Positions 1 through 64,000 of a stretch of 64,000 nucleotides of DNA are shown here, one piece after another. Origin of the DNA: Parcubacteria group bacterium (GTDB taxonomy: Bacteria > Patescibacteriota > Patescibacteriia > Patescibacteriales > GWC2-42-12); contig JACPHD010000001.1 in the NCBI GenBank assembly GCA_016188785.1, forward strand, positions 26,300 through 90,299, written 5' to 3'. The position numbers and the translations under genes were made by a program. The notes below the pieces were generated by a model, which worked only from the letters and a program-made list of their open reading frames with translations, did no database searches and was not told where the DNA came from. Each line of letters opens with the position of its first letter. The first letter of the stretch is position 1.

Positions 1-96
1 GAAGGAATTTTTCTAATTTTATTTTTGTCTTGGCGTAGGGGCAGAGGGGCTGGGGGTGAATGCCCCGAAGCCAAGACTCCTTATTTGTATTATTTT

Positions 97-2247
97 TTAT
101 ACTGTTTCTTCTGCAAAAATAGTAACTTCTGTGTTCTGCGGAGTCATTAGTACTGGCCACCAAAATTCGGCATCCTTCCAACCATTATCTTTTCTACCGT
201 TTTGGCGAAACAACATAAGCGAAGGAGTATCAATTGAAACCTTTTTAGCTATGGCGTCATCGGTTTTCGAACCATCGGGTGCATCTGAAAATGTTCCGTC
301 ATCTTTAAATCGACTTAGGTTTCTTCCTTTTCTTATTAAAATCCATACTTTCCCTGTTTCTGAGTTATTTCGAGAGTGCAAAGACAGGTGTTCCAAACTC
401 GCTTTGAAAGTTTTCCAATTAAATGAATAAAACTCGTCGAGCTCAAGAGTTTTGGAAATTAGATCAATAATTTCCATGCAATCATTTAGTTTAATAAGCA
501 CTGGCTTATTTTCGTCCTTCCCTGGAAACCACCCGTCAATAATTGAATCGAGTTGTTCAACAATACCTCCGATATTTGTTTTATATTCTGTTTGAAAACC
601 AATTGGGAGTAATCTTTTATGCGGCCGTAATGTCGCGAGAGATGAAAGCAAGAGTTTGTTCGGAGAACAAGGTACAAGTCGTCCGGTAACATCTTTTCGT
701 ATGAAATAAACTCCGTTGGAGTGATCTCCTTTTTCAAAAGCTTCTCTTAACGCAGAATCAAATTCATGAATACGTCTCATAACTTCATAAATGTCTCTCG
801 TTGTATAGAACCGAGTTACGGCCAAATCATTGCGTGGCCGCGCACCATACATTCTTGCGTGTTGTAAAACCGTATCTTGCTGAAATCTTTTCGGTTTTCT
901 GCCGTAGTAAAATCCAATCAAATTATTTACCGTAACACCCCGGTCTAAAATCTGCCCGCCAATAAAAATATTCATTGGGTTACGCAGTTTAAGTTGTCCT
1001 TTATCATCCAATAATTCCTCGACTTCCTTATCAGAGTTTACTGTTGTAATCATTATATGTTCTTCAAGTAAAGATGTTATTACTCCATCCATCACTTCTT
1101 CTTTTGTCGGCATTTCTAAAGAATTAATTTTATCTACGGATTTTTTCATATCATCATATGATTCTTCAATGAGAAGATTTAGCGACTGTGGACTATCCTC
1201 TGCAATTTTTGCTAGCTCAGTTATTAACATGCGTATTATTTCAAGCTGCCATCCATGCGAATTCCTGTGTATTTCGCTGTGTGCAATAAAGGCATACTTC
1301 TGCTGAGTTTCCCCATTTTTGGCTTGTTGTTTGCGTCGAATAATCGCACCAACCAAAAAATTTACTATCGCTTTTCTTAAGACACTTATTTTACTCGACG
1401 AAACAACATCATCTAATTTTAATCGACGCGCATCAGGTTCTTTCAGTACAGCTCTCTCCTCGACAGAGACTTCTTCAAAAATAAAATGTGCAATGGAATT
1501 TTCATCCTCACTTTCATTAAAATAGAATTCACCACCAATATAATCATTGTGTTTTGGTAATAAAACCGTAAATGCTGGTCGTTTTGGCAAGAACTCGACT
1601 TTATCCTCGACCATGCTTGGCTGAAGATAAAGTGAATACGGGGTTGCAGTTACTTGGAGATAATCTACTTTTTTAACAATGCTTCTCAATTCATCAATTT
1701 GTGATGATATGCGACCAACCTCTATTGCCTCTGCATGTTTGCGGAAACTAATACTCGCGTAATCTGCCTCGTCATCAACTATCAGAACTTTTTTCTCACG
1801 AAGATCAGGGTAAACACTAGCTAATTTATCTAAAATCCGCTTCATATTGTTTACCTCTTTTTTCACAATTATTATGAGTTTCTTATTTCTCTCATATGCA
1901 GTTAGGTTATCTGGCATTACCATAACATCAAAAACATCAGCCTTGTCATATTGTATGAAATCTGCGAAATCACCCTCCATGCGCTGCACAGTTTGTTTTA
2001 GTAATGCCTTTGTACCTTTCGTGAGAATAATTGCCGCGTCATAGCCGTTGTCAAATGAAAGAGCCATTATTCCAATAAATGCCCGCGTCTTTCCGCTCTG
2101 GATTTTTCCAAGCAATATCCCCGGACTTTGTGAAGAGGTCTCTTTTTGCAAAAGCTTATTTACGGCATCTTCCATGCATAAAATTAAGTCTTCAGCGTCA
2201 TTTCGCTTCTTAATGAGTTTATTAAACATTTCTCCGCGAGTTGTCAT
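97..2247 (-). CDS. Z1-domain-like P-loop NTPase (Walker A GKIQSGKT, DEAD-like LIVDDEAD), R-M associated
   Basis: Motifs read in the 716-aa translation. Start lies 5 nt after the stop of the upstream REase, so same operon. Z1-family assignment is from memory of motif layout only. Confidence 0.45.
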   Translation of the reverse strand: MTTRGEMFNKLIKKRNDAEDLILCMEDAVNKLLQKETSSQSPGILLGKIQSGKTRAFIGIMALSFDNGYDAAIILTKGTKALLKQTVQRMEGDFADFIQYDKADVFDVMVMPDNLTAYERNKKLIIIVKKEVNNMKRILDKLASVYPDLREKKVLIVDDEADYASISFRKHAEAIEVGRISSQIDELRSIVKKVDYLQVTATPYSLYLQPSMVEDKVEFLPKRPAFTVLLPKHNDYIGGEFYFNESEDENSIAHFIFEEVSVEERAVLKEPDARRLKLDDVVSSSKISVLRKAIVNFLVGAIIRRKQQAKNGETQQKYAFIAHSEIHRNSHGWQLEIIRMLITELAKIAEDSPQSLNLLIEESYDDMKKSVDKINSLEMPTKEEVMDGVITSLLEEHIMITTVNSDKEVEELLDDKGQLKLRNPMNIFIGGQILDRGVTVNNLIGFYYGRKPKRFQQDTVLQHARMYGARPRNDLAVTRFYTTRDIYEVMRRIHEFDSALREAFEKGDHSNGVYFIRKDVTGRLVPCSPNKLLLSSLATLRPHKRLLPIGFQTEYKTNIGGIVEQLDSIIDGWFPGKDENKPVLIKLNDCMEIIDLISKTLELDEFYSFNWKTFKASLEHLSLHSRNNSETGKVWILIRKGRNLSRFKDDGTFSDAPDGSKTDDAIAKKVSIDTPSLMLFRQNGRKDNGWKDAEFWWPVLMTPQNTEVTIFAEETV

Positions 2248-2251
2248 ATTT

Positions 2252-2920
2252 TTAAAGTATTATTGTTTGCTTTTCGTATAACATTGGCAAAGCATCCTGC
2301 CTCATACGAAATTTTGTACCGTGATTGTGTCCGGTGCGAGCGTCAAAATCTACAAGAATTTTCCCCTCGTCTAATGCTTTCAAAAACCCTTCAAAATCGA
2401 ATTTCTGCAACATCATTACTTTTGTGTAATGATAAAATTCTTTTTTACGCCTAATTTCTACTTCAGCTTGAACATAAAACGCGTTAAGTAGTTTTGTTCC
2501 AGCTTTGTGTTCTAAATCATCAAAACCCCAATATGGTTGCGGGTTAAGTTCGTCAAGCCCTACATGTTTTTTGACTTGTTGTAGCCACTTTTTATGTCTT
2601 TTATCTACACATTTTGAGTCAAATGAAATCAAAATTTTTCGTTCTTTGCGGTCAATTACTACTTTGAAACCGCGATCACTACAAGAATTGCCGTGAATAG
2701 TCTGGCGGAAACTCATTTCACCTTTTGGATACTTTTTGCCGTCTTCTTGATGCGCCCAGCCATAAAATGGTAATAAGACTTGTGGCACAAATCGGATTGC
2801 TCGTGGCGAGGGCTCAATATGAAAAAGTGTTGTGAGAGATGTTGAATTCAAATGTTGAGCTTTCAATTCCCATTCGGCGGCATTTGGGATTGGTAGATTG
2901 TTTTCCTTAATTCCAAGCAA
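2252..2920 (-). CDS. Type II restriction endonuclease, MvaI/BcnI-like (tentative family)
   Basis: 222 aa, directly downstream of a beta-class SPPY methyltransferase. Size and context fit MvaI/BcnI. No in-frame ATG near the 5' end, so the start is TTG at 2920. N-terminal region has repeated IPNA. Confidence 0.45.
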   Translation of the reverse strand: MLGIKENNLPIPNAAEWELKAQHLNSTSLTTLFHIEPSPRAIRFVPQVLLPFYGWAHQEDGKKYPKGEMSFRQTIHGNSCSDRGFKVVIDRKERKILISFDSKCVDKRHKKWLQQVKKHVGLDELNPQPYWGFDDLEHKAGTKLLNAFYVQAEVEIRRKKEFYHYTKVMMLQKFDFEGFLKALDEGKILVDFDARTGHNHGTKFRMRQDALPMLYEKQTIIL

Positions 2921-3050
2921 ATCTTCAAGAGTGTTGCCGATTCCGCCGCTATTTCCTCGGCGAGCGTTTGGAATAAAATCCCACGTTAGATATTTCTTTT
3001 AGTTTAGCTATCAAGGCCGGTTTAGTGTAAATTTTTGGTTTTGACATAAA

Positions 3051-3797
3051 TTAAAATAATTTAGTTTGTGCTTGATGATTTTTTATTCTTTTTTTTGCTG
3101 ATTCGCAATATTCCGGCGAAATTTCAATACCAACAAAATTTCGTTTAAAGTTTATGGCAGATATTGCAGTCGTGCCAGATCCCATAAACGGGTCTAAAAT
3201 TATTTTTGCGTCTGTTGCTGAAACAATGCGATCAATTAGTTTGACCGGAAATGGTGCCGGATGTCCGTTTTTCATTTCTTGCGGTATTTCCCAAATGTCG
3301 CCATGTGCGTTGGCTTTCGGTAAAAGTTTGAATTTCGGTTTAGCAATTAAATAAATTACTTCATAAGTAGGCAAAAAATATCCAACATTAAAATTTAATC
3401 CGCCGGCGCGCTTCCAAATAATAATCTGGCGAATCGGAAAACCGCTAACAATATCTTGTCTATCTTGCAAAAGTCCAGCCTGAACACGCCACTTGTGATT
3501 ATAAAAAATTGCTCCATTTTCAGAGATCAACCTCATCATTTCGGTCAAACAATCTCTTTGCCACTTCACATATTCTTTGTGCGGCATATTATCGTTATAG
3601 TTAGAATAACCTTTTTGCAAGGCAGCGTTTGCCCATTTTCCGCCCCGGCCGTCTTTCATGCCGTTGCCAGTAGAATTTTTAAGATTATAAGGTGGTGAAG
3701 TCACGATTAAATCAACCGATCCGTCCGGCATTTTTTTCATTATTTCAATCGTATCTCCGCAGATTATTTTGTCTATAAATTTTGTTATATCTGACAT
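3051..3797 (-). CDS. DNA methyltransferase, beta class (TSPPY then DPFMGSGTT), probably N4-cytosine
   Basis: Motif IV 'IVTSPPYN' precedes motif I 'LDPFMGSGTT'. SPPY favours m4C. Likely start at MSDITKF (3797) rather than the ORF-track start 3869. Confidence 0.8.
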   Translation of the reverse strand: MSDITKFIDKIICGDTIEIMKKMPDGSVDLIVTSPPYNLKNSTGNGMKDGRGGKWANAALQKGYSNYNDNMPHKEYVKWQRDCLTEMMRLISENGAIFYNHKWRVQAGLLQDRQDIVSGFPIRQIIIWKRAGGLNFNVGYFLPTYEVIYLIAKPKFKLLPKANAHGDIWEIPQEMKNGHPAPFPVKLIDRIVSATDAKIILDPFMGSGTTAISAINFKRNFVGIEISPEYCESAKKRIKNHQAQTKLF

Positions 3798-3949
3798 ATC
3801 TTGATTATAGCTTGAAAAAATTATAAATAAATCGTTTTCTGAGCGACGAAAGGAGCGAAGAAAACACAATAGCCCCTTCTTAAAAAATAAAAATAAAATT
3901 TGTTCATTATAGAAAAGTGTTAGGCGTTAGCCGTAAAAAGAAAAGCATA

Positions 3950-4135
3950 TTTCAGCTAATGCGGCGGACTATGCGATGCGTCCGGAGCCCCGCATTTTGC
4001 GGGGCGACTGGCATTTCGCCTATCCCGGAGTTCTGCGAAGTCGCGACCCCGCGCTTGATGCGGGGGAGCGGCGGAGCAGAACGGAGGGGCACCCGCGCGT
4101 ATTCTGCAAATTTGCAGAATTGTATATTATGCGAA
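3950..4135. repeat. GC-rich structured intergenic element with a 20-bp perfect palindrome ATTCTGCAAATTTGCAGAAT and hairpins CCCCGCATTTTGCGGGG
   Basis: About 65% GC in an AT-rich context. Palindromes read directly. Overlapping ORFs on both strands look like GC artefacts. Confidence 0.5.
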
Positions 4136-4214
4136 ATCATGATATTATTTATTCAAAATAATGTTGCTAACTTTATCTATATCATAACAAAGAATCGTTA
4201 AAATTTACAAGTAT

Positions 4215-5372
4215 TTATAACTCCATTGCTTCTTCCAGCTTTTTAATATAATTTTCGGTTTTAAAAGCCGCGGCTTGACGCTTACCGGCTTCAATCAAAG
4301 CGCTTAAATTATTTTTATTGGCAATCAGCCAGGCCATTTTTTCAGCCAGATCATTAGCATCTGCCGGCTTAAATAAAACGCCGGCGCCGTCATTTAACAG
4401 TTCCGGAATGCCGCCCAGATTGCTGGCTAGTACGGGCAAACCGGCGGCCAGCGCCAACTCTATCGCGTTAGGGCAGTTTTCATAAACTAACGACGGATAA
4501 ACCAGACAATGACTGGAACTTAACAATCTATTAGCTGCTTCATCTGCTTGCCAACCTAAAAATTTAATATTTTTATTGCCCGCGGCTTGCCGTCGCGCTC
4601 TTTCTGTTTGCGAACCGTTGCCAGCCAATAGCAATTCTACGTCCGGATATTTTTCTTTAAGTTTATTTAAAGCGTTAATCAATAAAAATACGCCTTTATG
4701 CTTCTCAATTTGGCCTAAAAACAGGAATTTAAAATTACCGGCCAACTGCTTTGGCCGCGGCGTGGTTTCCATCGGATTAGGCAAAACATAAATTTTTGCT
4801 TGCGTGAAAAAATTCCTTTTTACATACAAATCTTTGAGCCAGCGCGAAGGAAAAATCACGGCAGGATATGTAAAAAGCCGGCGACAGAGACTTGAATAAA
4901 TTTCAGCAAAAAAACTGTCTACTGTCCCCTCTTGGCCATAATACATTAAACCTGACGGATGAATTAACTGAAGGTCATGCGCGATATGCAAATGGCTAAT
5001 GCCCAGTTTTCTAATGGCCAGCGGCGTTAAAAAACCCAGACCCATTAAATTATTAGTTATTACCGCCTCGCATTTATTTTCTCGCAGAATTCTTTTAATC
5101 TTAAAATAACTGATAATATTAAATAAATCCCAAACATGCCAAAATATCCGCAAAAATTTAGGCAGTTTATTTAAATTATAATAACCAGAATTTAAATAGT
5201 AAATTTGGGATTTGGGATTTGGGATTTGGGATTTTCTACCCCGTGGCTTGGTGGTAATTATTAAAACTTCATGGCTAGCCTGCCGCAAACCAGCCGCAAT
5301 CGTTTCGCAGACTTTCTCCGCCCCGCCCCGGTTAAACGGCTTATACAGATTATTTATCAGACAAATTTTCAT
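4215..5372 (-). CDS. Glycosyltransferase family 4 (GT1-fold, group 1)
   Basis: C-terminal EX7E-like 'ELALAAGLPVLASNLGGIPELL'. Carries an in-frame GGGATTT x4.5 repeat (5200-5236). Confidence 0.8.
   Translation of the reverse strand: MKICLINNLYKPFNRGGAEKVCETIAAGLRQASHEVLIITTKPRGRKSQIPNPKSQIYYLNSGYYNLNKLPKFLRIFWHVWDLFNIISYFKIKRILRENKCEAVITNNLMGLGFLTPLAIRKLGISHLHIAHDLQLIHPSGLMYYGQEGTVDSFFAEIYSSLCRRLFTYPAVIFPSRWLKDLYVKRNFFTQAKIYVLPNPMETTPRPKQLAGNFKFLFLGQIEKHKGVFLLINALNKLKEKYPDVELLLAGNGSQTERARRQAAGNKNIKFLGWQADEAANRLLSSSHCLVYPSLVYENCPNAIELALAAGLPVLASNLGGIPELLNDGAGVLFKPADANDLAEKMAWLIANKNNLSALIEAGKRQAAAFKTENYIKKLEEAMEL
5200..5236. repeat. Heptamer microsatellite (GGGATTT)n inside the GT4 coding sequence
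   Basis: gggatttgggatttgggatttgggattt encodes PKSQIPNPKSQI. Confidence 0.8.
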
Positions 5373-5388
5373 AAAAAGATAAACGTTT

Positions 5389-6570
5389 TTATTTCGGACT
5401 GTATTTTACATAATGATAAATAGAATTCAATTTTTTACCGACTTTAGTCCAGGTATATTTACTCTCAACTAATGCCCGGCCGGCCCGCCCCATGCTTTCC
5501 GCTAATTTTTTATCCTTTAAAATAATTTTTATCTTGTTAGCCAGATCATCAACGTCGCCAGGCTTAACCAGTAAGCCTTCTCGGCCGTTTTTAAAAATGC
5601 TCCTGACGCCGGGCAAATTCGAGGCAACCACCGGTTTAGCGCAAGCCATGGCTTCAAGTAGAACTAGACCAAAAGCTTCGGCTTTATTAACCGACGGCAA
5701 AACTAAGCAGTCCGAGCCGTTATAAAAATCAGTTAGTTGGCCGCTATCCACCTTGTCATAAAACTCAACGTTTTTTTCCACGCCAAAATTAAACGCGCAA
5801 TCTTTATAATAAGGCAGTAAGTTTCCCCGGCCAATCACTTTTAAAACAGTTGAACTTAATTCCTGATCTTTAATAATTACAGCCAAAGCTTTAAGTAAAA
5901 TTTCCAAACCCTTAAAATAATGGGCTTTATCCAGGCCGCCCACGAATAAAATAACTTTATTCGCTCGCTGTTTATTTATGTCGTCATGGTAAGTGACGAA
6001 CCGCTCAAGATCCACGCCGAATAATATTTGCCGAAATTTATTCGGTTTGATCAGATAATATTTTTTTAAATTAGAGTGTTTAACATAATCAAGCGAAGCG
6101 CAAGTAATAATTTCCGCCGCCCTGGCTAAAAGCGGCAAAATTAAAATACTGTATAAATAAAAAATCGCGCCCTTTAGTCCTCGCGCCTGGCTATCCATGT
6201 GATAATGCAAAATCAATTTCATTTTGCGGCTGGAAAATAACTTTAAAAAAAGTATGGCCTTAAGCGCGCCATAAAACGGGTAATGCAGATGAACTATGTC
6301 AAAATTTCTTAATTTCCAGGCCAGCTGAGGCACTAAAGCGGCGTTGCCATATTTAACCAGCGGCTTCAGACGAAGAACCGCAAATTTGCCTTCAGGCTGA
6401 CCGGCGCAGGCAGGCCGGTTAAATTCATTTTCAATTTTATGATTATAGTTAGGAGTGAAAACCGTCACTTCATGGCCTAAATCAGCCAGACTTTCGGAAA
6501 TATTATAAACACTATTGCCGATGCCGCTCCGATACGGCGGAAAAGCGCAGACGATTTGGGCTATCTTCAT
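5389..6570 (-). CDS. Glycosyltransferase family 4
   Basis: 'LEAMACAKPVVASNLPGVRSI' group-1 GT signature. Confidence 0.8.
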   Translation of the reverse strand: MKIAQIVCAFPPYRSGIGNSVYNISESLADLGHEVTVFTPNYNHKIENEFNRPACAGQPEGKFAVLRLKPLVKYGNAALVPQLAWKLRNFDIVHLHYPFYGALKAILFLKLFSSRKMKLILHYHMDSQARGLKGAIFYLYSILILPLLARAAEIITCASLDYVKHSNLKKYYLIKPNKFRQILFGVDLERFVTYHDDINKQRANKVILFVGGLDKAHYFKGLEILLKALAVIIKDQELSSTVLKVIGRGNLLPYYKDCAFNFGVEKNVEFYDKVDSGQLTDFYNGSDCLVLPSVNKAEAFGLVLLEAMACAKPVVASNLPGVRSIFKNGREGLLVKPGDVDDLANKIKIILKDKKLAESMGRAGRALVESKYTWTKVGKKLNSIYHYVKYSPK

Positions 6571-6574
6571 GTTG

Positions 6575-6901
6575 TTATAATTTATCTTTCAAGGCTATAT
6601 TTTGCACTATTTTAGTAATATCTTTTTCAATTTTTTCCAATTTTAACCGCAAGCGGAAAACGAAATAAAATAATACGGCCACGCTTAAATATAATAAAAC
6701 TTCAATGCCTGAACCGCTAAAACCCAGTCCGGCCACTAATTTATCAATAAATTTTAAAGCCATGATCAGGCCGGCGGCCAAAAGCCAAAAAATCAGCCAG
6801 AACAAAAATTCATTTATGCCGATATAATTTTTTTGTTTTTGCCAATAAAGCCGGGCGAGAATTAAAGCGATGATTATAAACGCGATTATTTGCTGCAGCA
6901 T
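6575..6901 (-). CDS. Small membrane protein (DUF2304-like, GT2-associated)
   Basis: 108 aa with 3 TM helices, directly downstream of a GT2. Confidence 0.45.
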   Translation of the reverse strand: MLQQIIAFIIIALILARLYWQKQKNYIGINEFLFWLIFWLLAAGLIMALKFIDKLVAGLGFSGSGIEVLLYLSVAVLFYFVFRLRLKLEKIEKDITKIVQNIALKDKL

Positions 6902-6905
6902 AAAT

Positions 6906-7595
6906 TTATTGATTAACCAATATAGCGATAAACAGCTCTTTTAAAATTTTCAAGCCGCTGAAAAAACTTTGTCCGAAATTATGGTAAATAACCCTGACTG
7001 GTATTTCTTTAACTTTAAAATTATGTTTTTTGACTTCAAACATTATTTCCGAGCAGTGCGCCATCCGATCCTGCTGCCAGCTAATCCGGCGCGCCGCCTC
7101 GCGCGACATGGCCCTAAAACCGCTCTGCGGATCAGTCAAATTAATGTTAAAAAATACTTTATTCACCGCTCTGGCCAAAGGCATGATAAAATATTTTTTA
7201 AAAACTGGCATGGCCGAACTATGCTCGCCATTAAGAAAACGGGAGCCGAAAACAACCTCGGCCGCGCCGGCTTTAATCGGTGCCGCGATACATTCTAGGT
7301 CGCGCGCTAAAAACTGGCCATCAGCGTCAAAATGAATAATTATGTCAGCGCCCTTAGCCAGACCATAGGCCGTGCCGGTTCTTAAAGCCGCGCCCTGGCC
7401 GCGGTTGATTATATGCTTAAGTAAAACCACGCCTTCTTCTGTAATAAAATCAGCCGTTTTGTCGGTTGAGCCGTCATCAACAATAACAAGTTTATCAACC
7501 AAGGGGTATACCTGGTTGATTATTTCCGCTATATTTTTTTCTTCATTAAACGCCGGAATAACGCAAAAAATTTTTACCCCATTAGAAGTTCGCAT
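6906..7595 (-). CDS. GT2 polyprenyl-phosphate glycosyltransferase (DPM1-like)
   Basis: 'VIPAFNEEKNI...VIVDDGSTDKT' motifs. Start taken at MRTSNGVK (7595). Confidence 0.8.
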   Translation of the reverse strand: MRTSNGVKIFCVIPAFNEEKNIAEIINQVYPLVDKLVIVDDGSTDKTADFITEEGVVLLKHIINRGQGAALRTGTAYGLAKGADIIIHFDADGQFLARDLECIAAPIKAGAAEVVFGSRFLNGEHSSAMPVFKKYFIMPLARAVNKVFFNINLTDPQSGFRAMSREAARRISWQQDRMAHCSEIMFEVKKHNFKVKEIPVRVIYHNFGQSFFSGLKILKELFIAILVNQ

Positions 7596-7657
7596 AAAAA
7601 TTATTCTACAGAACATTATCTTATTCTTTCCCGTTAAAATTATAACTTCTAACGGGG
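7577..7657. repeat. Inverted-repeat element ACCCC(A/G)TTAGAAGTT...AACTTCTAACGGGG enclosing the GT2 start codon (copy 1)
   Basis: Arms at 7577-7590 and 7644-7657. Near-identical to the copy at 20897-20978. Confidence 0.7.
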
Positions 7658-7665
7658 TTCATATT

Positions 7666-8679
7666 TTACACTACAGTTTTTAAGCCTTTGCTGGCCCGCA
7701 GATCATCAATGGTTTTCTTTAGGCCATTTTCCAGGGTAACGATCGGCGCCCAGCCCAGCTCTTCCCGCGCCTTAGTTATATCAGGCAAAGCTAACTCGCT
7801 AATAAACAAATGCCTAGCCGCGTATTTTATGTTTGACTTTGAATTTAAAATTTTTATAATCAGTTCGCAGATTTTCGTTAAATTAGCATCAACATCCGAA
7901 CCGATGTTAACCGGCGCAAGGACATCGCTAGCCATTAATTTTAAACAGCCGTCAAGGCAGTCGCTGATATAACAAAGCGAACTGGAAAAATTTTTATCTC
8001 CCGGAATAACCAGATCGGAATTTTCCAAAGCGCTATTTATGAAATCAGGAATTAAATTACCTTCGTTTAATTTCATCCTGGGGCCGTAGACGCGGAATAA
8101 ACGAATCACCCTTGAATTAACGCCGTAGACTTGGCGGTAATTTTCTATCATAGTTTCAGCAAACCTTTTACCTTCGTCGTATGAGCTTCTGGCCGAAAGA
8201 AAATCAACCTGGCCGATGTCGCTTTCCTTAATTTTACTCTGGCCGTCCCGCCTGGGGCCGTAGACTACGGAGGAAGAAAAATGCATAATCTTGGCCTGGT
8301 ATTTTACGGCCAAATCCAGCGCGTTCTTTAGTCCGTAAGACGAAGCCAGGATAGCGGGAATTTTATTTTTGTCAAAATCTTTAGGCGAAGCCGGGCAGGC
8401 CAAATTATAAATTTCTTGCAGGCCCTGAAATTCTATTTTAAATTTTTGCAATTCCGGCAATTTTTCCAAATCAATCGGCTCGGTAATATCATGTTTTATA
8501 AATTCAAAATTAGGCTCTTGCAGTAAATGATCAATATTCCTTTCGTCGCCGGTAGAAAAATTATCCAAACAGATAACTTTGCTGTCGGCAATCAGCCGAT
8601 CGCATAGATGCGAACCGATAAAACCGGCGCCGCCAACCACTAAAACATTTTTCTGGTCAAAAATCGCTCTTCTGCTCAT
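7666..8679 (-). CDS. NAD-dependent epimerase/dehydratase (UDP-sugar epimerase/dehydratase-type Rossmann enzyme)
   Basis: N-terminal 'VLVVGGAGFIGSHLCDRL' Rossmann motif; SDR-extended family. Confidence 0.8.
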   Translation of the reverse strand: MSRRAIFDQKNVLVVGGAGFIGSHLCDRLIADSKVICLDNFSTGDERNIDHLLQEPNFEFIKHDITEPIDLEKLPELQKFKIEFQGLQEIYNLACPASPKDFDKNKIPAILASSYGLKNALDLAVKYQAKIMHFSSSVVYGPRRDGQSKIKESDIGQVDFLSARSSYDEGKRFAETMIENYRQVYGVNSRVIRLFRVYGPRMKLNEGNLIPDFINSALENSDLVIPGDKNFSSSLCYISDCLDGCLKLMASDVLAPVNIGSDVDANLTKICELIIKILNSKSNIKYAARHLFISELALPDITKAREELGWAPIVTLENGLKKTIDDLRASKGLKTVV

Positions 8680-8746
8680 ATATTTTAAATTATAATTTAG
8701 AAGTGAAAAGTATTTAATTTTTTTCTCACTTCTTACTTCTAACTTC

Positions 8747-10870
8747 TCACTTCTTAATTCTTATACTGCCGACGTTTACTCCGCCGCTAAAGTTTTCCTC
8801 ATAAGCGTAAAACGAACCCACAATTTTGCCATTAGCTTTAAAAACGCGGACATGAGGCGCTCCTCCCGGGCCGGCGGCGGCCACGATTTCGTCCAGGCCG
8901 TCGTTGTCAACATCAGCTTTGGCTAAATTGACGCCGCCGCGGAAATTACTGTTAAAAGCAAAAAAATGCGACAGCAAATTTCCTTTACCGTCAAAAAATT
9001 TAACATGCGGCCCGCCGCCTTTTTCCGGCGCGGCCACAATGTCTTCATGATAGCTGCCGGAGCCGTTTCTGATTCTGGCTGAAGCAACCTTAACGCCGCC
9101 GCGGGAAGTTTTAGGATAAGCTAAAAAGCGCCTGGCTAAAACGCCGCTGGCTTTAAAAATTCTGATTTCGGGAATCTTTCCGGCCGCCAAGCCGGTTATA
9201 ATTTCAGCTTGGCCGTCGCCGTCTAGATCGCCGGCCGCGATATTCAAGCCGCCTCTGAATTTACTGTCGTAAGCGTAAAACGAACCCAAAAACTGGCCGC
9301 GGCCGTTAAAAATTTTTACTTCTGAATCCCCGCCCTGAGCCTCTACGGCGATAATTTCATCACTACCGTCATTATTGATGTCGGCGCTGGCGATATTTAC
9401 GCCGCCGCGGAAATTATTCTTAAAAGCAAAAAATTGCCTAAGCAGTTCTCCTTTAACATTAAAAATTTTTATATGCGGCCCGCCGCCTGATCCGGCCGCG
9501 GTGATAATTTCTTGAGTGCCATCGCCGTTTATATCTCCGGCGGCAAAATTGACGCTGCCTTTAAAATTGCCGTAAGCCTGAAATTCAGTATCTTTTTTAC
9601 CATCCTGATTAGTAATTTTTACCGGGCCGGCTGAACCAATTTTCGGACCGACTAATAATTTTTCAATTTTATTATTTAATAAGCTCTTGACGTAATTAAC
9701 CGCCGCCGCTAGGTTTAATCGGCCATTGCCCAGGCGGCCTAAATAATTCGGATTTACCCGGCTGATATTATCCGCGTTAGCCAATAGCGCTTGGATGATT
9801 TCGCTTCTATTTAGCGCCGGGTTGGCCGCGGCTATTAGCGCCAGAGCGCCGCTCACCATAGGCACGGCTACGGAAGTGCCGGACCAATAGCCATCATAAT
9901 ATTTATTAAAAGGCTGATCTTTTATATAATTATCAGGCGAATAGACCACGGCGCTAAAAACGCTGACTCCGGGCGCGGCAATATCAATGCATTTACTGCC
10001 AAAGCTGGAAAAGGCTGTTTTCTGGTCCATGGTATCGGTCGCGGCTACGCCAATTACCCGATTTTCGCCGCTCGAGCCGTCCAGACAAACCGGATACATG
10101 GGAGTTTCATCTAAATTATAACCATCGCTCTGCCCGACTTCATTGCCTCCGGCGGCGACTACGATTAAGCCGGCGTCATAAGCGCGTTTAATCGCTTCAT
10201 CAAGCCCCTGGCTATAGCCAAAGCCGACAAAACTTAAATTGATAATATTGGCGCCGTTGGCAATGGCGTAATCAATCGCTTTAATAACCTTGGAAGCGCT
10301 GCCCTCGCCCGTATCATCTAAAATTTTAAGCGGCATAATTTTAGCTTGCCAGGTTATACCGGTAACGCCGGCGGCGTTATTACCAGCCGCCGCGGCAATG
10401 CCGGCAATAATAGTGCCGTGTAAAACGCCATCTTCGGAAAAACCCGGCTTAAACTTTGGCGCCGGATCAGGTACATTATTGACAAAATCCCAGCCATTGA
10501 CATCATCAATAAAACCGTTCTTATCATCATCAATCTTATTACCGGCGATTTCTTTTTTATTCAGCCAAATATTGCCTTGTAAATCAGGGTGATTGATTTG
10601 CACGCCTGAATCCAAAATCGCGATAACAACGTCCGGGCTTTCCCTGATATTATCCCAGGCTTCAGTGGCTTTAATTTTCTGCAAATACCATTGATTATTA
10701 AAAAAAGCGTCAGACGGTATTATGGAAGCATGATAAGTCTGGTCTGGCTCGGCGGATAAAGCATGGTAGCCGGAAAATATAACAAATATAATTATTACGA
10801 CTAAAAATATAATAAAAAAAGATGTTTTTTTATTCTTCACCCCGTTAGATATTACTGATAATTTTTGCAT
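8747..10870 (-). CDS. Secreted S8 subtilisin-like peptidase with C-terminal FG-GAP/VCBS repeats
   Basis: Catalytic triad D ('DSGVQINHPDL'), H ('HGTIIAGI'), S ('GTSVAVPMVSG'). N-terminal TM/signal. Repeated 'DINGDG/DLDGDG...GGGPHIK(I/F)F' motifs. Confidence 0.75.
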   Translation of the reverse strand: MQKLSVISNGVKNKKTSFFIIFLVVIIIFVIFSGYHALSAEPDQTYHASIIPSDAFFNNQWYLQKIKATEAWDNIRESPDVVIAILDSGVQINHPDLQGNIWLNKKEIAGNKIDDDKNGFIDDVNGWDFVNNVPDPAPKFKPGFSEDGVLHGTIIAGIAAAAGNNAAGVTGITWQAKIMPLKILDDTGEGSASKVIKAIDYAIANGANIINLSFVGFGYSQGLDEAIKRAYDAGLIVVAAGGNEVGQSDGYNLDETPMYPVCLDGSSGENRVIGVAATDTMDQKTAFSSFGSKCIDIAAPGVSVFSAVVYSPDNYIKDQPFNKYYDGYWSGTSVAVPMVSGALALIAAANPALNRSEIIQALLANADNISRVNPNYLGRLGNGRLNLAAAVNYVKSLLNNKIEKLLVGPKIGSAGPVKITNQDGKKDTEFQAYGNFKGSVNFAAGDINGDGTQEIITAAGSGGGPHIKIFNVKGELLRQFFAFKNNFRGGVNIASADINNDGSDEIIAVEAQGGDSEVKIFNGRGQFLGSFYAYDSKFRGGLNIAAGDLDGDGQAEIITGLAAGKIPEIRIFKASGVLARRFLAYPKTSRGGVKVASARIRNGSGSYHEDIVAAPEKGGGPHVKFFDGKGNLLSHFFAFNSNFRGGVNLAKADVDNDGLDEIVAAAGPGGAPHVRVFKANGKIVGSFYAYEENFSGGVNVGSIRIKK

Positions 10871-10918
10871 AGAATATAAAATTTACTAAGTTTAAATAAA
10901 GACGATATCTAACGGGGT
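10839..10918. repeat. Inverted-repeat element ACCCCGTTAGATAT...ATATCTAACGGGGT enclosing the S8 start codon (copy 3)
   Basis: Arms at 10839-10852 and 10905-10918. Confidence 0.65.
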
Positions 10919-10932
10919 AAATAACATCTTTA

Positions 10933-12204
10933 CTATAACATATTTTCCATTAACGCCAAAGTTTCTTGAGCGCATTTAGTCAGGCTGAAATCTTTTGCTC
11001 GCTTAAGGCCGCGGCTGACTAATTGGCCGGCCAACTGCTTATCTAATAATATTTTTGCCATTTTTTCCGCCATATCATGCTGATCCTGCGGATTAAAAAG
11101 ACAAGCAGAATCTTTAACAACTTCCGGTATGGAGGCAATATTGGAAGCCGCCACCGGCACGCCGCAAGCCATGGCCTCTAAAACAGGTATGCCAAAGCCC
11201 TCATAAAGCGAAGGCAAAACAAATAAATCAGCGCCGTTATAAATGTAAGGCATGTCAGCTTCCGGAATCCAGCCGGTGATGATTATGCTATCATCAAGAT
11301 TAAATTCCTTAATGACGTATTTGACCTCATCAAAACCCAGCCCGGCCCGGCCCACTAAAACTAATTTATGTTTTATTTCCCTGAATTTTTGCCTCATAAT
11401 CGCGTAAGCTTCAACTAACTTAGCGGTATTTTTCTTCTTTTCCAAACGGCCGGCATAAAAAATATAAGGAGTGGTAAGACCATATTGGCTTAAAACCGGT
11501 TTGACTTTTTTTTGATCGCTAAGCCGATGATAAAGCTCGCTGTTAAAGCCGTTATGAACAACTTTAATTTTTTTCCCGTCAGCCTGATAGAATTCAATCA
11601 TTTCTTGTTTGGTAAATTCAGACACCGCGATAATCATTTTAGCTTTTTTAAGCGCGAATTTCGTTGACCAGCTATGGTAGTCAATAATATTAGGATGAAA
11701 TTTGCCCCAAGTGAGCAATCTGATTAAAAAGCTAAACGCGTCTGAAGTTAAGCCGCTTACCGGGCCGATTTTATCTAAGCTGTAAAGCTCGGCTTGGCGC
11801 TCAAAGCCGATGTCATGAATAGTAACGATTGATTTTCTGGGATAGATAATCGGCAGAGCGTGGGCCGGAATAAAAAGGAGATTGGGCCGATGCGCGATCA
11901 TTTCATAAGACAGGCGGATTTGCGTCCAAAAATAAGTAAACGGCCATTTTAAAATTTTAACGCGAAAATTTCCAAACGGACTTTTAATTTCTTGCCAGCC
12001 ATAACTATCTATTTTGCCCGGCGGAGCCGAATGATTTTCCTTGGTTAAATCAGCTAAACCGCCGACCAAGGGTTTGTCGCTATATAAAATATAACGATTT
12101 TTAGAATCAAGTTTAGCCAGCTCTCTTATTAAATAATAAGAATACCACTCGGTGCCGCCTTTAAATTCTCTATTCGCCCTTGAGGCGTCAATGCCTATAA
12201 GCAT
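10933..12204 (-). CDS. Glycosyltransferase family 4
   Basis: 'LEAMACGVPVAASNIASIPEVV'. Confidence 0.75.
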   Translation of the reverse strand: MLIGIDASRANREFKGGTEWYSYYLIRELAKLDSKNRYILYSDKPLVGGLADLTKENHSAPPGKIDSYGWQEIKSPFGNFRVKILKWPFTYFWTQIRLSYEMIAHRPNLLFIPAHALPIIYPRKSIVTIHDIGFERQAELYSLDKIGPVSGLTSDAFSFLIRLLTWGKFHPNIIDYHSWSTKFALKKAKMIIAVSEFTKQEMIEFYQADGKKIKVVHNGFNSELYHRLSDQKKVKPVLSQYGLTTPYIFYAGRLEKKKNTAKLVEAYAIMRQKFREIKHKLVLVGRAGLGFDEVKYVIKEFNLDDSIIITGWIPEADMPYIYNGADLFVLPSLYEGFGIPVLEAMACGVPVAASNIASIPEVVKDSACLFNPQDQHDMAEKMAKILLDKQLAGQLVSRGLKRAKDFSLTKCAQETLALMENML

Positions 12205-12214
12205 AAATAATACA

Positions 12215-12450
12215 TGTCATTGCGGGCTCCCGCCCGTTTCGCAAGCGAAGCGTTGCGGGCGGGTGACCCGCAATCCCCGCCCGCCTTGACTTCGCGGTTT
12301 AAAATTAAGATGAATATAATATTTTATACTAAATATTTAATCTTAATAAATAGGCTATACGGTCAAGGCGAAGTCGGGCGCGGCAGAAACTTGTTCTAAG
12401 CGAAAAAATCTGGATTCCGGCTCGCCTTCGGCTTAAAGGCCGGAATGACA
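12215..12450. mobile_element. MITE-like GC-rich element with TGTCATTGCGGG...CCGGAATGACA termini (family copy 1)
   Basis: Shares the GTCATT/AATGAC termini and internal GC palindromes with copies at 41779-41994, 45329-45473 and 48144-48258. Confidence 0.55.
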
Positions 12451-12459
12451 AGAAAAAAA

Positions 12460-13467
12460 TTACTTCGTCGCAAAGATGCTCCTTTTATACGAATCCAAGT
12501 TTTCTAAGGCAATGCCCGTGCCTTTGGCCACGCAAAGCAAAGCATCATCCGCTACGTAAGCCGGCACGTCGGTCGTGCGCGACAGCAATTGGTCAATATT
12601 TCGCAGTAGCGAACTGCCGCCGGATAGCACCATGCCTTTGTCCATTATATCGGCAGCTAATTCCGGCGGCGTTTCCTGAAGCACTCTTTTAGCCGCGCTG
12701 ATTATGGCTTCCAGCTCATTCTGAATCGCTTCGGTCACGTCATCGGAATTAACCATAATATTTCTAGGCAGGCCGGTTATCATGTCGCGGCCGCGGATTT
12801 CCATAGTCAGTTTGTCTTCAAGGTATAAAGCGCTGCCGATTTTAATTTTTATTTCCTCAGCCGTTCTTTCGCCGATGGCTAAATTATATTTGCGCCTGAT
12901 AAATTCCTGGATGGCCGCGTCAAATTTATTGCCGCCGATTCTAACCGAAGTTGAAGTCACCACGCCGCCCAAAGAAATTACCGCCATTTCGGCCGTGCCG
13001 CCGCCGATATCAATAATCATATGCCCGGAAGCCGAGCCGATGGGAATATCGGCGCCGATGGCCGCGGCAATCGGCTCTTTAATAATATAAGCCGCTCTGG
13101 CTCCGGCCGCGATGGTCGCGTCTATGACCGCGCGCCGTTCGGTTGAAGTAATGCCGGCCGGCACCGCCACCATAACTTCCGGCCGGAATAATCTAATGCC
13201 ACCCAAAGCTTTATTGATAAAGTATCTTAACATGGCTTCAGTCGTGTGATAATCGGCGATCACGCCGTCTTTTAGCGGCTTGATGGCGATGATCGTGTCC
13301 GGCGTCCGGCCCAGCATGTCTTTAGCTTCATTGCCCACGGCTAAAATCTTTTTGTCAATTAAAGAAACCGCCACCACGCTGGGTTCGTTAATAATAATGC
13401 CTCTTTTCGGCAAATGCACTAAAATATAAGTTGTGCCCAGATCTATGCCTAGACGTTTGATGAACAT
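12460..13467 (-). CDS. mreB: Rod-shape determining actin homologue MreB
   Basis: 'GIDLGTTYILV', 'DIGGGTAE', 'LSGGSSLL' actin-fold motifs. Start taken at MFIKRLG. Confidence 0.9.
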   Translation of the reverse strand: MFIKRLGIDLGTTYILVHLPKRGIIINEPSVVAVSLIDKKILAVGNEAKDMLGRTPDTIIAIKPLKDGVIADYHTTEAMLRYFINKALGGIRLFRPEVMVAVPAGITSTERRAVIDATIAAGARAAYIIKEPIAAAIGADIPIGSASGHMIIDIGGGTAEMAVISLGGVVTSTSVRIGGNKFDAAIQEFIRRKYNLAIGERTAEEIKIKIGSALYLEDKLTMEIRGRDMITGLPRNIMVNSDDVTEAIQNELEAIISAAKRVLQETPPELAADIMDKGMVLSGGSSLLRNIDQLLSRTTDVPAYVADDALLCVAKGTGIALENLDSYKRSIFATK

Positions 13468-13479
13468 AAGATAAAATAA

Positions 13480-13619
13480 AATTTTCAAATCACAATTTTC
13501 AATTTTCAATGAATTTTCAATGTTATAATTTTCAAATGTATTAATGCGTTACTTTAATTGTTTGTAAATTGGTTTATTGGAATTTCATTGAAAATTGGGA
13601 TTTGAAAATTGAAAATTTT
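13480..13619. repeat. Octamer repeats ATTTTCAA x5 then TTGAAAAT x3 (inverted blocks) upstream of mreB
   Basis: Read directly. The same octamer recurs at 15624-15660, 47378-47408 and 58446-58615. Confidence 0.7.
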
Positions 13620-15623
13620 TTAGAACCTTATCTCAAAGCTCCTGTCTATATTCAAATCCCCTTCCCACTTAATCCTAACCGGACCCAGTTTCTGCGTTGA
13701 CAGATTAGCCGGGCTATATGATTTTATAACATTTGCAAAGCTTAAGTCAACCGTAAGATTAGCTAGCTCTTTACCCGGCTGTTTCTGGATATAAAGATTG
13801 TAGTTATTATTTAATCTAAGGCCCGGCGGCAGCTTGTACTCAACCGTAATATTATTGATTTTTCCCGGCTCCACGGTTAAATAAAAACCAAACCAGGTTT
13901 TACCAGCCTCGCTACCAGTAGCTATGTCTTCAGGCTTATAGCCGCTAATTTTAATCAATTGACTGCCTAATGGCGCGTAGACTCTGGTATAACTTTTATA
14001 AGCGCTAGTTTTCCAGTCAAGCCGGCCGTTATGCGCGTAGTTAAGAGTTAATTTAGCGGACAGGCCGCGGCCAGCTTGCTCGGTTATTTTATAATTTAAG
14101 CTCCGGCTCATAACCGCGTCGGTTTTTAAAGCCGCTAAATTAGCGTCCACCACCATAAGATAATCGCCGTAATAATTTTTTATTTCTCCGGCCCAGCCGT
14201 TTTGCGCCGCCAGGCTTTCTAATTGGCTGTCGGCCAAATAAAGCAATAAATTTTTTTCAGTTAAGTTATTGATGGCGGTATTTATAATCTCCGACCATTG
14301 GCGCGCCGGCAAATCAAAAATTTTAATTTTTAATTGTTTGAATATTTCGCCGATAACTTCTTTTCTCTGCCAGGCCGAAACACCCAAAACCAGGTAGCCT
14401 TTTTCCACCCGATATTGCAGTAAATCTTGAAAATTATTTTGATCATAAGCTTGCCCTTCAATCGTTACCGGACCGGTTATTTTTAAAAAATCAGTAACTA
14501 ATTTCGGCGTGACGGCCAACAGGCCGCTAAATTCAGGAATTTTTTCCGCTGCCGGATTTAAAAAACTTTCGGTTTGATAGAATTTATTTATCGTCCTGGC
14601 CGCGGTTGGCCAGTCAGGCGACCAGTTAGCGTCGCGCAAATACCATTTGTCGTTTAAATATTTTTTAATCGGCTCCGGCGGCGCGATATTTATTTTTTTC
14701 TGCACCGGCATATCCAGATGATAAATATCATGTGTAGTAAAACTTAAGATATCGCCGTCTTTAATCCGTGAAATTCCATAAGTGCCTAAAAATCCTCCGG
14801 TTGGCCTTAACTCGTCGTTATTCTGCAACATCACTAAATAATTAGCTTGACTAGGGTAGCCGGCTAAGGCCGGAATTAGCTGCGACAACGGGACGGCTTT
14901 ATCTAAAATAAGGCCGGCTTGATTAATTTGTGTTTTAACCTGATTGATTTTATCTTTTAAGGCGAAAAAAATACCCGAGCCGTCAGCCCGCTCTAAATTG
15001 ATAGAGGCCAGGGCCAAATCAGCTTTTATGCCGTTTAATTCCGGCGCTGATTCAAATATTTTTTTAAGGATAAGGCGCTTGGTTTCAGGACTTAACCGGG
15101 AAAAACTGGTTTTTCTGTCTCCGGCCGAAAGGGCCGCCAGGCTTTGGCCGAAATTAGCGCCGCCGTGAACCGCCTTGCTTAAGAACAGCGCGCCGGTAAG
15201 CAGATTTTCTGCCTGGTTAAGCTGTCTTGAAATTATGGGCAAATTACTTATCAAATTACTTATTAAGAACTCTATTTTTATTTGCTCAATCGTGTCAAGG
15301 GAAACCGTAAAATTATTTTCCGCCTGCCTGGCCATGGTCGCGGCTAAAGTAAAATTATCATGTTGGACAAACTCCAGGGCCTGCTCCAGATTGCTTTTGC
15401 CTAGAGCGGCCTGATCATAAATTTGTTTTAAACTAAAAATTTTAGATGATAATAAAATCAAGAGCAGCAAAAATAAAAAAACTATCGCCAAACCGAAATA
15501 TTTTAAAATTTTATAAGACAAACGCAAGCGCCGGCGCCTTTTAACCGCCGGAAGACGGCCGATCAGGTTGTCGGCTTGCTCATACCAGGCTTTGAAATTT
15601 ATATGTTTTGAAAATTTAATCAT
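13620..15623 (-). CDS. Membrane-anchored DUF4012-like protein
   Basis: N-terminal basic stretch plus TM, then a large periplasmic domain. Family assignment from memory only. Confidence 0.4.
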   Translation of the reverse strand: MIKFSKHINFKAWYEQADNLIGRLPAVKRRRRLRLSYKILKYFGLAIVFLFLLLLILLSSKIFSLKQIYDQAALGKSNLEQALEFVQHDNFTLAATMARQAENNFTVSLDTIEQIKIEFLISNLISNLPIISRQLNQAENLLTGALFLSKAVHGGANFGQSLAALSAGDRKTSFSRLSPETKRLILKKIFESAPELNGIKADLALASINLERADGSGIFFALKDKINQVKTQINQAGLILDKAVPLSQLIPALAGYPSQANYLVMLQNNDELRPTGGFLGTYGISRIKDGDILSFTTHDIYHLDMPVQKKINIAPPEPIKKYLNDKWYLRDANWSPDWPTAARTINKFYQTESFLNPAAEKIPEFSGLLAVTPKLVTDFLKITGPVTIEGQAYDQNNFQDLLQYRVEKGYLVLGVSAWQRKEVIGEIFKQLKIKIFDLPARQWSEIINTAINNLTEKNLLLYLADSQLESLAAQNGWAGEIKNYYGDYLMVVDANLAALKTDAVMSRSLNYKITEQAGRGLSAKLTLNYAHNGRLDWKTSAYKSYTRVYAPLGSQLIKISGYKPEDIATGSEAGKTWFGFYLTVEPGKINNITVEYKLPPGLRLNNNYNLYIQKQPGKELANLTVDLSFANVIKSYSPANLSTQKLGPVRIKWEGDLNIDRSFEIRF

Positions 15624-15662
15624 TGTTTGAAAATTGAAAATTTGTAAATTGAAAATTAAACC

Positions 15663-16919
15663 TCATTCTTGCCTTAAGGCTTCAATCGGGTCAAGCCGCG
15701 CGGCTTGGCGCGCCGGATAAAGGCCGAAGCCTAAGCCGAAAATTACGGCAAAAGCCAAAGAAATGTAATAAGCGCGCCAGGGAACAAAAAATTTCCAGCT
15801 TAAGCCATTGTAATTGGCCGCGTAAGCGATTAAGTAAGCCGCGCTCAGGCCGATTAAAACGCCGAGCGCGGCGCCAATCAAGGTTATTATCAACGATTCA
15901 ACCAAAAATTGCAACATGATATCCTTAAATCTCGCGCCCACGGCCTTGCGCAAACCGATTTCGCTAGTCCTCTCGGTAACTATAACATACATTATGTTCA
16001 TTACGCCCACGCCGCCCACGATCAGCGAGATTGCCACGATGGCTAAAAGCAATAAAGTTATGGCCCCGGTTATGGTGGAAACCGTTTTCATGGCTTGGGC
16101 CATCGTGGTCACGCGAAAATCATCTTTAGCCGGATCAGCGATATTATGATTTTGTCGCAAGGCTATTTTTACGTCATCCGCGGTTAAATCAGCCAAGCTT
16201 ATATCGTTTAACTGGCTCATGATAAAATTAGCCTTATCCAGTCCCATTAATTTTTTTTGCAGTGTGCGCAAAGGCAAATAAATAAAATCATCAAAATCAA
16301 CGCCCGTGACCTGGCCTTTTTCTGCCATCGCGCCGATGATCAGAAATTTTTTTTGGCCGATTTTAAGGCTGGCACCGATTGGTTCGGAATCGCCGAACAG
16401 CTTATTCTTCATCCTATAGCCCAAAACAGCGACTTGAGTCAGGGATTTTTCTTCCGCGTCAGAATAAAAACGTCCGGACGCGACTTTGGTTTTATCAATC
16501 TCAATAAAATTAGCGCTAACGCCGTATAAAAAAGCTTTTCTAAACTCACTGCCATAGCTTACCGGCTGCTGGCTTAAAATGCCGGCGTAACTTTTCTTGA
16601 TGTTAGGCAGTTTGTCAATATCAGCCAGGTCTTTAAAAGTTAAATTAGCCGCCTGAATGCCTTGGACCGCGGCAATCGCGCTTTGAACGTCGCCGGCCGC
16701 GCCTTTTTTAGCGCTCGGAATTCTTGATTCAACATGAAGAGTATCCGTGCCAAAACTTTGAATTTGCCCTAAAATCAAAGCGCGCACGCCTTCGCCGGCG
16801 GCAAAAACAATTATCACCGCGCTAATGCCGATAATAATACCCAAAACCGTTAGCGCGGTTCTTAATTTATTGGCCATAATTGACCGCAGAGAAATTTTTA
16901 TAACTGATAAAATACTCAT
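15663..16919 (-). CDS. ABC transporter permease, MacB/FtsX family
   Basis: N-terminal TM, large periplasmic domain, C-terminal FtsX 3-TM with 'ERTSEIGLRKAVGA'. Confidence 0.85.
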   Translation of the reverse strand: MSILSVIKISLRSIMANKLRTALTVLGIIIGISAVIIVFAAGEGVRALILGQIQSFGTDTLHVESRIPSAKKGAAGDVQSAIAAVQGIQAANLTFKDLADIDKLPNIKKSYAGILSQQPVSYGSEFRKAFLYGVSANFIEIDKTKVASGRFYSDAEEKSLTQVAVLGYRMKNKLFGDSEPIGASLKIGQKKFLIIGAMAEKGQVTGVDFDDFIYLPLRTLQKKLMGLDKANFIMSQLNDISLADLTADDVKIALRQNHNIADPAKDDFRVTTMAQAMKTVSTITGAITLLLLAIVAISLIVGGVGVMNIMYVIVTERTSEIGLRKAVGARFKDIMLQFLVESLIITLIGAALGVLIGLSAAYLIAYAANYNGLSWKFFVPWRAYYISLAFAVIFGLGFGLYPARQAARLDPIEALRQE

Positions 16920-18173
16920 TTATTCATGTCTTAAGGCTTCAACCGGCTCTAACCGGCTAGCCTTAAACGCCGGGTACAAGCCGAAAATTAAACCGATCGC
17001 TGCCGACACGGCCACGGCTAAAGCGATTGACAGCCAGGAAATAACCAAATCCCAGCTATAGCCTAAAAATCTGGCGGCCAGGGAAATTAAAACCGCGGTT
17101 AAAACGCCAAGCGCGATGCCGATCAAGCCGCCCAGCAAAGTAATAATTACGGCTTGGGTTAAAAATTGCCGCCTGATGTCTTTATTGCTGGCGCCAACGG
17201 CCTTGCGTAAACCGATTTCGCGCGTCCTTTCGGTAACGCTCACTAACATAATATTCATAATGCCGATGCCGCCGACTAACAGCGACAAAGCGGCCATGGC
17301 GGCCAGAAAAAATCTAAGCGCGTCGGTGACCGTAGCGATGGCGCCCAGCGCCTGCGCCGCGCTGCGGACCGTAAAATCGTCCGACGCGCCGCTTTGATCA
17401 ATGATGTTATGCCGCTCGCGCAAAGTCAGGCTGATATCATTGATGGCGCGATTGATATTTTTTCCATCATCAACTTTAGCCCGGATAAAGCCTAAATAAT
17501 CCACGCCGGAGATAACTTTTTGCACCGTGGCCAGCGGCATGAAAATTTGGTCGTCGTAATTTTGAAAAGCGGCCAAACCCCGTTTTTTCATCACGCCGAT
17601 AACTTCAAATGATTGTTTTTTAAATTTTATTCTGGCGCCCGCCGGGTCGGAAGCGCCGAACAGCCGAGCCTTAACCTCACTGCCCAAAACCGCCACCCGC
17701 GCTAAATTTTTTTCTTCGTCAGCCGTAAAAAAACGGCCTTGTTCTAACTCACCGCCTTCAACGTCCAAGTACGAGGCCGTGGTGCCGCTGATGTTGGTGT
17801 CATAGCTGTCCGCCCCCCAGCTTACCGTGCCGATGGCTTTGCTGTAAGCGGCCACAGCCGTTAAGTTAGGAACATTGTTTTTATCGGCTAAAGCTAAAGC
17901 GTCGCCATAGTTTAAAGTGGTAATTATAATGCCCAGGACTTGCGCCGGCGGCCCCTTGTCTTCAGACTTGCCCGGCAGAACGCCGATTAAATTCGTGCCT
18001 AAATTTTTAATCTGCGATAAAATTAAGCCTTGCGCGCCCGCGCCCACGGCCATAATCACGATCACCGCGGCCACGCCGATAATTATGCCCAGCATGGTTA
18101 AAAAGCTCCTGGCCTTATTGGCTAAAAGCGCGCCGGCAGAAGTCTTAACCGATTGCCTAAAAAATTCTAACAT
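16920..18173 (-). CDS. ABC transporter permease, MacB/FtsX family (paralogue)
   Basis: 'ERTREIGLRKAVGA'. Stop/start abuts the next permease. Confidence 0.85.
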   Translation of the reverse strand: MLEFFRQSVKTSAGALLANKARSFLTMLGIIIGVAAVIVIMAVGAGAQGLILSQIKNLGTNLIGVLPGKSEDKGPPAQVLGIIITTLNYGDALALADKNNVPNLTAVAAYSKAIGTVSWGADSYDTNISGTTASYLDVEGGELEQGRFFTADEEKNLARVAVLGSEVKARLFGASDPAGARIKFKKQSFEVIGVMKKRGLAAFQNYDDQIFMPLATVQKVISGVDYLGFIRAKVDDGKNINRAINDISLTLRERHNIIDQSGASDDFTVRSAAQALGAIATVTDALRFFLAAMAALSLLVGGIGIMNIMLVSVTERTREIGLRKAVGASNKDIRRQFLTQAVIITLLGGLIGIALGVLTAVLISLAARFLGYSWDLVISWLSIALAVAVSAAIGLIFGLYPAFKASRLEPVEALRHE

Positions 18174-18332
18174 AAATACGAATTACAAATCCTATACGAA
18201 TTTACAAATTATTAAAGTAAAATATTTAATATCATCAACAGTATTAGAATTATATTTATTCGTAAATTTGTAACAGATTTGTAATTTGTATCCCTTTTAT
18301 TCGTAAATTCGTAACAAAATTCGTAATTCGTA
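18174..18332. repeat. Dispersed 8-9-mer repeats ATTCGTAAATT / TTGTAATTT in the intergenic region
   Basis: 'attcgtaaattcgtaacaaaattcgtaattcgtattac' and similar. Confidence 0.6.
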
Positions 18333-19046
18333 TTACTTAAGAATTTCTCCATCTTTAGCTATCCGCCTCTGCCCGACTTTATAATCATCAATAATCAAGC
18401 CGTCTTTTACTTTGATAATTCTTTTGGCATGCTCCGAAGTGTAAGTTTCGTGGGTTACCAAAACTATGGTATTGCCCGAATCGTTTAAGCCCTGCAGAAT
18501 TTCCATAATTTGTACGCCTGATTTTGAATCAAGATTGCCAGTCGGCTCGTCCGCGAAAATTACGGCCGGCTCGTTGACTAAGGCGCGAGCGATGGCCACG
18601 CGCTGTTTTTCACCGCCGGAAATCTGGTTGGTAAAATAATTTAAACGATGGTCTAAACCCACGCTGGCTAAAATTTTTTTAGCGCGGCGCTCCGGCGCTT
18701 CTCTATTTTTAGCATAAGCCAAAGGCAGCATGACATTTTCTAAAACCGTGGTGCGCGGCAAAAGATTAAAGGCCTGAAAAACAAAGCCGATTTTCCGGTT
18801 TCTTAACCCGGCCAACTCGTCATCCGAAAGCTCGGTCACATCTTTGTCCTCAAGATAATATTGACCGCCGCTCGGCCGGTCTAACAGCCCGAGAATATGC
18901 ATTAAGGTTGACTTGCCAGAGCCGGAAGGCCCCATAATGGCCACGAACTCGCCCTGGTCAATACTAAAAGTCAGCCCGTTTAATACCGGCGTAACCACCT
19001 CGCCGCTTGCATAATTTTTAGTTAAATTATTAACTTGGATTAGCAT
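18333..19046 (-). CDS. ABC transporter ATP-binding protein (MacB/LolD-type)
   Basis: Walker A 'GPSGSGKST', signature '[15 protein letters not shown]', Walker B '[11 protein letters not shown]'. Start taken at MLIQVNNL. Confidence 0.9.
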
Positions 19047-19112
19047 AATCAGAAAATTTTCAATCCGCCAACTGGCGGAGCGGACAATTTTCAAACAATT
19101 AAAAACCAAACA

Positions 19113-20915
19113 TTATTGATTCTGTTGAATAAATGTCACAACAATATCACCCTCGCTTAATCCTGACAAAACTTCAACCAAGCCGTTATCGCCGCGCAAA
19201 CCCAGGCTTACCGGAACTTCTTTAAGCTCCTGGCCGGACAGCAGTCTGGCGAATCGGCCATGGTTTTTTTCAACCACCGCCCGCGCCGGTATGATTAAAA
19301 CCCCGGGGTTTTTCGCTGTGATGATATTAGTGTTAGCGGTCATGCCTGATTTTACGGCCAGCTTTTTTCCGTCAAAATTAATTTTCACTTTGTAATAGAC
19401 TACCTCCTGAATCACGGTTTCAGCCGGCTCAATAAAATTAACCTGGCCGGCGAATTTAATATCCTGGCCGAAAGCGTCCAAGGTAATTTCCACCGGATTA
19501 TTGATCGCCACTTTGGTTATGTCAGCTTCGGAAACATTAACTTCAATTTGAAAATTACTTGCGCCCAAAAGAGAGAAAACCGTCTTACCTGGCGCGAACT
19601 GTTCGCCGGCTTCATAATTTTTTTTAGTAATAGCGCCGTCCGCCGGCGCTTTAATGATATTATTGGCGATTTGATTTCTTATTAAATCCAGGGCGGCTTG
19701 GGCCTGGCTTACTTGCGCCTGGCTCAAATTTATATCTTGAGCGCGCGCACCGGCCTTAAGCTGATTGAGCTGGGCTAAGGCCACCTGCCAGGCGCGGTAA
19801 GCATTATCAACCTTGGCGCTGGCCCCGGCCAGCTTTTCGGCCGCCTGGGCCTCGGCCGTAGCCAGCGCGTCTTTAGCCGCCGCCAGCGCATTGTTTAAAT
19901 TATTAAGCGCATCATTTAAATTATTCTGCGCGGTCTCTAAAGCGGAAATTCCGGTTGTCACGTTGGTTTGCTGGGCGCTCACATTGGTTTTGTAAGTATC
20001 AAGTTTAGTTTGCGTAAAACTGCCGCCGGCAATACTGGCTTCCAGCAAACTATAGCCGTCTTTTAAAGCGCTAAAAGTCTGATTTAGAGCCTTTGCAGTA
20101 TTATCCAGCGCCTGATTTATAGCCGAGCTGGACTGATTTAATTTAGCCGAAATTAAACTGACTTTAGCCGCGGCTAAAGCCGTATTAGCCTGGCCATAGC
20201 TATTCTTGGTGACGGCTAGCAGAGCGGCATTACCCGCGCCTAAAAAATTTTTAGCGTCGTTGTCTGTTAAAATAGTGTTAATATTATCCAGGGCGTTAGC
20301 GGCCACGGGAATTTTCGCCTCCATCACGGTTAAGGCCGCTACCTGGTAGTTTTTCACGGTTTGCTGTTCTTTAGTAATAAGGCCGCCTGAAGTTAAAGAC
20401 AAATCATCAAGATTTTTCTGCGCTTGAACTATACTTAAGGCAGTCGTGTTTTTTATTTTTTCCGCTTCATTCACGGCCGAAGCATAAGCGGTTTTCGCTT
20501 GGTCTACGTTGGCCTGGCTGACGGCTAACTCGCTGGCCGTGGCGCCGGCTAAAAGTTTGGCTAAATTAGCCTGGGCCACGCGCAGATTAGCTTGGGCTTC
20601 TTTGTCTTTTAAGGCCAAATCGCTTAAATCCAGCTCGGCCAAGACCTGATCTTTTTTAACTTTATCCCCGACCGCGACGTATATTTTAGCGATTTTACCC
20701 GTGGCCGGAAAATTCAAATCTATTTCCTGGTTAGATTTAACCGTTCCGGTCTCGCTCACGGTCTGGATTAAATCGCCGCGCGCGGCTTTAGCCGTAATAT
20801 ACTGGACGGCCGGTTTTTTATTTAAAAAGAAGTAAAAGCCAGCGCCCGCGGCTAGTAAAACTAAAATTATAAAATATTTATTTTTAAAAATTTTTACCCC
20901 GTTAGAAGTTTGCAT
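19113..20915 (-). CDS. HlyD/MacA-family periplasmic adaptor with a long Ala-rich coiled coil
   Basis: N-terminal TM, biotinyl-lipoyl-like 'VKSNQEIDL...GDKVKKDQVLAEL', long coiled coil, C-terminal beta-barrel. Confidence 0.7.
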   Translation of the reverse strand: MQTSNGVKIFKNKYFIILVLLAAGAGFYFFLNKKPAVQYITAKAARGDLIQTVSETGTVKSNQEIDLNFPATGKIAKIYVAVGDKVKKDQVLAELDLSDLALKDKEAQANLRVAQANLAKLLAGATASELAVSQANVDQAKTAYASAVNEAEKIKNTTALSIVQAQKNLDDLSLTSGGLITKEQQTVKNYQVAALTVMEAKIPVAANALDNINTILTDNDAKNFLGAGNAALLAVTKNSYGQANTALAAAKVSLISAKLNQSSSAINQALDNTAKALNQTFSALKDGYSLLEASIAGGSFTQTKLDTYKTNVSAQQTNVTTGISALETAQNNLNDALNNLNNALAAAKDALATAEAQAAEKLAGASAKVDNAYRAWQVALAQLNQLKAGARAQDINLSQAQVSQAQAALDLIRNQIANNIIKAPADGAITKKNYEAGEQFAPGKTVFSLLGASNFQIEVNVSEADITKVAINNPVEITLDAFGQDIKFAGQVNFIEPAETVIQEVVYYKVKINFDGKKLAVKSGMTANTNIITAKNPGVLIIPARAVVEKNHGRFARLLSGQELKEVPVSLGLRGDNGLVEVLSGLSEGDIVVTFIQQNQ

Positions 20916-20978
20916 AATAATTTAATCCTAGAAATATTACTTTATTCTTTCCCGTTAAAATTATAACTTCTAACGGGG
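20897..20978. repeat. Inverted-repeat element ACCCCGTTAGAAGTT...AACTTCTAACGGGG enclosing the HlyD start codon (copy 2)
   Basis: Arms at 20897-20910 and 20965-20978. Confidence 0.7.
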
Positions 20979-20996
20979 TTCCTCCTTGTAAAAGAT

Positions 20997-21404
20997 CTAG
21001 CTATGGCCGGCGGTTAAGTCCAGGTTGGCAATAATTTTTTTAAATTTAACCACGAATTCATCAAGATTAAAATCGGTTTTTATCAGATAAAAATCCGCTC
21101 CCAGCGCCTGGCCGCGTTGCCGGCTGTCCGCGTCGCTCAAATTGGTGAAAATAAAAACCGGTATCAGAGAAATCTCCGGCTCGGCTTTAATTTCGGCCAG
21201 CAAATCAAAACCGTTCACTTGCGGTAGAATAATATCCAAAATAATATAATCAGGCTTAAGAGTTTTTATCTTTTCCATCACCTCGGTTTTATCCGCGCCT
21301 TCATCGGTTATAACTTCAAAACCGGCCACTCTGAATTTAGCCTGCAGGCCGTAAAGCAGATTAGCCTCGTCTTCAATTATTAGAATTTTTTTGTTTTGGC
21401 TCAT
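20997..21404 (-). CDS. Stand-alone response regulator receiver (CheY-like)
   Basis: 'ILIIEDE', phosphoacceptor 'YIILDIILP', 'FTNLSD'. Confidence 0.8.
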   Translation of the reverse strand: MSQNKKILIIEDEANLLYGLQAKFRVAGFEVITDEGADKTEVMEKIKTLKPDYIILDIILPQVNGFDLLAEIKAEPEISLIPVFIFTNLSDADSRQRGQALGADFYLIKTDFNLDEFVVKFKKIIANLDLTAGHS

Positions 21405-21416
21405 AAAGTAATTATA

Positions 21417-21809
21417 CTAATTTTTCAATGATTTTACAACTCTAGCCGCTTTGGCCGCGCCCCGCTCGTCCGAGCCGAAATGATGCGCGATTTCATGCCT
21501 GACCGTGGCAATAATTTTTTGCTTTAGTTCGTTTTTAGTCACGCATTGGCTTAAAATGGCTTTCCTAAAGATAGTAATCCGGTCAGGCAAAACCGGGCCA
21601 AAATTCAATCTTTTAGCTTGAGCATAACCTTCAAACAAACCAAATAATAAATCGCCGCGCTTTAATTTCATTTTATTAAGTTGCGCGGAAGTCGGTTTGT
21701 CTTGAACGAAAATTGCCGCGTTATTCAGCTTGCTCTTAAATTTAGCCGGCAAGCCGTCCAGCGCTTGTTCAACCAATTTTTCAAATTCTTGTTTGCTTAT
21801 ATTTAACAT
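21417..21809 (-). CDS. Zincin-like metallopeptidase (HExxH: HEIAHHFG)
   Basis: Single HEIAHH motif near the C-terminus; 130 aa. Confidence 0.5.
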   Translation of the reverse strand: MLNISKQEFEKLVEQALDGLPAKFKSKLNNAAIFVQDKPTSAQLNKMKLKRGDLLFGLFEGYAQAKRLNFGPVLPDRITIFRKAILSQCVTKNELKQKIIATVRHEIAHHFGSDERGAAKAARVVKSLKN

Positions 21810-21893
21810 AATTTTTTGCTGATTTATAGCTTTATTTTAATAAAAATGCCCTCTTTAATAAAGGGAGCTACATAAATAATCTAAATAATTTTT

Positions 21894-22892
21894 TTAAAGG
21901 CAAGGCGAATATGATAATGATTTAATATAATTTTCCATAAATTCAAAATTAGGCTCGCCTTTTTTATTCACAGGCAAAAAGATTTTTTCTTGCATAATCC
22001 TTGTTCGCGATCTTTTTCTGCCAAAACTATATCTAAACGTTTGCATGTTTAATATTGAAGTAAAAAATAAGGCAATATATTTATTTAGAATAAAATTTAT
22101 TGGTTCTAAAATATTTGGATCACCCGAGGAGCTAAATCTATTTTCTTGATAAAAAGCTTTTCCATCTGTAGCGCCGTCAATCGTGATAACATTTCCATTT
22201 TCAACATACTTGTCAGAAGTACAAACAACCCCATTATTTTTATTGCTGGCTGTTATATATAAATACTCGCCAGAACAAATTTCATCCCTAGTAAAACTTT
22301 TTTTTGTTTTTCTTACATTAAATAATTTTGACAAATCAAATTCTTTAAATTCATTCTTTTTTAGTTTTAAAGCTTTATTTTTAATGATTTTACTATCATA
22401 TCTTATTTCTTTAGATAAACCTTTAATATAATTTTCCATAAATTCCCAATCAGGTAATTTATTTTTGGTAGCCGGAAGCAGTATTTTTTCTTTTTTTAAT
22501 CTCTCATTATTTATTTCTCTGGCAAAATTATATTTGCTTTTCATTGATTCAATGATTGGCTTAAGAAATAATGAAATATAATTATTTAATTTTATTTTTT
22601 TGTCTTTAATTTTAATTACTGTGCAATGGTCAGAGGCAACAAACTTGTAAGGGTGATAAAAACAATAACCAACGCTCCCGCTATTATTTAGTGTTAGTGC
22701 ATTCTTATATATCTTCATAAAACTCGGAGGAAGTATATAATTATCAACCCCATTATTTTTTTTGCTTGAAGAAATATACGATATATCACCCATAACTTGA
22801 TCTATTTTTACTAATCTCTTTCCCCGTGATATGGTAAAAACTTTAGCAAAATTAAATTCTTGCCAATTATTTTTATTAATCTTCATAATCAT
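21894..22892 (-). CDS. Specificity (S) subunit, HsdS/BcgIB-like with two TRD+CR halves
   Basis: Internal duplication: 'K(I/L)(F/L)LP..K...P(N/D)(F/W)EFMENYIK(S/G)LS' occurs twice. Confidence 0.6.
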   Translation of the reverse strand: MIMKINKNNWQEFNFAKVFTISRGKRLVKIDQVMGDISYISSSKKNNGVDNYILPPSFMKIYKNALTLNNSGSVGYCFYHPYKFVASDHCTVIKIKDKKIKLNNYISLFLKPIIESMKSKYNFAREINNERLKKEKILLPATKNKLPDWEFMENYIKGLSKEIRYDSKIIKNKALKLKKNEFKEFDLSKLFNVRKTKKSFTRDEICSGEYLYITASNKNNGVVCTSDKYVENGNVITIDGATDGKAFYQENRFSSSGDPNILEPINFILNKYIALFFTSILNMQTFRYSFGRKRSRTRIMQEKIFLPVNKKGEPNFEFMENYIKSLSYSPCL

Positions 22893-23295
22893 CGCCGTTA
22901 TTATTTAAAATTTCAGCCGCCCTAATATTATTCTCATTAAGAATTTCTAGTAATGTAATTTCATCAATATCCTTATCTAGCAAATCTAATTTTAGTTTTG
23001 TAGAGAAAATAACATACTCTTTAATGCTTTTTTCAAAAGTCTTTTCTGATAAATTATCATAATTTGTTTTTGCATGTGCTTGAATTATCCACTCGTCATT
23101 TCCTATTATTTCTTTATAGACTAAATTTATAAAATCTTCGTTTTCTTTTGGACGGTTAAGTTTTTTTAATAAATCTTTTTTTATACCATTCCATTTGTCT
23201 AAAACATCTGTTCTTCCTTTATTTTTAGATAAAACAAGACCATCATTTTTTAAATCATAAAAGACAACTTTGTTGTTATTATGAGGTTTATTTGT
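22876..23295 (-). pseudogene. Met-less 140-codon ORF, in-frame continuation of the upstream RM gene after a TAA
   Basis: Translation after the TAA at 23296-23298 reads TNKPHNNNKVVFYDLKNDGL...NNGDDYED with no stop until it overlaps the S-subunit start. Confidence 0.5.
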
Positions 23296-24858
23296 TTAAA
23301 AAACTGCTATGGCGGTATGCGTTGAGGCATTTGGTTGAAATAACTCAATCGGCATATTAATAACATATTTTAATGTGTGTTTTGATAAAATTCTATTTCT
23401 ATCAATATCATCTTTAAAATATGTGGAGAGCGGGGCAATTATAACCCCGTATCTACTAGAATTATCTAGCATCTTTTCTAAAAATTGAATTTCTTTTTTA
23501 GTGGGATTTTTTTTATTATCTTTACCGCCATACGGAGGATTTACAAATCCTATTGTAGGTTTATTCGGTAACTTATTTAAAATATTGTTTGTTTCATTTG
23601 AGAAAAAATCTTCATTAAAAATTTGAGATTTTCCATCTCCCCTAAAAAGCATGTTAGAAATCGCCAATGAATACATTGTACTACTTTTTTCAAGTCCAAT
23701 CAGTTGTTTGGTTTTTATATTTTTAATTCTTTCTTTTTTATCTGATAAATTTGATTTTTCAATTTCATCAACAAGTTTATTCATTCCCGCGATTAAAAAC
23801 GCCCCCGTTCCGCAAGCCGGATCAAAAATTACATCGTTTGTCTTAATATCAATTAATTCTGTAAATAAAGTAGTGATATGATTTGGAGTTAATATAATTC
23901 CTTTTTTTACACTTGTTATCCCCGCGTATCTTAAAAATTCTTCATAAAATTTTCCTATTATATCGTATGAAGTTTTTTTATCAAAAAGAGGTATTACTTT
24001 TTCTTCAAGTTCTTTTAAAATATCTTTTAAAATATTTGTGGAATTTAAATCATTATCAGTTTTTATAAAAGTTAATTCATTGGTTAATACCTCTATCTTA
24101 TTTTTATCAATTTTCTCACTTTCTAAAATATCGCTTATGGTCGTAGGCATATTTCTAATAATTGTTTGGGTATTCCATAAACTATAACTATTTTTAAAAT
24201 CTGACCCGCTATCTTTTGGGTATAGACAAATCATTAAAGCGCTTAAAAGCACCGGTCTTTTTTGAGAATCTAAGTTTCTTAACAACCTATTGATTTCGCT
24301 TGATGATTTTGAAATATCATTAGATATTTTTTCTAAATCAATGTTCTCAAAAAAAGCTAAATAATCTTCTTCGTCTAAAATTTCACTCTTACTAATATTT
24401 TGAATAAAGTTATTTTCAATAATATAAGTATCAAGTCTATGATTATATTCATCATTAATATCTCCAGAAAAAGCAATTCCTACTATTTTCCAATTTTTTA
24501 AATATTTTTTTATTGTTTCTTTTTCTTGACTTAATTTTTCGCTTGTGAAAAAAGATAAATAATGTTTTATTCCGTCAACGGCAAAATCCACAGGATCATC
24601 TTCATTTTTAGAAACATGGTTTTTTATTTGATCTTTATTTTCAATTAAAATCAATAATTTTTTTATTTCATTTACATAAATCAAATCCGGATAACCATGT
24701 TTTCCAGTTTCTTTTTTGCTTGTTTTATCTAAAATTTCTTGAATATATTTATTATTTTGTTTCTGGACATTCCAGCTATTAGTATACCGCCTATTCTCTT
24801 TAATAAAATTAAATAGATTAATATCTGTTTTTGCTTCGTTTTTTCTCAAATTTGCCAT
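23296..24858 (-). CDS. Type IIB/IIG (BcgI-A-like) restriction-modification subunit: N-terminal PD-(D/E)xK nuclease plus gamma-class N6-adenine MTase
   Basis: 'YPDLIYVNEIKKLLILIENKD' (PD...ENK). MTase motif I 'FDPACGTGAFLIAG', motif IV 'NPPYGG'. Confidence 0.7.
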   Translation of the reverse strand: MANLRKNEAKTDINLFNFIKENRRYTNSWNVQKQNNKYIQEILDKTSKKETGKHGYPDLIYVNEIKKLLILIENKDQIKNHVSKNEDDPVDFAVDGIKHYLSFFTSEKLSQEKETIKKYLKNWKIVGIAFSGDINDEYNHRLDTYIIENNFIQNISKSEILDEEDYLAFFENIDLEKISNDISKSSSEINRLLRNLDSQKRPVLLSALMICLYPKDSGSDFKNSYSLWNTQTIIRNMPTTISDILESEKIDKNKIEVLTNELTFIKTDNDLNSTNILKDILKELEEKVIPLFDKKTSYDIIGKFYEEFLRYAGITSVKKGIILTPNHITTLFTELIDIKTNDVIFDPACGTGAFLIAGMNKLVDEIEKSNLSDKKERIKNIKTKQLIGLEKSSTMYSLAISNMLFRGDGKSQIFNEDFFSNETNNILNKLPNKPTIGFVNPPYGGKDNKKNPTKKEIQFLEKMLDNSSRYGVIIAPLSTYFKDDIDRNRILSKHTLKYVINMPIELFQPNASTHTAIAVF

Positions 24859-24945
24859 ATCGTTTTATTGATATAAACTAGGATTATTTAAAGCTCTCTA
24901 TAATTATAGCGTAATTTAGCTTAAAATAAAAATTAGAATCAAAGT

Positions 24946-25560
24946 TTAAGCGAATTTTCTAATCACTCCCCTGACCACTCCCTGAATTAGCGGGTCGGCC
25001 GCGTAAATCGGCTTCATGGCTGAATTAGCCGGCTGCAGTCTGATGCGCGCCTGCTCGCGGTAAAATTTTTTCAAAGTGGCATAAGCATTGTTTAAAAGCG
25101 CTACCACCACATCGCCGTTTTGCGGCGACGGATTGCGCTCCACGATTACATAATCGCCGTCTAAAATTCCGTCTTCAATCATTGATTCGCCTTTAACTTT
25201 TAAAACGTAACTATTGGCGCTGTCGGTTACGAAATCAGCCGGCACGGCGATCGTGTCTTGTTCTTCAACCGCTTCGATCGGTTCGCCGGCTGTTATCAGG
25301 CCGACTAACGGCAATTCTAAACTGGCGGTCCAATTCACGGCCGTGGGAATAATTTCAATTGAGCGCGCTTGATTAAACGAAGTTTTTAGCATCTGCTTTT
25401 TCTCCAAAGTTTGCACATGCGCGTGAATCGTGGCCGGACTGGCTAAATTAAAATGCCGGCCGATTTCTCTTAAGCTGGGCGCGTAGCCGTTATCGCGCGT
25501 AAATTCAGTTATAAAATCCAGAATTTGCCTTTGTCTTTTGGTTAAATTGTTGCCCATATA
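24946..25560 (-). CDS. lexA: LexA repressor (HTH plus S24 peptidase)
   Basis: 'ITAG' cleavage site, Ser in 'KGESM', Lys in 'ATLKK'. Start taken at MGNNLTKRQRQIL. Confidence 0.85.
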   Translation of the reverse strand, partial: YMGNNLTKRQRQILDFITEFTRDNGYAPSLREIGRHFNLASPATIHAHVQTLEKKQMLKTSFNQARSIEIIPTAVNWTASLELPLVGLITAGEPIEAVEEQDTIAVPADFVTDSANSYVLKVKGESMIEDGILDGDYVIVERNPSPQNGDVVVALLNNAYATLKKFYREQARIRLQPANSAMKPIYAADPLIQGVVRGVIRKFA

Positions 25561-25597
25561 GTTTATGTTAAAAATTAGTTTTCCACAATACTCTTTT

Positions 25598-25626
25598 ATC
25601 ATACACGAACAAAATACGAAAGTCAA
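25598..25626 (-). promoter_or_regulatory. lexA promoter: TTGACT-N17-TATGAT with direct repeat TTCGTA-N5-GTTCGTG in the spacer (putative operator)
   Basis: Read on the minus strand: TTGACT TTCGTATTTTGTTCGTG TATGAT. Confidence 0.55.
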
Positions 25627-25727
25627 GAGCTTGCGCTATTTTGACTATTTTTTTTATTTATGCTTTAATAAATATTAACTGGCTCTGTCACCTTTTAACT
25701 TCAAAACTCTTAACAGGGGGATGAAAA

Positions 25728-26222
25728 ATGTTAGAGGAAAAAGCGGTAAGAGAGTTCTTTTTAGAAACTAACAAATGGATCTTAGAGGAAAAACCTACTC
25801 CAATAATGAACACGTATTCCTGCTTTTCCCAGGCGCTAATACATAATAATGGCGCGCTTCATTATATGAATGTCTGGACAGAAACAGAAGAAAAGAACGT
25901 TAGTCAGATCATTGGCCAGGTTCTTATCTGGCACCGAAAAAAAGGACCGCTTTGGGGAATGAATTACGACGGTTGGCAAAAGAATGACGAAAAGATAAAC
26001 GATCTGCGGAGCAATCTTCTGATAAAAACTTTATCAGGGGAAAAATATTTTCAACGTTCGGTCTCTGGATCTACAGTTGATGGGTTGTTGTATCAAAACG
26101 AAATAGAAGGAGGATTTCAATTATTTGAAATTAAAACCTCAATTTTTCCTAATAACGACCATGTTAATCCTGTAACCCGCTTCACCTATCACGGCCGCGC
26201 CTTAGTCAACCTCGGTCTCTAA
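25728..26222 (+). CDS. Hypothetical protein
   Basis: 164-aa ORF; no motifs recognised. Confidence 0.35.
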   Translation: MLEEKAVREFFLETNKWILEEKPTPIMNTYSCFSQALIHNNGALHYMNVWTETEEKNVSQIIGQVLIWHRKKGPLWGMNYDGWQKNDEKINDLRSNLLIKTLSGEKYFQRSVSGSTVDGLLYQNEIEGGFQLFEIKTSIFPNNDHVNPVTRFTYHGRALVNLGL

Positions 26223-26323
26223 CCCTTTCTTCCCGCCGGCTTGAACGTTCGGCGGGAATTTTTTTAAAAGAAAAGACTGGACGCGGTTAATAGCATCCAG
26301 TCCTGATTTATTGGCAAGCAAAA

Positions 26324-27811
26324 TTATTTAATGTGCAATTCGGTTACCTTGCGAAAATGATAACCGTTAATAGCCGACTCCACGGCCAAAGGAAATAGAC
26401 GCGGCCGGCAGAATAAAACCCAGGCCAATAGGGCCCAAAATTGCCGCCGTCCACCCGATTCTGCCAACCCCAAATGCCAGCAGGCGCGGAAAAAGGCTAA
26501 AACACGCTGGCAATTGATCGGCTGACTAACTTTCGGAGTTGGAAATTCTCTTAAAAACGTCCTTACCCGCCGGTAGTAATTGGGCGGCGAGTATAAGTAC
26601 TTCATCACGAAACCATAACCGTCGCGCAATACCTTAAAACCCATAAGCGGCACGATGTTGGTACTGCCGTCCACGTTGTCGCCGGACATTTGCCCGGTAA
26701 GCCGGTTAGCCAGCTTAAGCCTCTGCCAAAGCTTAGTGCCATAAGGCGCGCTAAGCATGCCAACCATAGCCATAGTAATACCGCTGCGCATGACAAAGAC
26801 AATCTGGCGATTGAAAATAGTAGCCGGATCATCCGGGTCAAAGCCGACGATAAAACCGCCCATTACTAAAAGGCCGGCCCGCTGTAAAGTTTCCACATCA
26901 GTCGCCAGATTACGCCCCATATTCTGCGTCTTGCGACAGTCTGATAGGGCCGCTTGATTCGGCGTCTCAATGCCGATGAAAACCGAATCAAATCCGGCCT
27001 CCACTATCAGGCTAACTAATTCGTTGTCTTGAGCCAGATTGATAGAAACTTGAGTGAAGAAAGGCGCGCGATAGTTCACTTTTTTTTGCCAAGCAATAAG
27101 CGCCGGCAGAAGTTCAGCCTTGAGACGCTTCTTGTCGCCGATTAAATTGTCATCAACGAAAAACACCTTGCCTCGCCAGCCGGCGGCCCATAATTGGTCA
27201 AGCTCGGCAATTACTTGCCTGGCGGTTTTAACGCGCGGACTATGGCCGAACAGCCGGGTCACGTCGCAGAATTCGCACTGAAACGGACAGCCGCGCGACC
27301 ATTGCACGCTCATGGAAGCGTAAGCCTCCATGTCTAAAAGGTCCCAGCGCGGAATAGCCGCCTGCTCCATGTCAGAAAATTCGCTGGAAGCATAGAGGCG
27401 CTTTAGTCTGCCTTGCGCCAAGTCGGCTAAAAAAAGCGGCAGGGTGATTTCCGCCTCATTAAGCACAAAATGATCCACCGCGGCAAAGGCCTCATGATCA
27501 ACCGTGAACAAGGGGCCGCCGGCCACGATTTTTTTTCCGGCTGAACTACAGCGAGCGATCAGCCGCTCGGCCGATGTTCGCTGTACCGCCATGGCGCTAA
27601 TAAAGACATAGTCAGCCCAATTCAGGTCATCATCAGTTAACGGTTCAACATTCAAATCAACTAAGCGCGCCTGCCAATCCGCGGGCAACATCGCCGCCAC
27701 GGTAATAAGACCAAGCGGCGGAAAAGCCGCCCGTTTGCGGATAAAGCGCAGAGCATACTTAAAACTCCAAAACGTGTCCGGATACTCCGGATAAACCAGT
27801 AAAATTTTCAT
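26324..27811 (-). CDS. B12-binding radical SAM enzyme (class B, CxxxCxxC = CPFQCEFC)
   Basis: N-terminal cobalamin-binding-like domain, rSAM cysteine triad, C-terminal DUF4070-like region. About 55% GC, far above neighbours. AGGAG Shine-Dalgarno. Confidence 0.85.
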   Translation of the reverse strand: MKILLVYPEYPDTFWSFKYALRFIRKRAAFPPLGLITVAAMLPADWQARLVDLNVEPLTDDDLNWADYVFISAMAVQRTSAERLIARCSSAGKKIVAGGPLFTVDHEAFAAVDHFVLNEAEITLPLFLADLAQGRLKRLYASSEFSDMEQAAIPRWDLLDMEAYASMSVQWSRGCPFQCEFCDVTRLFGHSPRVKTARQVIAELDQLWAAGWRGKVFFVDDNLIGDKKRLKAELLPALIAWQKKVNYRAPFFTQVSINLAQDNELVSLIVEAGFDSVFIGIETPNQAALSDCRKTQNMGRNLATDVETLQRAGLLVMGGFIVGFDPDDPATIFNRQIVFVMRSGITMAMVGMLSAPYGTKLWQRLKLANRLTGQMSGDNVDGSTNIVPLMGFKVLRDGYGFVMKYLYSPPNYYRRVRTFLREFPTPKVSQPINCQRVLAFFRACWHLGLAESGGRRQFWALLAWVLFCRPRLFPLAVESAINGYHFRKVTELHIK

Positions 27812-27862
27812 CTGTCTTACTCCTCTTGGTTGTTAGTTAACTCAATATTCCAGCGAACATAA

Positions 27863-28043
27863 TTTGAGATGGTTTCAAAACTCTTTCGTCGCGAAATTTC
27901 AGTTTTTCCGGCGAGACGAGGAAGGCGAGTAAAAAGGATTGAACCGTAATAGAATTACGGCGAAAGCCTTTTTACGAAGCCTGACGAAGTCGCAGCCGAA
28001 AAAATGAAATTGCAGCAGAAATGAGTTTTGAAACCATCTCATT
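27863..28043. mobile_element. MITE-like element with 18-bp perfect terminal inverted repeats GAGATGGTTTCAAAACTC
   Basis: TIRs at 27866-27883 and 28023-28040. Internal hairpin CCGTAATAGAATTACGG. Confidence 0.6.
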
Positions 28044-28151
28044 ATCTTACTAAAATTTAAACTGAACAACAAGGCGGCTGTTATTTATTCAGCTACACTA
28101 AAATAAAGAAGAACGCGCCCTTGGGAATTTATCCGAGGGCGCGAAACTGGT

Positions 28152-28448
28152 CTAGCCATGCCACTTTTTTGCCGTCCTCGGCGGCATTGATGGCTTTGCT
28201 TCTCTTAAAGCTTTAAGAAAGTTTTCCCTTTTTTCTTCGGTTCTTTCAACTATTTCCCGAAGCAGAAAAAATTTTTCTTCAAGCGAAAGTATCACTTGGG
28301 CAAGAGTGAGAAATTGTTCCACCCTTACCAATCTTTCTTGAGAAGACATTGAACGTCCGATAGAAAAAAGAGAAGTTAACTCCGAGCTAACACGGTCAAC
28401 AAATTGGAGCAATTTGTTGACCGTTTCTTCTAATAACCCTTTTTCCAT
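28152..28448 (-). CDS. Hypothetical helical protein
   Basis: 98-aa ORF downstream of the NYN gene. Confidence 0.3.
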   Translation of the reverse strand: MEKGLLEETVNKLLQFVDRVSSELTSLFSIGRSMSSQERLVRVEQFLTLAQVILSLEEKFFLLREIVERTEEKRENFLKALREAKPSMPPRTAKKWHG

Positions 28449-28573
28449 TTTATCTCCCTCCTTGTTCCATAATTATATTATAGCAGAAAAATTATTATTT
28501 TTCCATTAAAATTTTTGATTTTCCCTTTAATTATTTTATGGAAATATTACTTATTTAGCCGTCTTGATAAGAA

Positions 28574-29128
28574 TTATAATGGTAATTTTAAAACAATAAA
28601 TTCCTCTAAGTCATCTTTTATTAATAATCGTGATAACGATGATACTTTCTGCAATGAATAGCAAGGATTATGAGAAAATCCTATATATTCCACATTTTTA
28701 TTTAAATGTTTTACTTTTTTTATCGCTGGGTTTAAATCAGAATCAGATGAAATAATTATAGCCGTATCCCAGATATCGTCATACGCCCCAACCAATAAAT
28801 CAACTGCCAATTTAACATCAACGCCTTTTTCATGATAACCGCCACTGTTAAATAAAAAATTTCCTTTCTTAATAACAAATCCTTGCGCTGTTAAATTATT
28901 AAATAACCTTAACTGATTGGCTCGAAGATTTTGGCCTTTTTGATCGTTGTCTTTAGCTCTAATGGCCCCGACATAATAGCGGCAGGAAATAATTTCCCTG
29001 CCCCTGGCAAGTTTTTTACATAGCCCGACATAACTAAAATTAATAGTGTTAGTAATTTGTAGTTCCTTTAGTTTATGATATAAATTACTGCCATCAATAA
29101 AAACGGCCACTCTTTCATTTATTAACAT
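28574..29128 (-). CDS. NYN-domain (LabA-like) RNase
   Basis: 'VAVFIDGSNLY', 'KGVDVKLAVDLL', 'DTAIIISSDSDL'. Confidence 0.8.
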   Translation of the reverse strand: MLINERVAVFIDGSNLYHKLKELQITNTINFSYVGLCKKLARGREIISCRYYVGAIRAKDNDQKGQNLRANQLRLFNNLTAQGFVIKKGNFLFNSGGYHEKGVDVKLAVDLLVGAYDDIWDTAIIISSDSDLNPAIKKVKHLNKNVEYIGFSHNPCYSLQKVSSLSRLLIKDDLEEFIVLKLPL

Positions 29129-29333
29129 AATATCAAAAACCCACCGTGCCCCCGAAGGGAGCAGAGTGGGTGATTTTAGCTAAATAAAGGAATTTCATCC
29201 ATTTTTCTGCGATACTTCCATGCGATACTTCCAATAGGGTAATACTACTTTAAAAAATTTCACTTGTCAAGACTTATCCACAGATAATATCTATTATAGC
29301 ATAAATTTTTATGATAACGAAATTCAGACATAT

Positions 29334-29897
29334 TTATTTTATTTCATACTCCCAGCCCGGCCGCCACGACTTTGTCTTGCGCCAATCTTGGGCAAAAGCC
29401 TCGGTCCAGGTCTTACCATTCAGTAAAACATCAAGCGCGAGTTGCGGAGCTTTATGCCCTACTATGGCAATATTTTTCCCGTCATAATTTTGCTTTAAAA
29501 AATTAAGAAAATCAGCAATTCGCTTCTTTACATCCTCATAGCTCTCGCCATCAGGAAACTTCTCGGTTATCATTTTTTCTTGCATTGGTTCAACAATACT
29601 GGATGGCTGGTTATTATATTTGCCATAATTACATTCGCGCAAGCGCGCATCAGCAATAATTGGCGTTATGCCCTCAAAAGTCAATTTTGCCGAATCAACC
29701 GCTCTTTTTAAATCAGAACAAAACGCCACGGCAAATTTTTTACCTGCCTGCGCAGGCAGGTCTTTAATTTTATCTTTTAATTCAACTGCCTGTTTTTCGC
29801 CTAATTTAGAAAGTTCAGCATCAAACCAGCCGGATGAAATTTCTTTCTCGTTGTCTATTGTTGTCCCATGAACAAAATAAGTTATTTTTATGGCCAT
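29334..29897 (-). CDS. Histidine phosphatase superfamily (phosphoglycerate-mutase-like)
   Basis: N-terminal 'ITYFVHGTT' RHG-like motif; 'AIVGHKAP'. Confidence 0.7.
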   Translation of the reverse strand: MAIKITYFVHGTTIDNEKEISSGWFDAELSKLGEKQAVELKDKIKDLPAQAGKKFAVAFCSDLKRAVDSAKLTFEGITPIIADARLRECNYGKYNNQPSSIVEPMQEKMITEKFPDGESYEDVKKRIADFLNFLKQNYDGKNIAIVGHKAPQLALDVLLNGKTWTEAFAQDWRKTKSWRPGWEYEIK

Positions 29898-29939
29898 AGC
29901 GATAAAACTTTTTAATTTATTACCCTCTCCGGTTAAACG

Positions 29940-30131
29940 CTAACGTAGCGATAGAAACCATAATGGCTGAAAAAATATGCCAAAATTGCCTTTAGTCAAA
30001 GTACTGCCTAAGCCGGCGCCGTTAGGCCCTAAAAAACCAAACACCTCGCCTTTGCCCACTGAAAAAGAAATATTATCCACGGCCGTAAGCGCGCCGAATT
30101 TTTTAGTTAAATTTTTTACTTCTATTATCAT
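29940..30131 (-). pseudogene. Remnant of the N-terminus of an ABC ATPase gene
   Basis: '[38 protein letters not shown]' then a frameshift: Walker A broken ('GAGLGSTL'). Confidence 0.5.
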
Positions 30132-30253
30132 AGAAGCATCATAGCATTAACCAATTAAAGCTGGCAAAATCTATTGCCCTAATTACTGCCATGAGGTAAA
30201 ATGAAAAATAACAAAGGTCGGGAAAAATAAATTTATAATAATTTACAAATCAT

Positions 30254-30727
30254 ATGCTTAAAAAACTAACTATTTCAACATTAAGCCTGGCTCTGGCGGC
30301 CAGTTTGTCTTTGCCGGCCTTAGCCGAGGTTGACTATTCGGTCGCAACTTCGACTAATACAAAAAACGCGGCCGTAAAAGTCTGTAACCAAGCCTTTACT
30401 GCGGCAGTTAAAGCGGCCAACCAGACCTATAAAGCCGCGGTTAAAACGGCTAATGACGCTTATAAAACAGCTATTAAAGCCGCGGCTGACGCCCATAAAA
30501 CCGCAGTTCAAGCGGCCAATGACGCTTTTAAGGCTTCGGCCAAAACCAAAGATGACAAAGACGCTCTAAAAACCTCTAAAGCAGACGCTAAAAAAGCCCT
30601 TACTAAAGCGCTCAAAGATGCTAAAACCGCTCGCGGCGCGGCTCTAAAAACTGCTCGTGAAACGCAAAAAGCGGCTAAAAAAACCGCGGCCGACACCTTA
30701 AAAACCTGCCGCCAGAGCGCTAAGTAA
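30254..30727 (+). CDS. Secreted Ala/Lys-rich repetitive helical protein
   Basis: Signal peptide 'LSLALAASLSLPALA'. Repeats of 'AxKxAxxxYKxA'. Confidence 0.6.
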   Translation: MLKKLTISTLSLALAASLSLPALAEVDYSVATSTNTKNAAVKVCNQAFTAAVKAANQTYKAAVKTANDAYKTAIKAAADAHKTAVQAANDAFKASAKTKDDKDALKTSKADAKKALTKALKDAKTARGAALKTARETQKAAKKTAADTLKTCRQSAK

Positions 30728-30782
30728 TTGGCGATTCGCAAACTATAACAAAAATACCGGCTATAAAATCGGTTTGGCCATA

Positions 30783-31556
30783 TTATTTTATCAAAATTAT
30801 GGTGTGGCCTTCGGCATAACTATCGTCGCCCACATTCTCAATCGTATTCCAATCGCCCCACAGCTCCATGGCTTTGCCTACGTTAAAAGATTCTTCATTA
30901 AAGATCCAATGTTTTTTGTTGTCCGCGCCGATAGCGTAAATTTTTTGCGAAGACGGATTTTTGATAAGTTTCATAAGATTATTGCTAGTTATTATTGAAC
31001 TATTATATTCGCTGACTATGTCTTTAAGCAATTGCTCATAGGTGCGTCCGCTGGCCGCTAAGCCGCTTTTCGGGTCGGTTTTACGCGCCGGATCTAAAAT
31101 AAAATGCCCGGCCACGGCCGTGGCTGGATTTAACTTGAACTTATAGCAGACATAAGCCAAGACCCAGACATATCTTTTGTAGCTTTCAGCCGCGTTAATA
31201 TTAGAGCCATAGCAATATTCCACGCCGATGGCCGCGTCATTAGCGTCATAACCGTATAGTTCATTGTCTTTACTTACATTATATAGAACCTGCCAGGCTT
31301 TTTCCGGTTTGTCGCTCGTCAGGGCCGGAATGCATTCAATGATTTCTTTGTCATCGGTAAAAATATGGGCCGAGGCGTTAGCGTCATTGGCGGTTCTTTC
31401 ATAATATGCCACGTTGCCGGCCGCGGTTGAGTTGGGATTGCCCGTGTCATGCGCCACGACGAATTTAACGCCAGGAGATATTAAGAGACCTGACCGGCGG
31501 TTGGTATTATTAGTAAGATATCTGGTTATAATTGGGTATTTTTGTTTAAAGCTCAT
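30783..31556 (-). CDS. N-acetylmuramoyl-L-alanine amidase (Amidase_2/PGRP-type, lysin-like) with a C-terminal extra domain
   Basis: 'VVAHDTGNP', 'ASAHIF', 'GHFILDPARKTDP'. Confidence 0.7.
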   Translation of the reverse strand: MSFKQKYPIITRYLTNNTNRRSGLLISPGVKFVVAHDTGNPNSTAAGNVAYYERTANDANASAHIFTDDKEIIECIPALTSDKPEKAWQVLYNVSKDNELYGYDANDAAIGVEYCYGSNINAAESYKRYVWVLAYVCYKFKLNPATAVAGHFILDPARKTDPKSGLAASGRTYEQLLKDIVSEYNSSIITSNNLMKLIKNPSSQKIYAIGADNKKHWIFNEESFNVGKAMELWGDWNTIENVGDDSYAEGHTIILIK

Positions 31557-31590
31557 AAATTATTGTGTTAATTTGCTAGTATTTTATGAA

Positions 31591-31760
31591 TTAGCTCGAA
31601 CTGAATTCAAAAAAAGGTTTTAAACCAGCTTTTAAAAGCAAGAAATTCATTCACGGGCAAAGCCCGACTTTAGGCGACCGCGCCCGCCTTGACGCCGCAA
31701 GGCAGTCGGGCGGGTTTCAAGTTTTGGCGGCAAATTTTTTTAACACTAGGGCTTTTCAGT
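31591..31760 (+). repeat. ~170-bp repeat family, copy A
   Basis: 'GAATTAGCTCGAAC(T/C)GAATT(C/T)AAAAAAAGGTTTTAAAC...' is shared with 34360-34580 and, inverted, 39745-39972. Confidence 0.7.
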
Positions 31761-31840
31761 TACAATTATAAACTTTTTTAAATCATCAACTGGGATAATT
31801 CTTTGTATATCCGAATGATAGATCATGCTATTTGTCGGTT

Positions 31841-32212
31841 TTAATTCCTCTCTGTGGCTAATTTAACATCAATACCTTTAGCTAAAATATTTTGATAATC
31901 TTTAAAGCGATCGTCAACTTTAACAGTTTCTGTTCTGGTTCTAAGCTTACTGGTTTTAATAGTCCAACCGTAACTTTCCAGGGTGTTAAATAAATATGTT
32001 TGATTTGACATTGCCTTGGTGGTTTCATGATTACCGCCCCTTTCTCTAACGGTCCCAATGTAAAATCTTTTGCCTGGATATGCCAATTCTCTAACGCCAA
32101 TTAAAAATTTAGCGAATTCATCATAATTAAAATCACTATCATGACAACCAATCCGTTTTAATGCGAGATTATAAAAATTACCGCCGTCAATAAATATTTG
32201 TACTTTGTCCAT
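31841..32212 (-). CDS. NYN-domain protein, probably C-terminally truncated
   Basis: 'VQIFIDGGNFY', 'KGIDVKLAT' then a stop. An SDxxxxxPVDDLKK-like continuation is in another frame. Confidence 0.6.
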   Translation of the reverse strand: MDKVQIFIDGGNFYNLALKRIGCHDSDFNYDEFAKFLIGVRELAYPGKRFYIGTVRERGGNHETTKAMSNQTYLFNTLESYGWTIKTSKLRTRTETVKVDDRFKDYQNILAKGIDVKLATERN

Positions 32213-32315
32213 ATTTTAATGTTACACTGCAAGTAATTTTTTGGCAATAAAAAAACCTGCACACCACCCCGAAGGGCAGGCGCAGGCGACTTCTATAATT
32301 ATTATAGCAAAATGC

Positions 32316-33660
32316 CGGCGCGTGTCAATGGTTTGCACTCGTCCATGTCATACTTAACACCAGGGAGTGCAAAATATGTTAAACCATAGTAATATCTGTA
32401 GATTTGGCCATTTAAGCCAAACTAAAGCTACAGATATTATGCAAACACAAGCTGAAATAAAATTAAACCCTTTGCGGTGTTATCTTTCGCCGGAGGCGAA
32501 AAAAAGATTAAAATGGATGTATCTTGTAAAATACGAATGTGCCAATAATATTTCGCAGGCGGCCAACCGCCTCGGCATTTCTCGCGTCTGGCTGTCTCAA
32601 ATTCACAGCCGCTGGCAGAAACATCGCGAAGACCCCAGGAGTCTGGAGCCGGAGTCAAAAGCGCCGCATGACACGAGCAACCGTAAACGGATTGATGAAA
32701 AAGTTGAAAATAAAATTGTTGAAATCAGAAAAAAATACCAGCCCTGGGGCAAAGACAAATTATCGGTCATTTTAAAAAGGGATTATCAATTAATGGCCGG
32801 AGCCTCCACCGTCAATCGCTATCTCGTAAAACATAACCTGATTGATCCGAAACTATCCGAGAAAAATAAACTGGCCTGGCAGAGAAAAAAAGAAAAGGCA
32901 AATCTGAAATTTAAAATGAGGCCGCCGGCGGTAATCAAAGATTACAAACCCGGGGCGCTCTTAGAAAAAGACATGAAATTAGTCCTGAAAATGGGTATAT
33001 TCACTAACATGAATAAGCATCGCGCTAAAGAAAACTTCTGGTATCAGCATACCTTAATTGATTCTTTTACCCGCGTCAGAGCCGTTGGTTTAGCCGAGGA
33101 TTCTAACAGCCAAACAGCGGTAGCGGTTCAGGAGCAGGCGGTAAGCCGCCTGCCCTTCGCCATCGCGGCGATAAACAACGACAACGGCGGTGAGAATGAA
33201 AAAGATTTCTCTGTTTATCTGGAAAAAGAAAAAGTGGCTCAATTTTTTTCCCGCGCCGGCACGCCGACAGATAACCCGCGTGTTGAACGCTCTCATCTAA
33301 CGGACGAACTGGAATTTTACGCCCAAGGCAATCTGCATAAAAATTTTAACGATCAGGCTAAGGCAATATCAGAATGGGAACACACTTACAATTTCGTCCG
33401 GCCGCATCAGGCTCTCGGCTATCTAACACCCATGGAATTTTACAGGCTCTGGCAGAAAAACCCCGAAGAGGCCCATCGGATTAAAAATAAATACAGCGCT
33501 TATCTTAAAAAACAAAGTCGTCGTTTGGCTAAATCCAGACAAATGAAAAACAAGGAACAAATTGAAAATCTAATGAAATTTATTGATAAAAAATTGTCAA
33601 AATCTAATTCTTAAAAGTGTTAATTATGTTCGTGGACTTGAACATGTTATCAATGTTAAA
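32316..33660 (+). mobile_element. IS481-like insertion sequence (approximate ends, imperfect TIRs)
   Basis: Left end 'TGTCAATGG...CATACTTAACAC' versus right end 'GTGTTAATTATG...CATTGATAACA' gives partial inverted identity. Higher GC than the flanks. Confidence 0.45.
32367..33614 (+). CDS. DDE transposase (rve integrase core, IS481-like) with N-terminal HTH
   Basis: 'ISQAANRLGISRVWL' HTH. rve core '...NDNGGENEKDF...', 'RPHQALGYLTPMEFY'. Confidence 0.8.
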   Translation: MQNMLNHSNICRFGHLSQTKATDIMQTQAEIKLNPLRCYLSPEAKKRLKWMYLVKYECANNISQAANRLGISRVWLSQIHSRWQKHREDPRSLEPESKAPHDTSNRKRIDEKVENKIVEIRKKYQPWGKDKLSVILKRDYQLMAGASTVNRYLVKHNLIDPKLSEKNKLAWQRKKEKANLKFKMRPPAVIKDYKPGALLEKDMKLVLKMGIFTNMNKHRAKENFWYQHTLIDSFTRVRAVGLAEDSNSQTAVAVQEQAVSRLPFAIAAINNDNGGENEKDFSVYLEKEKVAQFFSRAGTPTDNPRVERSHLTDELEFYAQGNLHKNFNDQAKAISEWEHTYNFVRPHQALGYLTPMEFYRLWQKNPEEAHRIKNKYSAYLKKQSRRLAKSRQMKNKEQIENLMKFIDKKLSKSNS

Positions 33661-33716
33661 TTTGCTTTTCTCTATATCATCGTCATTATTAAGGTTTTTA
33701 ACCACTAAAAATACTT

Positions 33717-34286
33717 TTATTTTATCCTGAAAATTTCCTTGATTTTATTAACATTTTCTTTGGCCGCGAAAAAAGCTTCAATAAAAGCTGATTTAGGTAT
33801 CATTCTGCCTTCTAAGGCTTCTCTCTTTTTCGTAAAATCCCAGGCAATTATTGGATCCTGGTATATATAGAATATCACAACCGGCCGCGAATGGTCTAAC
33901 GATCTTTTAACATTTTTATAAGAAACATCATACTTGGAAAACGTCCCATCAACTATCGCCTCTAATTTCTTGGCGAGAATATGGTCATACAGCTTTTCAA
34001 CTCCAATTGAAGAAGCACCTTGGACAACATCAGAATTCTTACCATTATATTGAGGCATAATTTCTTTGATTTCATCGGCGTCGATCCTAACTAATTTCTT
34101 ATCCAATATTTTGGCTAAATTTTTAGAGAATTCGGTCTTGCCCGCCCCCGGCGAACCGGCCATAAAAATAGTAACTGGATTTACAATCGATTTATAAAAA
34201 TCAGGCTTAGCAAATTTTTCAATTAACAACTTTCTATTTTTCTTTATAAATTTTTTTGCTTCTTCCGCTTCTTTAATATTTATCAT
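33717..34286 (-). CDS. Zeta-toxin/AAA_33-like P-loop kinase
   Basis: Walker A 'MAGSPGAGKT'. 189 aa. Confidence 0.55.
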   Translation of the reverse strand: MINIKEAEEAKKFIKKNRKLLIEKFAKPDFYKSIVNPVTIFMAGSPGAGKTEFSKNLAKILDKKLVRIDADEIKEIMPQYNGKNSDVVQGASSIGVEKLYDHILAKKLEAIVDGTFSKYDVSYKNVKRSLDHSRPVVIFYIYQDPIIAWDFTKKREALEGRMIPKSAFIEAFFAAKENVNKIKEIFRIK

Positions 34287-34359
34287 GCTTTTATTATATC
34301 ATAAAATAATAAAAATATTAAAGAAACCAAAATATCACTTTATATTGGGAGCTTTGCTC

Positions 34360-34580
34360 AAGTTGGCTGGCATTTTACGAATTAGCTCGAACCGAATTTA
34401 AAAAAAGGTTTTAAACTATCTTTTAAAAGCGCCTCTGCCGGCAGGCAGGCGCCCCCGCTTTTAAAAGCAAACATTTTCCCGCGGGCAAAGCCCGATTTCA
34501 GGCGATTTCAAGTTTTTCTGCAGGCGAAAGCCCTCTCCGCCCCGCTTCTGCTGGGCGATTTGGCGGCAAATTATTTTTTG
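34360..34580 (+). repeat. ~200-bp repeat family, copy B (left flank of the R-M module)
   Basis: Begins 'AAGTTGGCTGGCATT' (like the tRNA-Gln 3' end). Core is near-identical to the inverted copy C. Confidence 0.75.
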
Positions 34581-34613
34581 TTTTATATCTACATTTGGAA
34601 CTAAGATTATAAA

Positions 34614-36131
34614 TTAATAATTGATAATTGGAAAACCTCTTGAACTTAAGATATTATTGAACTCTTTTCGAAATAAGAATACCGCGTTTTTTCTTTCTTT
34701 CTTGTAAAGAGTATTCACAAAAGGGTCAAAATCCCAATTCGTGTATTCTGGCGTAGCAAGTTTACTTTTCATAAATTTTTTAATACCAACAGCCTGCATT
34801 ATTTGCACTATTTCCTCGAATTCACGAATACCACATAAGGAATAAGGCATTTCTTCTAACCACTCTTTAGGCAATCCATTTTGTCTTAATTTTTCTATGA
34901 CTTTATTTTTTATTTCTTGGTAAATAGGATCTGCAAATGAATACCACTCCTCTAATGTCAAAATAACTGGATAAATTTCCCTTTTTTTGTCATATGGAAA
35001 ACTTGGATACTGTTTATCTATATGATCTTTTATGGTTTTATAAACCTGAACTATCGCATCAGAAATCTTTTCAAGTTCTTTGTCTAATAATAAAGTATCA
35101 TTTAATTCTATTTTTGCTGGTACAATTAGCCTTTTTGTCTTACATTCAATAAATAATGCGGCATCTTTTTCGTCTAATATCCAATCAACCGTATTTTTTT
35201 TATTTTTCTTCGGCCCATATTCTTCTTCGGGATAAATTGTCATTTTCTTATTGGCTTTATTTAATACCTCGCCAACATATTTCTGGAAAGTAAATCCAAA
35301 AGGTTTGTCAAAATCTTTTTCGCGACAAATCTCATAATAAATTCCGCTGGTAAACCGCCAATATAATAAAGTAGTCAATGGACAAAAGTAAACATTATCT
35401 CCTTTTAATTTATTTTTTATTATTGGGTATAATCTTAACATATAAGTATTATAAGCAAATTTTTCATCAACTGAGTGTTCACTTTGTATAATTTTTTTAA
35501 AATCATCCAGATCAATAGAAATTATGTTAAATAATTTTTTTATCTCATCATTAGTTATCCCTTTTATATTCGTACTAAATGGTTCTTTGATGATAAAATT
35601 ATTCTTGTAATGACCAAGTAGTGATGCGCCCATTAAAAATAAATTTTCGTAGTGTAAGCCGACTTTTTTATATAATATTTTATCAATGTCCAGTTCGTTA
35701 AAAATTCTATAATATCTATAAAAATACATGAGATTAATATTTAATTGCCACGGGAACTGTCTATGCGCAAGTCTAAACAATTCCTTTAAAACATTATTTT
35801 TATCAACATGACATAATTTATTTTCAATTTCCTTGATTTTATTTATTGCGCCAATAAAGTAATTCCATTTTTTTAATGTTTCCAATCCCTTTTCAGTATC
35901 TTGCGAATTAAGTATAATTTCACGCAATAAAAGTTCTAATTCCCATTGGTAAATCCTTTTTTCAGGTAAAGTTTTTGCATTAATAAATTCTGGTATAGTC
36001 TCGATATCGTTAGGAAACGAATTTCCAAATTGCAGATGGTTCGAATAAGCCCATATTACACAAAATGATTCATTTATGCTAAGTTTTCTTAAATGATTTT
36101 TCAATGGTTTGTATAATGAGTAATTATCCAT
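34614..36131 (-). CDS. Hypothetical protein with a possible PD-(D/E)xK motif (LDEKDAALFIECKTK)
   Basis: 505 aa, divergent from the LexA-MTase gene with an 88-bp shared promoter region. Confidence 0.4.
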   Translation of the reverse strand: MDNYSLYKPLKNHLRKLSINESFCVIWAYSNHLQFGNSFPNDIETIPEFINAKTLPEKRIYQWELELLLREIILNSQDTEKGLETLKKWNYFIGAINKIKEIENKLCHVDKNNVLKELFRLAHRQFPWQLNINLMYFYRYYRIFNELDIDKILYKKVGLHYENLFLMGASLLGHYKNNFIIKEPFSTNIKGITNDEIKKLFNIISIDLDDFKKIIQSEHSVDEKFAYNTYMLRLYPIIKNKLKGDNVYFCPLTTLLYWRFTSGIYYEICREKDFDKPFGFTFQKYVGEVLNKANKKMTIYPEEEYGPKKNKKNTVDWILDEKDAALFIECKTKRLIVPAKIELNDTLLLDKELEKISDAIVQVYKTIKDHIDKQYPSFPYDKKREIYPVILTLEEWYSFADPIYQEIKNKVIEKLRQNGLPKEWLEEMPYSLCGIREFEEIVQIMQAVGIKKFMKSKLATPEYTNWDFDPFVNTLYKKERKNAVFLFRKEFNNILSSRGFPIINY

Positions 36132-36153
36132 AATATTTATAAAATTAAATGTT

Positions 36154-36182
36154 TTGACTTCGGTAAATCTTCGGTATATACT
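36154..36182 (+). promoter_or_regulatory. Promoter of the LexA-MTase gene: TTGACT-N17-TATACT with direct repeat CTTCGGTA-N3-CTTCGGTA in the spacer
   Basis: Read directly; same architecture as the lexA promoter at 25598-25626. Confidence 0.6.
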
Positions 36183-36219
36183 ATAAATATAACATGTGGA
36201 TAAATAATGTCAAATAACT

Positions 36220-38712
36220 ATGCCTACTCTAACGAAGAGACAAAAGCAAATTTTAGACTTCATTCGTGAGTATATTAATAAACATAATATATCCCCTACC
36301 TTTGAAGAAATTAAAAAACATTTTAGATTATCTGCGCTATCTACCGTACATCAGCATATTGAAGCATTAATCAAAAAGGAATTTTTAGTAAAAAATAATA
36401 ACTTATCAAGAGGACTCGAGTTAAAAACAAAAGGGGAAGACATAGTTGAAATTCCTTTACTCGGCGTGATTGCTGCTGGTCAACCGATCGAAGTCTTTGA
36501 AGAACACGAGACTATAACCGTTCCGCGCACCAATTTATCTAACGCCGGTGAACATTTCGCATTGAAAGTACAAGGCAATTCCATGATTGATGAAGGAATT
36601 TTTAATGGCGATACTGTAATTATCAGAAAACAAAATACGGCCAGCAACGGAGAAACTATAGTGGCTATAATAAATGGCAATGAAGCGACATTAAAAAAGA
36701 TATATAGATTTCAAAATGGTTTTAGGTTACAACCGGCGAACCCAGAAATGAAACCGATCTTTGTAAAAAGTTTGCTTGTCCAAGGTAAAGTTGTAAGTGT
36801 TATAAGAAACTTTGAAAACAATACTATCATTGAACAAATTTCTAGCAATGAAGAATATATTGTTTCCAAAGAATATTCGGAAAAAGGTATAAATTTAGAT
36901 CAGCTCATAAGTGAGCTGGTAAATTTTAGAGATATTATAATATTTAAATACGGCTTTAATACAGCAGATGATTTTTTAAAAACACAAATTATTGACGGCT
37001 TAATTCTACAAGAAATTTTTAAGCACATCGCAAATAAAAAAAATGTAAATACTAACATCCAAGCAATAAACGAAATACTGAAAGAACTAAACCTAAATCA
37101 TGTAGAATTTACAAAGGATGATATAAAAATTTTTGGGGATATTTTAAAAAAATACAATTTTAGTAGCTGCGATGATGATGTGCTTGGTTTTATATATCAA
37201 AGCATTAGGCCCCAGAGTGGCAGAAAAGATGATGGCCAATATTACACCCCCAAAAAAGTAGTTAAATATATTTTAAATAATGTAAAAATAAATTTAAAAG
37301 AAAACAAAAATTTAAAAATTTTAGACCCAGCCTGTGGATCCGGACAATTTTTGCTGGAAACATACGATATTTTGTATAACCAATACAAAACAATGGGTGA
37401 AAAAAACGAAGCGGACATCCATTACAAAATCATTAATAATCACTTACTTGGCTTTGATATAGATAAAATCGCCGTGAGTTTGGCTAAACTTAATTTATTT
37501 CTAAAATCAAAAGGTACGTATACAGAAAAATTTAATATTTTAATAACAAATACGCTTAAGCGAGATTCTAACTTACTAGAACCAAATCAATTGGACAAAT
37601 ACAAAGGCAGTATTGATTTTGTAGTGGGCAACCCTCCCTGGGGAGCAAATTTAAATGAAGAACAAAAAAAATATTATAAAAAGCATTATGATATAGGAAA
37701 AAATGGATTAAACACATTTACTCTTTTTATTGAACGTGCTTTTGATTTTCTTAAAAAAAATGGAAAATTAGGATACTTAATACCTGAGGCCTATCTAAAA
37801 ATTAAAGTGCACCAACTTTCTCGCCTGCAAATATTAAATAGAGCCAAGATACTACTCCTTGGAATTAGCGGGGATATATTTCAAAAAGTTTACGCTCCTT
37901 GTTTAGTAATAATTTTCCAACAAGAAAAAGATAAAACAGCCAGGGAAAAAAATGAAATAAATATAGAAAATGGAGTTTTCAACGGACATGAAGAACATAA
38001 GACGATAATTCAAAAAAATTTTGAAAAATCCGCTGAAAATATTTTTAACATCAACCAAGTCGGCGAAACTGAAGAAATACTAAACCATATCCTTGAACAA
38101 AAAAATTATTATCTTAAAGATAACGCATTATTTATATTAGGTATCGTAACCGGTAACAATAAAAAGTATCTAATCCGAGAAAAGAAAGACAATAAATATT
38201 CCCCTATTATAGTGGGCAAAGATATAAGCAAATATAAAATCAACTTCAGCGGCAATTATTTTATCTATGACAAAAACATACTCCAGCAAATTGCTCCGAA
38301 AGAATATTATACCGTACCTGAAAAAATTATTTACAAGTTTATTGGAGAAAAAATCACATTTGCTTATGACGATAAACAATATTTTACTTTAAACAATGCT
38401 AATGCATTCGTGCCTAAAATAGAAAAAATAAAAACCAAATATATTTTGGCCTTATTAAATTCAAAATTGATGCAATTTTTTTACAATAAATCTTTTTTTA
38501 CCGTAAGAGTACTCCGTGGCAATTTAGAAAAATTGCCTTTAGTTTACGCGGATCAAAAAAAACAAGAACAAATTATCAGCCTAGTTAATCAAGCAATAAA
38601 TTCAGAAGAAGATAGAATACTAAAAATAATTTTAGACAAAATTGACGACGAGGTATTCTCTCTTTATAAAATATCAAAAAAGTGGCAACAATATATTTGT
38701 AAAGAGACATAA
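36220..38712 (+). CDS. Fusion protein: complete LexA (HTH plus S24 peptidase) fused to a gamma-class N6-adenine DNA methyltransferase with a C-terminal TRD
   Basis: aa 1-200 are LexA-like ('VIAAGQPIE', 'QGNSM', 'ATLKK'), a close paralogue of the lexA at 24946. Then 'LDPACGSGQFLL' (motif I), 'GNPPWG' (motif IV) and ~300 aa TRD. No stop or frameshift between the parts. Confidence 0.8.
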   Translation: MPTLTKRQKQILDFIREYINKHNISPTFEEIKKHFRLSALSTVHQHIEALIKKEFLVKNNNLSRGLELKTKGEDIVEIPLLGVIAAGQPIEVFEEHETITVPRTNLSNAGEHFALKVQGNSMIDEGIFNGDTVIIRKQNTASNGETIVAIINGNEATLKKIYRFQNGFRLQPANPEMKPIFVKSLLVQGKVVSVIRNFENNTIIEQISSNEEYIVSKEYSEKGINLDQLISELVNFRDIIIFKYGFNTADDFLKTQIIDGLILQEIFKHIANKKNVNTNIQAINEILKELNLNHVEFTKDDIKIFGDILKKYNFSSCDDDVLGFIYQSIRPQSGRKDDGQYYTPKKVVKYILNNVKINLKENKNLKILDPACGSGQFLLETYDILYNQYKTMGEKNEADIHYKIINNHLLGFDIDKIAVSLAKLNLFLKSKGTYTEKFNILITNTLKRDSNLLEPNQLDKYKGSIDFVVGNPPWGANLNEEQKKYYKKHYDIGKNGLNTFTLFIERAFDFLKKNGKLGYLIPEAYLKIKVHQLSRLQILNRAKILLLGISGDIFQKVYAPCLVIIFQQEKDKTAREKNEINIENGVFNGHEEHKTIIQKNFEKSAENIFNINQVGETEEILNHILEQKNYYLKDNALFILGIVTGNNKKYLIREKKDNKYSPIIVGKDISKYKINFSGNYFIYDKNILQQIAPKEYYTVPEKIIYKFIGEKITFAYDDKQYFTLNNANAFVPKIEKIKTKYILALLNSKLMQFFYNKSFFTVRVLRGNLEKLPLVYADQKKQEQIISLVNQAINSEEDRILKIILDKIDDEVFSLYKISKKWQQYICKET

Positions 38713-38716
38713 ACGA

Positions 38717-39349
38717 TTAAATAATTGCCGAGAATAAATTTCTTGGTTCGGTAGCAGATTCTTTCATCTGCTCGTAACCTGGGTGCCATTGATAAGTCGC
38801 ATTTGAACCTGTGGTACTGTGCTGTGGAGAAAATTTTGCGCCAAAAATCGGTTTGCCGGCCCTAATATCTCTTTTATTTAAAACCCAATAAAATTTTCCC
38901 TCTGGCGTTATTCCTAAAAAAATATAGTAATTAATCCTTGGGTCTTTTAAACGTATTTGTTCAAAAATAAACTTATTGCCTTGATAAATAGTGGCTGTTT
39001 TAACTTCTATATATTTATTCTTTTTCAATTCTAAAAAATCAGGATTCAATTGATTTTGGTTTCCTCTCTCGAACTTTTTAAGTGCATCTTTACCAGCAAC
39101 ATTCTCGTAATCGGCTCGAAATAAATCCTCTCCGGCACAACCTATTTGGCGTGAACGCAAAAGTTTAAATCGTAAATACAAATCAGCATCCTCAACTTCT
39201 TTGGTTATAGAGATACCTTTTGTCATGGCGAAACCCAAAACAAATTGATAGTTACCTTCATTAATTTTATCTTTCAATAAATCATCCACATCAACGCCTT
39301 TCAGGTGAGCGTCATAAAACCGATTAAATATTTCTTCAATAGTTTTCAT
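38717..39349 (-). CDS. Putative type II restriction endonuclease (PD-(D/E)xK: NPDF...YIEVK)
   Basis: Convergent with the MTase (4-bp gap). Start overlaps the upstream XRE gene (ATGA). Confidence 0.45.
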   Translation of the reverse strand: MKTIEEIFNRFYDAHLKGVDVDDLLKDKINEGNYQFVLGFAMTKGISITKEVEDADLYLRFKLLRSRQIGCAGEDLFRADYENVAGKDALKKFERGNQNQLNPDFLELKKNKYIEVKTATIYQGNKFIFEQIRLKDPRINYYIFLGITPEGKFYWVLNKRDIRAGKPIFGAKFSPQHSTTGSNATYQWHPGYEQMKESATEPRNLFSAII

Positions 39350-39564
39350 AAAAAATAGCTAATTTGTTTTTTATATAAACCCGCAAAATTTTTTAATTCA
39401 ATAATATCTATTCTCTGCTCACCGGCCTCAACTTTAGAAACATAAGACTGAGGTTTTTTTGTTTTTTCCGATACCTCTTTCTGGGTTAAACCCGCATCTA
39501 ATCTGGCCTGTTTAAGGAGTCCTATAACTCGTTGATATTCACTTGTTCGTATTGTTTTAGGCAT
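39346..39564 (-). CDS. XRE-family HTH protein, likely R-M controller (C protein)
   Basis: 72-aa HTH_3-like 'LTQKEVSEKTKKPQSYVSKVE', overlapping the downstream nuclease gene. Confidence 0.6.
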   Translation of the reverse strand: MPKTIRTSEYQRVIGLLKQARLDAGLTQKEVSEKTKKPQSYVSKVEAGEQRIDIIELKNFAGLYKKQISYFL

Positions 39565-39577
39565 TTATATATTATAT

Positions 39578-39607
39578 ATTCAAATCAAGAATATTCAAAG
39601 TTTGAAT
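39578..39607 (-). promoter_or_regulatory. Tandem C-box-like palindromes ATTCAAAGTTTGAAT (perfect) and ATTCAAATCAAGAAT (imperfect) upstream of the C gene
   Basis: Read directly, 14-45 nt upstream of the XRE start codon. Confidence 0.55.
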
Positions 39608-39744
39608 AGTATGATATAATACAACTGGGCATTAAGAAAAGTTTGCTTTTGGCTTAAAATATTCAGTAGATATAATCTGCACTCGCTCGGAAATAAAAAA
39701 AATGAATTTTTTATTTCTCTCGCTCGTTTGATTATAAAATTCGA

Positions 39745-39972
39745 GCCGATATTTTTTACAGGCTCGGCGCCTGTCCCGTTGCATAACGGGAGCAGTTTTT
39801 TAAAGCCGGGCTTTGCCCGCGGGGAAATTTTTACCCCGTTGAATAACTGGGGATTACTTTTAAAAGCGGGGGCGCCTGCCTGCCGGCAGAGGCAGAGGCG
39901 CTTTTAAAAGATAGTTTAAAACCTTTTTTTAAATTCGGTTCGGATTAAATCATACATTGCCAGCCAATTTGG
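39745..39972 (-). repeat. ~200-bp repeat family, copy C (inverted; right flank of the R-M module)
   Basis: The reverse complement matches copy B. Terminal 'CCAGCCAATTTGG' is an inverted copy of the tRNA-Gln 3'-end region 'CCAAATTGGCTGC'. Confidence 0.75.
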
Positions 39973-39988
39973 AATAAGCCTAAAATTT

Positions 39989-40017
39989 AAAGCCAAACCC
40001 CATTCGGGTTTGGCTTT
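39989..40017 (-). terminator. Rho-independent terminator downstream of tRNA-Gln
   Basis: Minus-strand read: AAAGCCAAACCCGAATGGGGTTTGGCTTT followed by a T-run. Confidence 0.6.
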
Positions 40018-40039
40018 AAATTGGGAGCGTTGTCCAAAT

Positions 40040-40113
40040 TGGCTGCGGGACCTGGATTCGAACCAAGATAACATCCTCCAGAGGGATGTGTCCTACCATT
40101 AGACGATCCCGCA
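40040..40113 (-). tRNA. tRNA-Gln (anticodon CUG)
   Basis: Minus-strand sequence TGCGGGATCGTCTAATGGTAGGACACATCCCTCTGGAGGATGTTATCTTGGTTCGAATCCAGGTCCCGCAGCCA. U1-A72, T-loop TTCGAAT, anticodon loop CTCTGGA. 3' half nearly identical to the E. coli tRNA-Gln 3' half. Confidence 0.75.
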
Positions 40114-40116
40114 AAA

Positions 40117-41715
40117 TTACCCCACCACCTTTCCGCCAAACGTCTTTAACAGATTGTCAATCATATTACCCGGCTCGCCTTGCGCCGGGGCCGCCGAGGC
40201 CTCTTTTTTCGCGGCTAACGGCTCATCTGAAACTAATTTATTAGCCGCCACTTCTAAATTTTCATCAATCACCGCTTCAATCATAATCGGCGCGCCATAA
40301 ACCTGATGCAAAACTTTTTCTATGACATTTTTTATGGCGGCTTCGCTTACCCGGTCTTTATGAAATTTATATTTAAAAGCTAAACAAAGCTGATTGCCGC
40401 TTAAATCTCGCGGCTGGCAGACGCGCAAAATAAATGATAAAGAATGATTATACTGCTTGACCTTGGCTAAAACTTCGTTCCATTTTTCCTGGATTTGGCT
40501 ATTAGTAAAATTTACCGGCTGGCCGGCTTCGGCTGATTGCTTAACTTCTATTTTAGCCGCGGCCGGCTGACTTTTAGGCAAACTGAATTTTGAGCCGGCG
40601 GAAAAACCCGGGACCGCGGCTTGAGCCGTGCAAATTTCGGCGATGGCCATTTCTAAAACTAACTGCTGGATAAAATCAGCTTTTAATTCAGCCGAAACCC
40701 TAATGAATTTTTCTAAAAATTTAAGCGCCTGTTCAACATTTAAATCCGCGGCCAGCTTATTTATCTTTAGTTCAAAGGTTTCGCCCAGCTCCAGGGATAA
40801 TTTATTTACCAGGCCAGGGCTTATTTTCATGAGCATAAGCTTTCTTAAAATTTCAATCGTGTCTTTAACAAAGGTTTTAAGATCAACGCCGTCGTCCATT
40901 AGTTTATTGACTAGCCTGATGCCGCCAGCCGCGTCTTTTTTTATTAAAAATTCCAGCAAATTTATAACTTCATTTAAATCCGAGCGCGGGATGACTAAGT
41001 CAGCTTCGGCTTGCGTTATGTCCGCGCCGCCGATAGCGATAATTTGACCGAGCAGGCTTTCCGCGTCCCGCATATGGCCGTCGGCCTGGCGGGCGATCGC
41101 TTCTAAAATACTTTTATCAACCTTTATTTTTTCCGCCTGAACTATATAAGTTAATTTTTTAACCGCGTCGTTAACCCCGATTCTTTTAAAATCAAAGCGC
41201 TGACAGCGGGAAATTATCGTAGCCGGCACTTTATGCGCTTCAGTCGTGCATAAAATAAACACCACGTTGGCCGGCGGCTCTTCAATCACTTTTAAGAGCG
41301 CGTTAAAAGCCTGAGCCGAGAGCATGTGCGCTTCGTCAATGATAAAAACTTTATATTTTGAGCGCGACGGCGCCACGTGCGCGCTGGCGATTATGTTATC
41401 CCTTACATTATCCACGCCAGTGTTGGAAGCCGCGTCAATTTCAATAATGTCCAAAGCCCGGCCCTGGGCAATTTCCCGGCAGCTTAAGCATTTATCGCAA
41501 GGATCGGCCGTATCACTTTTGCGCTCCAGACAGTTGATTGATTTAGCCAAAACTCTGGCTAAAGTGGTTTTGCCTACGGCCCGCGGCCCGCAAAACAGAT
41601 AAGCATGAGCCATTTTATCGGTCTTAATTTCCTGTTCCAGAGTTATTTTTATGTGATTTTGCCCGACCACTTCGCTAAAATTCTGGGGCCGGTACTTGCG
41701 GTATAAGGTTGACAT
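40117..41715 (-). CDS. dnaX: DNA polymerase III subunit gamma/tau
   Basis: 'YRPQNFSEVVGQ', Walker A 'GPRAVGKTT', zinc module 'CDKCLSCREI', 'FIIDEAHML'. Confidence 0.9.
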   Translation of the reverse strand: MSTLYRKYRPQNFSEVVGQNHIKITLEQEIKTDKMAHAYLFCGPRAVGKTTLARVLAKSINCLERKSDTADPCDKCLSCREIAQGRALDIIEIDAASNTGVDNVRDNIIASAHVAPSRSKYKVFIIDEAHMLSAQAFNALLKVIEEPPANVVFILCTTEAHKVPATIISRCQRFDFKRIGVNDAVKKLTYIVQAEKIKVDKSILEAIARQADGHMRDAESLLGQIIAIGGADITQAEADLVIPRSDLNEVINLLEFLIKKDAAGGIRLVNKLMDDGVDLKTFVKDTIEILRKLMLMKISPGLVNKLSLELGETFELKINKLAADLNVEQALKFLEKFIRVSAELKADFIQQLVLEMAIAEICTAQAAVPGFSAGSKFSLPKSQPAAAKIEVKQSAEAGQPVNFTNSQIQEKWNEVLAKVKQYNHSLSFILRVCQPRDLSGNQLCLAFKYKFHKDRVSEAAIKNVIEKVLHQVYGAPIMIEAVIDENLEVAANKLVSDEPLAAKKEASAAPAQGEPGNMIDNLLKTFGGKVVG

Positions 41716-41778
41716 GAATATATATTAAACTTGTTTAAATTAAAAGGCAAACTTTTTAGATTTTTGCCAAATAAAAAT

Positions 41779-41994
41779 TTTCATTGCGAGGAGCGTCTTC
41801 TTTTGTCATTCCGGCCTTGAGCCGGAATCCCCGCCCGCCTCGCCTTGCGGCTCGCATGGCGGGCGCGGCAGATTAAGCCCGTAGTTAGTTTGGTTTACTC
41901 TGATGATTATAAATTCAGAGGTTCGTGGCGCTTAAACCTGGATTGCGGGTCAAGCCCGCAATGACAATTAAAAAATTATTGCTCGCAATGACAA
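41779..41994. mobile_element. MITE-like element TTTCATTGCGAGG...GCTCGCAATGACAA (family copy 2)
   Basis: Nested palindromes GTCATTCCGGCC/GGCCGGAATCC and GGATTGCGGGTCAAGCCCGCAATGAC. Confidence 0.6.
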
Positions 41995-42001
41995 TTTAAT
42001 T

Positions 42002-42646
42002 TTACTCCGCCTTTCGCACAATATTCTCTACCGCCGCCCACTTTGATTCGCCGTTTTTAGGCACTAAAACGACCACTTCGTCGCCGCTTTCGCCTTTATA
42101 ATAAGTTACGCTAGCGGTTAAAAGTCGCCATCTTTTGCTATCGGCCAGAGCAAAATATTCGCCGCCTAAAGAACGCTCTAAAATGCCGACCAGACGCGCC
42201 CGTTCAATCGGACCGATCTGCTTATAAACGAAAGTACCGGTAGCGGTGATGGTAAGCTTTAAAATATCACCTTCAACTAATTTTGATTTTGAAGCATAAT
42301 TGGCCGGCACGCTGTACTGCTTGCCGTCCGGGCCGATCATATTTTCGCCGTCAAACACGCCTTCAATAATGCGGGCTTGATCAGAATTTTCTTCGCCTGA
42401 CTGAAAATTTTCCTCGCTTAACTGGGCAATGCTGATAGCCGCCTCGTCTTCGGCTGATAAATTGTCGGCTAAAAGCTGAATTAAACGTTCATTATTTTCT
42501 TTGATGTTAGCTAATAATTTTTTTGCTAAAACCATTTTTGATTTAGCAATAATAATATTATCTTCTTTTTCAACCGGCCGCTTAAGCGGCTCGACGTCAA
42601 TTTCTAAAGTTAAATCATCGTTTAAATTTTTGTTTTGATCTGGCAT
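42002..42646 (-). CDS. Hypothetical protein
   Basis: 214-aa ORF downstream of the VirD4-like gene; no motifs recognised. Confidence 0.4.
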   Translation of the reverse strand: MPDQNKNLNDDLTLEIDVEPLKRPVEKEDNIIIAKSKMVLAKKLLANIKENNERLIQLLADNLSAEDEAAISIAQLSEENFQSGEENSDQARIIEGVFDGENMIGPDGKQYSVPANYASKSKLVEGDILKLTITATGTFVYKQIGPIERARLVGILERSLGGEYFALADSKRWRLLTASVTYYKGESGDEVVVLVPKNGESKWAAVENIVRKAE

Positions 42647-42708
42647 AAATTTTGTTTTATTAGTTATTTAATTTGTCATAATCTTATCTAAAAAATTATA
42701 ATTTGTAA

Positions 42709-42763
42709 ACCCCGTTAGAAAAAGTGCTGCTTGCCCCGCTTAGAAATTTATTTCTAACGGGGT
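42709..42763. repeat. Inverted-repeat element ACCCCGTTAGAA...TTTCTAACGGGGT (copy 4) upstream of the 214-aa gene
   Basis: Read directly. Confidence 0.65.
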
Positions 42764-42773
42764 AAAGACAGGC

Positions 42774-45320
42774 TTAAAATTCAGCTTTTTTCGCCCGCCT
42801 CATAATCTCCGCTTCAATTATGCTCCGGTCCTGGCCGTATTTAAGCCGGGACAAAGTTTTAATTTTAGCGGCCGCGTCCAGGCGCTCAATTCCGGGTAAG
42901 GGCCAAATGGTTGACATGGAAAAAGGCCGCGTGGCCGTATTGTCTATTAACAACTTCACATAAGCCGTGTATTTTTCAATGTTAATCAAATCATACTGGT
43001 TAAAAACTGGCGCGAATTCTTTAGCCATGATTTCGGCGTCTTCGGAGCCGATTTTAAATAATAGCCAGGTGCCGACATTGCCGAAAACCGCGTTTTTAAT
43101 GGACGTGTCCTGGCCTTTGACTAACTGGCCCAAATATTGATGCGCGATAATTAAGTTCAAATTATATTTTCTGGCCTCGCTTAAAATTGAATTAATCGAG
43201 TCAGTGGTAAAATTCTGAAACTCGTCTATGTATAAATAAAAATCTAGCCGTTTTTCTTGTGGCATATCCGTGCGCGACAAAGCCGACATTAAAATTTTGC
43301 CCACTAGGATCATGCCCAATAGATGAGCGTTCATCTCGCCAATTAAGCCTTTAGACAGATCAACCAACAAAATTTTCCTTGAGTCCATAATATCGCGCAA
43401 ATTAAACGAGCTATCCTGCTGGGCGATAATCGGCCGCATGGTATCATTAGAAATAAACGAGGTTAATTTTGAAGTTACATACGGCACGACATTGGCTAAC
43501 GCCGCTTCGCCGCCGGCCTTTTCCGCCTCTTTGCGCCAGAAATCAACCACGGTCGGGTCAGAGCATTTTTCTAATTTCATTTTCCTGAATTCCGGATCGG
43601 CTAAAACTTTCGGTATTTCCATTAAAGTTGAACCGCTGGCCGGATCGCTCATAACTAGGAGCATGGCGTTTCTCATATACTGCTCAAAAATCGGCCCGCC
43701 GGTCGCTTTCAGATCGTATAATTTATCAAAAATTTTTATCATCTCATTGATGACGAAAGTTTTTTGCTCCGGATAGCGCGCGTCAAATTCCAATAAGTTT
43801 AAAGCCAACGGCCGGCTAATATCGGCCGGCGCGAATAAAATAACGTCGCCAGCGCGTTCCGGCGGAATACGACTGATGATGTCGCTAATTAAATCGCCGT
43901 GCGGATCAATGACCGCCACGCCTTCGCCGTTAGCAATATCTTGAATCGCCATGGAAGCCAGTAAAACCGATTTACCCACGCCGGATTTGCCGATGATATA
44001 ACTATGCCGCCGCCGGTCTTCGCGCTTCATTTTTATTTCCGTGGTTACGCCGCGGTAAATATTATTGCCTAAAATTATGCCTTGGTCAGGCATGTTGGAT
44101 GGCGCGGCCGAATATTTAGCCATGAGCCATTGGATATTGGGCGTTTCCGCGCTCGCGAGCGGCGGATGATAAAGGCTGGCTAGTTCTTCGGTATTTAAAA
44201 TAAAACCGAGCCTCGGCTTAAAGCGCCGATAAATAAAATCTTTGATTAAAAATTTCTGGATTAGCTGATTATAAAACGGCAATTTATTGGTTAAAATATT
44301 GCCATACTGATAATAATTATACTGGCTGAAAGCGCCAATTAGGTTGTTTAAAAAAACTTTGGCCCGCGGCAAGTCTTTAGCGCTGGCCACCAGTCTAATA
44401 TTCGTGTCCAATCCGGCTTTAGAATTTTTTTCTTCAATCAATTTTAAAACTTCCTGTTCCATAGCGGTTAAGCGGTTTTCTTTTTCTAGTTTGCCCGGTT
44501 CGGTTTTAGGCTGGGCCGCTTTAGTTAAATCGCCTAAAAAAGTTAAAATTCTGGCCAGCGAATTGACTTTTAAGCCGTCAGATAATTTCTTACCCTGATT
44601 AACCGCCGAAACTACGCGATTGACTTTATTGTGCCAGCCGGGTTTAGCGCTTCTAACCACATATTGGATGGCCAGGCTTTCGTCACGGCCTAATTTTGAC
44701 ATGGCATTAACCAAAGAATTTAACGGATCAGCTTCCATCTTATTGTAAGTTTTCAAGGGAAATAAAAAACTGCGCTTGGTCTTAATAAAACCGGCCACGG
44801 TTTGGCCGTGGGCGCTAAAAATATTATAGTCAGGCACAACTTCCAAAACCGCTTCCGGATAATAGGCTTGGATTTGCTGTTCCAGATAGCGGCCCATGGC
44901 GCGCGGCGCGATCGCGTAAAAGGAAATATATTTATGATCAGCCACTATTTCAAAAGAAAAATGATCGTTCCGGCCTAACAGCCAGGAAAAATTTTTATGC
45001 CAGGCCTCGGCTTTTAAGCCGCCGATGGCTTTAAAAATAGTTTCGCCGCGCGCGATATCTTCGCGCAATTTCTGCAGATAATTTTGCGTGTTCGGCTGCT
45101 GCTTTTCTTCAGGCTTTTCTTTGGGCAGGCGCAAAAGATAAATTATATGCTCATGGTATTTGGAGTTGAGCGACCAATATAATATCAGCTTGCGCGCGAG
45201 CAGAGCCAGAACGGCCAAAATCAGACCGGCCAATAAAAAAATCAGCCAGCCGTCAATATTAACGTTAAAGCTTAAATTGTTTATGACATTATCGTTTTGA
45301 CCGGATAAACCATAATCCAT
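42774..45320 (-). CDS. VirD4/TraG-like type-IV-secretion coupling ATPase
   Basis: N-terminal TM. Walker A 'IIGKSGVGKS', Walker B 'LYIDEFQNF'. ORF-track N-terminus (MTSVF) is probably contributed by the MITE end; start taken at MDYGLSG. Confidence 0.65.
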   Translation of the reverse strand: MDYGLSGQNDNVINNLSFNVNIDGWLIFLLAGLILAVLALLARKLILYWSLNSKYHEHIIYLLRLPKEKPEEKQQPNTQNYLQKLREDIARGETIFKAIGGLKAEAWHKNFSWLLGRNDHFSFEIVADHKYISFYAIAPRAMGRYLEQQIQAYYPEAVLEVVPDYNIFSAHGQTVAGFIKTKRSFLFPLKTYNKMEADPLNSLVNAMSKLGRDESLAIQYVVRSAKPGWHNKVNRVVSAVNQGKKLSDGLKVNSLARILTFLGDLTKAAQPKTEPGKLEKENRLTAMEQEVLKLIEEKNSKAGLDTNIRLVASAKDLPRAKVFLNNLIGAFSQYNYYQYGNILTNKLPFYNQLIQKFLIKDFIYRRFKPRLGFILNTEELASLYHPPLASAETPNIQWLMAKYSAAPSNMPDQGIILGNNIYRGVTTEIKMKREDRRRHSYIIGKSGVGKSVLLASMAIQDIANGEGVAVIDPHGDLISDIISRIPPERAGDVILFAPADISRPLALNLLEFDARYPEQKTFVINEMIKIFDKLYDLKATGGPIFEQYMRNAMLLVMSDPASGSTLMEIPKVLADPEFRKMKLEKCSDPTVVDFWRKEAEKAGGEAALANVVPYVTSKLTSFISNDTMRPIIAQQDSSFNLRDIMDSRKILLVDLSKGLIGEMNAHLLGMILVGKILMSALSRTDMPQEKRLDFYLYIDEFQNFTTDSINSILSEARKYNLNLIIAHQYLGQLVKGQDTSIKNAVFGNVGTWLLFKIGSEDAEIMAKEFAPVFNQYDLINIEKYTAYVKLLIDNTATRPFSMSTIWPLPGIERLDAAAKIKTLSRLKYGQDRSIIEAEIMRRAKKAEF

Positions 45321-45328
45321 AAAAACAC

Positions 45329-45473
45329 TTGTCATTGCGAGGAACGTTATTTTAATTTGTCATTGCGGGCTTGACCCGCAATCCAGGACGATGGAAATAT
45401 TGACCAACGTGGTTTTTCTGGATTCCTGCCTGCGCAGGAATGACGAAAGAAATTTGCTCGCTCGCAATGACAA
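45329..45473. mobile_element. MITE-like element TTGTCATTGCGAGG...CTCGCAATGACAA (family copy 3)
   Basis: Inner hairpins GTCATTGCGGGCTTGACCCGCAATCC and GGATTCCTGCCTGCGCAGGAATGAC. Confidence 0.6.
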
Positions 45474-45581
45474 TAAAAAAACATTACCCTTTTAACTTAA
45501 TCAATTCGTCCGCCTTGAGCTTGGCTTCTTGCTCTAAAAAATATTTATTTATACCCGGAATTAAAGACAGCCATTTTTTTA

Positions 45582-45992
45582 TCAATTTAATAATTTCTTA
45601 ATAATTTCACCGATATTTATTTTAGCCTTAGTTAAAAGCCGGCTGATTTTTTTCGCGGTTTCTTCGCCGGCTCGCTTAAATTCCTGCTGTTTTTGCGGCG
45701 CCAAATTCAAATATATATCTCTTAAATCTTGGGCTAAGATATTTTCCACCTGCTTTTGCCGCTTGGCCGGCGGCGCAGTCACGCCCCCGACCGGACCAAT
45801 CGCGGCCGGCGCCATGGTTTCGGTTTGGCTGATTTTTTCAGTCGCGCCAATTTTATCTTGCTCCAGGCTTTTCGCCTGCTCGCCATTAGCCAAGCGCTCC
45901 GGGTTTTGTTTTAATTTCTCGCCTTGAACTAACGGCCGCTCATTGGCCGCCGCGGCCTTTTCATTTGGCTGATCCAATTTTATGTCAGGCAT
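45582..45992 (-). CDS. Hypothetical low-complexity protein
   Basis: 136-aa ORF. Confidence 0.3.
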   Translation of the reverse strand: MPDIKLDQPNEKAAAANERPLVQGEKLKQNPERLANGEQAKSLEQDKIGATEKISQTETMAPAAIGPVGGVTAPPAKRQKQVENILAQDLRDIYLNLAPQKQQEFKRAGEETAKKISRLLTKAKINIGEIIKKLLN

Positions 45993-46098
45993 ATAACATT
46001 ATTATAACATAAAATAAAATAAATAAAAATACACTCTATTTTTATAAAATAAAATATATGCTATAATAAAAACAATTAAATCTCTTACTCCCATTTCT

Positions 46099-47067
46099 AT
46101 GTCTAACTCCAAAAAAATTTCTAAAAATATTCAGCAAATTGCCATCGCCAATCCGCAAAAAACTAATTACATTAACTGGGTTAATATCAATAGCGCGGGC
46201 AAAGCGGAAATTGAATTTTTAAGAAAAACCTACGGCTTTAAATTATCGCAATTAGCGGCCTCGGCGGCCAAAGCCAGCTCCCAAAGGCCGATTATTGCCC
46301 GCGAAGCCGATTATATTTTTATAATTTTACATTTTCCGGTTGAAACTAACGGCCGGATTATGGCCGCGGAAATTGAATTTTTTATCGGCCATGGCTTTTT
46401 AATAAGCCTGCCTGGCGCGGCGGTTAAACCGCTTAATGATTTTTTTAACTTATGCAAAAAAGATTCTAATTCGCTCTTATCTTATAAACTTGAATCTTCA
46501 GCCATCCTGCTTTATGAAATTTTAAACCAACTGCTTAAACATAGCTACGCGCTGTTAGATAATAACAGCCTGGCTATCAGCCAGGCCGAACAAACCGTCT
46601 TAAAGAGCCAAGACCAAAAAAAATCAGCCGCCTTAATTTTAAGCCTGCGCCATAATCTGATTAACACTCGTAAAATCATGCAGAATCATAAAAATATCAT
46701 TAAGCGGCTGATGGTCATGGAAAGCAGTCTGATCGCGCCGGAGCAGCTTAAAAAATATTATAGCCAGCTCGTGGATCAGACAAAAAATATTTGGGAAACT
46801 TTAGAAAACCAGCGCGACATGGTTGAAGCGCTGTCCGCCTCTTACGAGTCGCTCTCTAATTATCGCTTAAGCGCTATCATGAAAACTTTAACTATTTTTT
46901 ACGTGATCTTTTCTTCTCTGTCTTTAGTGGCGGCGATTTTTAGCCTGAACGTAGATAAAAATATGCCATTTATAAATCAGCCCAACGGTTTTTGGCTGGT
47001 GATTATTATTATGAGCCTAGTCGGCTTAAGCATGCTCTATTTATTTAAAAAGAAAAAGTGGCTGTAA
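46099..47067 (+). CDS. CorA-like divalent cation transporter (GMN motif not conserved)
   Basis: 322 aa; two C-terminal TM helices after a long cytoplasmic domain. 'LNV' sits in place of GMN. Confidence 0.5.
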   Translation: MSNSKKISKNIQQIAIANPQKTNYINWVNINSAGKAEIEFLRKTYGFKLSQLAASAAKASSQRPIIAREADYIFIILHFPVETNGRIMAAEIEFFIGHGFLISLPGAAVKPLNDFFNLCKKDSNSLLSYKLESSAILLYEILNQLLKHSYALLDNNSLAISQAEQTVLKSQDQKKSAALILSLRHNLINTRKIMQNHKNIIKRLMVMESSLIAPEQLKKYYSQLVDQTKNIWETLENQRDMVEALSASYESLSNYRLSAIMKTLTIFYVIFSSLSLVAAIFSLNVDKNMPFINQPNGFWLVIIIMSLVGLSMLYLFKKKKWL

Positions 47068-47145
47068 AAATATAAAATTACAAATAACAAATTACAAACA
47101 AATACTAATGACCAAAATTAAAATTATAATCCGTTTAAAATTAGG

Positions 47146-48117
47146 TCATTTGAATTTATAATTTGTTTGTAATTTGGTGTTTGTAATTTGGGATTTAATA
47201 ATGTTTTTTACATCCGATAAACTCTCTACTTGAATTAACTTTTTCCTTAATTCAGACGCATTATCCAGTCCCCTGACGTACCAGCATAAATGCTTACGCA
47301 TTTCTATTATTCCCTGCTTGCCTTTTAATTTATGAGCCAAACTCGTATGCTTTAAAGCTGTTTCAAAAATTTCTTTATTTGAAAATTGAAAATTGAAAAT
47401 TGAAAATTGTTTGAATATCCACGGCCGCCCCAGCGCGCCTCGGCCGATGCCAAGACCATCGGCTTCAGTCTTTTTCAACATCTCTTCGGCGCTGGCTTCA
47501 TCCTTAACTCCGCCATTGGCTAAAATAATACCGGAAAAATATTTTCTAGCTTGCTTAATTATTGTAAAATCCACTTCGCCCGAATGGCCTTGAGCTAAAC
47601 TGCGGCCATGAATCATAACCGCGGCCACTGGCAAATCTTTTATAGTTTTTAAAAAATCCAAAACCGTTATTGCCCCGACCCGCGAGCGGCATTTTATAGA
47701 CACTGGCAGATTAGTCGCGCCTAAAACCGCTTTAACAATTTCACGAGCTAATTTTAAATCATTCATTAAAACCGCGCCCGCGCCCTGCCGCGCTACTTTT
47801 TTTACCGGACAGCCGAAATTTATATCCAGGCCGTCCGGTTTTATTTTTTTAGTAATAAATTCAGCCGCGTAAGCGAAATGCTCCGGCTTACTGCCGAAAA
47901 GCTGGGCCACAAACGGCCGCTCTGCCTTACGATCAAACCGCGCCAACTCTAAAGTTTTTTTTGAATTATAAACAATAGCCGTAGCGCTAATCATTTCGCT
48001 GAAAACCGCGTCCGCGCCGAACGACTGGCAAATTTGCCTGAAAGCCGAATCGCTTATTCCGGCCATGGGCGCTAAAGCATAGATCGGTTTTTTAAAAGTT
48101 ATCCAAAAATTTCTCAT
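47146..48117 (-). CDS. dusB: tRNA-dihydrouridine synthase
   Basis: 'LAPMAGISDSAFRQ', 'DINFGCPVKKV'. In-frame (GAAAATT)4 encodes FSIFNFQFS. Start taken at MRNFWITF. Confidence 0.85.
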   Translation of the reverse strand: MRNFWITFKKPIYALAPMAGISDSAFRQICQSFGADAVFSEMISATAIVYNSKKTLELARFDRKAERPFVAQLFGSKPEHFAYAAEFITKKIKPDGLDINFGCPVKKVARQGAGAVLMNDLKLAREIVKAVLGATNLPVSIKCRSRVGAITVLDFLKTIKDLPVAAVMIHGRSLAQGHSGEVDFTIIKQARKYFSGIILANGGVKDEASAEEMLKKTEADGLGIGRGALGRPWIFKQFSIFNFQFSNKEIFETALKHTSLAHKLKGKQGIIEMRKHLCWYVRGLDNASELRKKLIQVESLSDVKNIIKSQITNTKLQTNYKFK

Positions 48118-48143
48118 AAAAACATCAGACCGCCAAAAAAATA

Positions 48144-48258
48144 CCGTCATTCCTGCGGAGGCAGGAATCCAGAAATTCCACGAACATTTTTTCTCCCCGC
48201 ATATGCGGGGCGGATTCAGGGGAATGACGATACTTTTCGGACAGTCTTGAAATGACAA
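48144..48258. mobile_element. MITE-like GC-rich element CGTCATTCCTGCGGAGGCAGGAATCC...GAAATGACAA (family copy 4)
   Basis: Includes palindrome CCCCGCATATGCGGGG. Lies between the cysS stop and the dusB start. Confidence 0.55.
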
Positions 48259-49686
48259 TCATTTTTTACTTACCCTCTGCCCGCTTTTAGTATCTTCCAC
48301 TCTATAGCCTTGTTTTTCAATTTCTTGCCGCAATTTATCCGATTCTTGAAAATTATTTTCTTGTCTGGCTTTTTCTCTGGTCTTAATTATAGCCTGAATA
48401 TTTTCAGGCAGGTCAATGTTTTGCAATTCCTCTTTAATATTTAAACCTAAAACTCTATCAAAATCTAAAATCGTGGCCAATTTCTCTTTACCAGATAACT
48501 TTGACTTTAAAACTTCCTGCGCTACTGCCAGCGCTTGCGGCGTATTCAAATCGTCATTTACAACCGATAAAAATTTATTTTTAAAATTTTCATTTACATT
48601 CCTAATTCCTAATTCATGATTCCTAATTCCTAATTCTCTTATTTGATTATATAAATGCTTTAGCCCTTTTTCCGCGTTTAAAATAGTTTCTTCACTATAC
48701 TCCATAGTCTTGCGGTAATGCGTTCCTAAAGCCGCGAACCTAAAGGCCAGCGGATCAATGCTCTTTTTTATTAAAGCATTTTCCAGCGTCAGGAAATTCT
48801 CTTCCGACTTAGCCATTTTCTTGCCGCCGGCGATATTTAAAAACGCGCCATGCAACCAAAAATTAAAAAACTTCTTGCCCGTGGCCGCCTGGCTTTGCGC
48901 GATTTCGTTGGTATGATGCACGTTGATATGATCAATGCCGCCGCAATGAATGTCCAATTGACTTTTGAGAATTGCCAAACTCATAGCCGAGCATTCAATA
49001 TGCCAGCCGGGAAAGCCGACCCCCCAAGGTGAATCCCATTCCATCTGCCTTTTTGCTATTTTCACCCCCCTGATAAGGGGGGTAAGGGGGGTTGAAAACT
49101 TCCATAAAGCAAAATCCGTTGGATTCTTTTTTTCCTCATTCTTTTCCACCCTGGCGCCTTCTTTTAAAGCCGCTAAATTTTGCCGGCTTAATTTAGCATA
49201 ATCTTTAAATTTAGCCGTATCATAGTAAAGGCCGTCAGTAGTTTTATAAGTATAGCCTTTGGTTTCTAAAATTTTTATTAAATCAATCTGCTCTTTAATG
49301 TAATCAGTGGCTTTGCACCAAACCTCCGGTTCTAAAATATTTAATTTTTTAATATCTTTTTTAAACTCTTGGGTATAAAACTCGGCGATTTGCCAAGCCG
49401 TCTTATGCTCCCGTTTAGCCCCGATTTCTAATTTATCCTCGCCCATATCGCGGTCGCCGGTTAAATGGCCAACATCGGTTATGTTCATGACGTGCCGTAC
49501 TTTGTAGCCGTTATAAATTAAAACGCGCTTTAAAATATCTTCAAACAAATAAGCGCGCAAATTGCCTAAATGCGCGTAATTATAAACCGTGGGCCCGCAA
49601 GTATAAAGTCCGACTTGTCCTTTTTTAATCGGCTTAAATTCCTGTTTTTTCCGGCCTAAAGTATTGTATAAAAATAGTTTGTTCAT
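48259..49686 (-). CDS. cysS: Cysteine--tRNA ligase
   Basis: 'HLGNLRAY' HIGH, 'GFPGWHIEC', 'KMAKS' KMSKS. C-terminal in-frame (CCTAATT)n encodes ELGIRNHELGIRN. Confidence 0.9.
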   Translation of the reverse strand: MNKLFLYNTLGRKKQEFKPIKKGQVGLYTCGPTVYNYAHLGNLRAYLFEDILKRVLIYNGYKVRHVMNITDVGHLTGDRDMGEDKLEIGAKREHKTAWQIAEFYTQEFKKDIKKLNILEPEVWCKATDYIKEQIDLIKILETKGYTYKTTDGLYYDTAKFKDYAKLSRQNLAALKEGARVEKNEEKKNPTDFALWKFSTPLTPLIRGVKIAKRQMEWDSPWGVGFPGWHIECSAMSLAILKSQLDIHCGGIDHINVHHTNEIAQSQAATGKKFFNFWLHGAFLNIAGGKKMAKSEENFLTLENALIKKSIDPLAFRFAALGTHYRKTMEYSEETILNAEKGLKHLYNQIRELGIRNHELGIRNVNENFKNKFLSVVNDDLNTPQALAVAQEVLKSKLSGKEKLATILDFDRVLGLNIKEELQNIDLPENIQAIIKTREKARQENNFQESDKLRQEIEKQGYRVEDTKSGQRVSKK

Positions 49687-49833
49687 ATTTTCTCACTTAT
49701 AAGGGGGGAAATTCCCACCCCCTTGACTTTTATTTTAAATTTGCTATATTGATATTAACATTGGCCGAACACTGTCCGTATGGCAGGTTTCCCTCGCGGG
49801 ATAGGCCATTCCCCCTTTAATGGGGGTTTTTTG

Positions 49834-50409
49834 TTACAATTCTTCCGAAATCTTATTTTTAATAAGCTCATCAACCGCCTTTTTCGCCCAATTATTTTTT
49901 TCTTCCCTAGAATCTCTGATTAAACCGCAAACCGCGTCAACCAATCTGATAAAAACATTATTTTCATCTTTTTTTACGCCCCTGACTTTTTTAGTCTTAA
50001 TTTTTAAATCTCTTAAACCCTTAATAAAAATCGCCAGTTCTTTTTTCCTTAAGCCGTCCACAAAAACCGTCGCTTTATAATCACCGCCGGATTTTTTTAA
50101 AATGGCTTTAGCCGTCACGTAGGCAGTAAGCTCCAAATATTTTTTCGTATCGCTGAAAATCTCAAAAAATATTTTATTGCGCAAAATATCAAGCCGGGAA
50201 ATTCCTTTAATATATTCTTGGCGGCATTCGCGCCGCGCTTTATGCCATTTAAGATTATTCTTGCCGCTGGCTTTTTCTATATTTTCCAATTTATCCGCCA
50301 AATTTTCCCTTTCACGCTCCATGATCAAAACGCTTACCACAAAGACTAAACCTTTAGTATCTTGGCCGGACTCATCCACATAAGCGTAGATTTTCTTTTT
50401 ATCTGCCAT
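49834..50409 (-). CDS. DUF3800-like protein
   Basis: N-terminal 'IYAYVDESG'. Confidence 0.5.
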   Translation of the reverse strand: MADKKKIYAYVDESGQDTKGLVFVVSVLIMERERENLADKLENIEKASGKNNLKWHKARRECRQEYIKGISRLDILRNKIFFEIFSDTKKYLELTAYVTAKAILKKSGGDYKATVFVDGLRKKELAIFIKGLRDLKIKTKKVRGVKKDENNVFIRLVDAVCGLIRDSREEKNNWAKKAVDELIKNKISEEL

Positions 50410-50558
50410 AAATTTAACCGCCCATTAACAAAGGGAATTATCTTGTATTTATTCTACCCCAGCCTATTTTTTTAGGCAAGAAAATTATAAAAAAGAAGCG
50501 GGTTATGGTATTTGCTTTTTTAGCATTTGCTTTTAGCATTTACCATAACCCGCCTAGA

Positions 50559-50816
50559 TTAAATTTCCGCGAGATTCCACTCACTCTCAAGGCAGTCCGC
50601 AGACTCCTTGTCAAAAGTCCGCGCCCTTCCGTCTCTCAGACTGTACTCCCAGGTACCGTCCGCTGTCCGCCGAAGAGAGTATTCAACTCTCTGACCCCAT
50701 CCAGCCGAGAAACCCCGTTCCGTCTTTTTGAGACAAAAACAGTACTGTTGATCAGTGACGAGCCAAAGGCGCCCGTCTACCTGGCTTTTTTGCACGCGCG
50801 TTTTTACCTTTTCCAT
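50559..50816 (-). CDS. Small hypothetical protein (85 aa), high GC, strong AGGAGG Shine-Dalgarno
   Basis: SD AAGGAGGAAGG 8 nt upstream. About 55% GC. Confidence 0.45.
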   Translation of the reverse strand: MEKVKTRVQKSQVDGRLWLVTDQQYCFCLKKTERGFSAGWGQRVEYSLRRTADGTWEYSLRDGRARTFDKESADCLESEWNLAEI

Positions 50817-50874
50817 TTTCCTTCCTCCTTTTTGTTTTTTATTCGCAAGCCGGGCGAGGTCGGCTTGCCTTTAT

Positions 50875-51399
50875 TTACTTTTTAGGCCTATAATCCTGCA
50901 TTTCTGGTGATACGGAAAAACCAAGCGACCAAGCAAGATTATGCGCACGCCAAAATTTTTCCCTCAACGCCATAAGTTTCGCGACATCGGGGCTCTTATC
51001 CAAGAACTCCTTCGCCAGCTCTTTTAGCTTGGCGTCTACCTTTTTTTGGTAGTGCTTAAACTCCCAAAACTCACATCTTGTTCTGATAACAAAAATTCTT
51101 CCATAACCTGCCCCAATTTCAAAAGTGGTTTTCCAGCCATAAGTATTCGGCAACTGAAAAAACATTTCTGAAAACTCCTGCTTGGCGCGTTTAAAAAAAC
51201 TCTCGGCGTAAAGGATAATTCCCAGGCAGATGAGGAGGGGAAGAGTTGCTGCCACAACAAAGTTTATTTCATAAATCTCCACAAAGGGCGGTGGAGACAG
51301 TAATGTAATCACCGTCAATACCTCTACTAAAAACCCTATGAACAAGGTAAATCTCTGGATTCCGCAGAGGTACCTTACGACCTTGTCCTGAAATTTCAT
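50875..51399 (-). CDS. Hypothetical 2-TM membrane protein
   Basis: GGAGGAG Shine-Dalgarno before MKFQDKVV. Higher GC than the flanks. Confidence 0.4.
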   Translation of the reverse strand: MKFQDKVVRYLCGIQRFTLFIGFLVEVLTVITLLSPPPFVEIYEINFVVAATLPLLICLGIILYAESFFKRAKQEFSEMFFQLPNTYGWKTTFEIGAGYGRIFVIRTRCEFWEFKHYQKKVDAKLKELAKEFLDKSPDVAKLMALREKFWRAHNLAWSLGFSVSPEMQDYRPKK

Positions 51400-51591
51400 G
51401 ATAACTCCTCCTGGCCGTTTTCCGCGGCAAATTTTTTCCTCCGTTAAAAACAAAATTAACTCCAACCCCACAACTCTGACTATTCTTTTTAAGAATCCTC
51501 GCCTATTCTTTAAAGATCAGCCAGCAGTAAACTGACTATAAAACTTATAGCCAATTTACTGCTGACTCATCTTATTTTTTAAAGTACAATC

Positions 51592-54348
51592 TTAATCAGC
51601 CTCGTCAACATTAAATACAACGGTATCGGTGGGCGCGCCGTTAACTATGGCGTTAACGCCTGAAAGCTGACCCCGGGCAGTTATGTCCCGGATAAATAAA
51701 CTAATCTGGTCGCCAACCGCGGTTTTATCCGCGTCTAAAAACAAATCTAAAATAAGGTTTTCCCCCGGATCTAAGCTAAGGCCGCCAAAACTTATTTCAT
51801 TAACATCCGCCACCGGCCGGGACAGCCGCGAGCCAGCTTGCCTTAACCGGCCATTATCATCAGTAAAAGCAAACTTTAAATTACTAAAGCCATTATTGTT
51901 GGATAAATTGCCGGCCGAACCGAAAGAATTTATAATAGCGCGGTCTAATCTTACTTTCTCCGCCGCATTATTACTAAGATTGAAACTGGCGATTTTATTT
52001 TCTTTCTGCCCTTTAACCGCGTTGCCGCCGCTCAAACTTTTAATCTGTAAAACCGTCTGCGTAATCTCAACTTCCGGGCTGGCCACGCCCCGATTATTAA
52101 TCGCGGCCGGAATTTTACTATTCTCCCCCATGGCCCTGGCGCTTTCTACAAAAAATTTCACCGTGCCGTCCGCGCTAAGGTCCAGATCAGCTTTAACAAA
52201 AATGTCAACCGAATCGCCGGCTCTTACCCCGGCCCTTAAATCGGCGAACTTATATGAATCCGCGTTTGGCTCGGCAATTATTTCGCTAATTCTGGAGCCG
52301 CCGCGATACAGGGCTAAATTACTGAAACCATTGGCAAAATTTACCGGCGTAAAACCGGCCACATTGGCCACGGTTAGGTTGGTGATAATTAAATCTTCCT
52401 CTTTGACCGCTTCGGCCTTAAAGGCCGCCAAGACCACCTGCTTTCTGCCGGCTACGGCTAATTCATTATCGCTGATTCGGCCGGCGAATAAATGAAGCGA
52501 AGGTTCAATTACCTGTATTTTCGGCCCGGCCAATAAAACATTATCACGGCGCAAAACATTATCATCAGCAATATTATAATTTACACTTTTAATCAAAATC
52601 TGATAGCTGTCGCCGGACAAAGCCGTTTCCGGAATATGCGCCCTTAACTGGAATTTAATAGTTTTGCCTTTAGGCGCGTTAAAACCGCTTAAACTGATTT
52701 CCGCAAAATTACCGTCAACTTTTCTGCCGTCAACCAGGCCCAGCTCGGCCTTGTTTTGCGCGTCAAAAATTTTTACCGACTTGTCTAAAGCCGGCGTTTC
52801 GCCTGATCTTACGACTTGCAAAGTCAGGGAAGAAAGTTTTATGTCGCTGGTATTATTACGCAGTTCAAGCGAGCCTAAAAGCGCCTCTTCCTGGCCGGCA
52901 TAAATTAAACGTTCATTATCTTTTAAAGGACTGGCGGTTAAGAAAACCGGCGCCCGCTTGATTAAAAAATTATTAGCTTGGCCGCTTAAGGCCGGGTCAA
53001 TTTCCGTGAAAATGTCATAATTATTATCATCAAAAGCGCTTAGATCATATTTGCTGGCAAGAATAAATTTTACCGTGCGGTCTTCGCCGTTTATAATATC
53101 AACTTTAAGAGTTAAATCCAGGGAATTATTTTTGCCTAAAAACAGGCCCCTAATAAAAACAAAGTCGGCTTTTTGGCCAGTCATGTTTCGGACTTGACCT
53201 ACGGTCCGTCCGTTGGCCGAGACTAAAGTTAAATTTTTTAAATCTTCCGGCCGGGCCGAACCCACGTTAGTTAAAGTGATTCTTTCAATCACGATGTCTT
53301 CGTTGCCGCTTACTTCGGTCAAGCGGAAAGCCGCCACGGCCTTATTAGTTGAACCGATAACCGCTTCCTGGCTGTTTGAATTCAAAACCAAAGGCGAGGC
53401 CTTAAGCCGGCCTAAATTATTAACCCCGTCAATTAGCTTGAATTCCGGGCCGAACTGAGGAAAATCTCCATTTAACGGAGCGTCAGCGTCAACCTGGCTA
53501 GCCTTGAGCAAACCGAATTTTAAAGTCTGGCCGAAAACGCCGCTAACCGGTTTTATATCGGCTTTTAAATAAAATATTTTCGCTTGACCGGCCGGAATAA
53601 CTAAAGGCTCGGCGCTTAAATTAAGATACAAGCGGCCATTGGTTAAACTATTTTTTTCGCCTTTAACCTGGCCGGCTTGATCAGTTAAATAAAGCGCGTC
53701 AATAATATCGTCCGCGGACACGCCCTGGCGGGTAAAAGTAAGCGCCCTGACTTTAATGTCGCGCGCGAAAGATTCAAATATAAATGCCGCCACTATATTA
53801 GCGCGGCTGCTGGTCGGCAGATACGGTGAAGCCAGGGCCAGCGGCTTGGAAGTAATTACTAACCGGCCATTAGCCTCTTCGCCGGTTAATTCGCGATCAA
53901 GCGCGCCGGCCGCTTTAAGCCCGGAAAAATCAACCGGTTTATATTCATTAAGATCAGCGGCCAGAACAGTGACAATCTGATTCCATTTAAAGCCGGAGTC
54001 AATAAACTGCTGTTCGGATTTAATCAAGGCTTTTTGGCCGTTAACAATATAATAAACCGAACGGCTGTTCTTGATTTTAACTAATTTCAGTTCCGGCCAT
54101 TTATTTAATTCCGCGCTGCTGATAATTTTAATGTCGCTCCATTTATTGCCATAAGCCAAAAAAGCTTTACTGTTCACATAAGCTTTTTTAAGCCCGCGCG
54201 CGTGATCCAAATAATATACTACCGGACTATCAGCGGTTTTAACCTGTTTAATTTTAGGATTAACAACGCCATAAGCCGCCCAGGCATTTGGCGCGCTAAT
54301 AAGCAAATAAATAATAGTAATTATGGCTAATTTTAAAAAATTTAACAT
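51592..54348 (-). CDS. Large secreted surface (S-layer-like) protein
   Basis: Signal peptide 'IIYLLISAPNAWA'. 918 aa, beta-rich repetitive. Confidence 0.55.
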   Translation of the reverse strand: MLNFLKLAIITIIYLLISAPNAWAAYGVVNPKIKQVKTADSPVVYYLDHARGLKKAYVNSKAFLAYGNKWSDIKIISSAELNKWPELKLVKIKNSRSVYYIVNGQKALIKSEQQFIDSGFKWNQIVTVLAADLNEYKPVDFSGLKAAGALDRELTGEEANGRLVITSKPLALASPYLPTSSRANIVAAFIFESFARDIKVRALTFTRQGVSADDIIDALYLTDQAGQVKGEKNSLTNGRLYLNLSAEPLVIPAGQAKIFYLKADIKPVSGVFGQTLKFGLLKASQVDADAPLNGDFPQFGPEFKLIDGVNNLGRLKASPLVLNSNSQEAVIGSTNKAVAAFRLTEVSGNEDIVIERITLTNVGSARPEDLKNLTLVSANGRTVGQVRNMTGQKADFVFIRGLFLGKNNSLDLTLKVDIINGEDRTVKFILASKYDLSAFDDNNYDIFTEIDPALSGQANNFLIKRAPVFLTASPLKDNERLIYAGQEEALLGSLELRNNTSDIKLSSLTLQVVRSGETPALDKSVKIFDAQNKAELGLVDGRKVDGNFAEISLSGFNAPKGKTIKFQLRAHIPETALSGDSYQILIKSVNYNIADDNVLRRDNVLLAGPKIQVIEPSLHLFAGRISDNELAVAGRKQVVLAAFKAEAVKEEDLIITNLTVANVAGFTPVNFANGFSNLALYRGGSRISEIIAEPNADSYKFADLRAGVRAGDSVDIFVKADLDLSADGTVKFFVESARAMGENSKIPAAINNRGVASPEVEITQTVLQIKSLSGGNAVKGQKENKIASFNLSNNAAEKVRLDRAIINSFGSAGNLSNNNGFSNLKFAFTDDNGRLRQAGSRLSRPVADVNEISFGGLSLDPGENLILDLFLDADKTAVGDQISLFIRDITARGQLSGVNAIVNGAPTDTVVFNVDEAD

Positions 54349-54360
54349 ATAATATAATTT

Positions 54361-54424
54361 ACCCCGTTAGAAAAATCTTTGACCAAACCAGGATAAACCC
54401 TGTTAAAAAAATTTCTAACTGGGT
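54361..54424. repeat. Inverted-repeat element ACCCCGTTAGAAAAAT...ATTTCTAACTGGGT (copy 5) upstream of the surface-protein gene
   Basis: Read directly. Confidence 0.6.
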
Positions 54425-54480
54425 AAATAATTTTAATAACTTATTACTATATCATATATTCAATATTATGTCAAACGAGC

Positions 54481-54509
54481 TTGACATAATACGCTGCTTT
54501 TACTAATAT
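54481..54509 (+). promoter_or_regulatory. Promoter TTGACA-N17-TAATAT, with two leader hairpins downstream (54521-54540, 54551-54571)
   Basis: Read directly; -35 lies inside palindrome ATGTCAAACGAGCTTGACAT. Confidence 0.55.
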
Positions 54510-54597
54510 TTATAGCAAAAGCGGCGAATGATGCCGCTTAACAAAAACAACCGGGCGTAAAAAATGCCCGGAAAATTTAATTTAGGAGGGTTAAAAA

Positions 54598-54798
54598 ATG
54601 AAGGAGAATAAGGAGAATAAGGTAGACGTTGTCTTGGCTCTAAACGCCGATCGGAAAAACACGGAACAAGCCACCGCGCCAGATCAGTGTACCTGCGGCA
54701 ACGATTGCTCTTGCCAGAAAAAAAACAACCAGCAAACCACAAGAGTAATCATAAGACGGCTAGGGTCACCGCTCGACGTGCCGCTCTTTTACCAGTAA
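54598..54798 (+). CDS. Small Cys-rich protein (CTCGNDCSC), 66 aa
   Basis: AGGAGGG Shine-Dalgarno 7 nt upstream; intrinsic terminator follows. Confidence 0.5.
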   Translation: MKENKENKVDVVLALNADRKNTEQATAPDQCTCGNDCSCQKKNNQQTTRVIIRRLGSPLDVPLFYQ

Positions 54799-54815
54799 AA
54801 TAAATAAGACTTCAA

Positions 54816-54856
54816 GGCCGGCAGTTCTTCTCTGAACTGCCGGCTCGCTTTTTTTG
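54816..54856 (+). terminator. Rho-independent terminator
   Basis: GGCCGGCAGTTC-TTCTCT-GAACTGCCGGC then a T-run. Confidence 0.7.
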
Positions 54857-54950
54857 ATTGGGTAGTATTTATAAAATTTTCGTGCGAGGACTGTTTGAGA
54901 CTGCCGCAGGCAGACGAGTTCCGCAGTAGAAAATTTTATAAATACTACCC
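54851..54950. repeat. 100-bp element bounded by 22-bp inverted repeats GGGTAGTATTTATAAAATTTTC
   Basis: Arms at 54851-54872 and 54929-54950. Confidence 0.6.
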
Positions 54951-54980
54951 AATAATCAAATGTCAATAATCTCTTGCCAT

Positions 54981-55595
54981 TTAACTTAATCCAACCTCAT
55001 CAATCACCACTAATTTTCGGCTGTCTAAAATGCCGTAAAGAAATATGTCCGTGATATCGCGGCGGTACTTAAACTCCTGGCTGTCAAAAACCGTGAAATT
55101 AATTTCTTTGCCCAACTCAACTTCCAGCTCCCTAATTAGTTTTACTAACTTGATTTTATTAATCTTGCCGACAATCAGTATATCAATTAAAGTATTTGGA
55201 TTATTAACAAAAATACCGGTCAAAATCAATAATTTTACTTTGCCGATGGCATTAAGCTTGCGCACAAAATCTTTTTCATACAAAATCTGCGCCTTAACGA
55301 TTAAAGCCTTAATCTCGTCAAACAAAACAAAATTAGGATTAGCGCGAAAATATTTTTTTTCCTGGCCGCCGGCCGCTTCTTTCTCGCCTTTCGTCGCTTC
55401 TTCTTTCATATCTGATTTTATATCTGACGTTAAAATGCCGAACTTTTCCAAGTTCTCCAGTTCGCGGCGCACCGAATTAAGCTGCAGTTTTAAGTCGCGC
55501 GATAATTGCCTGATATAAAACTTTTCCGCCGGATTAAGCAGAAATAATTTTAATATTTTAACCCTGGAATTTGAGCCGAATAATTTTTCAAGCAT
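54981..55595 (-). CDS. Winged-helix transcriptional regulator-like protein
   Basis: N-terminal 'RVKILKLFLLNPAEKFYIRQLSRDLKLQLNSVRRELENLEKFGIL'. Confidence 0.45.
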   Translation of the reverse strand: MLEKLFGSNSRVKILKLFLLNPAEKFYIRQLSRDLKLQLNSVRRELENLEKFGILTSDIKSDMKEEATKGEKEAAGGQEKKYFRANPNFVLFDEIKALIVKAQILYEKDFVRKLNAIGKVKLLILTGIFVNNPNTLIDILIVGKINKIKLVKLIRELEVELGKEINFTVFDSQEFKYRRDITDIFLYGILDSRKLVVIDEVGLS

Positions 55596-55702
55596 GTCTT
55601 AATTGCTTATGGCTTAACTTATTTACAGTTTTATTGTATAATAAATATGTTATTTAGTCAAAAACAAATAACTTGATTTTATATTAACTAAATTCGCCTT
55701 TT

Positions 55703-57988
55703 ATGAATTATAAAATAGCCCAGTTTATCATAACTCCGGGCCAGCGCCATGACTTAATCCATGAAATTTATATCGCTCAGCCGGACGCGGACAAAGAAGC
55801 TTTGGCCGGAAAGCTGTTTGCTTTAATCGAGCTTCAAGCGAAAAAAACCGACAGCCTTAAAATTATTAATTTTTTAATTAGCGCTCTTAACCATGATTAT
55901 TATCAAAACGAGAAAATGATCTTGCGCGAGCGGGTGGCCAGCATAAAGATAGAACATATTTTTGAATCGGCTCTGGCTAAAACCAATAAAAAACTGGCGG
56001 AATTTTTGCTAAGTGAAAAAATCAGGCTAAACCCGGCGCGAGCCAATATCACTATCGGCGTAATTTATAATGACAGCCTGCATTTTTCCAATTTAGGGAA
56101 AAATAAAGCCCTACTGATATATAAAAGCAAAACCGAAAACAGTCTAAAATATAAACTAGCCGATATCACCGAGCAAACGGACAAGGGCGAGACAAAAAAA
56201 CCTTCAAACATAATCAAATTATTTTCTAATGTCGTTAGCGGCGCTCTGCCGCCGGGCGGCTATTTTATTTTCTCAAGCGAAACTCTCTCCGAGTACCTTT
56301 CAGCCAAGCAGATTATTGGCATTATAACGGCCTTACCGCCGGGCGGCGCGGCCGAACAAATTAAAAATACCCTAAGTAAAATTAACGCTTACGTGCCCTT
56401 TTTGGGCATTATCATAAAAAATACCGCCGGCGCGGACCTGGCGGAAATAAAAATTAAAAAGCCGATCGCCTCAACCAGGGCTTCAATTGATAATTTAATC
56501 GCCACCGAAGAGCAAACGGAAAAATTACTTACTCCTTCCGGCTTAGTCAACGGTAAAACCTGGTCATCTTTTTTTAACGGCCTAACCGGCCGCTTTAGCT
56601 TTAAGCCGACCCATCAAATCGGCGGAAAAACGTTTTTACTTAAAGATAAAATTTTTTCCGGAAAAAGAACCAGCTGGTTTTCTCTTAAAAAAATCTTTAA
56701 CCTTTTAAAAAGCTATCTAGTCTGGCTTATCGGCTTATCGGCTTACCTGTTTAAAATATTATCCAACAAAGAAAAGCTGGCCGCATTGTTTAGCCAGTTA
56801 ATTTTAAGCGCGAAAAATTCCTATCGAAAAATCAAGACAGCTTCATTCAGGCTGTTTTTCTGGTACAAAAATCTTAACCGAATGAATAAAATTTTATTAT
56901 CGGCTTTTTTAGTTTGCCTGATAATTCTTTATTCCGGCTTAACCTGGCAAAATATAAAAAATAAACAAGTAAAAAACCAAGCCGCCCTGGGCGGTTTAAT
57001 CGCGGCGATTGAGCAGAAACAAAACCAAATTGACGCCAGTTTATTATATAATAATGAAGCCGGTGCCAAAAAACTGCTTGAAGAAGTTAACGAGTTGATA
57101 GCGGAACTGCCGCGAAAAAACCAAGCGCAAAAAGACCAATATAATATATTAACGGCCAAACAGCGGGTACAAACGGAAAAAATAAGCCGGGTTGTCCGCA
57201 CCGAGGCGGTGGAAGTGGCTAATTTTATAAACCTTAACGCCGGCGCCAAGCCGGCTAATATTACCCTAACGCAAGAAAAAATATTTGCCGCTGACGCGGC
57301 GCAAAAAACCATCTACAGTATTGATTTAAAAAGCAAACTTACCACGGCCATAAGTTTAACCGGCCAAACTATAAGCCGGCTTGATTTTCCAGGCCTTGAC
57401 AAAAACAATAATATCGCTTATTTTAATGTCGGCAGTATTATCGTTTTTGACGCTAAAACCGAAAAATTATCCGCCCTAGAAATTGACTATCCGGCCAAGC
57501 CGCAAAAAATAATTGGCTTTAAACAATACAATAACCGCTATTATCTGGCCGACCAGATTAACCGGCAAATTTATCGTTTTAATAAAAACGGCTCTAAGCT
57601 AACCGGCGCCGCCTGGCTAAACTCGCCGGAAGATTTAACCGGCGCGGCCAGTCTTGATATTGACGGCAATGTTTATCTCTTAAAAAATAACGGCGAGATT
57701 TATCAGTACAGCAAAGGTAAAAAGCAAGAATTTCTCCTGGCCGAGATTGAACCGAATTTTAGCCAAGCGGCTAAACTCGCTCTTTCAGAAAAACAAGATC
57801 GCCTTTATATCTTTGAACCAGCCGGCAAAAGATTGGTTGTCTTTGATAAAAAAGGCAATTTTATCAATCAATACGTGAATGATAAATTAGATAACTTAAA
57901 AGATTTTCAAATTGATGAAGCTAATAAAAAAATATATTTCTTAAATGGCGCCGCGGTTTATTCTGTTGATATGATTAACACCAAATAA
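55703..57988 (+). CDS. Membrane protein: N-terminal cytoplasmic domain (possibly degenerate PP2C-like), one TM, C-terminal beta-propeller-like repeats
   Basis: TM 'ILLSAFLVCLIILYSGL'. Repeated 'YxF/IY' beta-strand motifs at the C-terminus. Confidence 0.45.
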   Translation: MNYKIAQFIITPGQRHDLIHEIYIAQPDADKEALAGKLFALIELQAKKTDSLKIINFLISALNHDYYQNEKMILRERVASIKIEHIFESALAKTNKKLAEFLLSEKIRLNPARANITIGVIYNDSLHFSNLGKNKALLIYKSKTENSLKYKLADITEQTDKGETKKPSNIIKLFSNVVSGALPPGGYFIFSSETLSEYLSAKQIIGIITALPPGGAAEQIKNTLSKINAYVPFLGIIIKNTAGADLAEIKIKKPIASTRASIDNLIATEEQTEKLLTPSGLVNGKTWSSFFNGLTGRFSFKPTHQIGGKTFLLKDKIFSGKRTSWFSLKKIFNLLKSYLVWLIGLSAYLFKILSNKEKLAALFSQLILSAKNSYRKIKTASFRLFFWYKNLNRMNKILLSAFLVCLIILYSGLTWQNIKNKQVKNQAALGGLIAAIEQKQNQIDASLLYNNEAGAKKLLEEVNELIAELPRKNQAQKDQYNILTAKQRVQTEKISRVVRTEAVEVANFINLNAGAKPANITLTQEKIFAADAAQKTIYSIDLKSKLTTAISLTGQTISRLDFPGLDKNNNIAYFNVGSIIVFDAKTEKLSALEIDYPAKPQKIIGFKQYNNRYYLADQINRQIYRFNKNGSKLTGAAWLNSPEDLTGAASLDIDGNVYLLKNNGEIYQYSKGKKQEFLLAEIEPNFSQAAKLALSEKQDRLYIFEPAGKRLVVFDKKGNFINQYVNDKLDNLKDFQIDEANKKIYFLNGAAVYSVDMINTK

Positions 57989-58024
57989 AAAAAGACGTAT
58001 CATAAAAAACGTCTTTTTTATTTT
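57987..58024. terminator. Bidirectional intrinsic terminator between convergent genes
   Basis: AAAAGACGT-loop-ACGTCTTTTTT. Confidence 0.65.
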
Positions 58025-58028
58025 ACGC

Positions 58029-58445
58029 TTATTTAAGAGTAACTTTGGCGCCAACCTCTTCCAGCCTCTTTTTCATGGCTTCAGCGTCTTCTTTCTTAAC
58101 GGCCTCTTTTAAAATTTTAGGAGCGGCATCAACTAAGTCTTTAGCGTCCTTTAAGCCCATTTCGGTTAATTCACGGACCGCTTTAATAACCGCGATCTTG
58201 TTGGAGCCAGCTTCGGTTATTTCAACGTTAAAGCTGGTCTTCTCTTCCGCCTCGGCCGGAGCGGCGGCCCCGCTTGGCGGGGCCATCATCATGGCTGGAG
58301 CCGCGGCGGAAACGTCGAATTTCTTTTCTAAAATTTTAACCAACTCGGCTAAATCTAAAACCGACATTTTCTCAATAATTTCCACCAACGTTTTAAACTT
58401 TTCCGGCACTTCAATTTTTTCCTCCTGATTTATTTCTTCTGGCAT
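58029..58445 (-). CDS. rplL: 50S ribosomal protein L7/L12
   Basis: '[10 protein letters not shown]', Ala-rich hinge, '[17 protein letters not shown]'. Confidence 0.9.
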
Positions 58446-58615
58446 ATGTTTTTTAAATTTCTAATTTTCAATTTTTAATTTCTAAACAATTTTTTAGTTC
58501 TCCAATTCTCAATGATTTTTTTAATTTGAAAATTTCATCATTGAAAATTGTTTGAAAATTGAGAATTGAGAATTGAAAATTGAAAATTTTAATTATTATT
58601 TAATTATATAAATTA
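58446..58615. repeat. Octamer repeats (TTGAAAAT/ATTTTCAA) in the rplJ-rplL intergenic region
   Basis: 'gaaaattgagaattgagaattgaaaattgaaaatttt'. Confidence 0.7.
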
Positions 58616-59143
58616 TTATCTATCGCTAACGGCCTTTAAAACTTGAATTAAATTCCTAATATTACCGGCCAAAGCATTAACCAAACCGGAAACCGGGGCG
58701 TTAATGGCGCCGACGACTTTACTGTATAGCTCCTGCTTGCTCGGTAAAATCGCCAGATTAGCGACTTGGTCCATATCGATATATCTGTTTTCTAAAACGC
58801 CGCCGATAAATTCAATTTTTCCCTCCTTATCCTTATCTTTTTTAAACTGGCCGACTATCTTGGCCGGAGAAACTTCATCGCTATAACCGAAAATCGCGGC
58901 TACTTGCCCGGTAAATTTTTTTACATCCAAACCGGTAATTGCCTTGTCTTTTAAGGCCAGGCTGAATAAAGTCTTTTTAGCCACATAATATTCATTATTT
59001 TCTTGGCGCAATCTTAACCTTAAATCTTCATTTTCTTTTACTGTCAAACCGCTATATTTAGTAAAAATAATTGACTTGGCTTTGGTTATTTTATCGTTTA
59101 GCTGTTTTAAAATTGTTCTTTTCTGCTCTTTTGTTTTAGGCAT
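58616..59143 (-). CDS. rplJ: 50S ribosomal protein L10
   Basis: Typical L10 sequence, adjacent to rplL. Confidence 0.9.
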   Translation of the reverse strand: MPKTKEQKRTILKQLNDKITKAKSIIFTKYSGLTVKENEDLRLRLRQENNEYYVAKKTLFSLALKDKAITGLDVKKFTGQVAAIFGYSDEVSPAKIVGQFKKDKDKEGKIEFIGGVLENRYIDMDQVANLAILPSKQELYSKVVGAINAPVSGLVNALAGNIRNLIQVLKAVSDR

Positions 59144-59284
59144 AGAATAAGTTTATTAAACAAAAAATCTGCTAAAACGCAGACTAAAAGATTAGCTAAA
59201 ATTAGCTTTGTCTCGGCAGGATTTATCGGGTTTAATCCCCTACCCGCTGTCTGCGACTTGGTTATTATATATAATATACTAAAC

Positions 59285-59662
59285 TTATTTAGATGGCAAG
59301 ACCCTTACCTGATTTTCCAGTTGAACAACTCTTTTCTTCAAATTTTCAATTTCATTATTCATAACTAAAATATCTTCATTCAATGCTTTGTTAATTCTGT
59401 CCATTTTCTCTTCAAGCCGTTTAATATCCTGCCTGATAGAGCGTAATTCCTGCCAAATCGGACTTAATTTTTCTTCCAGCTTAGATTCCAGTTTTTCTTC
59501 CAGCTTAGATTCCAGTTTTTCTTCCAGCTTAGATTCCAGTTTTTCTAATTTTTCGTCCAATTTCTGATCAATCATCGTCCCTACCGCCGGTAGTAAAACT
59601 TCTTCGGTGAATTTACCAAGATCTTCCAAAGTTAATGGTTTTTGCAAATTATTTTCTATCAT
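59285..59662 (-). CDS. Coiled-coil protein with 24-bp tandem repeats (ESKLEEKL x3)
   Basis: Nucleotide tandem repeat at 59462-59540. Confidence 0.5.
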   Translation of the reverse strand: MIENNLQKPLTLEDLGKFTEEVLLPAVGTMIDQKLDEKLEKLESKLEEKLESKLEEKLESKLEEKLSPIWQELRSIRQDIKRLEEKMDRINKALNEDILVMNNEIENLKKRVVQLENQVRVLPSK

Positions 59663-59692
59663 AATAGTAGTTTAACACAGCTAAAAATTATG

Positions 59693-60140
59693 TCAATTTT
59701 TATCAGCTTTTTTCTTTTCTCGATCATCTTTGATAATGTTAGCAATTTCTGCCATAACCTCTCTCGGCGTGCAGTCGCGCTTGAAGATATAGGCTTCGGC
59801 TCCCATTTTCTCGCTTTTATCCCGATCTTGAGGCGTGTCTAAATTAGTAAAAACCACGATGGGAATATTTTTGGTTTTAGGATTTTTCTTGACCGCCGCC
59901 AGATATTCCCAGCCCTGTTCGGCAACGGCGTTGTCCGGCTTGGGAATAATAATGTCCAGGAGCACTAAATCAGGCTGTTCTAGCTCGGTTAGCATTAGGG
60001 CTTCGTTGATGTCTTTGGTTGATAAAAAATCATAGCCATGGCTTTCTAAAAAATAATGGTAAATATTTACCAATTCTTTTTCATCCTCAACAAAAAGGAT
60101 TCGGCCTTTGTCCGACTTCATAACGTTGGTTGGTTTCATA
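59693..60140 (-). CDS. Stand-alone response regulator receiver
   Basis: 'ILFVEDE', 'LVLLDIIIP'. Start taken at MKPTNVM. Confidence 0.75.
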
Positions 60141-60149
60141 TGGTTATAG

Positions 60150-62426
60150 TTAAACTTTTTTAAATCTGACGATCTTTTTCCGCGAGACCGGTTTTTCCTG
60201 ACTGGCGTCAGGTTGCTGATTCTTATAAATTGGCAGGGTAAAACTAAAAGTTGCGCCCTTATCCTGGCCTTGGCTAATACCGGCCAGCTCCCCCCAATTG
60301 CCCTCCACAATTTTTTTGGCGATGAAAAGGCCTAAACCTGAACCATCCGGCCGTAAATCCGTGGCGTTATTGCCGCGAGAAAATTTTTGAAATAACTTCT
60401 TTTTGTCTTCCTCGGAAATTCCGACGCCAGTGTCTTTAACATTGACTTGCAAATAATTGTCATCAAGCAGTTCATAGTATAGCGTGACTTTGCCTTGCCG
60501 AGTGTAGTAGACGGCATTGTCCAAGAGGTTGGAGACAACGTGAGCGATTTTTTTGTAGTCGCACCAAACTATCGGCATCTTGAATTTAGGTTCTAAAACC
60601 TCAATGGTTAAGTTTCTTTCCCGCGCCAATTGCATTTTTTGTTTTTCCGGAATAAGTCGGCTGACTATTTCAGTAATATCGGTTTTTTGCGGCTGCATTT
60701 TCATCCGTTCGCCTTCCAGCTCATAGGCGTCCCAGAAGTCGGCCACGGTTGAGCTGATTCTCTCCAGGCCGGCTTTAATTGACGGCATGGCTTTATCGGC
60801 CGGATATGAACCTTCCTCCATCATGGAAAAATAGCCTTTCATGACGGATAGCGGCGTATTGAGCTGGTGATTAACTGTTCGCAAAAAATCGGATTTCATT
60901 TCCAGCAGTTCTTGAAGGTATTTATTCTTTTCCTCAATTTCTCCGCTTTTTGTTCTGATGTCTTTAGTCTGTTCATCCACCTTGCCTTGCAAGGTCTTAC
61001 TGAAATCCTGAACTTGTTTATACAGCAGAGCGTTTTCTAAAGCGATGGCGGCTTGATAAGTAAAAACGTTTAAAAGCTGGATGTCGTCGATAGAAAACAC
61101 GTCACCCGATTGTTTGTCGCCTAACGCTAAAACTCCTATAAGAATATTATTTGAAATAATAGGAAGGCACACGGCGATATCAAGATTTTGCATCTCGCGC
61201 ACAATTGACTCCGCTTGCGCCATCGGCATTCTTAATTTACCACGCTCTATCTCAATCTTTAATTCTGCACTAACTAATTCCATTTTACTATCGGATAGAT
61301 ATTTAATTAAGGGTTTTTTCTTTGAAAAATAAATATCAAAAAGTATATTTAAATTAACCTGCTTAATCTCGGCTGGTAAATCTTTTCCGTTGTTCCACAA
61401 CACTATGGCAATTTTTTCCACCTTTAAGGCGTTTTTAATGGTAGCTGTGGTCGTATCCAGTAGATTCTGCAAATCCATTATCCGAGTCATTGATTCGGTC
61501 AATTCTCTAAAAATTTTTTGATAGTTATATTTTTCCTGAAAAAAATAACGGTCGGTAACACGACGAAAAAAATGGATAAGCGGCTCAAGACCTAGAGAAA
61601 TTACAACTGAACCAAGAATAATTCCCCGGAAAGTACTGCCTAAAATATTTTGGCCAAGAAAAAAAACAACAAAGATAAATATCATTCCAACCGCAACAAC
61701 TGTTAAGGTGTAAAGAATACTGCGAACAACAAAAAGGCGAATATCAAGAAGACGGTGGCGCATGATAGCGTAAGCAATTGAACTACTCCATATTATAGTA
61801 AATATCGGGCCTATCCAAATATATTGAAAATTGTGAAAAAGGGGAGAGGGTAAAATTAAATTAAATAACATTCCTAAAATACCAGCGATAGAACCACTTG
61901 ATACAATATAAAATATTTGTTTTGCCACTATTCCACTACTCGTAAAATATTTCTTCCAAAAAATTATCATCCCCCCTAAAAAAGTAAGTGTAAAAAATAA
62001 AGAAAAAATGTAATATCCAAAAGAATTTAACATCACATCGTTTCCCCAATTTTTTGCAACAATACTTTGAACTAAAAAACCAGGAATAAAAACTAAAAAT
62101 AATAGAAACAATGATACTAATAAAAGTATTATTCCCGTAAACCTATATTTCTTTTTCTTTAAAGGAAAAACCAAAGACATATAATAAAAAGAGGCGCCGA
62201 TTACAACAGCCGCCCCATAAGAACTTCTCATTAACAATTCATCAGTATTTAAACTTATAGATAGATGATAAAAACCTAACACTAATGCCCAAAGTCCAAC
62301 CGCGAAAGCAAAAATCGAAAAAAAAATATTAATCTGGCTTTTCTTGTTCCTAAAATACACAATCCAAGCAAGAAAAATATTTACTATAGCAACTATTATT
62401 AATAGAATAGCTTTGAAATTAAACAT
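60150..62426 (-). CDS. Sensor histidine kinase: multi-TM N-terminus, GAF-like, HisKA, HATPase_c
   Basis: H-box 'VNHQLNTPL', 'DTGVGISEE', 'GSGLGLFIAKKIVE'. Confidence 0.8.
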   Translation of the reverse strand: MFNFKAILLIIVAIVNIFLAWIVYFRNKKSQINIFFSIFAFAVGLWALVLGFYHLSISLNTDELLMRSSYGAAVVIGASFYYMSLVFPLKKKKYRFTGIILLLVSLFLLFLVFIPGFLVQSIVAKNWGNDVMLNSFGYYIFSLFFTLTFLGGMIIFWKKYFTSSGIVAKQIFYIVSSGSIAGILGMLFNLILPSPLFHNFQYIWIGPIFTIIWSSSIAYAIMRHRLLDIRLFVVRSILYTLTVVAVGMIFIFVVFFLGQNILGSTFRGIILGSVVISLGLEPLIHFFRRVTDRYFFQEKYNYQKIFRELTESMTRIMDLQNLLDTTTATIKNALKVEKIAIVLWNNGKDLPAEIKQVNLNILFDIYFSKKKPLIKYLSDSKMELVSAELKIEIERGKLRMPMAQAESIVREMQNLDIAVCLPIISNNILIGVLALGDKQSGDVFSIDDIQLLNVFTYQAAIALENALLYKQVQDFSKTLQGKVDEQTKDIRTKSGEIEEKNKYLQELLEMKSDFLRTVNHQLNTPLSVMKGYFSMMEEGSYPADKAMPSIKAGLERISSTVADFWDAYELEGERMKMQPQKTDITEIVSRLIPEKQKMQLARERNLTIEVLEPKFKMPIVWCDYKKIAHVVSNLLDNAVYYTRQGKVTLYYELLDDNYLQVNVKDTGVGISEEDKKKLFQKFSRGNNATDLRPDGSGLGLFIAKKIVEGNWGELAGISQGQDKGATFSFTLPIYKNQQPDASQEKPVSRKKIVRFKKV

Positions 62427-62464
62427 AAAAAATAACTAATTCTATTTTTATTATAAACTATTTT

Positions 62465-62523
62465 ACCCAAAATACAAGAGAAGCCCGGTGAAATGTTTTC
62501 TTAAAAAACAACATTTCACCGGG
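62465..62523 (-). terminator. Hairpin terminator after the KAS-III-like gene
   Basis: 14-bp perfect stem CCCGGTGAAATGTT/AACATTTCACCGGG. Confidence 0.45.
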
Positions 62524-62588
62524 CTGGTGGCTTCCTTATTATCGTCATAAGATCACCTCTCTTCCATAAATTATATAAAGAGTAGTGA

Positions 62589-63614
62589 TTATAGACGAAC
62601 CAGAAAAGCGCCATAATGTGCACCTGCGCCAACAGCGCAGAATAGCACTAAATCATTCTCCTTAACGATACCGTTACGCCGATCCTCATTGAGAAGTACT
62701 AAGGTGCTTGCGGCCGACAAATTGCCATACTTATCTACATTAACGGCCACTCGCTCAAATGGCACCTCTAGAAAGTTGGCGAAACTTTTCAGGACCCAAT
62801 AATTAGCCTGGTGAAAATAAAATCGTTTGACTTCATCTAATTCAAACGAGTATTTTTTCATCAGACCGTTAAGGCTACGCTTCATCAAGGCGGGAAATAA
62901 TTCTTTTACCGCCTTTGCGTCAATCTCGTAAACGGGAGTATCTGCCCCGCTCTTTTTGTGATAATACATGAGCGGATGAGATCCGTCCGCTCCATAATAA
63001 GTGGCAATAATTCCCGTTTTGCCATTTAAACTTCGTTGCAGAATCATGGCCCCGGCACCATCACCAAAAACATAGGCACTCAGCCATGCTCCCGTCTTGA
63101 TATAAGAATCAAGATTATTAAATTGGCCCGACGGTTTATTACTGGCCACCACAAGGATGTTTATCTTATCATCTCCTTTAATCATATCATTGGAAATACC
63201 AATCGCTTGCATGGTACCACCACATCCACTGTCAATTTCAAACGCAAACGCATGAGAACTGAGTTCAAGTCGGCTATGAAGCTCAATTGCCGCTCTACTA
63301 AAATGACAGTATTCCTCAAGATCCTGAGTACAGGTGACATACCATAAACCATCAATTTCGTCAGGTTTCAAGTCCGCATCCTTGATGGCTTCGAGAGCAG
63401 CGAAATATGCCATATCCAGGTCGCCGATCTCGTGTTTATCAGCAGTACCAATCAGCGATTCTATCCTGCCTGCAAACCTCCTTTCTTTTATACCAAGATT
63501 CTTATAGATCCACTCGGAATTTTTCTGTTTTACAATTGAAACCATTTCTTCATTTGTATAAATCTCCTTGGGAATAAAACTACCAGTTCCTGCAATCCTG
63601 ACTCTTTTACACAT
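62589..63614 (-). CDS. 3-oxoacyl-ACP synthase III-like (FabH/KAS III or type III PKS-like thiolase fold)
   Basis: Active-site Cys in 'EIDSGCGGTM'; His/Asn region 'FHQANYWVL'. AGGAGG Shine-Dalgarno. Confidence 0.7.
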   Translation of the reverse strand: MCKRVRIAGTGSFIPKEIYTNEEMVSIVKQKNSEWIYKNLGIKERRFAGRIESLIGTADKHEIGDLDMAYFAALEAIKDADLKPDEIDGLWYVTCTQDLEEYCHFSRAAIELHSRLELSSHAFAFEIDSGCGGTMQAIGISNDMIKGDDKINILVVASNKPSGQFNNLDSYIKTGAWLSAYVFGDGAGAMILQRSLNGKTGIIATYYGADGSHPLMYYHKKSGADTPVYEIDAKAVKELFPALMKRSLNGLMKKYSFELDEVKRFYFHQANYWVLKSFANFLEVPFERVAVNVDKYGNLSAASTLVLLNEDRRNGIVKENDLVLFCAVGAGAHYGAFLVRL

Positions 63615-63916
63615 TGTATACCTCCTTTTATATTATATACAAACTTCCTTAGAATTGTTAGCCAGAACATTTTAACGAGCCAACCGCTACCGCCCACGGC
63701 TTTAACCAAAAGCCATCAGCCAATAACAATTTTTATCTTAATTTTAACGGCGTTGCGTTAAAACTAAATTAAAAAGCGTTATTATAACGCTTTCACCATA
63801 GCCGAAAATGTTGGTTTTGTCAAAAATTTTTAATTTTTGGCTAAAATTTTATTAGGATCTATTTTTATTTTTAAGTTTTCATGATATTATATTAACATTA
63901 AGAATAAACCCAACAA

Positions 63917-64000
63917 CATGAAAAAAGAAAAAATTGTAATTTGTTCCAGCATGTCTTTTTTGGAGGAGATAAATCAATGGAGAGAAAAATTGGAAAAAAA
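63917..64000 (+). CDS. 5' end of an ORF running off the window (MKKEKIVICSS...)
   Basis: Partial ORF only. Confidence 0.25.

Follow-up and report, generated by a model that had tools for sequence, protein, structure and literature searches.

Why do genes for unrelated proteins in one bacterial genome carry the same short inverted repeat at their 5' ends, and why do several of these proteins share the residues SNGVK near the N terminus? The question is raised by a 64,000-nt stretch of DNA from a Parcubacteria group bacterium (the window), for which an original prediction offered two explanations: a translational-control hairpin shared by envelope genes, or a small mobile element supplying start codons. 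We find that the five repeats are very probably copies of a non-autonomous DNA transposon (MITE) that inserts at TNNA with a 4-bp staggered cut. The evidence is the structure of the repeat, its target-site duplication, empty orthologous sites, recurrent insertion, the logic of the reading frame and an in-frame bias. The shared SNGVK start is a by-product of insertion, and neither a protein signal nor a regulator of envelope genes.

Five copies of the repeat in the window

Searching the window for ACCCCGTTAGA with at most one mismatch returned 10 matches compared to 0.42 expected, a number reached by none of 100 shuffles. The matches form five inverted pairs, at 7576-7586/7648-7658 (c1), 10839-10849/10908-10918 (c2), 20896-20906/20969-20979 (c3), 42709-42719/42753-42763 (c4) and 54361-54371/54414-54424 (c5), confirming the five predicted copies, whose earlier coordinates were within 1 nt. 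Arms of all five are 11-15 nt long and 33-62 nt apart. The adjoining genes are all on the minus strand, with the copies at the 5' ends of co-directional genes. Pfam bore out the gene identities proposed for c1 (GT2), c2 (S8 peptidase) and c3 (HlyD-type adaptor) and gave no family for the 214-aa (c4) and 918-aa (c5) genes. In c1, c2 and c3, the longest ORF begins with an ATG in the spacer (7616 or 7595; 10870; 20915) and runs through the downstream arm, as had been claimed, giving the N-terminal products MFCRIIFMRTSNGVKIFCVIP, MQKLSVISNGVKNKKTSFF and MQTSNGVKIFKNKYF, respectively. The further claim that these unrelated proteins all start M-x-(T/I)SNGVK holds literally for two of them; the third has ISNGVK further in. 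The start codon follows 63 nt after c4 and 12 nt after c5.

Each copy was delimited with its flanks, all on the minus strand. Copy c1 spans 7573-7661 (element proper 7577-7657, CCCC...GGGG), between the epimerase stop codon (7668-7666) and GT2, with minus-strand flanking 4-mers TGAA (7661-7658) and TAAA (7576-7573). The ancestral GT2 ATG (7660-7662, minus strand), read from the sequence and from empty sites at loci L123, L255 and L257, is cut off from the gene and opens a 13-codon mini-ORF, MNPVRSYNFNGKE, whose stop codon falls within the element. Two in-frame ATGs lie inside c1 (7616-7614 and 7595-7593, within 7593-7616 of the minus strand), and the GT2 ORF now begins MFCRIIFMRTSNGVK... or MRTSNGVK...; the regenerated GTG is now GTA (7657-7655), and the NCBI annotation gives the 229-aa form (P0001). 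Copy c2 (10836-10921, element proper 10840-10917) sits at the S8 peptidase start, where the downstream minus-strand flank TGAA yields a regenerated GTG at 10840-10838 and the upstream flank has decayed to TTTA; its in-element ATG is at 10870-10868. Copy c3 (20893-20982, element proper 20897-20978), at the start of the HlyD-type adaptor gene, is ~88% identical to c1, with minus-strand flanks TAAA downstream and GGAA upstream and an in-element ATG at 20915-20913. About 39 nt of its upstream flank are unlike the orthologues, so that this side is not a simple insertion junction.

Copy c4 (42706-42766, element proper 42710-42762, 55 nt between arm ends) is placed between a VirD4-like gene and the 214-aa gene, whose ATG is at 42646, and is flanked on the plus strand by TAAA/TAAA. 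Its interior motif GCTGCTTGCCCC also occurs in Desulfobacteria copies (L016), and a related form in Phycisphaerae (L063). Copy c5 (54358-54427, element proper 54362-54423) has one arm mismatch and plus-strand flanks, TTTA and TAAA, that do not match; the 918-aa protein that follows starts at the ATG at 54348 and has an N terminus that looks signal-peptide-like. In the same organism, assembly from short reads yields contigs that are broken at the element.

Target duplications, empty sites and hosts

Genome-collection searches recovered at least 119 and at least 120 loci. These searches demanded exact 10-11-nt arms, so that arm conservation is partly imposed by the query, and because the copies share ancestry, the counts that follow are not independent events. 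The terminal inverted repeats read CCCCGTTAGA(RRY)...(RYY)TCTAACGGGG, with arm positions 12-14 differing among copies yet staying complementary, and elements are about 50-95 bp long, the five repeats here measuring 53-83 bp. The distance between arm ends was 49-94 nt among 127 genome-collection copies listed and up to 99 nt in the set for the window's subfamily. That subfamily (~80-84 bp) consists of an arm, a short loop, a degenerate inverse arm, an AT-rich stretch, an ATG, ~8 codons and the second arm; in some other subfamilies, the interior is a conserved hairpin or three-way junction that shows compensatory changes. Copy density reaches 5 in 4 kb (L105), compared with 5 in 64 kb here. Small size, no transposase ORF and many copies per genome together match the description of a MITE. 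A match to CCCCGTTAGA in a paper on the P. gingivalis capsule locus (PMC3969353) derives from a CCC bulge artificially introduced into an oligonucleotide and has no connection with the element.

The target-site duplication is 4 bp, TNNA (weakly RTNNAY). Among 119 copies listed from GTDB genomes, T occupied position -3 in 110 and A position +3 in 112, and the 2 bp on either side of the searched ACCCC...GGGGT arms matched as direct repeats in 76, where shuffles gave a mean of 17.6 and a maximum of 31. For the window's subfamily, 50 of the 88 copies listed had a perfect 4-bp duplication and 16 had one mismatch. Some duplications are 5 bp long, TGAAA. Within the window alone, the duplication is perfect only at c4, with one mismatch at c1 and two at c2, c3 and c5.

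Orthologues supplied the empty sites. Removing the element and one flank copy from c1 leaves ATG AAA ATT TTT TGC GTT ATT CCG, that is, MKIFCVIP, the N terminus of ~100 orthologues. GT2 orthologues are mostly 222 aa long and start MKIFCVIPAFNEEKNI, with xSNGVK in only 6 of 120. The filled GT2 site at L124 reads gatA TGAA[CCCC..GGGG]TGAA AACATTTTGC and the empty sites at L255/L256 read tttATGAAAACATTTTGC, with proteins 96.8% identical; one sample supplied both L125 (filled) and L257 (empty), whose proteins are 93% identical. Filled GT2 genes are polyphyletic, which indicates that the same site was struck repeatedly. The empty S8 site at L128 is AAAGATGTT ATG AAA AAG AAT ATA ACA TCT TTT TTT (MKKNITSFF), and HlyD sites at L126 and L127 are empty at the DNA level and start MKIFKNKFF. 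Among the closest HlyD homologues (P0121-P0169, ≥58% identity), 48 of 49 begin MK or MR with no prefix, and MQTSNGV was present only in the window protein among the 80 homologues inspected. The idea that the 'KIF' of c3 was copied from GT2 was rejected because HlyD orthologues natively start MKIF. The outcome that the original prediction named as refuting it, with all orthologues carrying SNGVK but no upstream arm, was not seen. Most lack the motif, which is absent from 114 of 120 inspected homologues of GT2 and from the 79 others inspected for HlyD. The start-codon-donating mobile element of the original prediction is thus upheld by target duplications, empty orthologous sites and many copies per genome, and further by repeated hits on one start codon among close relatives and, in the window's subfamily, a conserved in-frame ATG.

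Hosts include Patescibacteria, Omnitrophota, Planctomycetota, Cloacimonadota, Nitrospirota and others. In other genomes, the element lies before or inside unrelated housekeeping genes (MetK, MurC, L1/L13/L21, enolase, SecA, CarB), and genes downstream of 61 subfamily copies belong to all functional classes, which leaves nothing of the proposed specificity for envelope genes. Annotated plasmid and phage collections gave no meaningful match. Only 6 IMG/VR contigs carried the element, which suggests that phages are no obvious vector.

Mobility of this kind would call for a transposase, probably of the DDE type, acting in trans. We looked for an autonomous element through arm pairs 0.6-3.5 kb apart, ORFs beside solo arms and recurrent ORF clusters, and found none, nor any transposase with the same ends, in ~250 loci; recurrent ORF clusters in these loci comprised housekeeping and type IV pilus genes only. 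An IS481-like ORF, the sole transposase-like ORF found in the window, was rejected as a partner, its ends being unrelated.

Start codons and reading frames at filled sites

The element ends in ...GGGG, and when it enters the TGAA of an ATG-AAA start (A|TGAA|A), the arm is always forced into the frame TCT AAC GGG GTG AAA. The arm then reads S-N-G-V-K, with a GTG start regenerated downstream and the old ATG left upstream, and a gene hit in TGAA keeps a start codon (GTG). The window's subfamily additionally brings its own in-frame ATG. At c1 and c3, the GTG has decayed (GTA), and the genes would be read from the element's ATG; this decay would account for N-terminal extensions of 6 residues (c3) or 7-14 residues (c1). 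Which start codon is in use at filled sites is likewise read from these frames and is probable rather than certain. In other subfamilies, the net insertion is 3n and stop-free, and would be translated through as inserts of 16-28 residues (xPVR...SNGV) in ordinary proteins.

Counts across the family agree with this frame logic. A long ORF in the SNGV frame follows 68 of the 88 copies listed of the window's subfamily; among these 68, the insertion codon coincides exactly with the ancestral start in 33 and an in-element ATG is in frame in 59. Loop ATGs were in frame in 80 of 100 cases. Of 127 copies listed, 77 had a net length divisible by 3, including all 19 of the 127 that are read through as in-frame inserts. 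Nine of ten in-frame inserts submitted to Pfam fell within genes that could be recognised, among them SecA, CarB, a class II aaRS, Sua5 and a GAF protein. Where the duplication is TTTA, the arm enters another frame and rebuilds the G-F-T of prepilin leaders (L011, L063). Start-codon copies are probably enriched because selection removes harmful insertions elsewhere.

Alternative readings and known systems

Could the repeat instead be a cis-regulatory RNA hairpin whose paired arms sequester the initiation region and co-regulate envelope genes? Arm pairing in the mRNA, part of the original prediction, is seen in predicted minimum-energy folds of all five copies (z = -2.5 to -4.8), as is expected of any inverted repeat; the codons right after the in-element AUG of c1-c3 fall in the stem, and all five copies are at the 5' ends of co-directional genes. 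No Rfam family corresponds to the element, however: the window's only match at the gathering threshold is a tRNA, and nothing was returned at E ≤ 1 over elements in 8 loci. GT2, S8 and HlyD orthologues work without it, it also precedes unrelated housekeeping genes and lies within coding regions, it is bounded by target-site duplications, and its spacer varies freely in length and sequence. We therefore consider the hairpin reading improbable, and a shared translational-control hairpin of envelope genes is not supported as an account of the element itself, although its predicted fold may affect translation of host genes as a side effect of insertion. An operator or transcription-factor site was rejected because arm spacing varies (33-62 nt in the window) and copies occur inside ORFs. 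So was a conserved stop-restart design: the mini-ORF stop is 4 nt from the in-element ATG in c1, and across copies this spacing ranges from -29 to +42 nt, so that termination-reinitiation is not a conserved design.

A spread as REP/REPIN palindromes by a RAYT (Y1) transposase, or an origin as integron attC-like sites, would equally suit a short palindromic multicopy element with structured interiors showing compensatory changes, and the GTTAGAT/ATCTAAC within the arms resembles the attC core GTTRRRY. REPs and IS200/IS605-type elements leave no target duplication, and integron attC sites have R''/R' core sites RYYYAAC...GTTRRRY in a cassette array beside intI. The element here has a 4-bp duplication and copies inside ORFs and at start codons, not just extragenic ones, and no Y1 transposase or tyrosine recombinase was found among the ~30 window ORFs scanned against Pfam. 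No cassette array or integrase was seen in the window either, its copies are scattered between housekeeping genes (7.5, 10.8, 20.9, 42.7 and 54.4 kb), and the arm variant GTTAGAA fits GTTRRRY in some copies only, making either origin very unlikely beside a cut-and-paste MITE. Even less credible, to the point of being almost negligible, is that SNGVK serves the proteins themselves as an N-terminal motif, for instance for sorting or cleavage, with an incidental upstream arm. It is common to three unrelated proteins, and the rebuilt prepilin leaders might be cited in its favour, but it is missing from the homologues counted above and always coincides with the DNA palindrome and duplicated TGAA, so that frame geometry explains it fully.

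Returning to the MITE, a broader and rather doubtful proposal is that this cross-phylum lineage is 'translation-compatible' in two ways, through 3n stop-free inserts, translated even within domains of SecA, CarB or an aaRS, and through a CPR start-codon subfamily with a portable ATG-plus-leader, and acts as a mobile, self-installing module of translational coupling or attenuation before housekeeping genes of ultra-small bacteria. The host gene would survive because the terminal G rebuilds GTG and the ATG-plus-leader is portable. The initiation region would lie in a hairpin of ~-25 kcal/mol, whose opening would depend on ribosomes loading at the old Shine-Dalgarno sequence and ATG; by its geometry, a ribosome that set out from the old ATG into the mini-ORF would melt the stem. 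Phage T4 gene 38 has a hairpin between its Shine-Dalgarno sequence and start codon, and similarly the native Shine-Dalgarno/ATG and regenerated GTG would stand at the two feet of a 14-15-bp stem. Unlike a fixed coupling design, the element does not conserve its distance from mini-ORF stop to ATG.

In CPR and other uncultivated phyla, short-read assemblies break at the element, and the N-terminal extensions that it produces (xSNGVK, xPVR...SNGV, ..LTGFT) may be false or real. Once it is recognised during annotation, start-codon calls are corrected and spurious 'motifs' avoided. In-frame palindromic elements have hitherto been viewed as chiefly a Rickettsia peculiarity, and here one terminal-repeat family shows such behaviour in at least eight phylum-level groups, with the added feature that a start codon is regenerated or donated. 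It offers natural systems for ribosome initiation beside a very stable hairpin in streamlined bacteria and for the tolerance of essential proteins to 20-residue inserts, and repeated insertions at the same ATG in near-identical strains are a marker of recent transposition in groundwater populations.

The IS1380 family and piggyBac have ends beginning CC(C) and 4-5-bp duplications, with piggyBac inserting as TTAA|CCCTAGAAAG... The junction here, TNNA|CCCCGTTAGAAA..., and the occasional 5-bp TGAAA duplications are similar, a likeness of a few bases that makes a relationship a possible lead and not a classification; no transposase of IS1380 or piggyBac type turned up. Classical bacterial MITEs (Correia/CREE of Neisseria, ERIC, RUP and QMITE1 of Coxiella) lack a transposase gene and combine terminal inverted repeats with a target-site duplication; they are multicopy, form hairpin RNA if co-transcribed and occasionally fuse with ORFs (PMC10969869, PMC5896051, PMC3184786). 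The element shares their inverted repeats, duplication, lack of a transposase and multicopy state, whereas they are each genus- or species-restricted and mostly intergenic. The literature searched held no description of a MITE that rebuilds a start codon from its own terminal G or has a conserved in-frame ATG leader, which does not prove absence. Rickettsia palindromic elements (RPEs) are short palindromic mobile repeats tolerated in frame in unrelated genes, to which they add a conserved peptide (PMC10969869). The likeness to RPEs is one of behaviour only, seen in the 19 of 127 listed copies that are in-frame inserts: RPEs are ~100-150 bp and confined to Rickettsia, whereas the element here is 50-95 bp, appears to differ in sequence, has clear 4-bp duplications, occurs in many phyla and, unlike RPEs, includes a subfamily specialised for start codons that carries its own ATG.

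Inverted-repeat copies in the window and across phyla

With at most one mismatch, the 11-mer ACCCCGTTAGA matched ten times in the window compared to 0.42 expected, and these matches form five inverted pairs in short intergenic stop-to-start gaps between minus-strand genes. Using Pfam gene identities, we placed c1 (7576-7658, minus strand, as are all five) between an epimerase stop and the GT2 start, c2 (10839-10918) between GT4 and an S8 peptidase, c3 (20896-20979) between a response regulator and an HlyD-type adaptor, and c4 (42709-42763) between a VirD4-like ATPase (the Pfam-assigned neighbor) and a 214-aa ORF; c5 (54361-54424) lies upstream of a 918-aa ORF with a signal-peptide-like N-terminus. 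At c1, c2 and c3 an ATG in the spacer opens the longest ORF, which reads on through the downstream arm (products ..MRTSNGVKIFCVIP, MQKLSVISNGVKNKKTSFF and MQTSNGVKIFKNKYF, respectively), confirming the inverted repeats and shared SNGVK starts of the original prediction. Its expectation that the arms pair in the 5' regions also held in predicted RNA folds of all five copies (outer arms paired, z -2.5 to -4.8). Short-read contigs from the same organism, a Parcubacteria/Patescibacteria MAG judging by the identical proteins P0001 and P0121, terminate within c1, as is usual at multicopy repeats.

In GTDB genomes, one taken from each species, ACCCCGTTAGA-N33-63-TCTAACGGGGT matched at least 119 loci, compared to roughly 2 by chance. 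Hosts among the matches listed include Patescibacteria, Omnitrophota, Cloacimonadota, Bacteroidota, Nitrospirota/Nitrospinota, Desulfobacterota, Gammaproteobacteria, KSB1, Planctomycetota (Pirellulales, Phycisphaerae, Sedimentisphaerales and Brocadiaceae) and others, and many of these matches have several copies per locus. The interior tracks host base composition, being AT-rich in CPR and forming GC-rich hairpins in GC-richer genomes. A GC-rich subfamily of 64-67 nt (loci L028, L031, L046, L112, L115 and L118) has a perfect predicted three-way junction of a 14-bp outer stem, a hairpin AAG..CTG and a hairpin CCGA..TCGG, in which hairpin sequences vary while pairing is kept. Compensatory changes, found in hairpin 1 and at positions 12-14 of the stem, suggest that this fold is under selection, as ssDNA or RNA.

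The flanks of the GTDB copies follow the pattern T-N-N-[ACCCC...GGGGT]-N-N-A, with T at -3 in 110 of the 119 copies listed and A at +3 in 112. The two variable bases were identical in direct orientation in 76/119 listed copies (mean of 17.6 and maximum of 31 in 2000 shuffles) and palindromic in only 11 of 119. These statistics define a mobile unit, CCCCGTTAGA...TCTAACGGGG, with a 4-bp duplication TNNA: direct repeats around inverted termini are the footprint of staggered-cut transposition, and the element is mobile DNA. In the window, the duplication is perfect at c4 (TAAA/TAAA), carries one mismatch at c1 (TGAA/TAAA on the minus strand) and two each at c2, c3 and c5.

Empty sites and rebuilt start codons

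Orthologous start codons lacking the element (empty sites) were found for three genes. Among the best 120 GT2 homologues, which are mostly 222 aa with N-terminus MKIFCVIPAFNEEKNI, only 6 carry M-x-x-SNGVK. The filled site L124 (..gatA TGAA|CCCCGTTAGA...TCTAACGGGG|TGAA AACATTTTGCG) is matched by empty sites L255 and L256 (..tatttATGAAAACATTTTGCG), their protein and the L124 protein being 96.8% identical. A second pair, L125 (filled) and L257 (empty), comes from the same sample with a homologous upstream flank and 93% identical proteins, and L123/L128 provide a third empty site. The nearest relatives of every filled GT2 gene are empty ones, which implies repeated insertion at the same ATG|AA site or repeated precise loss. 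For the S8 peptidase, the empty site in L128 reads AAAGATGTT ATG AAA AAG AAT ATA ACA TCT TTT TTT (MKKNITSFF), compared to AAAGATGTTATTTA|CCCC...GGGG|TGAAGAATAAAAAAACATCTTTTTTT in the window. The closest HlyD homologues start with MK or MR followed by I/F-F-K-N-K-F-F or similar, the MQTSNGV prefix being confined to the window protein among 80 inspected, and empty sites L126 (aaattcATGAAAATTTTACGAAAT) and L127 (ttatttATGAAAATATTTAAAAGC) bear out these prefix-free N-termini. Thus the insertions c1, c2 and c3 all interrupt an ATG-AAA start at its TGAA, and orthologues without the SNGVK N-terminus, by which the original prediction was to be checked, are the rule (114 of the best 120 GT2 and 79/80 inspected HlyD homologues).

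The element ends in GGGG, and the junction after insertion at A|TGAA|A reads TCT AAC GGG GTG AAA, so that the arm is forced into the S-N-G frame and a GTG is re-formed in place of the old start. Read internally, this GTG supplies the V of SNGVK, and K comes from the native second codon of the gene. The rebuilt GTG persists in c2 and L124 and has decayed to GTA in c1, c3 and L125, leaving the in-element ATG as the only start; judging from these codons, the N-terminal extension in the latter three is probably real. The element therefore re-creates or supplies a start codon. At least 12 start-codon copies, ATG[A/G]A|CCCC...GGGG|TG[A/G]A, occur in the genome set, for example at ArgG (L122), a response regulator (L085) and a cytidylyltransferase-like MKILAVIPAR protein (L019).

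Other repeats lie at or near these sites. A different insert with two small GC hairpins, TCCGCCAAAGGCGGA and TCCGCCTCGGGCGGA, occupies the GT2 start in other Patescibacteria (L258, 395-455; proteins P0004, P0034, P0062, P0073, P0078, P0085 and P0101, with N-termini such as M..SAKGGSASGGK-IFCVIP), making this start codon a hot spot shared by at least two families of palindromic elements. The epimerase-GT2 gap of relatives holds unrelated palindromic repeats (L123, 2880-2980; L125, 2760-2925; L257, 1365-1480), one with 26-nt arms GTTTGGGCTAAATTTATAAAATTTTC...GAAAATTTTATAAATTTAGCCCAAAC, and several hairpin-repeat families seem to coexist in these small CPR genomes. Upstream of c3 (window 20979-21025, minus strand), ~39 nt (CTTAACCGCCGGCCATAGCTAGATCTTTTACAAGGAGGA) without counterpart in L126 and L127 separate the conserved response-regulator end from the element; this segment has no ATG and a strong AAGGAGG that directly abuts the arm, and may stem from a second insertion or from element copies having rearranged with one another.

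In-frame insertion and target genes

In metagenomes, the three-arm architecture of the window's subfamily, CCCCGTTAGA-N6-16-TTAACGGG-N30-55-TCTAACGGGG, returned at least 88 distinct full copies. Among the 88 listed, the 4-bp duplication was perfect in 50 and had one mismatch in 16 more, most commonly TGAA (24) or TAAA (11), with a few 5-bp TGAAA. Of the listed copies, 68/88 were followed by a long SNGV-frame ORF; the ancestral start was exactly the insertion codon in 33 of these 68 and lay 1-6 codons upstream in 14 more. An in-frame in-element ATG was present in 59/68, located exactly 24 nt ahead of the arm in 38 cases, and 80/100 loop ATGs in the listed copies were in frame.

Element lengths are biased towards in-frame insertion: net length (arm-to-arm length + 2) was a multiple of three in 77/127 listed copies from the genome set, including all 19 that were open for at least 60 codons on both sides, 17 of them in the frame xPVR...SNGV. 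Nine of ten such copies scanned with Pfam fell in recognizable genes: just beyond the last domain of SecA, within the CarB ATP-grasp domain, the core of a class II aaRS, the C-domain of an AIR-synthase-like protein, Sua5/YrdC and a GAF domain, and adjoining sulfatase and Kdo-kinase domains. The exception, L114, matched no Pfam family.

When the duplication is TTTA, the G-F-T of prepilin leaders is rebuilt in the other open frame (L011 and L063), which probably explains the recurrence of pilus genes near copies. Copies in type IV pilin-like leaders lie at L011 3025-3130 and 6120-6225, L063 1465-2358 (minus strand), L213 and L232, where this part of the GFTLIE cleavage motif is restored across the junction GGGG|TTTA|CC. 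Compared to a typical GFTLIE coding sequence (GGTTTTACCCTGATTGAA), the arm plus TTTA (GGTTTTACCCCGTTAGAA) is mismatched at only 3/18 positions, which could be coincidence or a hint at target choice or origin.

Mechanism and relation to known elements

The original prediction had offered an envelope-gene translational-control hairpin or a mobile element donating start codons. Genes downstream of 61 subfamily copies are of every kind (MetK, MurC, L1, L13, L21, enolase, GatB, UppS, SmpB, PFOR-gamma, ArsR, pilins and response regulators), showing no envelope link. An envelope-gene control hairpin is not supported as the element's identity; a translational side effect of the hairpin is possible. 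The duplication, the empty sites and the rebuilt GTG or in-element ATG support the mobile element, which a DDE transposase would move in trans; no transposase with matching ends was found in the ~250 loci fetched. The start-codon excess would at least partly be survivorship, other genic insertions being lost unless in frame and stop-free. More speculatively, ribosomes starting at the old SD/ATG, in the frame ATG AAC CCC GTT AGA (M-N-P-V-R), could melt the stem and permit re-initiation. Such coupling fits the geometry of c1, where the 13-codon mini-ORF ends 4 nt short of the first in-element ATG, but this spacing is not conserved across copies.

The window also holds a defence-type gene cluster (97-2247, about 21900-39400 and 49834-50409) with a Z1-domain protein, a type I R-M specificity subunit and methylase, DUF3800, a GapS1-like protein (sub-threshold match) and a tRNA (40043-40113). 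Its 830-aa ORF (36220-38712, plus strand) combines a LexA DNA-binding domain, an S24 peptidase and an N6-adenine methyltransferase (Eco57I/TaqI_C type); by its predicted domains, it joins a LexA-like repressor with a type IIG-like restriction-modification enzyme, an unusual domain arrangement. An IS481-like transposase ORF in the cluster (32367-33614; match below the NCBIfam cut-off) was rejected as the element's transposase, its ends being unrelated.

The CC-starting ends and 4-5-bp duplication resemble those of IS1380/piggyBac, a lead only. REP/REPIN, attC and Rfam families were each tested and rejected as its identity, and no description of the element was found in the incomplete literature collection searched. 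Apart from an identified autonomous partner, it shows every testable defining feature of MITEs (non-autonomous DNA transposons), and we conclude that it is a new MITE family. It is unusual for one in spanning many phyla, in sitting at start codons that it regenerates or donates, and in its in-frame insertions within genes that include SecA and CarB. In-frame insertion inside protein-coding genes is known from Rickettsia palindromic elements (PMC10969869), to which the resemblance is one of behavior.

Follow-up and report, generated by a model that had tools for sequence, protein, structure and literature searches.

Intergenic doublets of CGTC-tagged palindromes in a Patescibacteria genome and their probable link to a GIY-YIG single-strand nuclease

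Results

Four copies of a palindromic element lie in the 64-kb window (i.e., the whole stretch of DNA that was analyzed), which the homologs of its VirD4-like protein place in Patescibacteria, near Candidatus Falkowbacteria. The copies occupy the GT4/MreB, DnaX/orf, VirD4-like/orf, and Dus/CysS gaps, and the flanking genes are in every case co-directional and on the minus strand, in agreement with the intergenic location given in the initial annotation. The 8-mer GTCATTSC occurs 11 times on the two strands of the window versus 2.18 times expected, a count reached in 0 of 100 shuffles. All 11 matches fall inside positions 12215-12450, 41779-41994, 45329-45473, and 48144-48258, and a fifth copy of the element was not found elsewhere in the 64 kb. 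The sequence GTCATTGCGGGCTTGACCCGCAATCC is common to copies 2 and 3, the hairpin GTCATTCC(G/T)GC...GC(C/A)GGAAT is common to copies 1 to 4, and 38-nt blocks of 92 to 95% identity join copy 2 with copy 3 and copy 3 with copy 4. Folded as single-stranded DNA, all four copies are much more stable than shuffled sequences (z = -5.1, -6.3, -7.2, and -3.9 for copies 1 to 4, respectively). The 8-mer count, the shared blocks, and these folds bear out the repeats and shared internal hairpins that had been annotated at these positions.

The basic unit, which is also found singly and in other combinations, comprises approximately 28 nt on one strand: a 5'-(C/T)GTC tag, an 8-bp stem starting from ATT, a loop of 4 to 6 nt, a second arm running to AAT, and a CC(A) tail. 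In some units, the loop is instead long and has a GC hairpin nested within it. Each gap holds two units in inverted orientation with their tags outward, so that each DNA strand has one unit in the correct orientation. The CGTC or TGTC tag is present in all eight units (U1 to U8), an 8-bp stem from AT in seven, a 4- to 5-nt loop in five, and a CCA end in five; the tags point outward in 4/4 clusters, and 4/4 lie between unidirectional genes.

Copy 1 (12215-12451), between the GT4 glycosyltransferase gene (10933-12204) and MreB, is a head-to-head doublet with the tags outside. Its plus-strand unit U1 (12215-12278) has a TGTC tag, an 8-bp stem (ATTGCGGG/CCCGCAAT), a 40-nt loop in which a GC hairpin is nested (12229-12263), and a CCC tail. 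A GC-rich plus-strand hairpin follows (12277-12387; CCGCCCGCC...GGGCGCGGCAGA, whose 60-nt interior is AT-rich), and the doublet is completed by the minus-strand unit U2 (12410-12451; TGTC tag, stem ATTCCGGC/GCCGGAAT, 17-nt loop, CCA tail). In copies 2 and 3, which are nested, truncated GTCATTGCGAG arms (5' half-units) form an outer pair around the inner doublet. Copy 2 (41779-41994), between a 214-aa open reading frame (ORF; 42002-42646) and DnaX (40117-41715), consists of an outer plus-strand half-unit (41779-41791; TTTCATTGCGAGG, its GTC tag mutated to TTC), U3 (41804-41832, plus strand; TGTCATTCCGGC-CTTGA-GCCGGAATCCCC), the GC-rich module shared with copy 1 (41831-41872, plus strand; CCGCCCGCC...GGCGGGCGCGGCAGA), U4 (41937-41967, minus strand; TTGTCATTGCGGG-CTTGA-CCCGCAATCCAGG, containing an exact 26-mer core), and an outer minus-strand half-unit (41976-41994; TTGTCATTGCGAGC) 27 nt upstream of the U4 tag. 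Copy 3 (45329-45473) has an outer plus-strand half-unit (45329-45345; TTGTCATTGCGAGG) 28 nt upstream of the tag of U5 (45357-45387, plus strand), which is identical to U4; the minus-strand unit U6 (45418-45445; CGTCATTCCTGCGCAGGCAGGAATCCAG) and a second TTGTCATTGCGAGC half-unit (45456-45473, minus strand) follow. Copy 4 (48144-48259), between the CysS stop codon (48259-48261) and the probable Dus start codon (ATG at 48117), carries U7 (48145-48172, plus strand; CGTCATTCCTGCGGAGGCAGGAATCCAG), a GC hairpin (48195-48210; CCCCGCATATGCGGGG) that is nearly identical to one within a GTCATTGCGAGG unit of the relative L246, the degenerate unit U8 (48212-48229, minus strand; CGTCATTCCCCTGAATCC), and a terminal minus-strand tag (48246-48259; ATTGTCATTTCAAG) directly after the CysS stop codon.

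The terminal inverted repeats that had been assigned to all four copies are confined, as GTCATTGCGAGG/CTCGCAATGAC, to copies 2 and 3. One GTCATTGCGGG unit and one CCGGAATGAC unit form the ends of copy 1, those of copy 4 are CGTCATTCCTGC and GAAATGACAAT, and the GTCATT...AATGAC tag is the sole terminal feature common to the four. In other taxa, 5' half-units were counted beside full units 46 times upstream versus 6 times in a downstream control. The supposed terminal repeats are extra 5' half-units of the hairpin repeat, an arrangement that recurs next to full units in other phyla. The proposal that the terminus of copy 3 supplies the start codon of the VirD4-like gene did not hold. Close homologs (845 to 847 aa) begin with MDYG, as do 61 of 120 homologs, and the equivalent start in the window is the ATG at 45320, which lies five codons downstream of the ATG in the terminus ATGACAAGTG and 8 nt from the end of copy 3; in the relative L244, the ATG of the tag is out of frame.

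The units closely resemble the experimentally characterized Neisseria NTS (CGTCATTCCCGCGMAVGCGGGAATCYRG). U6 departs from it only at positions 10 and 19, a single compensated pair, and U7 at three positions, in both cases more than the one mismatch permitted in the published NTS search; the published degenerate pattern for the Ssn-related motif (SRM) likewise had 0 matches among the window units. In a set of 13 units from the window, its relatives in the candidate phyla radiation (CPR), and other phyla, 100% of cells pair, double compensatory changes occur at four of the eight stem pairs, and neither the tag nor the tail varies. Covariation scored 0.50, compared with 0.12 for shuffles, and this value was reached by 0 of 500 shuffles. 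Unrelated genomes carry exact matches to the 26-mer core of U4 and U5 in at least 120 stretches, including those of Betaproteobacteria, Bacteroidales, and Clostridia-class Firmicutes. The family is multicopy and is not unique to the window.

Orthologous sites vary among close relatives. At the orf/VirD4 site, L247 and L243 lack any filling, L244 has an 81-nt doublet, L246 and L248 have the reverse complement of that doublet (87 to 88% identity after reverse complementation versus 65% in the same orientation), and L249 and L242 have other fillings. Hotspot sites in the relatives hold a GGDEF gene, small ORFs, and heptad palindromes. Comparison of these sites revealed no consistent target-site duplication (TSD), a feature for which the initial annotation had suggested a search; the two flanks at the VirD4 site have a combined length of 16 to 21 nt, compared with 18 nt for the unoccupied L247 site. 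In their behavior, the doublets are non-autonomous intergenic elements that lack TSDs and are prone to gain, loss, and inversion.

No Ssn-like or other GIY-YIG gene was found in the 64-kb window. The interval between CysS and Dus contains a GIY-YIG gene with GTCAT-tagged units on its flanks in the relatives L246, L250/L251, and L255/L256, and the cassette also occurs in other contexts (e.g., between mraY and murD in L257). The encoded protein (97 aa, shortened to 88 aa in L246; PF01541, E = 1.4e-15) has UPF0213 proteins as its best solved relatives (E = 1e-7) and is 48% identical to the Ssn-like ORFs of loci retrieved with the exact 26-mer. The units flanking the CPR gene are of the ATTTCGA and ATTCCTC types, not the ATTGCGGG/ATTCCGGC units that dominate copies 1 to 3, so that its specificity for the latter is putative. 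Copy 4 shares both ends of the cassette: its terminal tag matches TTGTCATTTCGA, the left end right after the CysS stop codon in L246, L250, and L255, and U7 aligns with the right-hand unit, downstream of the GIY-YIG gene and before Dus. The gene occupies the exact site of copy 4, which looks like a gene-less remnant of the cassette.

Units of this kind are associated with Ssn-like genes in the relatives and in other phyla. Among viral-contig loci picked by protein similarity alone, a tagged hairpin lies within 250 bp of all 12 full-length Ssn-like genes and on both sides of 7 of them, versus near 1 of 29 more distant GIY-YIG genes. At loci retrieved with the 26-mer, tagged units flank eight of nine Ssn-like ORFs, and in most cases the same unit is present on the flanks. 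Long-loop units with nested hairpins, like U1, also occur beside Ssn-like genes elsewhere.

Discussion

The four elements are probably doublets of CGTC-tagged repetitive extragenic palindromes (REPs), of the NTS/SRM class, whose partner is a GIY-YIG single-strand nuclease. The features that define the class (i.e., the CGTC/TGTC tag, stem, loop, tail, outward tags, and unidirectional flanking genes) are those described for families CGTC-1 to -4, which include Rickettsia RPE-6/RPE-4 and Wolbachia repeats (Di Nocera et al. 2013, PMC3733652). Those REPs share with the window units the 8-bp stems from AT, 4- to 5-nt loops, and CCA tail, and they form mainly head-to-head dimers with 20- to 100-bp spacers; two window units differ in having 17- and 40-nt loops with nested hairpins, and copies 2 and 3 differ in their extra outer truncated arms. 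That survey recorded CGTC REPs in Proteobacteria, Chlorobi, Bacteroidetes, Spirochaetes, and Thermotogae and none in CPR. The closest parallel is the Neisseria NTS/dRS3 (a component of NIME mosaics) with the nuclease SsnA (Chenal et al. 2025, PMC11893778), in which the units follow the plan of those in the window and have almost the same sequence. In both systems, conservation extends to the GTC before the palindrome and the C after it and the units form intergenic mosaic clusters, and the SRM-ssn-SRM layout is matched in relatives of the present genome. Ssn nucleases bind and cut the NTS/SRM motif as single-stranded DNA (Chenal et al. 2025, PMC11893778), and in mutagenesis of NTS the protein-recognition determinants had the greatest effect on both steps. 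The present case differs in its patescibacterial host, in a window devoid of an ssn gene, and in its unit sequences, with GCGGG or CCGGC stems and a CTTGA loop in the majority and every unit outside the published SRM pattern; any nuclease activity or role in transformation is putative here.

The description of the elements as MITE-like holds insofar as they are short, gene-less, palindromic, and multicopy, with empty, filled, and inverted sites, and copy 4 relates to the gene-carrying cassette much as a MITE relates to its parent insertion sequence (IS). They share small size, non-autonomy, a palindromic structure, and presence/absence polymorphism with bacterial MITEs (Correia elements) and with IS200/IS605 single-stranded DNA transposons, although no HUH transposase is involved here. 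That they are classical MITEs, i.e., deletion derivatives of a DDE-transposase IS mobilized in trans via 12- to 13-bp terminal inverted repeats and inserting with TSDs, is very improbable. Copies 2 and 3 (145 to 216 bp) do have 13-nt inverted termini (TTGTCATTGCGAG/CTCGCAATGACAA), and a weak TGTTTTT repeat lies on both sides of copy 3; however, these termini are missing from copies 1 and 4 and amount to half-copies of the hairpin unit, the GTCATT tag is also internal on every unit, a consistent TSD is lacking, and the only transposase of the window is an rve_3 DDE integrase (32367-33614) with unrelated ends. Mobilization by a REP-associated tyrosine transposase (RAYT, or TnpA-REP; HUH Y1 family), as in Pseudomonas and Escherichia coli, would account for outward-tagged, intergenic, TSD-less doublets resembling REPINs and BIMEs, and in gammaproteobacterial systems tagged hairpins are indeed recognized as single-stranded DNA by a small nuclease encoded between repeats, with the doublet as the spreading unit. 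Their tag is GTAG, whereas that of the window is CGTC/TGTC; Pfam scans of 53 window ORFs, covering every ORF of 150 aa or more and most shorter non-nested ones, detected 0 Y1 transposases, none is annotated at any relative's locus, and no RAYT was flanked by CGTC units in the earlier survey (Di Nocera et al. 2013, PMC3733652), making membership in that group extremely improbable. For RAYT systems, cleavage has been observed in vitro and movement is supported by population evidence.

Two further explanations concern function. The elements might be immobile attachment or target sites for site-specific recombinases. A precedent exists in Neisseria, where an IS110-type phage recombinase is documented to target dRS3/NTS (Chenal et al. 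2025, PMC11893778), and the differently filled hotspots would fit such a role. We give this reading hardly any credence, given that no IS110-type or phage integrase gene adjoins any of the four elements and that the fillings are mostly other small palindromes rather than integrated elements bounded by split units. It is also unlikely, though less so, that the elements act primarily at the RNA level in minus-strand operons, as attenuators, mRNA-stabilizing hairpins, or translational occluders, with an incidental nuclease link. Their position between co-directional genes implies that they are probably transcribed, their predicted structures are strong in all four copies, many REPs have been argued to act as RNA elements (Di Nocera et al. 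2013, PMC3733652), and an element adjoins the VirD4-like start at a similar distance in three relatives. Against this, no T-run follows the stems, so that they do not resemble intrinsic terminators, and there were 0 Rfam matches even at E <= 1. The empty or differently filled sites of close relatives indicate that a conserved regulatory role is not required, and the invariant single-stranded tag and tail fit protein-recognition determinants rather than folding needs. Action as RNA is nonetheless compatible with membership in the CGTC-tagged class, and the two are not exclusive.

If the doublets are CGTC-tagged REPs, each unit would fold into a hairpin once the DNA becomes single-stranded (during replication, repair, or DNA uptake), and an Ssn-type nuclease, small and with a single GIY-YIG domain, would bind the hairpin and the C after it and introduce a nick a few nucleotides 5' to the GTC tag. 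Such units would also enclose the gene for the nuclease, as in the CysS-Dus interval of close relatives; with only the flanking units left at this site as copy 4, the nuclease of the present organism may be encoded elsewhere or lost. The doublets would be analogous to REPINs and their RAYT nuclease, with a nuclease of another family. Transposition by Ssn has never been demonstrated and was raised as a hypothesis only (Chenal et al. 2025, PMC11893778), but the doublets may nevertheless be mobile in this manner and may influence recombination or gene expression. They represent a known, very widespread repeat class, here in a Candidatus Falkowbacteria-like genome; because the class was already known elsewhere, the present case extends a known system rather than defining a new one.

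Tagged hairpin units in four intergenic regions

The four repeat stretches of the initial annotation (copies 1 to 4, at 12215-12451, 41779-41994, 45329-45473, and 48144-48259) are present as described when the sequence is read at these positions, and all of them are located in intergenic regions. The flanking genes, all on the minus strand, encode a GT4 glycosyltransferase and MreB (copy 1), DnaX and a 214-aa ORF (copy 2), a VirD4-like protein and an ORF (copy 3), and Dus and CysS (copy 4). The motif GTCATTSC has 11 matches on both strands of the window, compared with 2.18 expected from dinucleotide shuffles (none of 100 shuffles reached 11), and all 11 lie inside these four regions, which make up ~710 bp of the 64 kb. 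A GTCATT scan outside long ORFs and a tagged-hairpin detector revealed no further convincing copy in the 64-kb window, and the copy number seen there is four clusters with eight units (U1 to U8). Blocks of 38 nt with 92 to 95% identity link copy 2 to copy 3 and copy 3 to copy 4, and the folding z scores of the four elements as single-stranded DNA are -7.2, -6.3, -3.9, and -5.1.

The units in every region follow one plan, namely, a (C/T)GTC tag, an 8-bp stem, a loop, a complementary arm ending in AAT, and a CC(A) tail. All eight units carry the tag (CGTC in U6, U7, and U8; TGTC in U1 to U5), and seven have ATT(G/C)CNGN stems, U8 being degenerate; the 8-bp stem variants are ATTGCGGG, ATTCCGGC, or ATTCCTGC. 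The loops are CTTGA, GCAG, or GGAG in U3 to U7, 17 nt long in U2, and 40 nt long in U1 (copy 1), where the loop contains a nested GC hairpin, and the tails are CCA in five units and CCC in two. In each of the four clusters, the units form an inverted pair with the tags outside (U1/U2 in copy 1, U3/U4 in copy 2, U5/U6 in copy 3, and U7/U8 in copy 4), and an extra GC hairpin, CCGCCCGCC...GGCGGGCGCGGCAGA, is common to copies 1 and 2. Copies 2 and 3 are also enclosed by a pair of outer TTGTCATTGCGAG(G/C) half-units, located 27 to 28 nt upstream of the inner tags. These outer half-units are what had been read as terminal inverted repeats (TIRs) of the whole family; the GTCATTGCGAGG/CTCGCAATGAC termini are shared by copies 2 and 3, and copies 1 and 4 lack them.

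When 13 units (from the window, from relatives, and from further phyla) were aligned, all stem cells paired, and four of the eight stem pairs had double compensatory changes. The covariation score was 0.50 versus 0.12 in shuffles, and slid controls collapsed; the 13 units were hand-chosen, some of the nonwindow ones coming from a stem-favoring pattern and those of the window and its relatives not being selected for pairing. The tag and tail are invariant across the alignment, and GTC and the C after AAT are unchanging in all 13 units, including every well-formed window unit.

Half-copies are also found in other phyla, where same-strand half-copies beside full units numbered 46 upstream versus 6 in the downstream control. 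In a locus from a betaproteobacterial metagenome-assembled genome (CAIVLG010000241.1), a gene for a small GIY-YIG single-strand nuclease (Ssn)-like protein has on either side a complete unit preceded by a tandem array of up to eight 19- to 20-nt 5' half-units, TGTCATTGCGGGTTGTCG (6297-6556 and 7017-7169). These arrays are an extreme form of the half-unit duplication that the outer arms in the window display and are possibly a footprint of nuclease-triggered repair.

Mechanical ORF calls enter the repeats at two genes. An ATG in a repeat terminus (45335) had been taken as the start codon of the VirD4-like gene; the homologues are 845 to 847 aa long and begin with MDYG, which corresponds to ATG 45320, the real start, at a distance of 8 nt from the end of copy 3. 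The start of Dus is probably ATG 48117 (323 aa; orthologues, 306 to 351 aa) rather than TTG 48258. The annotation of the two start codons that ran into repeats is now corrected.

Assignment to the CGTC-tagged REP/NTS class

CGTC-tagged REPs have a CGTC or TGTC tag, 8- to 9-bp stems starting with AT, 4- to 5-nt loops, and a CCA tail, and they occur mostly as head-to-head dimers, with the tags outside, between unidirectional or convergent ORFs (Di Nocera 2013, PMC3733652). According to the same study, CGTC-1 comprises the dRS3 repeats of Neisseria and RPE-6 of Rickettsia, families number tens to thousands of copies per genome, and no dedicated transposase is known. Judged from their sequences, the window units fit this definition feature by feature, in tag, stem, and loop as well as in their head-to-head arrangement between unidirectional ORFs. 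A nuclease acting on such repeats has been described in Neisseria, where SsnA, a single-domain GIY-YIG nuclease of 94 aa, binds the 28-nt repeat NTS, CGTCATTCCCGCGMAVGCGGGAATCYRG, and cuts it; the enzyme works on DNA in single-stranded form and on only one of the strands (Chenal 2025, PMC11893778). Ssn proteins bind the folded unit on single-stranded DNA, and the nick falls upstream of the tag; cleavage depends critically on the three bases that precede the palindrome and binding on the C that follows it, and Ssn in Neisseria reduces the integration of transforming DNA carrying the motif (Chenal 2025, PMC11893778). The ssn genes are typically flanked by such Ssn-related motifs (SRMs), and the SRM-ssn-SRM layout was proposed, as a hypothesis only, to be a domesticated mobile element (Chenal 2025, PMC11893778).

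Comparison with these repeats identifies the window units, at the level of sequence, as conserved tagged hairpins of the CGTC-tagged REP/NTS class. The NTS differs from U6 by two mismatches, which form one compensated pair, and from U7 by three. The published NTS search tolerates one mismatch, and the degenerate SRM pattern [HGTCWYN(0-2)YYVSBRHN(0-5)WNVSBRGN(0-2)RNCYNB] had no match in the window, although the same implementation does match canonical NTS controls. Current searches would therefore overlook the window units, which are variants, and present surveys undercount the family.

The sequences are not unique to the window, as the exact 26-mer of U4/U5 was found in at least 120 other stretches. 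The hosts among the matches listed include Ramlibacter, Polaromonas, Caenimonas, termite-gut Bacteroidales, Oscillospiraceae, Defluviitaleaceae, Endomicrobium, Deferribacteraceae, and others, so that the 26-mer is identical between the window, from Patescibacteria (CPR), and, among these matches, Betaproteobacteria, Bacteroidales, Clostridia-class Firmicutes, and Endomicrobia. A degenerate hairpin pattern gave at least 120 matches in viral contigs (G+C content, 45 to 72%), with GTCATTCCCGCG(A/C)AGGCGGGAATCC as the dominant form. Searches of the literature with the literal termini returned unrelated primer matches only, and none of the elements matched an Rfam family, whether at gathering thresholds or at an E value of ≤1. 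Patescibacteria are not mentioned in the studies by Di Nocera (2013) and Chenal (2025) or in the RepRanger survey, and a targeted full-text search had no relevant match; the window therefore adds a new phylum and new sequence variants to a known repeat class. The class and its nuclease are already described, and the window repeats are not a discovery of kind.

A GIY-YIG nuclease gene at the site of copy 4 in relatives

The VirD4-like protein places the window in Patescibacteria by similarity; its best matches (85 to 89% identity) bear the name Candidatus Falkowbacteria or Patescibacteria group. Seven syntenic loci from relatives correspond to window positions ~33 to 55 kb, and the comparison covers copies 2 to 4. 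No GIY-YIG gene was found in the 64-kb window by regular expressions, Pfam searches of small ORFs, or a filters-off HMM search. At the position of copy 4, some relatives evidently carry an Ssn-like gene between tagged units. In L246, one of these relatives' loci, an 88-aa GIY-YIG gene (5903-6169; PF01541, E = 1.4e-15, residues 7 to 80) lies between CysS and Dus, and its closest homologues (97 aa; 81 to 92% identity) lie between the same genes in two further relatives, L250/L251 and L255/L256. Homologues are 97 to 99 aa long, within the ~94- to 100-aa range of single-domain proteins, and their GIY- and YIG-like motifs are invariant. Tagged units flank the gene between CysS and Dus in L246, L250, and L255, and the order of the cassette is (TTGTCATTTCGA...GAGAAATC - spacer - GGGATTTCTC...TCGAAATGACA) - gene - (GGGATTCCTC...CGGAATGACA). 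When aligned, copy 4 and the cassette both have the ATTGTCATTTC end, 2 to 4 nt after the CysS stop codon, and a GGATTCCT...GGAATGAC unit before Dus, and the gene is absent from copy 4. The most plausible reading of copy 4 is as a remnant or derivative of the GIY-YIG cassette that lacks the gene. The only other public contig with an identical CysS protein (Logan SRR12113431; 2308 bp) stops within copy 4, immediately ahead of the CCCCGCATATGCGGGG hairpin, which is consistent with the repeat breaking short-read assembly.

In other CPR contexts of this gene family, the same kind of doublet precedes the gene. One Logan contig (SRR29243437) carries a CPR Ssn-like GIY-YIG gene with an upstream tagged doublet (2712-3304) between mraY and murD, a junction of the cell-wall gene cluster at which conservation is usually tight. 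Betaproteobacterial GIY-YIG proteins that have the exact unit of the window as their flanks share 48% identity (E = 1e-32) with the CPR protein; the PDB relatives of the CPR protein are UPF0213 proteins (E = 1e-7), and NCBIfam contains no specific family for it. The association of repeat and nuclease was also assessed in viral-contig loci chosen by protein similarity alone, a set free of ascertainment by the repeat. A tagged hairpin was present within 250 bp of 12 of 12 full-length Ssn-like genes (on both sides in 7 of 12), and 1 of 29 more distant GIY-YIG genes in the same set had one. Among loci fetched with the 26-mer of the window, tagged units, mostly that very unit, flank 8 of 9 Ssn-like ORFs.

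Site states among relatives

Genomes whose VirD4-like proteins are 84 to 89% identical differ greatly at three orthologous intergenic sites (CysS|Dus, orf|VirD4, and orf|DnaX). Upstream of the VirD4-like gene, the site is empty in L247 (18-nt spacer) and L243, and L244 contains an 81-nt doublet of two units. The doublet of L246 and L248 is that of L244 reverse-complemented (87 to 88% identity versus 65% in the same orientation). This site carries a different, GTCAT-tagged palindrome in L249, a heptad-repeat palindrome in L242, and a related doublet inside outer half-units in the window. Upstream of DnaX, L246 has a complete GTCATTGCGAG-type doublet, and the window has GTCATTGCGAG-type termini with an inner doublet between them; L242, L243, L244, L248, and L249 have heptad-repeat palindromes, and L247 is empty. 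At the filled VirD4 sites, the left and right flanks sum to 16 to 21 nt, which approximates the length of the empty site; there was therefore little or no target duplication on insertion. No consistent direct repeat was found at the four copies or at the filled sites of relatives, and the search for target-site duplications (TSDs) yielded only a weak TGTTTTT repeat in a T-rich context at copy 3 and nothing at the other copies. Across the syntenic loci, fixed intergenic sites have acquired, lost, and inverted their doublets, with no TSDs.

The heptad-repeat palindromes form a second intergenic repeat family, with arms of tandem 7-mers, (TTTTCAA)n...(TTGAAAA)n, and the variants TTTGTAA and TTTGGGA. 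In the window, they are located at 13466-13631, 58451-58586, 47068-47196, 18176-18291, 47375-47408, and 5190-5234, one of them directly upstream of MreB. In the relatives (L242, L243, L244, L248, and L249), they occupy the sites upstream of the VirD4-like gene and DnaX at which the window and L246 carry GTCATT elements. They may serve as promoter or regulator sites or represent another mobile palindrome.

Other features of the window

A ~130-nt repeat occurs in three copies, 81 to 98% identical in parts, at 31570-31686 (+), 34338-34470 (+), and 39854-39992 (-). These copies bracket genes for an rve_3 DDE integrase (32367-33614), a zeta toxin (33717-34286), and a LexA-fused N6-methylase/TaqI_C protein (36220-38712), and the block ends beside a tRNA-Gln gene (40040-40113); it looks like a mobile island or a set of paralogous leader sequences. 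The load of restriction-modification and SOS-type genes (97-3869, 21894-24858, 24946-25626, and 36220-38712) is dense for a small genome and includes a Z1 domain protein, an MvaI/BcnI endonuclease, an N4/N6 methylase, an N6 methylase, a type I S subunit with an internal 501-nt repeat, and two LexA-like proteins, one of them methylase fused. The ORF upstream of the VirD4-like gene (~45484-45992, -) is frameshifted relative to its 164- to 169-aa orthologues. Its frame switches at an A-run near 45585, and the stop codon of the orthologues maps to ~45484-45486; this reflects either a sequencing error or a pseudogene.

Origin and possible mobility of the repeats

The initial annotation had proposed a MITE-like family with shared termini and internal units. 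A classical MITE mobilized by a DDE transposase is disfavored: the supposed TIR is the tag common to every unit, consistent TSDs are lacking both at the copies and at the filled sites of relatives, and no parent insertion sequence or transposase was seen in the relatives' loci. The only transposase-like gene of the window, rve_3 (32367-33614), was considered as the parent element and ruled out, as its ends are unrelated to the repeat termini. Palindromic dimers mobilized by a Y1 transposase, as in the RAYT/REPIN system, are excluded because the tag is C/TGTC rather than GTAG and because Pfam scans of 53 window ORFs, like the gene lists of relatives, contain no Y1 transposase. We consider it unlikely that the elements have a purely RNA-level role. 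Terminator scans lend no support to such a role, no intrinsic-terminator-like site coincides with the elements, Rfam offers no support, and the empty sites in close relatives are hard to square with it.

For Ssn-associated tagged hairpins, a cognate nuclease would exist elsewhere in the source genome, or would have existed recently, and would recognize the window units. Its action on single-stranded DNA may drive the spread and rearrangement of the doublets, and the elements may also have incidental effects on the operons in which they are transcribed. A further-reaching reading, which we regard as tentative and somewhat improbable, is that the doublets and the embedded GIY-YIG gene constitute a genuine mobile element in which a single-strand nuclease replaces the transposase and which moves without TSDs and in either orientation, leaves gene-less doublets and half-unit footprints, and has spread across phyla.

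Patescibacteria have ultrasmall, reduced genomes, where selfish repeats are considered scarce, and CGTC-tagged/Ssn-type repeats, together with an Ssn-like gene, are now placed in this phylum. The synteny, with its empty, filled, and inverted site states and a gene-less remnant, bears on the question of whether the SRM-ssn-SRM layout is mobile (Chenal 2025, PMC11893778). SRM-ssn-SRM cassettes and gene-less doublets appear to behave like mobile elements, and this comparative evidence is the most interesting residue of the analysis. If the mobile-element reading is true, the Falkowbacteria-like relatives compared here would offer naturally occurring examples of these sites when empty, filled, inverted, or without the gene.

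Follow-up and report, generated by a model that had tools for sequence, protein, structure and literature searches.

This locus raises the question of whether a restriction-modification (RM) gene pair lying directly behind a lexA gene is controlled through the SOS response, or merely came to rest there. It is found in a stretch of 64,000 nucleotides, referred to here as the window, from an uncultured Patescibacterial genome (Parcubacteria/Falkowbacteria-like). A preliminary description had pointed out that both LexA-family modules of the window, the free-standing lexA and a LexA-methyltransferase fusion, are coupled to RM genes, and had suggested SOS-linked control or alleviation of restriction. 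The count holds, as the fusion is real and tblastn finds no third LexA-family gene in the window.

The lexA gene and its putative operator

The features of the two LexA modules are as follows.

25598..25626, minus strand: lexA promoter (-35 TTGACT at 25626-25621, 17-nt spacer, -10 TATGAT at 25603-25598)
25606..25620, minus strand: putative LexA operator TTCGTATTTTGTTCG, a direct repeat TTCG-N7-TTCG (GTTC-N7-GTTC type) in the promoter spacer
25579..25587, minus strand: DnaA-box-like 9-mer TGTGGAAAA in the lexA leader
24946..25557, minus strand: lexA, 203 aa, wHTH and S24 peptidase (Pfam, TIGR00498)
36154..38712, plus strand: second LexA module (promoter 36154-36182, fusion gene 36220-38712)

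The lexA product has an N-terminal LexA_DNA_bind domain (PF01726, 1e-18) and a C-terminal Peptidase_S24 domain (PF00717, 5e-30), and scores 191.2 bits against TIGR00498, for which the curated cutoff is 110.95. From the alignment and motif positions, the predicted self-cleavage residues are A90-G91 (ITAGEP), Ser125 (GESM) and Lys163 (TLKKF). The gene had been placed at 25560-24946 with the RM genes following 88 nt later on the same strand; its identity and the gene order stand, but translation starts at the ATG of 25557 (25560 belongs to the codon before) and the gap is 87 nt. It is a resident gene, as the synteny lexA-zincin-RR-HlyD is kept in relatives.

The lexA promoter gave 10 of 12 matches in a promoter scan, and position 25626, where the stretch first described ends, is the TTG of its -35 hexamer. 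The same promoter architecture is kept upstream of lexA in seven relatives (L001, L002, L004, L007, L009, L014 and L017), and the direct repeat TTCGTATTTTGTTCG between -35 and -10 is conserved in relatives. When the window was scanned with a position-weight matrix (PSSM), this repeat had the best score of all (25.4), and of the three occurrences of the pattern in 64 kb, the two LexA-family genes each have one in their promoter spacer. The fusion promoter (TTGACT-17-TATACT) carries the direct repeat as CTTCGGTA-N3-CTTCGGTA, with a PSSM score of 12.4. The fusion protein itself comprises LexA_DNA_bind, S24, N6_Mtase/Eco57I and TaqI_C domains and has full-length relatives (P0361, P0374, P0481). 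The canonical Gram-positive LexA box GAAC-N4-GTTC matched at 12 places where 13.8 would be expected, lexA not being among them; we rejected it and read the direct repeat as a putative LexA operator instead. A paper on the SOS response of Patescibacteria (PMID 28618189) is listed, in a paper that cites it, among those reporting LexA motifs of the direct-repeat kind. Separately, 9-mers such as TGTGGATAA or TTATCCACA, like that in the lexA leader, recur at the lexA promoters of both LexA clades considered below.

The RM genes and a nonsense mutation

Downstream of lexA lie a gene for a nuclease-methyltransferase (A) and one for a specificity subunit (S).

22876..24858, minus strand: A gene, Type IIB nuclease-methyltransferase, 660 codons, interrupted in this genome
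24631..24693, minus strand: PD-(D/E)xK motif YPDLIYVNEIKKLLILIENKD (YPD...ENK; P57, D58, E73, K75)
23803-23823, minus strand: methyltransferase motif I, DPACGTG, in A
23530..23541, minus strand: methyltransferase motif IV, NPPY, in A
23296..23298, minus strand: premature TAA at codon 521 of A, in place of GAA (Glu)
21894..22892, minus strand: specificity (S/B) subunit, 332 aa, two TRDs, 17-nt overlap with A
21849..21865, minus strand: terminator-like hairpin CCCTTTATTAAAGAGGG with T-run after S (terminator scan)

A had been described as an open reading frame of 23296-24858, which in fact ends at a premature stop. Beyond the TAA the frame continues for 139 further codons to 22876, overlapping S by 17 nt, and the alignment of A to HsdM runs on across the stop codon. 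In the public Logan contigs L081 and L082, which come from two other samples and are nearly identical in sequence, position 23298 is G where the window has T, which gives GAA at codon 521 and an intact 660-aa protein (allele P0001); over about 8 kb, L081 differs from the window at only four positions. E521 is nearly invariant, being kept in at least 90% of homologues. We conclude that A is a single 660-codon gene killed by one nonsense substitution, and we correct its annotation accordingly; the reading frames of the pair are not both intact in this genome. Since a truncated A would be unable to assemble with S, the system is probably inactive here.

The N-terminal PD-(D/E)xK motif and the NPPY methyltransferase noted earlier are both borne out. 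P57, D58, E73 and K75 do not vary among 47 close homologues, and across two subfamilies E73 and K75 are conserved to at least 90%. The match to VRR_NUC was weak (E = 0.097), and a PDB-sequence profile search with A returned HsdM-type methyltransferase domains only, with nothing for the N-terminal domain. An AlphaFold (AF2) model built from a 74-sequence alignment (pLDDT 83.4; the single-sequence run, at pLDDT 33, was unusable) shows an N-terminal PD-(D/E)xK fold of alpha-beta-beta-beta-alpha-beta topology, with D58 before strand 59-63 and E73 and K75 within strand 68-75. The remainder matches Pfam N6_Mtase (E = 5e-22), and as motif I precedes motif IV the methyltransferase is of the gamma class. 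Foldseek matched the model to HsdM, BsaXI, BpuSI and DrdV; that to BsaXI (about 1e-11) spans 718-793 columns at low TM-scores of 0.27-0.40. It can be seen from sequence and model together that A is predicted to combine in one subunit the PD-(D/E)xK nuclease and the HsdM-like, gamma-class N6-adenine methyltransferase that mark a Type IIB enzyme.

The BcgI-like character claimed for A is upheld by the PADLOC model REase_MTase_IIG (637 positions), which matches near end-to-end (residues 34-619 and 28-620). S matches Specificity_II (341 positions) in the same way (E = 3e-40), and its reported duplicated-TRD structure is confirmed by two Methylase_S stretches (Pfam) and an internal DNA duplication of about 500-520 nt, the repeats measuring 501-519 nt. 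No motor subunit (HsdR/Res) is present, as A and S alone lie between lexA and the zincin gene, here and in L081. BcgI is a Type IIB system of composition A2B, with an A subunit of 637 aa and a B subunit of 341 aa (PMC3592470). Like BcgI and BsaXI (PDB 8W0P/8W2P), the window pair (660 and 332 aa) would have a PD-ExK nuclease at the N-terminus of the polypeptide that also carries the HsdM-like N6A methyltransferase, and a separate, two-TRD S-like subunit, with no ATPase, a likeness drawn from published features and the PADLOC models rather than from direct sequence comparison. Unlike them, it has a nonsense-interrupted A and stands behind a LexA gene, a placement not described for Type IIB systems in the reviews consulted.

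The lexA-A spacer and the origin of the pair

The sequence between lexA and A has two features of note.

24859..24945, minus strand: lexA-A spacer, 87 nt
24908-24903, minus strand: -10-like TATAAT, within the palindrome CTATAATTATAG (24909-24898), cassette-borne

The three genes lexA, A and S are co-directional on the minus strand, with 87 nt from lexA to the ATG of A at 24858. The terminator scan predicted no terminator in this spacer, and its RNA structure was unremarkable (fold z-score -0.06). Strand, gap and the lack of terminator or structure would allow co-transcription of A with lexA, yet a candidate internal promoter is present. The -10-like element is kept in nearly all A loci irrespective of the upstream gene, and independent expression of A is thus plausible; the spacer is homologous to sequence upstream of A in L086, L087, L091 and L115. 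A strong terminator together with an independent promoter had been named as evidence that would count against SOS control, and of these only a candidate for the promoter is seen. The LexA-type operator looked for before 24858 is absent: nothing in 24830-24960 scores above 1.8 with the PSSM, compared with 25.4 for the lexA promoter and 12.4 for that of the fusion, and A thus lacks the operator at its own promoter by which members of an SOS regulon are recognised. The spacer contains no operator of the host type, of the type GTCAA-N4-TTGAC or of the type TGACTA-AA-TAGTCA, and no C-box-like repeats.

The RM pair appears to be a newcomer. Its GC content is 0.26, where lexA has 0.48 and zincin-RR 0.41, and it is missing from 80 of 80 relatives of the window LexA; in L002, L005, L006, L051 and L067 lexA is followed directly by the zincin gene. 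The low GC and the absence from relatives indicate a recent insertion, and we conclude from the sequence that the site between lexA and the zincin gene received a BcgI/BsaXI-like Type IIB module by lateral transfer. RM cargo in this LexA clade is confined to the window lineage, and none of 61 downstream neighbours in the clade is an N6-methyltransferase gene. No tRNA or flanking direct repeats were found at the insertion, and its exact junctions cannot be defined, as the intergenic sequences of relatives are too variable. We also rejected the idea that the window lexA is a chimera with an S24 gene brought by the cassette, as at the 3' end it agrees with relatives that lack the RM genes.

A potential explanation that would not need to invoke LexA is that a selfish Type IIB module settled in a permissive spot after lexA and is expressed from its own promoter only. 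The lexA-zincin gap is variable in relatives and holds other cargo in L001, L004 and L009, so it may simply tolerate insertions; the lineage-specific, low-GC insertion, the conserved TATAAT borne by the cassette, the missing operator and the 0/61 count all fit such an incidental neighbourhood. However, A is not insulated from lexA by a terminator, the other LexA of the window is covalently fused to a methyltransferase, and LexA-family genes recur in front of RM genes elsewhere, as described below. We consider this explanation unlikely on balance, though it carries appreciable weight.

LexA-family genes upstream of RM genes

Because a single lexA-A adjacency is not testable alone, we assessed all contexts of homologous A genes. 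A LexA/S24 gene lies directly upstream of A in 7 of 23 distinct contexts, and these genes are from three unrelated LexA lineages. The other 16 contexts have no LexA/S24 gene upstream, and some of them have RHH or wHTH genes in that position. Assuming about 1-2 S24 genes per roughly 800-1000 genes per genome, the chance of three independent LexA/S24-A adjacencies in 23 contexts is about 1e-5. In Nomurabacteria, a gene for a 211-aa LexA (LexA-211) lies 27 nt before an A that is 86% identical, and a family of 212-aa regulators (S24-212) precedes A in L086, L087, L091, L112 and L115-118. The S24-212 members share 85-89% identity, retain a C-G cleavage site and the Ser and Lys residues, and their genes carry palindromes GTCAA-N4-TTGAC across their own -35, as is typical of autoregulation. 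Viral contigs, scanned with A as well as S24-212, yielded no relatives, and a phage-borne cassette is without evidence from these scans.

Relatives of LexA-211 (57-92% identity) score above the TIGR00498 cutoff and are followed in five further contexts, with different flanks, by an HSDR_N_2+N6_Mtase gene and an S gene at gaps of 0-7 nt. This second LexA clade thus has a nuclease-methyltransferase gene downstream in all six of its contexts (gaps 0-27 nt), which, together with the three unrelated lineages ahead of the same A family, argues against an incidental neighbourhood. We did not equate the A family with the HSDR_N_2-type partner of LexA-211: hhalign aligned the methyltransferase core only, and the two nuclease-methyltransferase families are not equatable from that comparison. 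We found no description of LexA-headed RM operons in the literature searched, the dedicated paper on the Patescibacterial SOS response lying outside that search. The best explanation of the layout is that it copies a recurrent Patescibacterial design, in which the gene for a self-cleaving repressor of the LexA family heads an RM operon of the nuclease-methyltransferase type. The repeated occurrence of RM pairs behind LexA-type repressors in related bacteria suggests damage-inducible restriction.

For the window, we favour read-through from lexA as the best explanation as a whole, with a probability of about 0.55: an inserted Type IIB pair served by a LexA-repressed promoter and raised in level by the SOS response. 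LexA would repress its own promoter through the direct repeat; as no terminator separates lexA from A, transcripts from this promoter would read through into A and S and end at the hairpin after S; and a weak promoter borne by the cassette would supply basal, LexA-independent expression. RecA-stimulated self-cleavage of LexA (A90-G91, Ser125/Lys163) would then raise RM levels in DNA damage or phage infection. BcgI binds DNA at protein levels far below those it needs for cutting (PMC3592470), and induction would accordingly favour restriction over mere maintenance methylation. The SOS-linked control first proposed is in this way partly supported, by the terminator-free spacer and the recurrent linkage; the missing operator, the -10-like element of A, the lineage-specific insertion and the nonsense mutation speak against it or limit it.

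A further explanation is that the LexA-family gene acts in the manner of a controller (C) protein, setting the timing and steady-state level of RM after entry into a new host, with the S24 domain serving dimerisation or turnover and not SOS sensing. As in Type II systems with C proteins, a gene for a DNA-binding regulator lies immediately upstream of and co-directional with the RM genes, small DNA-binding proteins occupy the same slot elsewhere (RHH in L093 and L101, wHTH in L107), and putative autoregulatory operators overlap the regulator promoter in the S24-212 and LexA-211 cassettes, those of S24-212 being the palindromes over the -35. But the small Xre-type HTH controller with C-box operators that defines C-protein systems is not found: the regulators are wHTH-S24 self-cleaving repressors (203 aa; relatives 211-212 aa), not Xre-type proteins of about 80 aa, and no C-box was seen. 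The upstream gene in the window is the host lexA, whose operator is absent from the A promoter; all three LexA lineages keep the residues of the cleavage site and the Ser/Lys pair, which argues for functional self-cleavage; and with R and M in one polypeptide the classical delay of R relative to M is not needed. We regard control of this kind as improbable.

Type I systems are known to be alleviated after DNA damage. By analogy, SOS-induced A and S might raise methylation and so spare unmodified repair tracts from self-restriction, with which the co-directional, terminator-free layout is compatible. Such alleviation is, to our mind, very improbable, because nuclease and methyltransferase share one polypeptide and induction would raise both, and because, from the enzymology of BcgI, a higher concentration of the protein should give more cleavage, not less (PMC3592470).

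The read-through that we favour resembles canonical SOS operons in which lexA comes first, such as that of lexA and a Y-family polymerase, in its autoregulated lexA and co-transcribed downstream genes, and indeed an IMS-family polymerase follows lexA in 9 of 61 relatives of the window LexA. It differs in that the cargo is a defence or selfish RM module and not a repair or mutagenesis gene. CapH/CapP of CBASS and the SOS-dependent alleviation of Type I systems likewise make an anti-phage nuclease system respond to DNA damage, whereas the sensor proposed here would be LexA/S24 self-cleavage and not a metalloprotease partner or ClpXP.

Most of what is known of RM regulation concerns C proteins, antisense RNAs and feedback by methylation, and in the Candidate Phyla Radiation CRISPR is rare and RM is regarded as the chief defence. 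We tentatively propose, as a possibility of somewhat less than even odds, that self-cleaving repressors of the LexA family are standard regulators of nuclease-methyltransferase RM systems in Patescibacteria, with restriction gated by the RecA/DNA-damage signal. This could take three architectures: the lexA-RM operon (the LexA-211 clade, and the window by read-through), the mobile S24-regulator-A-S cassette and the covalent LexA-methyltransferase fusion. If so, an innate defence nuclease of the Candidate Phyla Radiation would be tied to the SOS signal, and LexA domains fused to methyltransferases would be explained. In some small genomes the lexA operon may then have an RM operon as its main cargo, and these bacteria would have a simple switch between maintenance methylation and active restriction, the latter being turned on upon phage infection or damage.

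The A and S genes downstream of lexA

The lexA gene, the nuclease-methyltransferase gene (A), the specificity gene (S) and a hairpin after S all lie on the minus strand.

Elements of the lexA-A-S region
25626-25598, minus strand: lexA promoter, hexamers TTGACT-17-TATGAT
25557-24946, minus strand: lexA, 203 aa, LexA_DNA_bind and Peptidase_S24 domains
24908-24903, minus strand: TATAAT (-10-like) in the lexA-A spacer, within palindrome CTATAATTATAG
24858-22876, minus strand: A gene, 660 codons, frame with one internal TAA
23298-23296, minus strand: premature TAA in A, from translation
22892-21894, minus strand: S gene, two Methylase_S stretches
21865-21849, minus strand: predicted terminator-like hairpin after S

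We found that LexA scored 191 bits against TIGR00498 (cutoff 111) and retained the cleavage site A90-G91 together with Ser125 and Lys163. The start is at 25557, the 25560 of the preliminary description being the codon that precedes the ATG, and 25626, where its range ended, marks the TTG of the -35 hexamer.

An 87-nt spacer separates lexA from the A start codon at 24858, the start given earlier, and the A product contains YPD...ENK, motif I DPACGTG and NPPY. The end of A, however, had been placed too early, and the apparent gap of ~400 nt before S is the remainder of A. Alignments of A to Type I HsdM proteins continue across the TAA without a break, Glu occupies the stop-codon residue in at least 90% of homologues, and two Logan assemblies that cover this locus (L081 and L082) have GAA in place of TAA and an intact 660-aa A. 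Samples SRR12113422 and SRR12113385 contain the intact allele. We conclude from these comparisons that the window genome carries a nonsense allele of A that arose recently; a possible alternative is polymorphism among strains or an error in the consensus. Over ~8 kb, L081 and the window differ at just 4 positions. The NCBI annotation covers only a 520-aa stub (P0049). The truncated A lacks its last 139 residues and, because the equivalent C-terminal region of HsdM has a role in binding S, truncation probably disables both activities at once.

L082 differs from the window at 25 positions, 23 of them in the 3' half of lexA (24976-25222) and mostly at 3-nt spacing; its RM genes are those of the window except for the stop codon. 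The pattern resembles a patch of recombination whose end coincides with the lexA/RM junction.

The two genes had been described as BcgI-like, with an N-terminal PD-(D/E)xK nuclease in A and duplicated target-recognition domains in S, and all of this was borne out. Intact A aligned nearly full length with two PADLOC REase_MTase_IIG models (residues 34-619 with the 614-position model and 28-620 with the 637-position model), and S, which carries an internal DNA duplication of ~500-520 nt along with its two Methylase_S stretches, matched the Specificity_II model (341 positions). BcgI A and B have 637 and 341 residues. Their masses are 71.6 and 39.2 kDa, and they are organised as A2B (PMC3592470).

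All of 47 close homologues of A have P57, D58, E73 and K75, and conservation of P57, E73 and K75 stays at 90% or more once a second subfamily (30-36% identical) joins the alignment. In the AlphaFold model (74-sequence alignment; pLDDT 83.4, pTM 0.70) the N-terminus forms an alpha-beta-beta-beta-alpha-beta unit, with D58 before strand 59-63 and E73/K75 in strand 68-75, the predicted arrangement being that of a PD-(D/E)xK nuclease. The best Foldseek matches to the model in the PDB were Type I HsdM proteins, followed by BsaXI, BpuSI, DrdV and LlaBIII; the Type IIB enzyme BsaXI aligned over 718-793 columns with E about 1e-11, and TM-scores were low, as expected of multi-domain proteins. No motor subunit accompanies A-S at the window locus. 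We therefore consider 'BcgI-like Type IIB' a reasonable name for the predicted enzyme, which adds a new member to a kind already known.

Insertion of A-S and the promoters around it

A-S has a GC content of 0.26, whereas lexA stands at 0.48 and the zincin and response-regulator genes at 0.41; the zincin gene lies beyond the RM pair in the window. A-S was found at none of 80 genomic loci holding relatives of the window LexA, and lexA-zincin-response regulator-HlyD is the gene order retained in the closest of these (LexA 72-92% identical). Zincin directly follows lexA in L002, L005, L006, L051 and L067, while a 2-kb gene lies between them in L001 (6684-8627), L004 (5593-7503) and L009 (6741-8750), so that this intergenic position is variable; its product is a membrane protein of ~640-670 aa with C-terminal TPR repeats. 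Among 61 co-directional downstream neighbours in the window LexA clade there were 9 Y-family polymerases, 5 zincins and 1 C5-methylase, and no N6-methylase. The A family shows 68-92% identity among contigs labelled Moranbacteria, Vogelbacteria, Nomurabacteria, Victivallaceae, Rickettsiales and Moraxellaceae, a spread that we read as the signature of a mobile module. We conclude from gene order and composition that A-S is an insertion; a search for a tRNA or flanking repeats at the insertion, and for viral relatives, found none.

The putative lexA operator is a GTTC-N7-GTTC-type direct repeat, since cTTGACTTTCGTATTTTGTTCGTGTATAAT is common to the lexA promoters of relatives of the window LexA and GTTCTATTTTTGTTCTA recurs in more distant ones. 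In agreement with this, a citing paper places a study of the Patescibacteria SOS response among reports of direct-repeat LexA motifs. When the window was scanned with a PSSM built from the lexA-promoter sites of relatives, lexA scored 25.4 and the promoter spacer of a second, methyltransferase-fused LexA scored 12.4, and no score exceeded 1.8 anywhere in 24830-24960, which spans the lexA-A spacer. An inverted repeat, AGTCAA-N14-TTGACT (25621-25646), also spans the -35 hexamer of lexA.

DnaA-box-like 9-mers, TGTGGATAA and TTATCCACA (0-1 mismatch), occur at 25579-25587 (lexA) and 36195-36203 (the fusion promoter), upstream of lexA in L001, L002, L009, L014 and L017, and upstream of a second LexA clade, LexA-211, in L083, L119, L122, L125, L127 and L130. 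Given their presence at promoters of both clades and of the fusion, lexA expression in Patescibacteria may be tied to DnaA in a conserved way.

The stretch from lexA to A contains no predicted terminator, and RNA structure in the spacer was not above shuffled controls (z = -0.06), whereas a candidate promoter for A is present, its TATAAT accompanied by a poor -35. The spacer shares homology with the sequence preceding A at other loci and thus arrived, with its TATAAT, as part of the cassette. The main rival reading, which we regard as rather unlikely, is that A-S landed after lexA incidentally and is self-expressed; its own TATAAT and the lack of a LexA operator at A speak for this and against the SOS-linked control proposed earlier, while the lack of a terminator and the recurrence of the linkage elsewhere favour such control. 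We infer that any LexA control of A-S in the window would act by read-through from the lexA promoter (PlexA) over weak constitutive expression.

LexA-family genes and RM genes at other loci

Unexpectedly, the linkage proved to recur. In Nomurabacteria an A protein 86% identical to that of the window is encoded 27 nt after LexA-211, which is 28% identical to the window LexA (TIGR00498, 140 bits), in the unrelated context TerC-LexA-A-S-UvrD. We followed this clade through members 57-92% identical to the Nomurabacteria protein, and found five further contexts with different flanks (MerR, HATPase, Fic/SWIB, CCA-adding enzyme, ribosomal-protein operon). In each of these contexts a gene for 637-649 aa begins 0-7 nt past the LexA-211 stop; its product carries HSDR_N_2, N6_Mtase and Eco57I domains in four, the exception being L119, for which no Pfam hit is on record. 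Next come one or two small genes and then an S subunit of ~455 aa. Together with the Nomurabacteria locus, a nuclease-methyltransferase RM gene thus follows LexA-211 in 6/6 contexts. In LexA-211 promoters the -35 and -10 elements flank a TGACTA-AA-TAGTCA palindrome. The small genes separating nuclease-methyltransferase gene and S in L119-L134 are variable (118-327 aa); those of L133/L134 encode DUF3800 and the others matched no family.

A third LexA-like protein, S24-212 (210-212 aa; wHTH and S24 domains), precedes A in L086, L087, L091, L112 and L115-118. Its copies are 85-89% identical across loci, about the conservation of A, and it therefore travels with the cassette. It has Cys-Gly where LexA has the Ala-Gly cleavage site, GNSM and IKK motifs, and 81 bits against TIGR00498, under the cutoff; GTCAA-N4-TTGAC palindromes lie over the -35 of its promoters. 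A smaller rival reading is that the LexA-family regulator is C-protein-like, without SOS sensing.

Of 23 distinct contexts of A with enough upstream sequence, 7 have a LexA/S24 gene directly upstream; the others have RHH (L093, L101), wHTH (L107) or nothing recognisable. In L087 (5919-8186), L104 (2463-4728), L112 (6558-8912) and L113/L114 (3147-5501) a single-chain nuclease-methyltransferase-TRD gene (product ~784 aa, with 34% identity to A) directly follows A-S, pairing two Type IIB-like systems. In L092 (2367-5014) the A homologue is preceded by genes for 557 and 325 aa, the latter overlapping the A start and encoding a Walker-A-like SPTGSGKT motif, a different architecture that possibly includes a motor.

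The second LexA of the window is a methyltransferase fusion, as described earlier, the methyltransferase being of the Eco57I/TaqI_C type. The promoter spacer of the fusion gene contains a direct repeat, and P0361, P0374 and P0481 are full-length relatives in a representative library. It sits in a low-GC island (about 0.30; 32367-39349).

Genes of the low-GC island
32367-33614: rve-family transposase
33717-34286: zeta toxin
34614-36131, minus strand: GapS1-like gene (NCBIfam 93 bits, below cutoff)
36220-38712: LexA-S24-N6_Mtase/Eco57I-TaqI_C fusion gene, divergent from the GapS1-like gene

Relative to one RM family, three unrelated LexA lineages occupy the same position; the fusion is a fourth, covalent case, and chance adjacency is therefore unlikely (about 1e-5 on a rough count).

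A possible mode of control

In the mechanism that we propose, LexA would repress PlexA, and read-through would supply A-S mRNA in proportion to SOS induction, while the weak cassette promoter would sustain maintenance methylation. BcgI binds its site at a far lower protein concentration than it needs for cutting, which requires extra protomers (PMC3592470), and by this analogy induction would shift A-S from mostly methylating to restricting. Restriction alleviation, the other possibility raised in the preliminary description, is a smaller rival to such a switch.

The placement of a LexA-family regulator before RM genes seems to be a novel variant of RM control, and no description of it was found in the reviews and other literature searched, which excluded the primary Patescibacteria SOS study. 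Taken alone the window locus is modest, an inactivated insertion without an operator, but it points to an apparently unreported and readily testable LexA-RM pattern that is Patescibacteria-wide.
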